Virus record (IMG/VR): IMGVR_UViG_3300030116_006045
Coordinates: 44,952-64,951 of that record
DNA from: an uncultured virus (IMG/VR IMGVR_UViG_3300030116_006045)
Lineage: Duplodnaviria; Heunggongvirae; Uroviricota; Caudoviricetes
DNA length: 20,000 nucleotides
Direction: 5' to 3' (one strand)
The number at the start of each line of letters is the position of its first letter. Position 1 is the stretch's first letter. The translations under genes and the position numbers were made by a program. The notes under the pieces were generated by a model. That model was given only the letters and a program-made list of their open reading frames with translations. It was not told where the DNA came from and searched no databases. Shown here one piece after another: positions 1-20,000 of the stretch.

Positions 1-60
1 TTTATCACGCGCAATAATATTAGAAGCTAATTTCTTTTTCGGCTTTGGTTCTTCGCTCAT
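1..60 (-). CDS. 5' end of an unknown ORF (MSEEPKPKKKLASNIIARDK...), truncated by window edge
   Basis: ATG at 60-58 on the minus strand, 47 nt after the terminase stop, with an open frame to position 1. Only 20 codons are visible. Confidence 0.55.
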   Translation of the reverse strand, partial: MSEEPKPKKKLASNIIARDK

Positions 61-107
61 GCCGTTCCCTAAACCGTCCCACTACCCTGCCACTTAAGAA
101 GAATCGG

Positions 108-1595
108 TCAAAAGAAGCTTACGAAACGGGTATTCCTCGGTCTACCCCTTGCTTTTTCTTTACCACCTGACCATTCACCCGCCTGAATCTTACCTGTGAT
201 CACCGGAGTTTGACGAGAAGCCCCCACTGAGAATTGATCAACAGCATGAGCTAACGCCATCACACAATCGTTGTGTTTTCCTAGATCCACAATGTCTCCA
301 CCTTTCCACACATGGGTTTCAAGCTCGTCGAGTAAAATGTTCACTGCTTGGCGCGTATGATGCTCACCATAAGGAAAAACCATTTTTTCTTGCTCAAACC
401 ACACCCTCAAACGGTTCAAAAGACCCTGTTTTAGTCCTTTGTTGCTAACTTTTGACGGTTGATAGTCGATTGTAGCCCCCATTTGGTTGATCAAAGCTTG
501 GTAAAGCTGCTGAAAACCGACTACTTCCGCTGAAACAGTCGCATTTCCGTATATTTTAGCTAATTCTACTAATTTTTCTGCTTGACGGGCTGGTGGGAAG
601 TCATTTCGCCTCCAAATGTTCACCAAATGCAGATTTCCGTCAGCTGCCTGTCTCATCACGACCATTACGCTGTAATCTTGCCCCAAACCATGCGAAGGGT
701 CGAATCCAATCACATATCTCCCTTGATGATGCTTCTCGAACTCTAATCTTGACTCCATATCGAGATTTTTACGTGTGTGTTGCCTCGGATAAGCCGCTGA
801 ATCGTCATCTACCACTTTACAGAGGTATTCTTGGGTAAAAGCCAGATCGCCCATAGCTCCACGCTGTTCCATAATGAACGCCAAGCTTCTTTGTTGAGGC
901 CAAAGAACCTGAAGCTCGACATTTGGATCTGCCCGATGTTCATCCCAATTAGGTATAGCACTCCAAACACCGCATTTCCAAGCATCATTAGGCAACATTT
1001 CGGTATGATAGAGATCAACGGCACTCATGGGCGTACCAACACAAAACAGATTTGTCCCAGGACTAAGCATAGGGGTCACTACCTTTCGTAACCAATCACG
1101 TACTACGTCCATAGGAGTATCACCCATATCTGTTAGAATATCATCAAGAGCGATACAAGCTGGGTGTTCACCACGCATAGCGGCCCCCATACCAGTTGCC
1201 TTTATCCAAGACCCATTCGTTAAGCGTAACTCAAACTTTCCACCACGTTTTTCATCAATATATTGCCTAAGCTCAGGGTGGCGTTTCAAATCTTCACGTA
1301 TTTCTGTTAGCCTATTGCTTGCTGTATCTTTACTTGCTGAAAACAACCAGCACGTAAAGGGTTTATTTCGCCACTTACTGAACAACATATGATGCAAAAG
1401 GCACACTCTGAGCGTTGTGGACTTAGAATGGTCCCTGGGCGCAATAATACACACCCGATGCACCTCAGCACCTTTTCTATCTGCATACAGATCTAACCAT
1501 TCGTGAATGTGATCCCCAAGCTCATAACCCAACCAACGGTAAAAGTAAGCCACATCGTTTTCAGATCGCTTCATTGAGAAGCCGGTTAAACTCAT
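108..1595 (-). CDS. terL: Terminase large subunit (ATPase + RNase H-like nuclease)
   Basis: Walker A-like APRDHSKST, Walker B region RGEHPACIALDD, coupling motif VGTP, FTQEYLC, nuclease motifs IGFDPSHG and HNDCVMALA. Confidence 0.95.
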   Translation of the reverse strand: MSLTGFSMKRSENDVAYFYRWLGYELGDHIHEWLDLYADRKGAEVHRVCIIAPRDHSKSTTLRVCLLHHMLFSKWRNKPFTCWLFSASKDTASNRLTEIREDLKRHPELRQYIDEKRGGKFELRLTNGSWIKATGMGAAMRGEHPACIALDDILTDMGDTPMDVVRDWLRKVVTPMLSPGTNLFCVGTPMSAVDLYHTEMLPNDAWKCGVWSAIPNWDEHRADPNVELQVLWPQQRSLAFIMEQRGAMGDLAFTQEYLCKVVDDDSAAYPRQHTRKNLDMESRLEFEKHHQGRYVIGFDPSHGLGQDYSVMVVMRQAADGNLHLVNIWRRNDFPPARQAEKLVELAKIYGNATVSAEVVGFQQLYQALINQMGATIDYQPSKVSNKGLKQGLLNRLRVWFEQEKMVFPYGEHHTRQAVNILLDELETHVWKGGDIVDLGKHNDCVMALAHAVDQFSVGASRQTPVITGKIQAGEWSGGKEKARGRPRNTRFVSFF

Positions 1596-1756
1596 CGTGG
1601 ACCCTCACTCAAGAACATTTCAAGAGTTCGGATTAACAATTGTCTATCTATGTCTCCAGATCCACGACGTAATCCAGATAAATATACTTCTAACCTGTGT
1701 TGTAGATGCCCACAGCGAACTTGAGGCAATTCAATATGTGCCACAGGTCTTTTCAT
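1592..1756 (-). CDS. Small hypothetical protein, 54 aa (MKRPVAHIELPQVRCGHLQHRLEVYLSGLRRGSGDIDRQLLIRTLEMFLSEGPR)
   Basis: Translated by hand; not in the ORF track. ATGA overlaps at both ends (upstream Zn-ribbon stop and terL start), preceded by GGTGA. Confidence 0.75.
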   Translation of the reverse strand: MKRPVAHIELPQVRCGHLQHRLEVYLSGLRRGSGDIDRQLLIRTLEMFLSEGPR

Positions 1757-1953
1757 ATCTCATCACCCATATCTGTTTTTGTCCACCACGCTTCTGCGCC
1801 ACAGTGTTCGTTACTACATATTAGCACAGTAACTAAACCATCCATGCCCATTCGAGAACCATCAGCTTCTCCAACATACACCATGCGATGACGACAGTAC
1901 CAACAGGCGAGATTGGTGCTAATCTCTGTTATTTGTATGTTGGGCGACCCCAT
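1753..1953 (-). CDS. Small zinc-ribbon protein, 66 aa
   Basis: CWYC ... CSNEHC Cys pairs, AGGAG upstream, coupled to the next ORF. Confidence 0.75.
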   Translation of the reverse strand: MGSPNIQITEISTNLACWYCRHRMVYVGEADGSRMGMDGLVTVLICSNEHCGAEAWWTKTDMGDEI

Positions 1954-2069
1954 CTGACTCTACACTCCTGACAATACGCCCTATTTCTCATGGCTTCTTG
2001 TTTGTGGCAGATGACACAGATACATGAAACATTGGGTAAAAATACCCGTGAACCACCTAACCGCGCCAT
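1929..2069 (-). CDS. Small zinc-finger protein, 46 aa (MARLGGSRVFLPNVSCICVICHKQEAMRNRAYCQECRVRWGRPTYK)
   Basis: Translated by hand. GGAGG lies just upstream of the ATG, with CVIC and CQEC pairs. First gene of the leftward unit. Confidence 0.7.
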   Translation of the reverse strand: MARLGGSRVFLPNVSCICVICHKQEAMRNRAYCQECRVRWGRPTYK

Positions 2070-2162
2070 CAGCCTCCAATATCCTGTTGATGGTTAAATT
2101 ATTTCGGTCAAAACCAAATAGATAGCGAACATTCATCAGTCATAGCATTCGTCCGAGCTATT
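2070..2162. promoter_or_regulatory. Divergent intergenic region between the leftward terminase unit and the rightward portal/structural unit
   Basis: Only switch of coding strand in the window. AT-rich tract GGTTAAATTATTT at about 2092-2104 is TATA-like for the leftward unit. Confidence 0.55.
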
Positions 2163-3575
2163 GTGGGAGTGTGGTCTGATCTTGTTGGGCGTGTGCGTCC
2201 GACCAAAAGTGCCGTGACAGCGGATATTCCTCCTACCCCAGCTGTTCTTACACCAATTGGGACGCCTCCCACATTTGCTGCTATCGCCGGACTGACCGAC
2301 ATTTTAAAGGACACAAACAAGTTACGCACCGATACTAACTACGATAACGAGTTTGATGTGTTTGATGCGATGGTTCGGCTAGATCCTGAGCTAAACGGTG
2401 CTGTTCGTTCCGTGTCTCTTACAGGAAATAACTACCACATTCACTACGATAAGGCCAAAAACACACAGATTCGAGAAGCAATTAGAGATCTCGTAGAGGA
2501 TCTGGATTTTGATGACCTTCTTATCTCCGCTATGCGCGACTTGATGGTATATGGTAACTGTATCAATAAGCTCGTCGGTCGAGCTGGAGAAGGTATAACA
2601 AAGGTTCAGTCGCTACCTGTAAAGCAAATTACCATTCTTGATGAGCGTGACCCTTACACAGTACACAAAAGCGGTATCGCAGCTACAAAAGACGACCCTA
2701 TCATGGAAGCTGTCTTCTATCGTTTCCGCGAACAGGGCATAGATGAGATGATTTTTCCAGCTGATGAAATACTACACTTCCGTATCGACTACCGTTCTAA
2801 TTGGTATCAGGATTACTTGGGACGTCAAACATACGGTGTATGGGGCGAATCTCGTTTTACTTCGCTAAAACAGGCGATTAGAGCCAAGTATAACACAATT
2901 AACAACAGAATAGCTCTTGAGGACAGCCTTACCAAGCAATACGTCCGAATAGGAAAGGAAGCAATAGAAGGCATTCCAGATCCTGAAGAGGCCAAAGATA
3001 GGCTAACTTACATTATGGACCAGGTAGGAACCTTACTTGAAGGACTTCGGGGAGATCAAATACCCATCTTACCTCATTACGTCGAGCTTAACCATATGGA
3101 TATGAACAACGCTATCCCCGATAACAGCAATTTCCTTGATAGCATCAACGCAGACATCAGTGCTGTGCTTAACGTACCGCGTGTGGCGGCAGGTCAAGAG
3201 AAGGGTAGCACCTTCGCAGCAACCTACAATGCTAACCTATGGAGTATCATGTCGATTGAACGCCTACAAAGCGTGGTAGCAGAACGCATTCATGATCTAT
3301 TCTCAAAGCACCTGGAGCTATTAGGCATACCTCACCGCAAGCGTGATCTCCCTGAACTTACTTTCCATCCTGTTGATCAGGAATCCCCACTACATAGAAT
3401 GCAAAGAGCGCAAATCGGTATCAATTCGGGAGTGATAACTGTGAATGAAGCGCGTGATATTGTCGGCCTTAGAGACATAGCTAATGGTGATGAGCGTGAG
3501 CCTAAGCAAACAACACGCCCATCGCAAGCGTTACCTCGTCAGAATGAACAGGATGGAGCTTCAGATGTCCGTTGA
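2163..3575 (+). CDS. Portal protein
   Basis: 470 aa, GTG start. Portal-like motifs MRDLMVYGN, FPADEILHFR, YGVWGES, ISAVLNVP, GVITVNEAR. Next to the terminase. Confidence 0.9.
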   Translation: MGVWSDLVGRVRPTKSAVTADIPPTPAVLTPIGTPPTFAAIAGLTDILKDTNKLRTDTNYDNEFDVFDAMVRLDPELNGAVRSVSLTGNNYHIHYDKAKNTQIREAIRDLVEDLDFDDLLISAMRDLMVYGNCINKLVGRAGEGITKVQSLPVKQITILDERDPYTVHKSGIAATKDDPIMEAVFYRFREQGIDEMIFPADEILHFRIDYRSNWYQDYLGRQTYGVWGESRFTSLKQAIRAKYNTINNRIALEDSLTKQYVRIGKEAIEGIPDPEEAKDRLTYIMDQVGTLLEGLRGDQIPILPHYVELNHMDMNNAIPDNSNFLDSINADISAVLNVPRVAAGQEKGSTFAATYNANLWSIMSIERLQSVVAERIHDLFSKHLELLGIPHRKRDLPELTFHPVDQESPLHRMQRAQIGINSGVITVNEARDIVGLRDIANGDEREPKQTTRPSQALPRQNEQDGASDVR

Positions 3576-3582
3576 TAAGTCG
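3572..3582 (+). promoter_or_regulatory. Candidate late promoter TTGATAAGTCG
   Basis: Identical 11-mer at 16155-16165. Both copies sit at a stop codon opening one of the few real intergenic gaps. Confidence 0.45.
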
Positions 3583-3632
3583 TGTGGGTGTCAGACAAGC
3601 TGCATGACTTGTCTATGGTGGAGGTTTTGGTG

Positions 3633-3980
3633 ATGGCTGATGATAAATCGTTTAACGACCGGATGGTTTCAAGAACAGTCCTTCCCGTTATTTATCTCTG
3701 GATGCTTGCCTCCGGCGCGGTCGTGGCTATGGGTATCTATGCTCCTGATGTGGTTCTCACTAATCTGGACGGCTTCATCGCACTAATCGCTATTATTGGC
3801 GGTGTGGCGGCTCCAGCTTTCAATACGCTACTTCGTATGTGGGAACAAGAACAATCAGCCGAAGGAGATGAAATACCTACTAACGCACAACATGAGCGTG
3901 ACCGTGAATCCGCAGAACATGAACACGTAATGCACATGGAAAAAACACTTGAGAAGGTATGGGGTGAAAAGGATGAGTGA
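3633..3980 (+). CDS. Small integral membrane protein with two TM helices (holin-like topology)
   Basis: Hydrophobic VLPVIYLWMLASGAVVAMGIY and GFIALIAIIGGVAAPAF, charged His/Glu C-tail. Start placed at ATG 3633 after GGAGG (track starts at 3582). Confidence 0.75.
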   Translation: MADDKSFNDRMVSRTVLPVIYLWMLASGAVVAMGIYAPDVVLTNLDGFIALIAIIGGVAAPAFNTLLRMWEQEQSAEGDEIPTNAQHERDRESAEHEHVMHMEKTLEKVWGEKDE

Positions 3981-4293
3981 TTCTTTTAAGCCAGTCGTGG
4001 ACCCACTAACAGAAAGATTCGGTAATCCAGTTCAAGACGCACATTTTCAATGGACCCAAGCTATTCACCGCGATCTGGTTAATCTTCGAGATAATCACTT
4101 AGCACACATAGCTCAGGATCTCAACGGCATAAAGTCCGATGTTAAAGATTTGAGAACTGATGTGGATGAATTAAAAGATCTAAAAGATGAGGCTATGTCC
4201 ATTGTCTCTAAGTTCGGGTGGAAGATTTTACTTATCGTGATTGCCGGTCTTGGGGGTTCAGCTGGACTTCCTATAATGATGGAGGGAATGTGA
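3973..4293 (+). CDS. Coiled-coil protein with C-terminal membrane anchor
   Basis: Heptads LNGIKSDVKDLRTDVDELKDLK followed by WKILLIVIAGLGGSAGL. ATG 3973 follows GGTGA. Confidence 0.75.
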   Translation: MSDSFKPVVDPLTERFGNPVQDAHFQWTQAIHRDLVNLRDNHLAHIAQDLNGIKSDVKDLRTDVDELKDLKDEAMSIVSKFGWKILLIVIAGLGGSAGLPIMMEGM

Positions 4294-4382
4294 TGACTTC
4301 TGATGAAGATTTAGACGCTGAGTTTTGGGCTTGGTGGGACTCTTTAACAGATTATGATCGAGAAATGTTGAGGGGTGTGTAA
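4293..4382 (+). CDS. Micro-ORF, 29 aa (MTSDEDLDAEFWAWWDSLTDYDREMLRGV)
   Basis: TGATG overlap upstream and TAATG overlap downstream fill the gap exactly. GGAGG precedes it. Confidence 0.6.
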   Translation: MTSDEDLDAEFWAWWDSLTDYDREMLRGV

Positions 4383-5932
4383 TGGAAGACCTTGATGAAA
4401 TCAAAGAAAGGGCAAAAGTTCTCGCTGAGGCAACAGGTCGTTCAGAAGAAGACGTTCTTGCTGACCTTCTTGATGACGGTGTGCTTAACGAATCCAACAA
4501 AGAAAGCAAGGATCTGGTTTCCCAGCTCAAAGAAGCAGCTGCACTGATCACTACCGTTCAGTCGATCAACAAGGAGGTTTCTGAAAACAAAGTGTTGAAT
4601 GGTGGCGACAACAAAACAGAAGTCGCTATCGAAACCACACTTGAAGGCGACATAGTAGATCGAGCTATCGAATCGGCACAGCGAAAAGCTGAGAATATAA
4701 AAAAACTGGTGGCGACTTTACTCCCTTTAGTGTTACTCGTCGGGGGCGGTGGTTCCCTCGAAATGTTCGGCGTAACCGACTTCGTAGGTTCAGAAGACGA
4801 TGGTGAATACTACGACGATACTTATGTTGAGATTTGGGGCTGTACTGATTGGAACGCAGATAATTATGATGAGTATGCAAACATGGATGATGGGTCTTGC
4901 TCTTACCCTGTTTATGGATGCACTAACGACGCTGCACCAAATTACAATTCCGATGCGACAGTAGATGATGGGTCGTGTGAACCTAACCCACCTCCACCTC
5001 GACCTGGCTGTACAGACCCCGAAGCTGATAACTACGATGAAGAAGCACAGCAAGATGATGGTTCGTGCGAATACCCTCCAGATCCAATACTAGGATGCAC
5101 CGATTCTGAAGCTGACAATTATGACGATGAGGCCACAGAGGACGATGGATCTTGCGAATACCCACCTGAACCCGTTTATGGCTGCACAGATGATTCAGCT
5201 AATAACTACAATCCTGAAGCAACCGAAGACGACGAATCGTGTGAATACGACCCTGAACCTGAATGTGAGGTTGAAATCCATAATCACTACCGAGGACACG
5301 TAGCAGACGATGATGAACAGGATGCTATCTTAGTAGCCTTTAGAGTTCATCCAATAGATTGTGAAGGGGAGACAATTGAAATTGATATTGATATGCACCC
5401 TCCAGGTGAAGATGATGAGGTGGACTACCATCACTACATAACTGTCAGTGGAGACAATGATACTGTCGTTTCTCATGTTTTTGATCACGTTGCTGTTGGA
5501 GTGTGGGTTCCCCGTATCACAGCGATAATTGATGATGAGCAATTAGAGCGCGTGTGGTTTTGGTCGATAGAGGTTGTAGAGCAAACGTGTGAGATTAACC
5601 TATATGGTATCAACATAGGCACTAACAACACATCTGCTGTCGTGTTTTATGATCTTGATTGTGGCACAGAACAAAACGATCTCGATGGCTACAATGTGTC
5701 TGTACAGTTCCTTGTGTATGCTGTGAACTCAACCGATGACCCCATCGAGTATAACACCTCTTTACACTATATTGAAGGCTACGAAGATGACACACAGATG
5801 CTACGCCTAAGTAATTTTACTGATGGCAATACAACACACTATGATTTCTATTGGTATGCCATATGGGAAGATGCAGATGGTGAGCAACAGTTCATCGAGC
5901 GGAAGTGGTTGAATAGGGAGCTATCCCCATGA
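4382..5932 (+). CDS. Membrane-anchored acidic protein with five GCTD...DDGSC repeats and a probable glycosylated beta-rich C-terminal region
   Basis: N-terminal helical region, one hydrophobic segment (LVATLLPLVLLVGGGG), five Cys/Asp repeats, and 8 N-x-S/T sequons in the last ~160 aa. Confidence 0.85.
   Translation: MEDLDEIKERAKVLAEATGRSEEDVLADLLDDGVLNESNKESKDLVSQLKEAAALITTVQSINKEVSENKVLNGGDNKTEVAIETTLEGDIVDRAIESAQRKAENIKKLVATLLPLVLLVGGGGSLEMFGVTDFVGSEDDGEYYDDTYVEIWGCTDWNADNYDEYANMDDGSCSYPVYGCTNDAAPNYNSDATVDDGSCEPNPPPPRPGCTDPEADNYDEEAQQDDGSCEYPPDPILGCTDSEADNYDDEATEDDGSCEYPPEPVYGCTDDSANNYNPEATEDDESCEYDPEPECEVEIHNHYRGHVADDDEQDAILVAFRVHPIDCEGETIEIDIDMHPPGEDDEVDYHHYITVSGDNDTVVSHVFDHVAVGVWVPRITAIIDDEQLERVWFWSIEVVEQTCEINLYGINIGTNNTSAVVFYDLDCGTEQNDLDGYNVSVQFLVYAVNSTDDPIEYNTSLHYIEGYEDDTQMLRLSNFTDGNTTHYDFYWYAIWEDADGEQQFIERKWLNRELSP
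4838..5248 (+). repeat. Five tandem coding repeats GCT(D/N)xxAxNYxxxAxxDD(G/E)SC
   Basis: GCTDWNADNYDEYANMDDGSC, GCTNDAAPNYNSDATVDDGSC, GCTDPEADNYDEEAQQDDGSC, GCTDSEADNYDDEATEDDGSC, GCTDDSANNYNPEATEDDESC, with Pro-rich linkers. Confidence 0.95.
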
Positions 5933-6366
5933 GCCATTATCAGCTCATGAATGAATCCGAAATCAAAGACAAAGTTAGCTCGTTTCAATGCCCTGTCGAT
6001 AAGGGCTACCCTCAGCTGGTAACACCACTAACTTACTATACTCGCGTAGATGGTGACGAAGTTCTTGCTTACTCATCCTTTTCTGATCTGGGTTCGTTCT
6101 ATTTTGTAGGCAACACCTACGTTTTACCAAAGAATAGAGGACAGGGTATCTATGGGGATCTTCTTACCAATCGCAATAACCACTTGAACGATAAGCCCAA
6201 GATTACCATTGTTAATCCCATAGAGGGTACAGACATAGATATTCTGCACAGGCAAGTCGCCAAGCAAGGAGGGGTCAAGATTAACCTATATATTCAAGTG
6301 GCGGATTTTATGTCGAAGGAGTTATACAAGGAGCTAAGTGATCTCCCCATCTATTTTTATCGGTGA
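5929..6366 (+). CDS. GNAT-family acetyltransferase-like protein
   Basis: Acetyl-CoA binding motif A pattern YVLPKNRGQGIYGDLL, 145 aa, ATGA overlap with the upstream gene. Confidence 0.7.
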   Translation: MSHYQLMNESEIKDKVSSFQCPVDKGYPQLVTPLTYYTRVDGDEVLAYSSFSDLGSFYFVGNTYVLPKNRGQGIYGDLLTNRNNHLNDKPKITIVNPIEGTDIDILHRQVAKQGGVKINLYIQVADFMSKELYKELSDLPIYFYR

Positions 6367-6370
6367 TACT

Positions 6371-7459
6371 ATGCCAAATCCAAAACCAGGTGAAGAACGC
6401 GACGATTACATGCAACGCTGTATGCGTGATGGTAAGATGAACAAGCAATTCCCTGACTCGAAACAACGCTATGCTGTGTGCGTCCGATATTATGATGAAT
6501 CACCAGAGGCTTCGGAGGAAACAATGGACGCGACTGACTCATTGGGTATTGACCCTAATCACGGATATGATTTGGATTACATACGCGAAGCTGAAGCTGA
6601 CGAGCTTTGGGAATCTATTATTGAAGCATCACATGAAGGCTCAGTGGTTTTAGATGAGGCTACTGTTGAAGCCCTGCAATACGGACGACCAGGAAAGAAT
6701 GATCCACGGAAGACACCAGCTAAACCAAGTGAACGTCGCAAGGGGTCTAAGAAAAACAAACCTGGGTCTGCTAAGAAACCTAACAAATCTATTCAAGTTT
6801 CAAAAGGAACAGAATCAAGGCTTCGCAAACTCATGACTGAACACAACGCGAAAGTCAAGAAGAAAGGTAAAGGATCTAGGGCAGGTATGGGCGCACTCAA
6901 GAGTGTGTTTCGTCGCGGTGCTGGTGCTTTCAGCCGTAGCCACGCCCCAGGCATGGGACGTACAGGTTGGGGAATCGCAAGAGTCAAGGCATTCCTATAC
7001 CTTCTTCGTAATGGACGACCTTCCAACCCCAATTACAAGCAAGACAATGACTTACTTCCTAAAGGACATCCGAGAGCAAAGAAAGCTAACGTAGATGAAG
7101 ACGAGGAAGTGTCTGACTTTGTTATTCTGTCAGCATCTGCTGTATATCAAGGTAGAAAGGTCACACTAAATAAACCATTTAGAACTCCTAAAGGTCCGAA
7201 GAAGTTTTCTGTTTATGTTAAGAATGAAAAGGGTAATGTCGTAAAGGTGAACTTTGGTGATCCCAACATGGAAATAAAACGTGATGACCCCGCAAGACGC
7301 AAATCATTTCGAGCAAGACACAATTGCGATAACCCTGGCCCAAAGACAAAAGCTCGTTACTGGAGCTGTAAAATGTGGGAACGATCTAAAAGTGTAAAGG
7401 ACTACACAAGTTCTGAGGATCTGGAGAATCAAATCGCAGAACTTCTTTCAGAAGATTGA
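6371..7459 (+). CDS. Multi-domain basic/acidic protein, probable internal head protein (DUF5824-like and DUF6321/DUF5754-like modules)
   Basis: ATG 6371 after GGTGA. Modules MPNPKPGE..YMQRCM..QRYAVC; LKSVFRRGAGAF..WGIARVKAFL..DNDLL; KVTLNKPFRT..VNFGDP..RRKSFRARHNC..ARYWSC. Family names are from recall, not searched. Confidence 0.75.
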   Translation: MPNPKPGEERDDYMQRCMRDGKMNKQFPDSKQRYAVCVRYYDESPEASEETMDATDSLGIDPNHGYDLDYIREAEADELWESIIEASHEGSVVLDEATVEALQYGRPGKNDPRKTPAKPSERRKGSKKNKPGSAKKPNKSIQVSKGTESRLRKLMTEHNAKVKKKGKGSRAGMGALKSVFRRGAGAFSRSHAPGMGRTGWGIARVKAFLYLLRNGRPSNPNYKQDNDLLPKGHPRAKKANVDEDEEVSDFVILSASAVYQGRKVTLNKPFRTPKGPKKFSVYVKNEKGNVVKVNFGDPNMEIKRDDPARRKSFRARHNCDNPGPKTKARYWSCKMWERSKSVKDYTSSEDLENQIAELLSED

Positions 7460-7486
7460 TGAATCAGATGGTGGCTGACACCGTTC

Positions 7487-8941
7487 ATGTCCGATGACTG
7501 TGACTGTGGTTGTGCTGATTGTGATGATAATGTCATAGCAGAAGAAATGGGTAAAGACATCTTTGATAATCCAGGCGAGGCTATGCGTCGTTCTAAGGAA
7601 TTAGGATGCGATAAGGTTCACACCATGCGTCGTGACGGACAGACACTTTTCATGCCTTGTGGCACTCATGATGAATATGATAGAAAAATGTCTGAAGAAG
7701 CTGGTTATCATGATGATGATGAAGACGAGGACAAAAAGAAAGCTGAAGATGATGATGAAGAGGAATACGACGCATCAGCTAACTGTGAGTCCGGTTATTG
7801 TCCTCCTGGTTTTGAGTTTGTAGCTGGAGAATGTATTACTGTAACGTGCGATCTGGATATTCAAAGTGTTGAGGTTATAGCCGAGGCAAACACAGGTATC
7901 AATGTAATCCGAATATCTGGTGTAGCGTTCACAAATGGCTACAATAAGAATGGGTGGCGTCTTACTAAAGAAGCTGCAGAAAACACTGTTGAACAAATGG
8001 TCGGAGCCGATCTTACTCTAAATCACCCTAAGCAAAAGGGTGTTGGCTTTTCTCGAAACATGGATGGTGGAGTCGATGAAGCCGTTGTTGGTATTGTTAC
8101 AGAAGCCAAGATGAACTATGGTGATGAAGACGACGAGAAATACTCTGTTCGATTCAAGGGTGAGGTGTATAGAGAGGAATTGTTCGCAGCTCTTGAGTCC
8201 GGCTTATGGCTTCGTGAGGGCTATGGTGTGTCTATCGGTGGTACTGGAATACCTACCGCTACCGAGGAAGATGAGAAGGGTCGAAGGCGCATGACTTTTG
8301 GTGGAGATTTTAGCTTTGATCACCTCGCAATCGTTCACAAACCCGCATACGCAGACGCTAAGATAGACAAAGTGGAGAAGGTTGAGCTGGAAATGCCCTC
8401 AGCCTCCACCTTGATATATCAAACGGGTGATGGCTCAATTCAACCAAAGGGTGAAGAGAACATGAGTGACGAAATCGAAATGGTCGAAGCATCGGAAGCA
8501 TCTGATGATCTGGCCGCTATTCAAGAACAATTGGTATTAGCCAATGCACGAATCGCTGAGTTTGAAGCTCAGGCTATGGAAGCTGCTGAATCAGAGCGTG
8601 TTGCTCTTGTTGAGAAGGCAAGCGAGCTTGGTCTTTCCGGTCACGACGACTTTACCACTGAAATGTTAGAGCGCGTGATCTCATCCTGGGAAGCATCCCG
8701 ACCTGAGCCACGCGAAATGGCTCCGGCTACTCCAGCAGCTCCTGAAGCTGTTATCGAAGCGAGTGAAGAGGTTCCTGAGAACCGCTCAGTCGTTGCTAAC
8801 TACCTGAATGGGGAACTTGTTGAGTCCTCACAGGATCTTTACAGTCGCGCATGGAACGCTTGGGCTTCCGCCTGGAATGGAACTATTTCCGGTGGAGATG
8901 AACGCGCTCCAATGTTCGATGAAATCAAGGAAAAGGTGTGA
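7487..8941 (+). CDS. Prohead (maturation) protease fused to C-terminal scaffold
   Basis: HK97/herpes-type protease features ISGVAF..NKNGW, LTLNHP (His), GVSIGG (Ser), DHLAIVHKPAY, followed by an acidic coiled-coil C-terminus. Upstream of the capsid gene. Confidence 0.85.
   Translation: MSDDCDCGCADCDDNVIAEEMGKDIFDNPGEAMRRSKELGCDKVHTMRRDGQTLFMPCGTHDEYDRKMSEEAGYHDDDEDEDKKKAEDDDEEEYDASANCESGYCPPGFEFVAGECITVTCDLDIQSVEVIAEANTGINVIRISGVAFTNGYNKNGWRLTKEAAENTVEQMVGADLTLNHPKQKGVGFSRNMDGGVDEAVVGIVTEAKMNYGDEDDEKYSVRFKGEVYREELFAALESGLWLREGYGVSIGGTGIPTATEEDEKGRRRMTFGGDFSFDHLAIVHKPAYADAKIDKVEKVELEMPSASTLIYQTGDGSIQPKGEENMSDEIEMVEASEASDDLAAIQEQLVLANARIAEFEAQAMEAAESERVALVEKASELGLSGHDDFTTEMLERVISSWEASRPEPREMAPATPAAPEAVIEASEEVPENRSVVANYLNGELVESSQDLYSRAWNAWASAWNGTISGGDERAPMFDEIKEKV
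8462..8941 (+). CDS. Nested in-frame scaffolding protein (MSDEIEMVE...), 159 aa
   Basis: In-frame ATG right after the protease domain, preceded by GGTGA and by TTGATATATCAA at 8411. Analogous to lambda C/Nu3. Confidence 0.6.
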   Translation: MSDEIEMVEASEASDDLAAIQEQLVLANARIAEFEAQAMEAAESERVALVEKASELGLSGHDDFTTEMLERVISSWEASRPEPREMAPATPAAPEAVIEASEEVPENRSVVANYLNGELVESSQDLYSRAWNAWASAWNGTISGGDERAPMFDEIKEKV

Positions 8942-8946
8942 TTAAA

Positions 8947-9354
8947 ATGACATACGGTGCATCAGACGCAAGAACTTACACAGTGAAAGACGGGGTTTAT
9001 CCAAAGAAGGGTAGCCTACTAACTATTCAGACCAGCGATGGTAAGGTAGATCTCACTACCGCTACCGAGGTATGCCACCTCATAGCTGTTGATGAGTCCT
9101 CCAGGGACGCAGACGGCACTCTTGTAGCGGCAAGCGCGACTGTAACAGCAGTCCCTGTCGGTGGAGTAGCATTCGTACTCATGACAAATGGGCAGACGCT
9201 CACAGCTGGCGACGAAATCTTCGTCGGTGCTGATGGTTTGGGAACTGTCACAGCTGGTTCAAGCAAGAAGCTCGGTATCAATCTCGGTCCAGCAGCTACC
9301 ACAGCAACAGGAGTTGTTTATCCGGTAAATACTAATGGAGCGGAACAGATCTGA
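8947..9354 (+). CDS. Capsid cement/decoration protein
   Basis: Small Gly/Ala/Thr/Val beta protein (LTAGDEIFVGADG...KKLGI) between scaffold and capsid genes. Confidence 0.7.
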   Translation: MTYGASDARTYTVKDGVYPKKGSLLTIQTSDGKVDLTTATEVCHLIAVDESSRDADGTLVAASATVTAVPVGGVAFVLMTNGQTLTAGDEIFVGADGLGTVTAGSSKKLGINLGPAATTATGVVYPVNTNGAEQI

Positions 9355-9389
9355 GGATTTGGAGAATAAAAAATAGGAAGTGATTAAAA

Positions 9390-10301
9390 ATGACGAACTT
9401 GAACTTGAAACAGATCTTGAACATCGAAGCAGCTGACGGACCTTTTGGTAAGGAAGATGCTGTCCTACAACAGACCCTCCGTGATTTCATCCAGCTACAA
9501 TCTGATGTGATCTCCGTAGGAACAAAGGTTGTTGGAACCCGAACGGTTCCCTGGATGACCTACAAATACTACACTGGAGCTTCTGGAAGCTTTACTTTCC
9601 CAATCGACGAGAACGCAGTCGTAGATGCTACTCACATCGGAACCGAGAACTACACGGTTGCTTTGGAGAAGGGTCAGGGACGCACTGTGTTCCTCGACTC
9701 CGTTCGCCTACGTGGTGAAACTTTCGAGACATTGGATCGTCAGCAGCTTGCTATCGTCCGTCGCCGAGCTGAGGTTATCGACAACCACATTCTAAGCAAG
9801 CTTCACGGTGGAGCTGGTCAGACAAAGGCTGCAACAGCTGTTTTCAATAACGCTTCCGCAGATCCTGAGCAAGACATTCTTGATGCTATGGATCAGATTT
9901 TCGACAATGGCCGTGTAACTGGTGATGAGGCATTGGCTCTTATCCTACCGGCTAACACTCGCTCGATTCTTCTAAACACCAGCTTGTATGGAAACGTCAT
10001 TGAATCTCTACAAGAACACCTGGGCCGTATCGCAAACTTGAGTATCTACTACTCGCGTGATCATGGTTCAAGTTCCGCTCTTGGAACCGACGCTGTTCTT
10101 TTGATTCCTGGTGCTGAAACCGCTGAGTTCTTCACCTACAACGGACCTGGCTACATGGAGACAGAAGTAACTCGAATGGAAGGCGTTGGCTACTCATACC
10201 TACTAACCTCCTACATGGGAACTGTGATCCACGAACACCAAGACGGTGCATCCTCCGGCACAAGCAACAGAATCTGCAAGATTACAGGCGTTATCTCCTG
10301 A
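9390..10301 (+). CDS. Major capsid protein (HK97 fold)
   Basis: 303 aa at the canonical position. Long helix RQQLAIVRRRAEVIDNHILSKL, ADPEQDILDAM, C-terminal ICKITGV. Confidence 0.85.
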   Translation: MTNLNLKQILNIEAADGPFGKEDAVLQQTLRDFIQLQSDVISVGTKVVGTRTVPWMTYKYYTGASGSFTFPIDENAVVDATHIGTENYTVALEKGQGRTVFLDSVRLRGETFETLDRQQLAIVRRRAEVIDNHILSKLHGGAGQTKAATAVFNNASADPEQDILDAMDQIFDNGRVTGDEALALILPANTRSILLNTSLYGNVIESLQEHLGRIANLSIYYSRDHGSSSALGTDAVLLIPGAETAEFFTYNGPGYMETEVTRMEGVGYSYLLTSYMGTVIHEHQDGASSGTSNRICKITGVIS

Positions 10302-10318
10302 TTAGGAGATGGCATCTC

Positions 10319-10534
10319 ATGAGCTGGCTTGAGCGTGTTTATGCCCAGGAAGGGCTGCAATACGTTGCTGTCCCAGATCCTGAACCTTCTATGGATTATT
10401 CGGGTCTAAAGGTAGCTGAACTACGTGATTTATTAGAAGCTCAAGGGCTTCCTACTAACGGTCGAAAGGCCGATTTGATTGCTCGTCTTGAAGAGAATAG
10501 TGAAGTGAGTACAGATGGCGAAGAAGAAGAGTAA
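10319..10534 (+). CDS. SAP-domain small protein
   Basis: YSGLKVAELRDLLEAQGLPTNGRKADLIARL matches the SAP consensus. Confidence 0.85.
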   Translation: MSWLERVYAQEGLQYVAVPDPEPSMDYSGLKVAELRDLLEAQGLPTNGRKADLIARLEENSEVSTDGEEEE

Positions 10535-10868
10535 AGCGAAGATTGTTAGAGAATTACACGATGCAGGTATTCCTGTGGACGCTGATCTCACGATAGCCGA
10601 TCTTGAACATCGACTCAATCATTGGAAAGGCCCGAAGGGTTGGGTTTTACGGCGATTCCGTCCTATTCCTAATAACTACACGCACCCAGCTATGATGCTC
10701 AACATCAACGAAACAACATGGGTTCCAGATTCTGACTTCGCCGAGATTATTGTTTCATCACAAAAAGTTATGATAGTCGGTAGATGCAACACACCGCCTG
10801 AAGGTGTGCGTGTGTTAGACGTACCAAAACATCTCGACTTCTATGGTAGCCCAGGAGAGGAAGAATAA
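10515..10868 (+). CDS. Hypothetical protein with N-terminal HEH/LEM-like motif
   Basis: KAKIVRELHDAGIPVDADLTIADLEHRL has a helix-extension-helix pattern. TAATG-coupled to the next gene. Confidence 0.7.
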   Translation: MAKKKSKAKIVRELHDAGIPVDADLTIADLEHRLNHWKGPKGWVLRRFRPIPNNYTHPAMMLNINETTWVPDSDFAEIIVSSQKVMIVGRCNTPPEGVRVLDVPKHLDFYGSPGEEE

Positions 10869-11254
10869 TGGCTGTTACCACAACACAGATTCGTGATTTA
10901 CTTAACAGACCTACGGGACTTGTTGAAGGAACAATCACAGAATACATCAACATGAGGGATCGTGAAGCTACTAAGATAGCAAGAACTAGCTCATACAACA
11001 TAGGAACGGATCACCAAGTCACTACGGATCTAAAAGAAGATTTCATCAAGGCTGCTGTATGCGTCGATTGTCTTATCGTATTGATTGATACTCTCCCATC
11101 GGATCTGGAGCCAAATCAACGCACTGTCAGTGATACACGGTTTCGAGAACAATTGAACGCATTCAAAGAGCGCATGGCTACTGCCCGACAGAACATAGCA
11201 GAACCTAACGCAGCTGCCTTCGCTACGGATTCAACAGCGACCAGGCAGGAGTAA
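10868..11254 (+). CDS. Head-tail adaptor-like protein (SPP1 gp15/HK97 gp6 type, putative)
   Basis: 128 aa helical protein starting VTTTQIRDLL, positioned after the capsid gene. Confidence 0.6.
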   Translation: MAVTTTQIRDLLNRPTGLVEGTITEYINMRDREATKIARTSSYNIGTDHQVTTDLKEDFIKAAVCVDCLIVLIDTLPSDLEPNQRTVSDTRFREQLNAFKERMATARQNIAEPNAAAFATDSTATRQE

Positions 11255-11256
11255 GC

Positions 11257-13173
11257 ATGACTGATTTTTATTGGGTAGCTACCGGCACTACCGCTACTGA
11301 CGCAGCAGCGGCTGGTGGGTGGAGTACAAGCTCAGGAGGTTCAGCACAGTCGTCTTGGCCTGGCTCAAGCCCTACAACCACAGATAATTTTTATTTCGAT
11401 GCTAATTCAAACGCCCCTTGTATATGGGGCATCGCTTCTGTGGAATCCATAGTATGTAGCCTTACATCTCTTTTCACAGCTGGTATTCAGCTTAAAGGAA
11501 ATGTGGCCCTAAAAGGATTACAATTGAACACACCTCTTACTCTCAACAGTGGAACCGCGTCTTCAACACTCACATTCAGCAGTCCTTTGAGTGGCTTTCG
11601 AGATTCAGCATCAAAGGATAGATTTGTTTTGAATGGTCAGAAGGCTAACGTCACAGGAGACATTACTTACAAGTTTCAAGGAAACGTGTACTTAGATGAC
11701 GGCCCATATCAAAAGATAGATCTCAATAGTGGTATCTTACTACCTGGTTACAATGTTCCTACAAGCACTGTTCATGACAATGCTGATGACGGCTTTGCTC
11801 ATGTTAAGGGGGCATTCATAACATCAGGTGGAACAGTGTCCAGATCCACAGTAGTTCCTAACCGAGCTTTAGATTCAGCTAAGAAGTTCAAGATCGATAC
11901 TACCACATTCACTTATGCACATACCAGCTTTGATGCTATGCTGTCCCAATGGTGGTTTAGAGGTATTACTTTGCCTGTGTCCGGCTCTACGACATATGGT
12001 GGTGGTTCTCCAGCTTTCCAAGCTAAACACCACTCGATTGTAATCTTCGCAAGCTCGGCTGGTGATAAAGTAACAATTACATCGGGTCTTACTCTCGACT
12101 GTTATGATCTGGAGATTCGTGCTGGTGCTAGATTAGTCAGCTCATCAAACGGAGATCCCGTAACAATCCGCACACAAAAGCTTCCCACGATTAACGGTGG
12201 CTGGTCTTTCGAGCCGGTAGCATCGTTTGAGTTCGTATCTCCCAGGAACAACCCTGTCCTTCCTATCGTTCGTGGCGGAACAGGACTGAAGACCATAGGA
12301 ACAGCTGGGCAGGTATTGAAAGTCAATAGCAGTGCTAACGCTCTTGAATATGGAGCTGTCTCCGGTGGATCTGGAACAGTAACAAGTGTTGCTACCTCAG
12401 CCCCAATCACAGGAGGAACAATTACAGCAACAGGTACAATCGGTATCAGCGCGGCAACGACAAGTGCCGCTGGATCTATGTCTTCGGCTGATAAGACCAA
12501 GTTAGACGGTATCGAAGCCTCGGCTGACGTTACCGATGCAACAAACGTGGCGGCGGCAGGAGCGTTAATGGATTCAGAGCTTACAGATTTAGCTGGCGTC
12601 AAAGGTGTAACAATATCTACGCTTCAAGTAAAGCCAAGTGAGGGTGCATTCGCAAATGGAGACAAAACTAAACTCGATGGAATAGCTGCTAACGCTACTG
12701 CATACGCTGATGCTAACGCACAACAAGCATCTCTTGGTGTGGCACTAACAACAGTGACGCTTGGCACAACCGTTAGCGGTTTTACTTCGGGTGCATACAC
12801 AATCGCACCCTTGAACAACGTCGTGAAAGACGTAACAAGTGCGTGGGATGGCTCAGGATATTACTTTACTGCACCCGCCGATGGGATCTATCATGTTACT
12901 TTCAATGCCTCTATACAAGGACTTACCACCTTATCACACGTTGCTATCACTAGATTATACAAAGACACAGGCAGCGGATTTAACTTCATAGCATCTGGAA
13001 GCACCGCCAGACAAAGTGGTGCTGTGGCAGTAGGAAATGTAACTTTAGCCCTAAATACTGGTGATAAGTTAGCACTATATGTTTATCATGATGGGGGTTC
13101 CAGTAAGAATCTTCTTGGTGATAACATAGCACCAAATTACACAATGATGTCTATTAGGATGGTGGGTCTATGA
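11257..13173 (+). CDS. Fibre/adhesin with C-terminal C1q-like domain
   Basis: N-terminal FYWV..WSTSSGG..DNFYFDANS; fibre motifs LPIVRGGTG, GTAGQVLKVNS, GTVTSV, ADKTKLDGI (twice); C-terminal YFTAPADGIYHVTFNAS..LNTGDKLALYV. Confidence 0.8.
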   Translation: MTDFYWVATGTTATDAAAAGGWSTSSGGSAQSSWPGSSPTTTDNFYFDANSNAPCIWGIASVESIVCSLTSLFTAGIQLKGNVALKGLQLNTPLTLNSGTASSTLTFSSPLSGFRDSASKDRFVLNGQKANVTGDITYKFQGNVYLDDGPYQKIDLNSGILLPGYNVPTSTVHDNADDGFAHVKGAFITSGGTVSRSTVVPNRALDSAKKFKIDTTTFTYAHTSFDAMLSQWWFRGITLPVSGSTTYGGGSPAFQAKHHSIVIFASSAGDKVTITSGLTLDCYDLEIRAGARLVSSSNGDPVTIRTQKLPTINGGWSFEPVASFEFVSPRNNPVLPIVRGGTGLKTIGTAGQVLKVNSSANALEYGAVSGGSGTVTSVATSAPITGGTITATGTIGISAATTSAAGSMSSADKTKLDGIEASADVTDATNVAAAGALMDSELTDLAGVKGVTISTLQVKPSEGAFANGDKTKLDGIAANATAYADANAQQASLGVALTTVTLGTTVSGFTSGAYTIAPLNNVVKDVTSAWDGSGYYFTAPADGIYHVTFNASIQGLTTLSHVAITRLYKDTGSGFNFIASGSTARQSGAVAVGNVTLALNTGDKLALYVYHDGGSSKNLLGDNIAPNYTMMSIRMVGL

Positions 13174-13343
13174 CGAAAACATTAGAACAAGTATTGTTAG
13201 AAAACTATCCTAATTACATACCTTACTTTCATGGCTGTGTTCAAGATGATGGCGACGGTCCTTACTTTCGCAGGGACATATGGCCGAGTGAGCTTGGAAC
13301 AGCACCAACAGACGCACAATTAACGGAGTGGATGAATGAATGA
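13170..13343 (+). CDS. XkdW-like small fibre-associated protein, 57 aa (MTKTLEQVLLENYPNYIPYFHGCVQDDGDGPYFRRDIWPSELGTAPTDAQLTEWMNE)
   Basis: Translated by hand. ATGA overlaps at both ends. QDDGDGPY..W...PTDAQL pattern is typical of ORFs that follow fibres. Confidence 0.75.
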   Translation: MTKTLEQVLLENYPNYIPYFHGCVQDDGDGPYFRRDIWPSELGTAPTDAQLTEWMNE

Positions 13344-13516
13344 GTAAAAGAGTAGGAAAGATCGTGTACACCCCACCTGAAAGGTGCTTAAATCACGTGA
13401 TCATAGAAGAGACACCGCATGGCTACAAAATCTATCAACGGGGTCAAGATAGACCTTTCAAGGTGCTACCTTTAAGCGTGGTAAAGAGCGTGGATTACAA
13501 TGAGGGAGAGCGTTAG
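13340..13516 (+). CDS. Hypothetical protein, 58 aa (MSKRVGKIVYTPPERCLNHVIIEETPHGYKIYQRGQDRPFKVLPLSVVKSVDYNEGER)
   Basis: Translated by hand. ATGA overlap, and it fills the gap up to the next gene. Confidence 0.7.
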   Translation: MSKRVGKIVYTPPERCLNHVIIEETPHGYKIYQRGQDRPFKVLPLSVVKSVDYNEGER

Positions 13517-13518
13517 TC

Positions 13519-13716
13519 ATGGACATCGAGCTTTGGTTAGTAGCTGTTTTAGCTGGTGTTGCTTTCGGACTTTGGGGTTGGGAGAGATGGAAGGCTATTA
13601 CCGCAGATGGTAAGATCACTCTCGATGAAATCGTCGCCGCCGTAAGGGAGGCCGCTCCAATGGCGCAAGACGTCAAGGAGAAGGTCGAAGATGCGGTGGA
13701 CGGTGAGGAAGAGTGA
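13519..13716 (+). CDS. Small single-pass membrane protein
   Basis: N-terminal TM LWLVAVLAGVAFGLWGW, then ADGKITLDE and an amphipathic helix. Confidence 0.75.
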   Translation: MDIELWLVAVLAGVAFGLWGWERWKAITADGKITLDEIVAAVREAAPMAQDVKEKVEDAVDGEEE

Positions 13717-14240
13717 CTTACTACTGTTCAACCGCAGACGTAGCTCAACGCTTAGGTCTTGATGCAGCTCAACGCACCAGATCCGCAAGTCGATTAGGTA
13801 GTGTGATCCGTAGAGCTACTGTTGAAATCGATTCCTGTTTTCGTAACTACGGTCGTGATGCACCCTCCCGCGAAACAGCTTCTTCGACGTTAAATGGCGG
13901 AGTTAGTGCTGGTGCTACTACTATCACACTCGCAAGCGGAACGGGCTTTAGCAACGCAGGTAACGGTAACGTCGATGGTGATTCATTCAAGTGGACTGGT
14001 AAATCTACTAACGACCTTACAGGTGTTACTGGACTTAGCGCGGATCACGCCACTGGGGTCACGGTCGAACAGGGTGAGTTCGCTCATGTTATGCGCGAGG
14101 TATGTGCTGACATCGCTGCAGGTATGTATCTTCAAGATGAAGCTGCTTTTTCAACAGAAACAGCTATTCGCGCTCCGATCTATACCCAACGTGGCTACGA
14201 ACTTCTATATCGAACAGCCAAGCTTGGGACGGTGGATTGA
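13713..14240 (+). CDS. Head-tail connector-like protein (Mu gp36/gp6 type) with inserted beta module
   Basis: YCSTADVAQRLG..IRRATVEIDSCF..MREVCADIAAGMYL helical scaffold interrupted by TLNGGVSAGATTITLASGTGF..HATGVTV. Confidence 0.7.
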   Translation: MTYYCSTADVAQRLGLDAAQRTRSASRLGSVIRRATVEIDSCFRNYGRDAPSRETASSTLNGGVSAGATTITLASGTGFSNAGNGNVDGDSFKWTGKSTNDLTGVTGLSADHATGVTVEQGEFAHVMREVCADIAAGMYLQDEAAFSTETAIRAPIYTQRGYELLYRTAKLGTVD

Positions 14241-15076
14241 TGGCAAAGCAACACTATCAAACATTCAAGGCTAAGAACCTCAGTGGAGGATCTAGCAACA
14301 TAGGAACAAGTAGGCGTCAGGGTCTTCTTCGTTTCACAGTGGACTTCAATAGCCGTGAGCTGGAAATGAGCCTCGGACGTATGGCTCAAGAGGGGCAAGA
14401 TGTCCTTACTCGATTTTCTGTATTGGCTTTGAGAAGGGCCATGAAGGAAACACAGGAGCTTTTACTTGAGCAAGAAATAGGCGATGGTCGTACAGCCCGT
14501 GATGTTCGTAACGATGCTGTCGCTGGATCGAAAAATATCTATGTTCGTTTAGCTGAATCTCTTCGTGTAACATCATCGAATAATCGAGCAAGAATCTATT
14601 CAGCACCTTATCCTACCGGATATGTCTCTCAATCCCGACCTGGGAAGGTAAAACTCGCACGTATTCATGCCGGAGGTTTAGATGAGTTCCCGTATTCTGA
14701 GAATCTTCCTATGTATGTGAAGTCATCAATAAGATACGCTGCATTTGATAGGGCTAATAACCCGACAGCTCGCGGTAGAACACACGCTCAAACAAGCGGA
14801 ATGAAAATGGCCGAGGAACACCCAGGATTCTCAAAGACAGATTTCTTAGGTTATGCGGAGCGGGTTTATGCAGACATATTCAACGAGGAACTATTCGACT
14901 ATATTTTTAACAAAAGTGAGTTTAGACGTATTTTTAGTAGGGTTATTGCGTCTAAGGGTACTGATGGTAAGATGGATGGCTACCTTCGAGACATTGTTCA
15001 CAACCCAGGAACAAAGCATGAGTATGTAGAAAAGAAGCAAGCGTTTAGAACATATAGAAGAAACAGGAGTCAGTAA
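14240..15076 (+). CDS. Tail completion protein (HK97 gp10-like, putative)
   Basis: Basic protein between connector and terminator, with LAESLRV, ARIHAG and HPGFSKTDFL motifs. Confidence 0.55.
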   Translation: MAKQHYQTFKAKNLSGGSSNIGTSRRQGLLRFTVDFNSRELEMSLGRMAQEGQDVLTRFSVLALRRAMKETQELLLEQEIGDGRTARDVRNDAVAGSKNIYVRLAESLRVTSSNNRARIYSAPYPTGYVSQSRPGKVKLARIHAGGLDEFPYSENLPMYVKSSIRYAAFDRANNPTARGRTHAQTSGMKMAEEHPGFSKTDFLGYAERVYADIFNEELFDYIFNKSEFRRIFSRVIASKGTDGKMDGYLRDIVHNPGTKHEYVEKKQAFRTYRRNRSQ

Positions 15077-15078
15077 CA

Positions 15079-16158
15079 ATGGCGGTCGCACCTTTTACTA
15101 CAATTTGGTCGAGTCGTATAGATGGGGGAGATCCCACAGACCCACCAGGCTCACAGAACACAGCTTTCACAGGAAGTGCTGGGTCAGCTGACGGTAAGAA
15201 TTGGAAGATCAATAGTAGCACAGGATCTGGCTACTACTCACTTACACCTACTACTACTGCCTACACAATGTTCATCGGCATTTCTTACACTAACGCGAGT
15301 GATCTCCCCGCTGATGGGACAGTTCTCGCTGAGTTGGACAACGGCACAAAGAAGGTTCAGCTTCAGGCTGATGGGACAGCTACCGGACTAAAGCTCGTAG
15401 GCGCAACAACACAGTCGTTTGGCGATCTGGATCTAACTCGAACAGAGGTTGATTCGTTACCTACTTCTGTTCGTATCACTCTTGACGCAGCTGGTAACGC
15501 GAAAGCCTATCTGTTTGAGATTATAGAAGGTGATGATGGTAACGATCTGACTTTAGCTGTTGCGGGTTCTAGCGGTTCAAGTGCAACAGCAAAGTGGGGC
15601 AACAATGACGGAGAGGTAACTTGGCATACCACTTACCTATGTACAGCTGGAGCGTTCAATCCTGATGAGATTTCTATTGCTGACTATACTACACAAACAC
15701 TCATCCAAACCGCATTCTCTGTTATCGAGACACTAAAGGATAGTTCACGATTTCATCTAAAGTCAGTCGATCCAGGCTCTATCTATTATGGTTATGATCT
15801 CAGCTCACAAATGATGACCCGCACAGTGCTACCAGCTATCGTAGTTCTTGTTGAACGTATAGACAGCCCTGATATGTACGCGCTTGCTGGTGTTGCCGCT
15901 GAATACACCTTTAACGTAAGAATCATGGTTGTTACAAAGGGAATCGACTACAAGAACGCATATCGTCAAGGTTTGGATCTGGTCGGTGAGATAATGGACG
16001 AGCTTTACGCTAAGACAGGACTCAAAGCATCTGTGGACTCTCTTACAGCGCATCAGACCCGCCTTGATAGTCGAATGGACCCCGATGAACAGATTAGTAT
16101 TCACGACATATCACTAACATATATGAAAAGAATCGATCTCCATCGTCGCTCACCTTGA
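15079..16158 (+). CDS. Tail terminator-like C-terminal domain fused to an N-terminal beta-sandwich
   Basis: C-terminal ~150 aa (LPAIVVLVE..YTFNVRIMVV..LDLVGEIMDELY..HDISLTY) fits the terminator pattern. Immediately before the tail tube. Confidence 0.55.
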   Translation: MAVAPFTTIWSSRIDGGDPTDPPGSQNTAFTGSAGSADGKNWKINSSTGSGYYSLTPTTTAYTMFIGISYTNASDLPADGTVLAELDNGTKKVQLQADGTATGLKLVGATTQSFGDLDLTRTEVDSLPTSVRITLDAAGNAKAYLFEIIEGDDGNDLTLAVAGSSGSSATAKWGNNDGEVTWHTTYLCTAGAFNPDEISIADYTTQTLIQTAFSVIETLKDSSRFHLKSVDPGSIYYGYDLSSQMMTRTVLPAIVVLVERIDSPDMYALAGVAAEYTFNVRIMVVTKGIDYKNAYRQGLDLVGEIMDELYAKTGLKASVDSLTAHQTRLDSRMDPDEQISIHDISLTYMKRIDLHRRSP

Positions 16159-16165
16159 TAAGTCG
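16155..16165 (+). promoter_or_regulatory. Candidate late promoter TTGATAAGTCG upstream of tail tube
   Basis: Exact repeat of 3572-3582. CACCTTGATA is also shared with 8407-8416. Confidence 0.45.
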
Positions 16166-16195
16166 CCCGAATAGTGATTCGTTATAGGTGAGTCC

Positions 16196-17254
16196 ATGAC
16201 AAACGTGTTAGCGAGCCGATATGTAGCGTTCATCAAGGAATCGACTTATGGTACAGCGGTAGCCGCAAGTTCGAGTTATAAAATTGGTGAAGTGGATGAT
16301 GAATCATTTACTCAACAGTTCGACGTTCTAAACCGAGCGAGCATGAGCCATTACGGAGCTACCGCAGCTACTGAAGGTGTCTTTAGCTCATCCGGTGATA
16401 TTAACGCGCCTGTAATCCTCGATGATTTTACTTTGATTTGTTTCTTTGAAGCCTTTGGTGTGGACACTTACAGTGGCGGATCAAAGCAACATCTTCTAAG
16501 CGAAACAACCGATGAAGATAATCTAAACTCCTACACTATTCGTGTGGGCCGTGAAAACAAAGAACACGTTTTCACAGGTATGGTTCTTGATTCTATTTCC
16601 CTTAGCGCGAACATCAACGAGTATGCTATGTTCAACGCTTCTTTCGTTGGATGCGGTGAAGCAGGAACAGCATCTCTTCAAACACCTGGCTCCAGTTTCC
16701 CTAACTTTGAGGGATCAGAAGCTTTGCACTTCTCTCGCGCATTCGTTAGGTTTGGTAACGCGGCTACGGACACACAATTTTCAAAGGCAATCACCAGCTT
16801 TGAAGTAACAATCAATTTAGGTCGTGATGTAGAAAACGCCAGATCGCTTGGAGACAGCACTTACGTCCGAAAGCCAAACCCTACTCTAAGAGAGATTAGT
16901 GGTAGCATAGAGTTCAACCGAGCTTTGTATGCTACTTCTCAAGCTGACGACCCTGGTGGCACAGCATCTGGTTCTCCAACATACGATGAGTTAAGGCAAG
17001 GTCTTGACAGAAACGGAGATAGCGCAGGTCAGGCAGCACTTTCGATTCTCCTTGAAGAATCAGGTGGCTCTAACTACTTCAGGATGGATCTCTTCAATGT
17101 TCATTTCGAGGCTCCTGAAGCTGCAGTAAGTGGTCGTGATGGACAAACTATGAGTGTTAGCTTCGTAGGTCTTTATGATTTAGGAGACAGCAACGCTATG
17201 GCTCGGTGCTTATTTGAGAAGGACGGCCTCAACGCTAATGCTGCATACACATGA
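16196..17254 (+). CDS. Major tail tube protein
   Basis: KESTYGTA, SYTIRVG..FTGMVLDSISLS, REISGSIEF, MSVSFVGLYD are siphovirus tube motifs. GGTGA RBS. Confidence 0.85.
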   Translation: MTNVLASRYVAFIKESTYGTAVAASSSYKIGEVDDESFTQQFDVLNRASMSHYGATAATEGVFSSSGDINAPVILDDFTLICFFEAFGVDTYSGGSKQHLLSETTDEDNLNSYTIRVGRENKEHVFTGMVLDSISLSANINEYAMFNASFVGCGEAGTASLQTPGSSFPNFEGSEALHFSRAFVRFGNAATDTQFSKAITSFEVTINLGRDVENARSLGDSTYVRKPNPTLREISGSIEFNRALYATSQADDPGGTASGSPTYDELRQGLDRNGDSAGQAALSILLEESGGSNYFRMDLFNVHFEAPEAAVSGRDGQTMSVSFVGLYDLGDSNAMARCLFEKDGLNANAAYT

Positions 17255-17267
17255 TGAGGTGATTTAG

Positions 17268-17480
17268 GTGGCAGTAGGCGACGGCGGAATCAAGATAGTC
17301 GATAAGACAAAGATTACAGTAGCCTCTCTTGCTACTAACTTAGCATCACTTCAAACTGATCTCCAAACATTCCTTCGTGGTAGCACTTTTGCTAACAACG
17401 ATATTATCTATCAAATAATCTACGAGCGCAATAAGAACAATAACGATGTAATGGTTTATGTCGTATTTGAAGATCAGTAA
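17268..17480 (+). CDS. Hypothetical protein, 70 aa
   Basis: GTG start with GAGGTGA RBS, between tube and chaperone genes. Confidence 0.7.
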   Translation: MAVGDGGIKIVDKTKITVASLATNLASLQTDLQTFLRGSTFANNDIIYQIIYERNKNNNDVMVYVVFEDQ

Positions 17481-17521
17481 TAGTCGGCCATGAGCCATAA
17501 GTAAAAGAAGAAGTGAAAAAA

Positions 17522-17866
17522 ATGCCAGTGAAGAGAAAAGAAGTCGAACTAGACGATGGACGCAAGATCTGGGTGCGGCAAGCATCCGGTATGGACAAAC
17601 TCAAAATCGAGGCCAAGCAGGGGCGAGTACTCCGCAAGGTCCGTCACTTCGGAGTGGACATGACAGCATGGACCGAAGAACAACAAGATGAGTTCTTGGA
17701 ACTATGTGATGCGGAAGGCTGTGGCTTTACGGATCAGGTAGAAGCTTGGGTTCCTAAGTGTGTTCTCGACGATGTTGATACTGACTCCCTGACAAGTGAA
17801 GAACTTGTCCGAATCCTAAACGTGATTCGAGGGGAGGACACGGATGATGTTGTCCCTTTGGCGTAA
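17522..17866 (+). CDS. Tail assembly chaperone (gpG analogue)
   Basis: Located between tube and tape measure. Ends just after the slippery heptamer. Confidence 0.75.
   Translation: MPVKRKEVELDDGRKIWVRQASGMDKLKIEAKQGRVLRKVRHFGVDMTAWTEEQQDEFLELCDAEGCGFTDQVEAWVPKCVLDDVDTDSLTSEELVRILNVIRGEDTDDVVPLA
17854..17860 (+). promoter_or_regulatory. -1 programmed ribosomal frameshift site C CCT TTG
   Basis: X XXY YYZ in the correct phase, two codons before the TAA. The -1 frame is open to 18147. Confidence 0.75.
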
Positions 17867-18147
17867 TCTATCAGGTAGCCCCGATCCTGTGTTCGACGTT
17901 CAAGGGGATTCTTCCTTCGGATCTGGTGGACAGATACGATGGGCCGTTAGGTCGTTGGAAGATGGAGTTAGATGTAGCAGTAGCTGGAGAAATAGCAGAC
18001 CAATTGAACGAGTCAGCTCAGTCCAACAAGAAAGGAGCCAACCGCAACAAAGCTCGCGGTGCTGTGGCTCGTCGGAAACAGCGCAGAAAGCTGTATTCGG
18101 GAGTCGAAACGAGTGATTCGCTTAAGAGTATGATGGAGGGAGATTGA
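17854..18147 (+). CDS. Frameshift extension of tail chaperone (gpT analogue)
   Basis: The -1 frame reads PFGVIYQVAPILCSTFKGILPSDLVDRYDG...MMEGD and includes track ORF 17926..18147. TGATG-coupled to the tape measure. Confidence 0.7.
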   Translation, partial: PFGVIYQVAPILCSTFKGILPSDLVDRYDGPLGRWKMELDVAVAGEIADQLNESAQSNKKGANRNKARGAVARRKQRRKLYSGVETSDSLKSMMEGD

Positions 18148-20000
18148 TGGCACGTGTTGGTGGTTCCCGTGTATTCTTCGACGTTATTGGTGTGATGAAC
18201 ACAGCCAAGATGGTCAAAGATGCTCAGGACTCCGCCACAGTGATTCGTGCGTTATATCTTGATGCCTTTGAAGGGATCACAGGTTCTTTAGACGGAATAT
18301 TTGGAGGCGTAACTCAGGCGGTAGAAGCCCTTCGTGATCCCGCTATGGAGCTTGGGGAATCACAGATTTTCTTCCGTAAGTTCTTCGACTTCGACGATGT
18401 TGCTGCTTATGAATCACGTATTATGGATCTAGGAGTGGCCTTTGGGTTCACTGCATCCGAAGCACTTGAAGCCGGTGCAAAGATGGCGCAGCTCGGTGGT
18501 CAGATTGGTGGTCAAGGAGCTGTTGAAGGTCTAACCGAAGCAAGTATGTTATTCGGGTTAGTCGGTGGTATGACTACTGAAGATGCGGCAACAAAGCTGG
18601 TTTCGTTAGGTCAGCAGACAGGTTTCTTCTACGAAGGGACTACAAGAGAGGCACNNNNNNNNNNTCACTTATGTCGATGGATGCTGAAGAGCAACGACAA
18701 ATTGTTCTTCGTAATTCACTTCATGCGATGGATCAGCTAAACACTGTCGAAAACAACAGCCTCGCTACCATGTCGCAATTATCTGAGGCTATGGATAACT
18801 TCTCGGCGTCTGCAACCATTTCTAATGAGTCGCTTGCTAACCAGGCAGCTCAGGCCGCTATCTTGATTCAGTCAGGGGAAAGAGCATCTAAAGCTGGTCG
18901 TGGTTTGCGTACCATCTATACTAGATTAGCCACCGACACAGGTGGTGCTGCCACAGCACTTCATGAAGTCGGTGTAGCAACAACGGACGCATCAGGAGAG
19001 CTTATCGGTCTAAACGACATACTCACACAGTTACACGCCGTAGGGTTTGCCGAAATGGGTTCTGGTCAACAGCAGTTTATTGCTCAAACAGTAGCCGGAA
19101 CAGATCACGCGACACGTTTCCTCAAATTGATGGAAAGTTTTGATGAACTTATGGAATTGTCTGGTAAGGCTACCGAAGGTTCAGCGTCAGCTTTGGACGA
19201 GTTCTCTAAAATGACAGACAACGCTACTTTCGCACAACGTCAGATGCAAGCGGCCACTGAAAGCAACGCTCAGATCATAGGACAGGAACTACTACCAGCT
19301 ATCACAAACGCTGATGGTATGGTCTTTTCTTTACAAGAATCGTTCAAGGATCTCATCACAGTCGAAGAGGATCTGGATGGTATATCTGGAACTTTTGATA
19401 GGTTGGGTGCTTCTCTTGTTGGCGGAGTAGCAAGAACAGCAATTATGTCTGGTGGACTATACGACATCGCTGGTGGTGCTTTCGAGGCATTCCTTAACAT
19501 TCAATCTCTAATGGTATCAATTCAGGTATTCCGCTCAATCGATAGACAAACAAAGATGCTATCCGCTCAAGCAACTAAAGAGTTAGCTCAGGCAGAAGGC
19601 TTCCATGTGAATATGCTTAACCAAGAAATGCAAGCGTATATGAGAATGTCTCCAGCGGCGAGAGCTAACATCCAACTTTATGTTTCTGAAATAGACGCAC
19701 TTCGCACATTAGGAACGGTTCGCGGTGGTTCAGCTCAAGCAAAAGTCCAAGCAACAAATATGGAAAAGGGTGCTTTGAGTGCATTGATGCCGTTCCTAAG
19801 TAGTGAATTAACTCTTGAGCAACAGCTGGCAATAGCAAGACAGGTGAATACAGGTAAGACAAAGCAGAAATCTCTTGTAATCATGGAAGCAGCTAATGTT
19901 ACTCATCACAATGTAAGGGCTACACAAATGGATGGCAGGGCAACGATGGAAGCAGCACACGCTTATGCTGCAGCCCAAGCACCAATCAAAAACCTAACAG
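18147..20000 (+). CDS. Tape measure protein (TP901-type core), interrupted by N gap, truncated at window end
   Basis: After the gap the frame starting at 18665 reads ..GERASKAGRGLRTIYTRLA..GVATTDASGELIGLNDILTQL..IAQTVAGTDHATRFLKLM.. and appears to stay open to the end. Confidence 0.9.
18655..18664. other. Assembly gap (10 N)
   Basis: Run of N that shifts the tape-measure reading frame. Confidence 0.95.

Follow-up and report, generated by a model that had tools for sequence, protein, structure and literature searches.

The window studied here, i.e. the whole analysed stretch of 20,000 nt, raises the question of why a single octamer, GGATCTGG, is repeated throughout the coding DNA of a marine virus. 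Highly iterated words, HIP1 among them, have remained without an agreed function for the thirty years since they became known. Work on them has concerned large cellular genomes, in which the writer, the reader and the selection acting on a word are hard to separate. A 65-kb virus with a HIP-type signal adds three clues, namely the even spacing of the copies, the presence of two words built on a GGATC core and candidate writers with swapped domains. With these clues in a small virus, the question of iterated-word function becomes testable.

Enrichment of the word and its DNA-level origin

In the window, 15 copies of GGATCTGG were counted, whereas the mean over 200 dinucleotide-preserving shuffles was 0.56 copies, with a maximum of 4, and none of the 200 reached 15. 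The word is non-palindromic and its reverse complement is CCAGATCC. The original prediction had placed all 15 copies of the two forms at their exact positions and strands (Table 1). The nine additional copies of GATCTGG/CCAGATC it had listed were also exact, and altogether the 7-mer occurs 24 times in the window against 2.71 expected and a largest shuffled count of 8.

Table 1. Positions of the word, its variants and two coding features in the window and in the genome.
Feature	Window position	Strand	Genome position
GGATCTGG copy	1656..1663	-	
GGATCTGG copy	2498..2505	+	
GGATCTGG copy	2976..2983	-	
GGATCTGG copy	4510..4517	+	
GGATCTGG copy	5078..5085	-	
GGATCTGG copy	7417..7424	+	
GGATCTGG copy	10373..10380	-	
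GGATCTGG copy	11101..11108	+	
GGATCTGG copy	11840..11847	-	
GGATCTGG copy	12367..12374	+	
GGATCTGG copy	13777..13784	-	
GGATCTGG copy	15223..15230	+	
GGATCTGG copy	15975..15982	+	
GGATCTGG copy	17919..17926	+	
GGATCTGG copy	19369..19376	+	
7-mer variant GATCTGG (preceding base other than G)	842..848	-	
7-mer variant GATCTGG	4072..4078	+	
7-mer variant GATCTGG	6085..6091	+	
7-mer variant GATCTGG	7850..7856	+	
7-mer variant GATCTGG	8507..8513	+	
7-mer variant GATCTGG	12106..12112	+	
7-mer variant GATCTGG	15424..15430	+	
7-mer variant GATCTGG	16839..16845	-	
7-mer variant GATCTGG	17566..17572	+	
Variant GGATCTAG (one transition off GGATCTGG)	281..288	-	45232
Variant GGATCTAG	2379..2386	-	47330
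Variant GGATCTAG	6872..6879	+	51823
Variant GGATCTAG	14288..14295	+	59239
Variant GGATCTAG	18425..18432	+	63376
71-aa SAP-domain protein	10319-10531		
Three-methyltransferase cassette			13,108-17,395

Over the entire 64,951-bp contig the word was found 53 times, 23 copies being on the plus and 30 on the minus strand, which corresponds to a mean density of approximately 1 per 1.2 kb. It is the top 8-mer of the contig by a wide margin, the next unrelated 8-mer having 20 copies. The observed/expected ratios for the whole contig under Markov models of order 0, 1, 2, 3 and 4 were 32.7, 23.8, 18.5, 25.1 and 11.3, respectively. The ratio dropped to 2.7 at order 5 and 1.3 at order 6, orders at which the model trains on the 6- and 7-mers of the word itself. 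A HIP-type word is at least 15-fold enriched genome-wide; the enrichment of GGATCTGG was 18.5-32.7-fold at orders 0-3 and 10-fold over synonymous shuffles. Being over-represented, it does not behave as an avoided target of restriction-modification.

The density was alike in all four genome modules, 0.75-0.88 copies per kb, and the uniform density extends to 14 kb of genes without a homologue in the sister genomes. Among the 24 single-base neighbours of GGATCTGG, only CGATCTGG (14 vs 2.3), TGATCTGG (9 vs 3.6) and GGATCTAG (11 vs 3.2) were above expectation, and in this comparison GGATCTGG is a sharply defined word.

An independently assembled Tara scaffold, 99.916% identical over 11,906 bp, kept all 10 copies of the word, and none of its 10 mismatches touches a copy. 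Contigs from another study's run were identical over pieces of 1.7-3.3 kb. An assembly artefact was ruled out by this scaffold and these contigs. The enrichment is therefore confined neither to the window nor to one assembly, the two outcomes that the original prediction had named as speaking against it. Relatives with 3-10% divergence are present in three public runs.

The ORFs hold 50 of the 53 copies, distributed over six frame/strand classes, and the readings GS, DL, PD and RS proposed earlier are those found. In coding DNA, the 50 copies compare with 5.01±2.05 under within-gene synonymous shuffles (1000 shuffles, maximum 13) and with 2.74±1.62 under codon-order shuffles. A protein motif or codon usage as the source of the word was ruled out by these two kinds of shuffles, and a repeat element was ruled out by the lack of any relationship between the flanks of the 53 copies. 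Gly-Ser-Gly is written as GGA TCT GG in 16 of 22 cases, and Asp-Leu in a G..G context is written as GAT CTG equally in 16 of 22. Among the positions where the protein would allow the word (permissive positions), 50/113 were used, compared with 0-10% for six scrambled control words. In the two sister genomes, 0/67 and 0/64 of the positions permissive for GGATCTGG were used. Since the permissive positions number 113 here and 67 and 64 in the sister genomes, amino-acid choices have been recruited too.

No excess of amino-acid change was found at the sites of the word in the 21 of 50 coding copies that lie in genes aligned in all three genomes. The site peptides were identical to the orthologs of the sister genomes G005 and G004 in 4/21 and 3/21 cases, respectively (baseline 0.19-0.26), and the present genome differed at 7/10 sites where its relatives agree (baseline 0.59-0.66). 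GGATCTGG is a DNA-level signal imposed through synonymous choice and not a protein motif. The original prediction had inferred such a signal, and the persistence of the excess after synonymous shuffling, the codon choice and the use of the permissive positions bear this out.

The observed/expected ratio was 11.2 on the sense and 8.3 on the antisense strand, and the copies form 27 strand runs (27.0±3.6 expected), so that the orientation bias of a Chi-like site was not detected. Taken by themselves, the copies of either strand did not exceed random subsets of all copies in regularity. The word behaves as a duplex, orientation-free feature, and strand-specific signals of the Chi or nick kind are disfavoured by its being equally enriched on both strands.

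Even spacing of the copies

The spacing of the copies is far more even than chance, which is a new result of this analysis. The gap CV of GGATCTGG was 0.551, compared with 0.974±0.124 by chance, and none of 5000 simulations was as low; a HIP-type word likewise has a non-random or regular distribution. The largest gap was 3,045 bp instead of the expected 5,559 (P=0.0006), and only 1 gap was shorter than 300 bp, where 11.3 were expected. When the copies were drawn among the permissive positions only, the CV of 0.562 compared with 0.918±0.112, again with 0/5000 as low. The unused permissive positions were located within 300 bp of a used position in 46% of cases, the used ones in 4%.

Ten control words of the same genome had gap CVs of 0.75-1.34, and that of GATC overall was 0.87. 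GGATC, GGATCA and GGATCT outside GGATCTGG were not regular. The even spacing argues against a by-product of purely neutral repair bias.

Related viruses and the methyltransferase cassette

The word was absent from 49 of 50 TerL-related loci and from five related records searched whole, two of which are complete genomes. In 93 loci collected via the three methyltransferases the maximum was 2 copies, and among 80 metagenome loci collected via a structural protein none had more than 2 except the near-identical Tara scaffold. The comparison with relatives suggested in the original prediction thus resulted in absence of the enrichment from every relative sampled and in a different word in the sister clade. 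The sharing across a whole cellular phylum that is typical of HIP-type words was not seen for GGATCTGG. Megablast of the window against phage records gave no match, and a TerL profile search of genome contigs found no relative. A literature search on GGATCTGG gave nothing on a genome-wide signal among the matches listed, and for evenly spaced or over-represented phage motifs only Chi over-representation, as treated in PMC3784561, surfaced.

An unbiased regularity scan covered about 2,200-2,800 k-mers in each genome, and in the sister genomes GGATC and GGATCA ranked as the most regular (z -6.3, -5.6 and -4.5). These are also enriched (132 vs 45; 102 vs 48). Four more distant genomes contained nothing below z -2.6 in the same scan. 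GGATCT was found in the sister clade in 0-1 copies against approximately 27-30 expected, and RGATCY (GGATCT itself at 0-1), TGATCA and CGATCG have gone to 0. About 37 of the 87 excess copies of GGATCA in G005 could be compensation for the total avoidance of GGATCT and GGATCC. GGATCTGG and GGATCA have the asymmetric core GGATC in common, with the variable bases directly 3' of it; no positional homology between the two words was seen at the 21 sites compared. The sister clade was sampled from similar marine metagenomes.

CTAG occurs 47 times in this genome against 201 expected and is absent from relatives, and 17 of the 47 copies sit in GATCTAG. CTAG, GATC, AGCT, TCGA, ACGT, GTAC or CCGG are at 0 copies in various relatives. 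GGATCTAG, the one transition among the enriched neighbours described above, would arise if the second C of CCAGATCC turned into T; it could also reflect tolerated degeneracy instead of deamination. The iterated 8-mers ATTGTAAC, GTTACATAA and CGGCCAAAA of distant relatives were rejected as the same phenomenon, being clustered in AT-rich stretches of 2-4 kb. They are probably regulatory arrays, different from GGATCTGG.

A cassette of three methyltransferases (SPPY-type, C5 and DPPY-type) lies beside the DNA polymerase gene, outside the window (Table 1), and is present in this genome and in both sister genomes, while each of the four distant genomes has at most one methyltransferase. Across the three genomes only the catalytic parts of the cassette enzymes align, whereas the adjoining PolB aligns end to end; solved enzymes are likewise matched in the catalytic cores only. 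Five GGATCA genomes have a co-linear variable region in the C5 enzyme, with full-length identities of 59-86%. Here it is about 100 aa shorter and unalignable to those five. This link between the C5 enzyme and the word sets one genome against five and therefore represents a single evolutionary event. The architecture of the SPPY-type enzyme varies among the GGATCA genomes, so the domain swaps do not map cleanly onto the words. DpdA and a Mom-family protein, both encoded in the same genome, are alternative candidate writers; DpdA is missing in G004, a sister genome that carries a spaced word all the same.

The ORFs scanned contained no recognisable nickase, HUH, restriction endonuclease or MutS/L/H family. 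Of the genes that the original prediction had proposed to look for elsewhere in the genome, methyltransferases are present and a nickase was not recognised among these ORFs. The only look-alikes of a conserved 438-aa protein are hypothetical proteins of viruses. Recombination and exonuclease genes are encoded by the virus itself, its replication genes are of archaeal type, and the host is probably an archaeon.

Possible function and comparison with known systems

Our preferred explanation, plausible although still tentative, is that GGATCTGG is a recognition word under selection and independent of orientation; probably the virus methylates it as a mark for a distance-limited process. The lineage would positively select the word in double-stranded DNA, at about 1 per 1.2 kb and regularly across the genome. 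Most probably it would be targeted by the virus's own sequence-specific DNA modification enzyme, for which the C5 cytosine methyltransferase of the cassette is the first candidate, and the copies would represent evenly spaced epigenetic marks. Such marks may serve a cis process of limited range, e.g. a repair or defence enzyme tracking from or to a mark; under distance-limited tracking, no part of the genome would be far from a mark. The functions offered by the original prediction can be narrowed correspondingly. The cassette with its swapped variable domains favours a modification site, purely neutral repair bias is disfavoured by the spacing, and Chi- or nick-like roles are disfavoured by the strand symmetry.

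A more specific form of this explanation, possible but clearly more speculative, is self-marking. A lineage-specific methyltransferase would write marks on an asymmetric word that selection has spread evenly, and a tracking enzyme of viral or host origin would meet a mark within about 1.5 kb. A domain swap could change the word, which is GGATCA in the sister clade and GGATCTGG here, and the whole genome, including amino acids, would then be rewritten. Self-marking would thus amount to a viral counterpart of Chi or Dam-GATC that works in either orientation. Should a tracking nuclease or repair system turn out to read the marks, they would be a new way for viruses to label DNA as self, and enrichment together with even spacing would provide a sequence-only signature by which such systems can be detected in metagenomes.

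The strand symmetry and even spacing also fit any duplex binder of limited range, and GGATCTGG might be the binding or nucleation site of a virus-encoded DNA-binding protein that coats, bridges or organises the genome with no modification involved. This is rather unlikely. The candidates are a 107-aa Zn-ribbon plus HTH protein, located next to PolB and conserved in both sister genomes, and the 71-aa SAP-domain protein of the window. Neither is linked to GGATCTGG, BLAST gave no match for the SAP-domain protein in the sister genomes, although a spaced word is present there too, and the clade-specific feature that co-occurs with the spaced words is the methyltransferase cassette.

Less probable still is a functionless by-product of a biased mutation/repair ratchet driven by a methyltransferase, which is Elhai's model of HIP and, according to PMC4390886, was put forward to account for those alternative HIP words that go with the resident methyltransferases. 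The single density of the word in genes of all kinds, lineage-specific ones included, and the background level of amino-acid divergence at its sites are in agreement with a ratchet. However, random filling of permissive positions would be predicted, whereas short-range repulsion and a lack of long gaps were observed (0/5000), and mismatch-repair genes were not recognised among the virus ORFs scanned.

That the copies are sites of a nicking enzyme, producing regular single-strand interruptions as in phage T5 with GGATC as the core and the nick region after it, is improbable. The asymmetric core common to the words of both clades, with variable bases just 3', would suit such an enzyme, and the scarcity of close copies would avoid double-strand breaks from opposite-strand nicks, but the ORFs scanned gave no recognisable nickase, HUH or restriction-endonuclease family, and GGATCTGG occupies both strands.

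A copied host signal (a protective site like Chi, a sequence of the uptake type or an iterated word of the host itself) is hardly credible, as the sister clade from similar marine metagenomes has a different word and avoids GGATCT, and as the replication genes are archaeal in type while RecBCD and AddAB are not known from archaea. Some lambdoid phages do strongly over-represent the host Chi octamer, but according to PMC3784561 Chi is concentrated there between the origin and the packaging site and is selected against in phages with their own recombination genes, the class to which this virus belongs, and GGATCTGG is enriched alike in either orientation and spread uniformly over the genome.

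The known system closest to GGATCTGG is cyanobacterial HIP1 (GCGATCGC) together with the alternative highly iterated words. HIP1 is described in PMC4390886 and PMC5861425 as a GATC-cored octamer, enriched tens-fold, occurring about once per 1.1-1.2 kb in genes and in all frames, linked to orphan methyltransferases, with evidence of selection and a non-random distribution. The alternative words of cyanobacteria track the specificity of the resident methyltransferase, and the HIP density of about 1 per kb was argued by Elhai from the range of methyl-directed repair (both according to PMC4390886). GGATCTGG is likewise a GATC-cored octamer of similar enrichment and density, found within genes in all frames. 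It differs in being non-palindromic, in residing in a 65-kb virus instead of a cellular chromosome, in being confined to one lineage with GGATCA in the sister clade, and in its kb-scale evenness between next neighbours, where long-range periodicity has been reported for HIP1.

With Chi, the word has in common that an octamer is strongly over-represented in a virus genome; in the account of PMC3784561, Chi is interpreted as marking DNA as self for an enzyme that tracks along it. Chi is one-orientation, host-owned and favoured in phages without recombinases, whereas GGATCTGG is orientation-free, uniform and carried by a virus with recombination genes. The likeness to Dam GATC and MutH of E. coli is that of a distance-limited process, the usefulness of a mark falling off beyond about 1 kb (as given in PMC4390886). 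In contrast, MutS, MutL and MutH were not recognised among the virus ORFs scanned, the host is probably an archaeon, and GGATCTGG is an asymmetric 8-mer, with GATC overall being less evenly spaced. The nicks of phage T5 also represent a short signal repeated along a virus genome; they are few and confined to one strand, unlike the 53 copies of GGATCTGG on both strands, which are known from sequence alone. Finally, restriction-site avoidance is seen in its extreme form, with words at 0 copies, in the same virus family, but the sign here is the opposite: the word that is multiplied in this genome contains GGATCT, which the sister clade avoids.

Enrichment of the octamer in coding DNA

The octamer GGATCTGG and its reverse complement CCAGATCC occurred 15 times in the 20-kb window, exactly at the coordinates of the original prediction, compared with a mean of 0.56 and a maximum of 4 copies in 200 dinucleotide-preserving shuffles. 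The predicted excess of the 7-mer GATCTGG in the window was also detected (24 vs 2.71 expected). Over the whole contig, 53 copies were counted, 23 on the plus and 30 on the minus strand, and the word was the commonest 8-mer by a wide margin, the next unrelated 8-mer having 20 copies. The enrichment withstood Markov correction, with observed/expected ratios over the whole contig of 32.7, 23.8, 18.5, 25.1 and 11.3 at orders 0, 1, 2, 3 and 4, respectively. The ratios at orders 5 and 6, 2.7 and 1.3, are low because the 6- and 7-mers used to train these models stem mostly from the word itself. The flanks of the 53 copies were unrelated beyond the eight bases apart from two preferences: the word was preceded by G in just 1 copy and followed by A in 28. 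At or under expectation were 21 of the 24 single-base neighbours, the exceptions being CGATCTGG (14 vs 2.3), TGATCTGG (9 vs 3.6) and GGATCTAG (11 in ORFs vs 3.2 expected; 13 altogether).

Fifty of the 53 copies were located in ORFs and 3 were intergenic. The ORF copies encoded Gly-Ser-Gly (16) or x-Asp-Leu-x (16), lay in the third sense frame (1) or were spread across three antisense frames (17); the enrichment was 11.2-fold on the sense and 8.3-fold on the antisense strand. Synonymous-codon shuffling within genes resulted in 5.01 ± 2.05 copies (1000 shuffles, maximum 13, omitting the one ORF that contains the 10 Ns) compared with the 50 observed in coding DNA, and codon-order shuffling resulted in 2.74 ± 1.62. 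Both shuffles bear out the original view of a DNA-level signal and not a protein motif. Gly-Ser-Gly was spelled GGA TCT in 16 of its 22 occurrences, compared with about 1.4 predicted from codon usage; GAT CTG spelled 16 of the 22 Asp-Leu pairs in a G..G context, with CTG accounting for only 11% of Leu codons. The word filled 50 of the 113 permissive positions, at which the encoded protein permits it through synonymous change, compared with 0–10% for six scrambled words and 0/67 and 0/64 for the word in two sister genomes. The higher number of permissive positions here (113 vs 67 and 64; for the 7-mer, 178 vs 107 and 106) indicates that amino-acid choices were recruited too. The peptides at word sites had no excess divergence from their orthologs in comparison with random windows. 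Codon usage is overridden by the word, which is imposed at the level of the DNA.

Spacing of the copies

The window forms the terminal 20 kb of one 64,951-bp contig. Because the first 89 bases of this contig appear again at 64,660, the assembly is circularly permuted, with a 64,659-bp unit. The spacing of the 53 copies was computed on this circle with 5000 random-placement simulations. The coefficient of variation (CV) of the gaps was 0.551, compared with 0.974 ± 0.124 for random placement; a value as low as this arose in none of the simulations. The longest gap measured 3,045 bp (5,559 expected, P = 0.0006), and a single gap was shorter than 300 bp (11.3 expected). With placement restricted to the 113 permissive positions, the CV was 0.562 vs 0.918 ± 0.112 (0/5000 as low). 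Within 300 bp of a used position lay 46% of the unused permissive positions and 4% of the used ones, so opportunities close to an existing copy are passed over. The 38 variant sites avoided the canonical copies (mean distance 509 vs 397 ± 48, P = 0.013), and the pooled CV of all 91 canonical and variant sites was 0.61; the variants could be functional or else decayed copies.

The CVs of ten other abundant words of the same genome were 0.75–1.34, and no regular spacing of GGATC, GGATCA or GGATCT outside the word was found in this genome. The density of GGATCTGG, 0.75–0.88 per kb, was uniform over four genome modules, including 14 kb of small genes without a homologue in the sister genomes. The copies of one strand alone did not exceed a random subset of the pooled set in regularity, and the strand order was random (27 runs vs 27.0 ± 3.6). 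Between window positions 1656 and 15230 (genome 46,607–60,174), 12 consecutive copies alternate in strand, - + - + ... +, which may be chance, as the genome-wide strand order is random.

The word acts irrespective of orientation, a nearby copy removes the advantage of a second copy within about 300 bp or attaches a cost to it, and copy-free stretches longer than about 3 kb do not persist. Together with the imposition against codon usage, these points are the signature of a limited-range cis-acting duplex signal.

The virus and its relatives

The genome is that of a tailed virus. Its 95 ORFs, crude calls made by a greedy longest-ORF rule, cover 94% of the contig.

Features of the virus genome in window and genome coordinates
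Feature	Window	Genome	Remarks
Terminase large subunit	108-1595		
Portal			structural gene
Tail tube protein			structural gene
2,783-aa protein			no Pfam/PHROG match; homologues adjoin structural genes in both sister genomes
Family B DNA polymerase; RFC-like clamp loader; ERCC4 + helix-hairpin-helix nuclease; PD-(D/E)XK exonuclease			replication block
Sliding clamp			replication block; weak match
Sak4-like ATPase			replication block; weak match, below Pfam cut-off
Three DNA methyltransferases	outside	13,108-17,395	side by side, adjoining polymerase
DpdA (7-deazaguanine transglycosylase family), Mom-family gene	outside	24,008-25,415	directly adjacent; locus L002:4011-5415
Zn-ribbon + HTH protein, 107 aa		19,778-20,101	adjoins polymerase; conserved in sister genomes
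Mre11/SbcD-like exonuclease, 502 aa	1-60 (end)	43,503-45,011	only in this genome, not in sisters
373-aa ORF	6338-7459		PHROG 7595; weak DUF5754/DUF5824
SAP-domain protein, 71 aa	10319-10531		among structural genes
Gene holding both contig ends	18144-20000	1-984	end ORFs (198 and 310 aa) match start and end of a single 943-aa sister-genome protein
10-N run	18,655-18,664	63,606-63,615	contigs of two runs are without 14 bases here

The nearest named relatives of the polymerase were haloarchaeal tailed viruses (~24% identity), no nucleotide match to deposited phages was found, and the public runs containing the virus were all marine metagenomes; an archaeal host is therefore likely. Among the compared records (G004–G008 and G010), the Mom-family gene was carried by the genome under study only; of the complete sister genomes, G005 had DpdA without Mom and G004 neither. 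No preQ0 synthesis genes were recognised among the genome's ORFs, and a hypermodified base may thus derive from a host precursor. At window 6671-7337, inside the 373-aa ORF, contigs of all four runs piled up with many loose ends (summed depth 36–172 vs ~4–15 in most other bins), so this part of the ORF is a module common to many other organisms in the samples.

The enrichment was confined neither to the window nor to the assembly, being genome-wide and repeated in a Tara Oceans scaffold of 11,906 bp with 99.916% identity to genome 42,688–54,593; all 10 copies were kept there and none was touched by the 10 mismatches. Contigs from another study's run were identical over pieces of 1.7–3.3 kb, and three later runs contained relatives 3–10% diverged. 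GGATCTGG was absent from 49 of 50 terminase-found loci (2 copies in the remaining one) and from five related records that were searched over their full length, including two complete genomes, and never exceeded 2 copies in 93 methyltransferase-found loci. Among 80 metagenome loci, at least 2 copies were present only in the near-identical Tara scaffold.

In the terminase tree, the genome was sister to a clade of 11 loci (support 100/99). This clade has a word of its own: GGATCA reached 132 copies vs 45 in synonymous shuffles in G005 and 102 vs 48 in G004, and was about 3-fold over the Markov-3 expectation in some twenty sister-clade loci. Spacing regularity was determined for all 5-9-mers present 18 or more times (1,777–2,881 words per genome). 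In G005, regularity was highest for GGATC (n = 167, CV 0.53, z -6.3) and GGATCA (z -5.6); in G004, TCGAA (z -4.7) came first and GGATCA (z -4.5) a close second; in the genome under study, the leading words were all parts of GGATCTGG (z -3.3 to -3.8). In four more distant genomes, no word was below z -2.6 and the top words were not enriched. In each of the two sister lineages, a single GGATC-based word is both enriched and evenly spaced, a combination seen in none of the other genomes examined.

Iterated 8-9-mers of another kind were detected in distant relatives: ATTGTAAC (50 copies), GTTACATAA (43), CGGCCAAAA (15), CCTACAAATA (14) and TGACGCTTGCGA (12), in loci L027:5263-11559, L031:13494-17304, L026:13874-16739, L044 and L046. 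They cluster in 2–8 kb, mostly AT-rich stretches near the terminase and look like arrays of regulatory sites belonging to an early-gene region, each lineage having its own word. In L089, a 17.9-kb fragment of an unrelated marine virus retrieved via a DPPY-type methyltransferase, the palindrome TGCGCA had 68 copies (~4 expected from length alone) and TCTGCGCA had 25, dispersed, 22 of them in ORFs and not even (CV 1.0); GATC and CTAG were absent.

Word avoidance, methyltransferases and possible function

The virus family is under extreme word-avoidance pressure. CTAG was absent from both sister genomes (121–133 expected), GATC, AGCT, TCGA, ACGT and GTAC from the distant genome G006, and CCGG from G004; RGATCY, TGATCA, CGATCG, CTCGAG and GTCGAC were likewise avoided among G004, G005, G006, G007, G008 and G010. 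The sister clade tolerates GATC only in certain contexts, with GGATCT/AGATCC at 0–1 vs ~30 and AGATCT, GGATCC, TGATCA and CGATCG at or near zero. In the genome under study this avoidance is mostly lost (AGATCC 109, AGATCT 21, TGATCA 29), CTAG, at 47, being still under the 201 expected and CGATCG kept at 0. The iterated word is thus built on a hexamer, GGATCT/AGATCC, that has disappeared from the sister clade. Of the 87 GGATCA copies in excess in G005, about 37 might compensate for the lack of GGATCT and GGATCC, which explains neither the remaining GGATCA excess nor the spacing.

Methyltransferase genes, which the original prediction proposed to look for elsewhere in the genome, were found as the three beside the polymerase. 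This cassette, common to the genome under study and both sisters, consists of an N6_N4 family enzyme with TSPPY, a C5 enzyme and an N6_N4 enzyme with TDPPY; we take these motifs to point to N4-cytosine and N6-adenine methylation, respectively. Only the catalytic parts of the cassette enzymes align with those of the sisters, while the adjoining polymerase aligns end to end at 64%. Of four distant genomes without a spaced word, three had one methyltransferase and the other had none. In five GGATCA genomes the C5 enzyme has a long, co-linear variable region (59–86% identity, full length); that of the genome under study cannot be aligned and is shorter by about 100 residues. A single evolutionary contrast underlies the candidate methyltransferase link. 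The SPPY-type enzyme is a poorer candidate writer, since its architecture varies among GGATCA genomes. Solved structures match the catalytic cores only, so specificity is not predictable. GGATCTAG is a single transition off the word, C-to-T at the second C of CCAGATCC, and GATCTAG holds a striking 17 of the genome's 47 scarce CTAG; the excess of GGATCTAG is the expected residue of 5-methylcytosine deamination at that C, which is suggestive only.

Further words were unusually even: CTCGAA in all three cassette-bearing genomes (G000, the genome under study, G004 and G005; z -2.5 to -3.6), CCAGGC (CV 0.51 in G005, 0.35 in G004), AGCTGC and AGCTCA in G004 and AGCTCC in G000. GGAGCTCC had 15 copies vs 1.0 in G004. 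These may be targets of the other two methyltransferases.

We tentatively favour GGATCTGG as a candidate modification mark, which the virus's own enzyme would write and a process tracking along the DNA would use. This follows the logic of Elhai, who argued HIP density from the ~1-kb range of methyl-directed repair (PMC4390886). That the copies are sites at which a viral DNA-binding protein binds or nucleates is a rather unlikely alternative. A neutral ratchet driven by a methyltransferase is improbable, as the spacing argues against it. Nickase sites are quite doubtful, no nickase family having been recognised among the ORFs scanned. A host signal such as Chi is very improbable: it fits neither the orientation independence nor the uniform distribution, the virus has its own recombination genes, and the sister clade uses a different word.

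The closest known kind of signal is the HIP words of cyanobacteria (PMC4390886, PMC5861425), which share with GGATCTGG a GATC core, tens-fold excess, density near 1 per kb, coding location, non-random distribution and a link to methyltransferases, a candidate one here. Unlike a strict HIP member, GGATCTGG is non-palindromic, resides in a virus and is confined to one lineage. The closest viral precedent is Chi enrichment in lambdoid phages, which is oriented, localised and host-owned, in contrast to GGATCTGG (PMC3784561). A literature search of limited coverage turned up no earlier description of a virus genome with an iterated word at even spacing. GGATCTGG is a DNA-level signal of HIP-like kind that is real, reproducible and under strong selection, with kilobase-scale even spacing as a new property and, as a new setting, a virus whose word differs between sister lineages.
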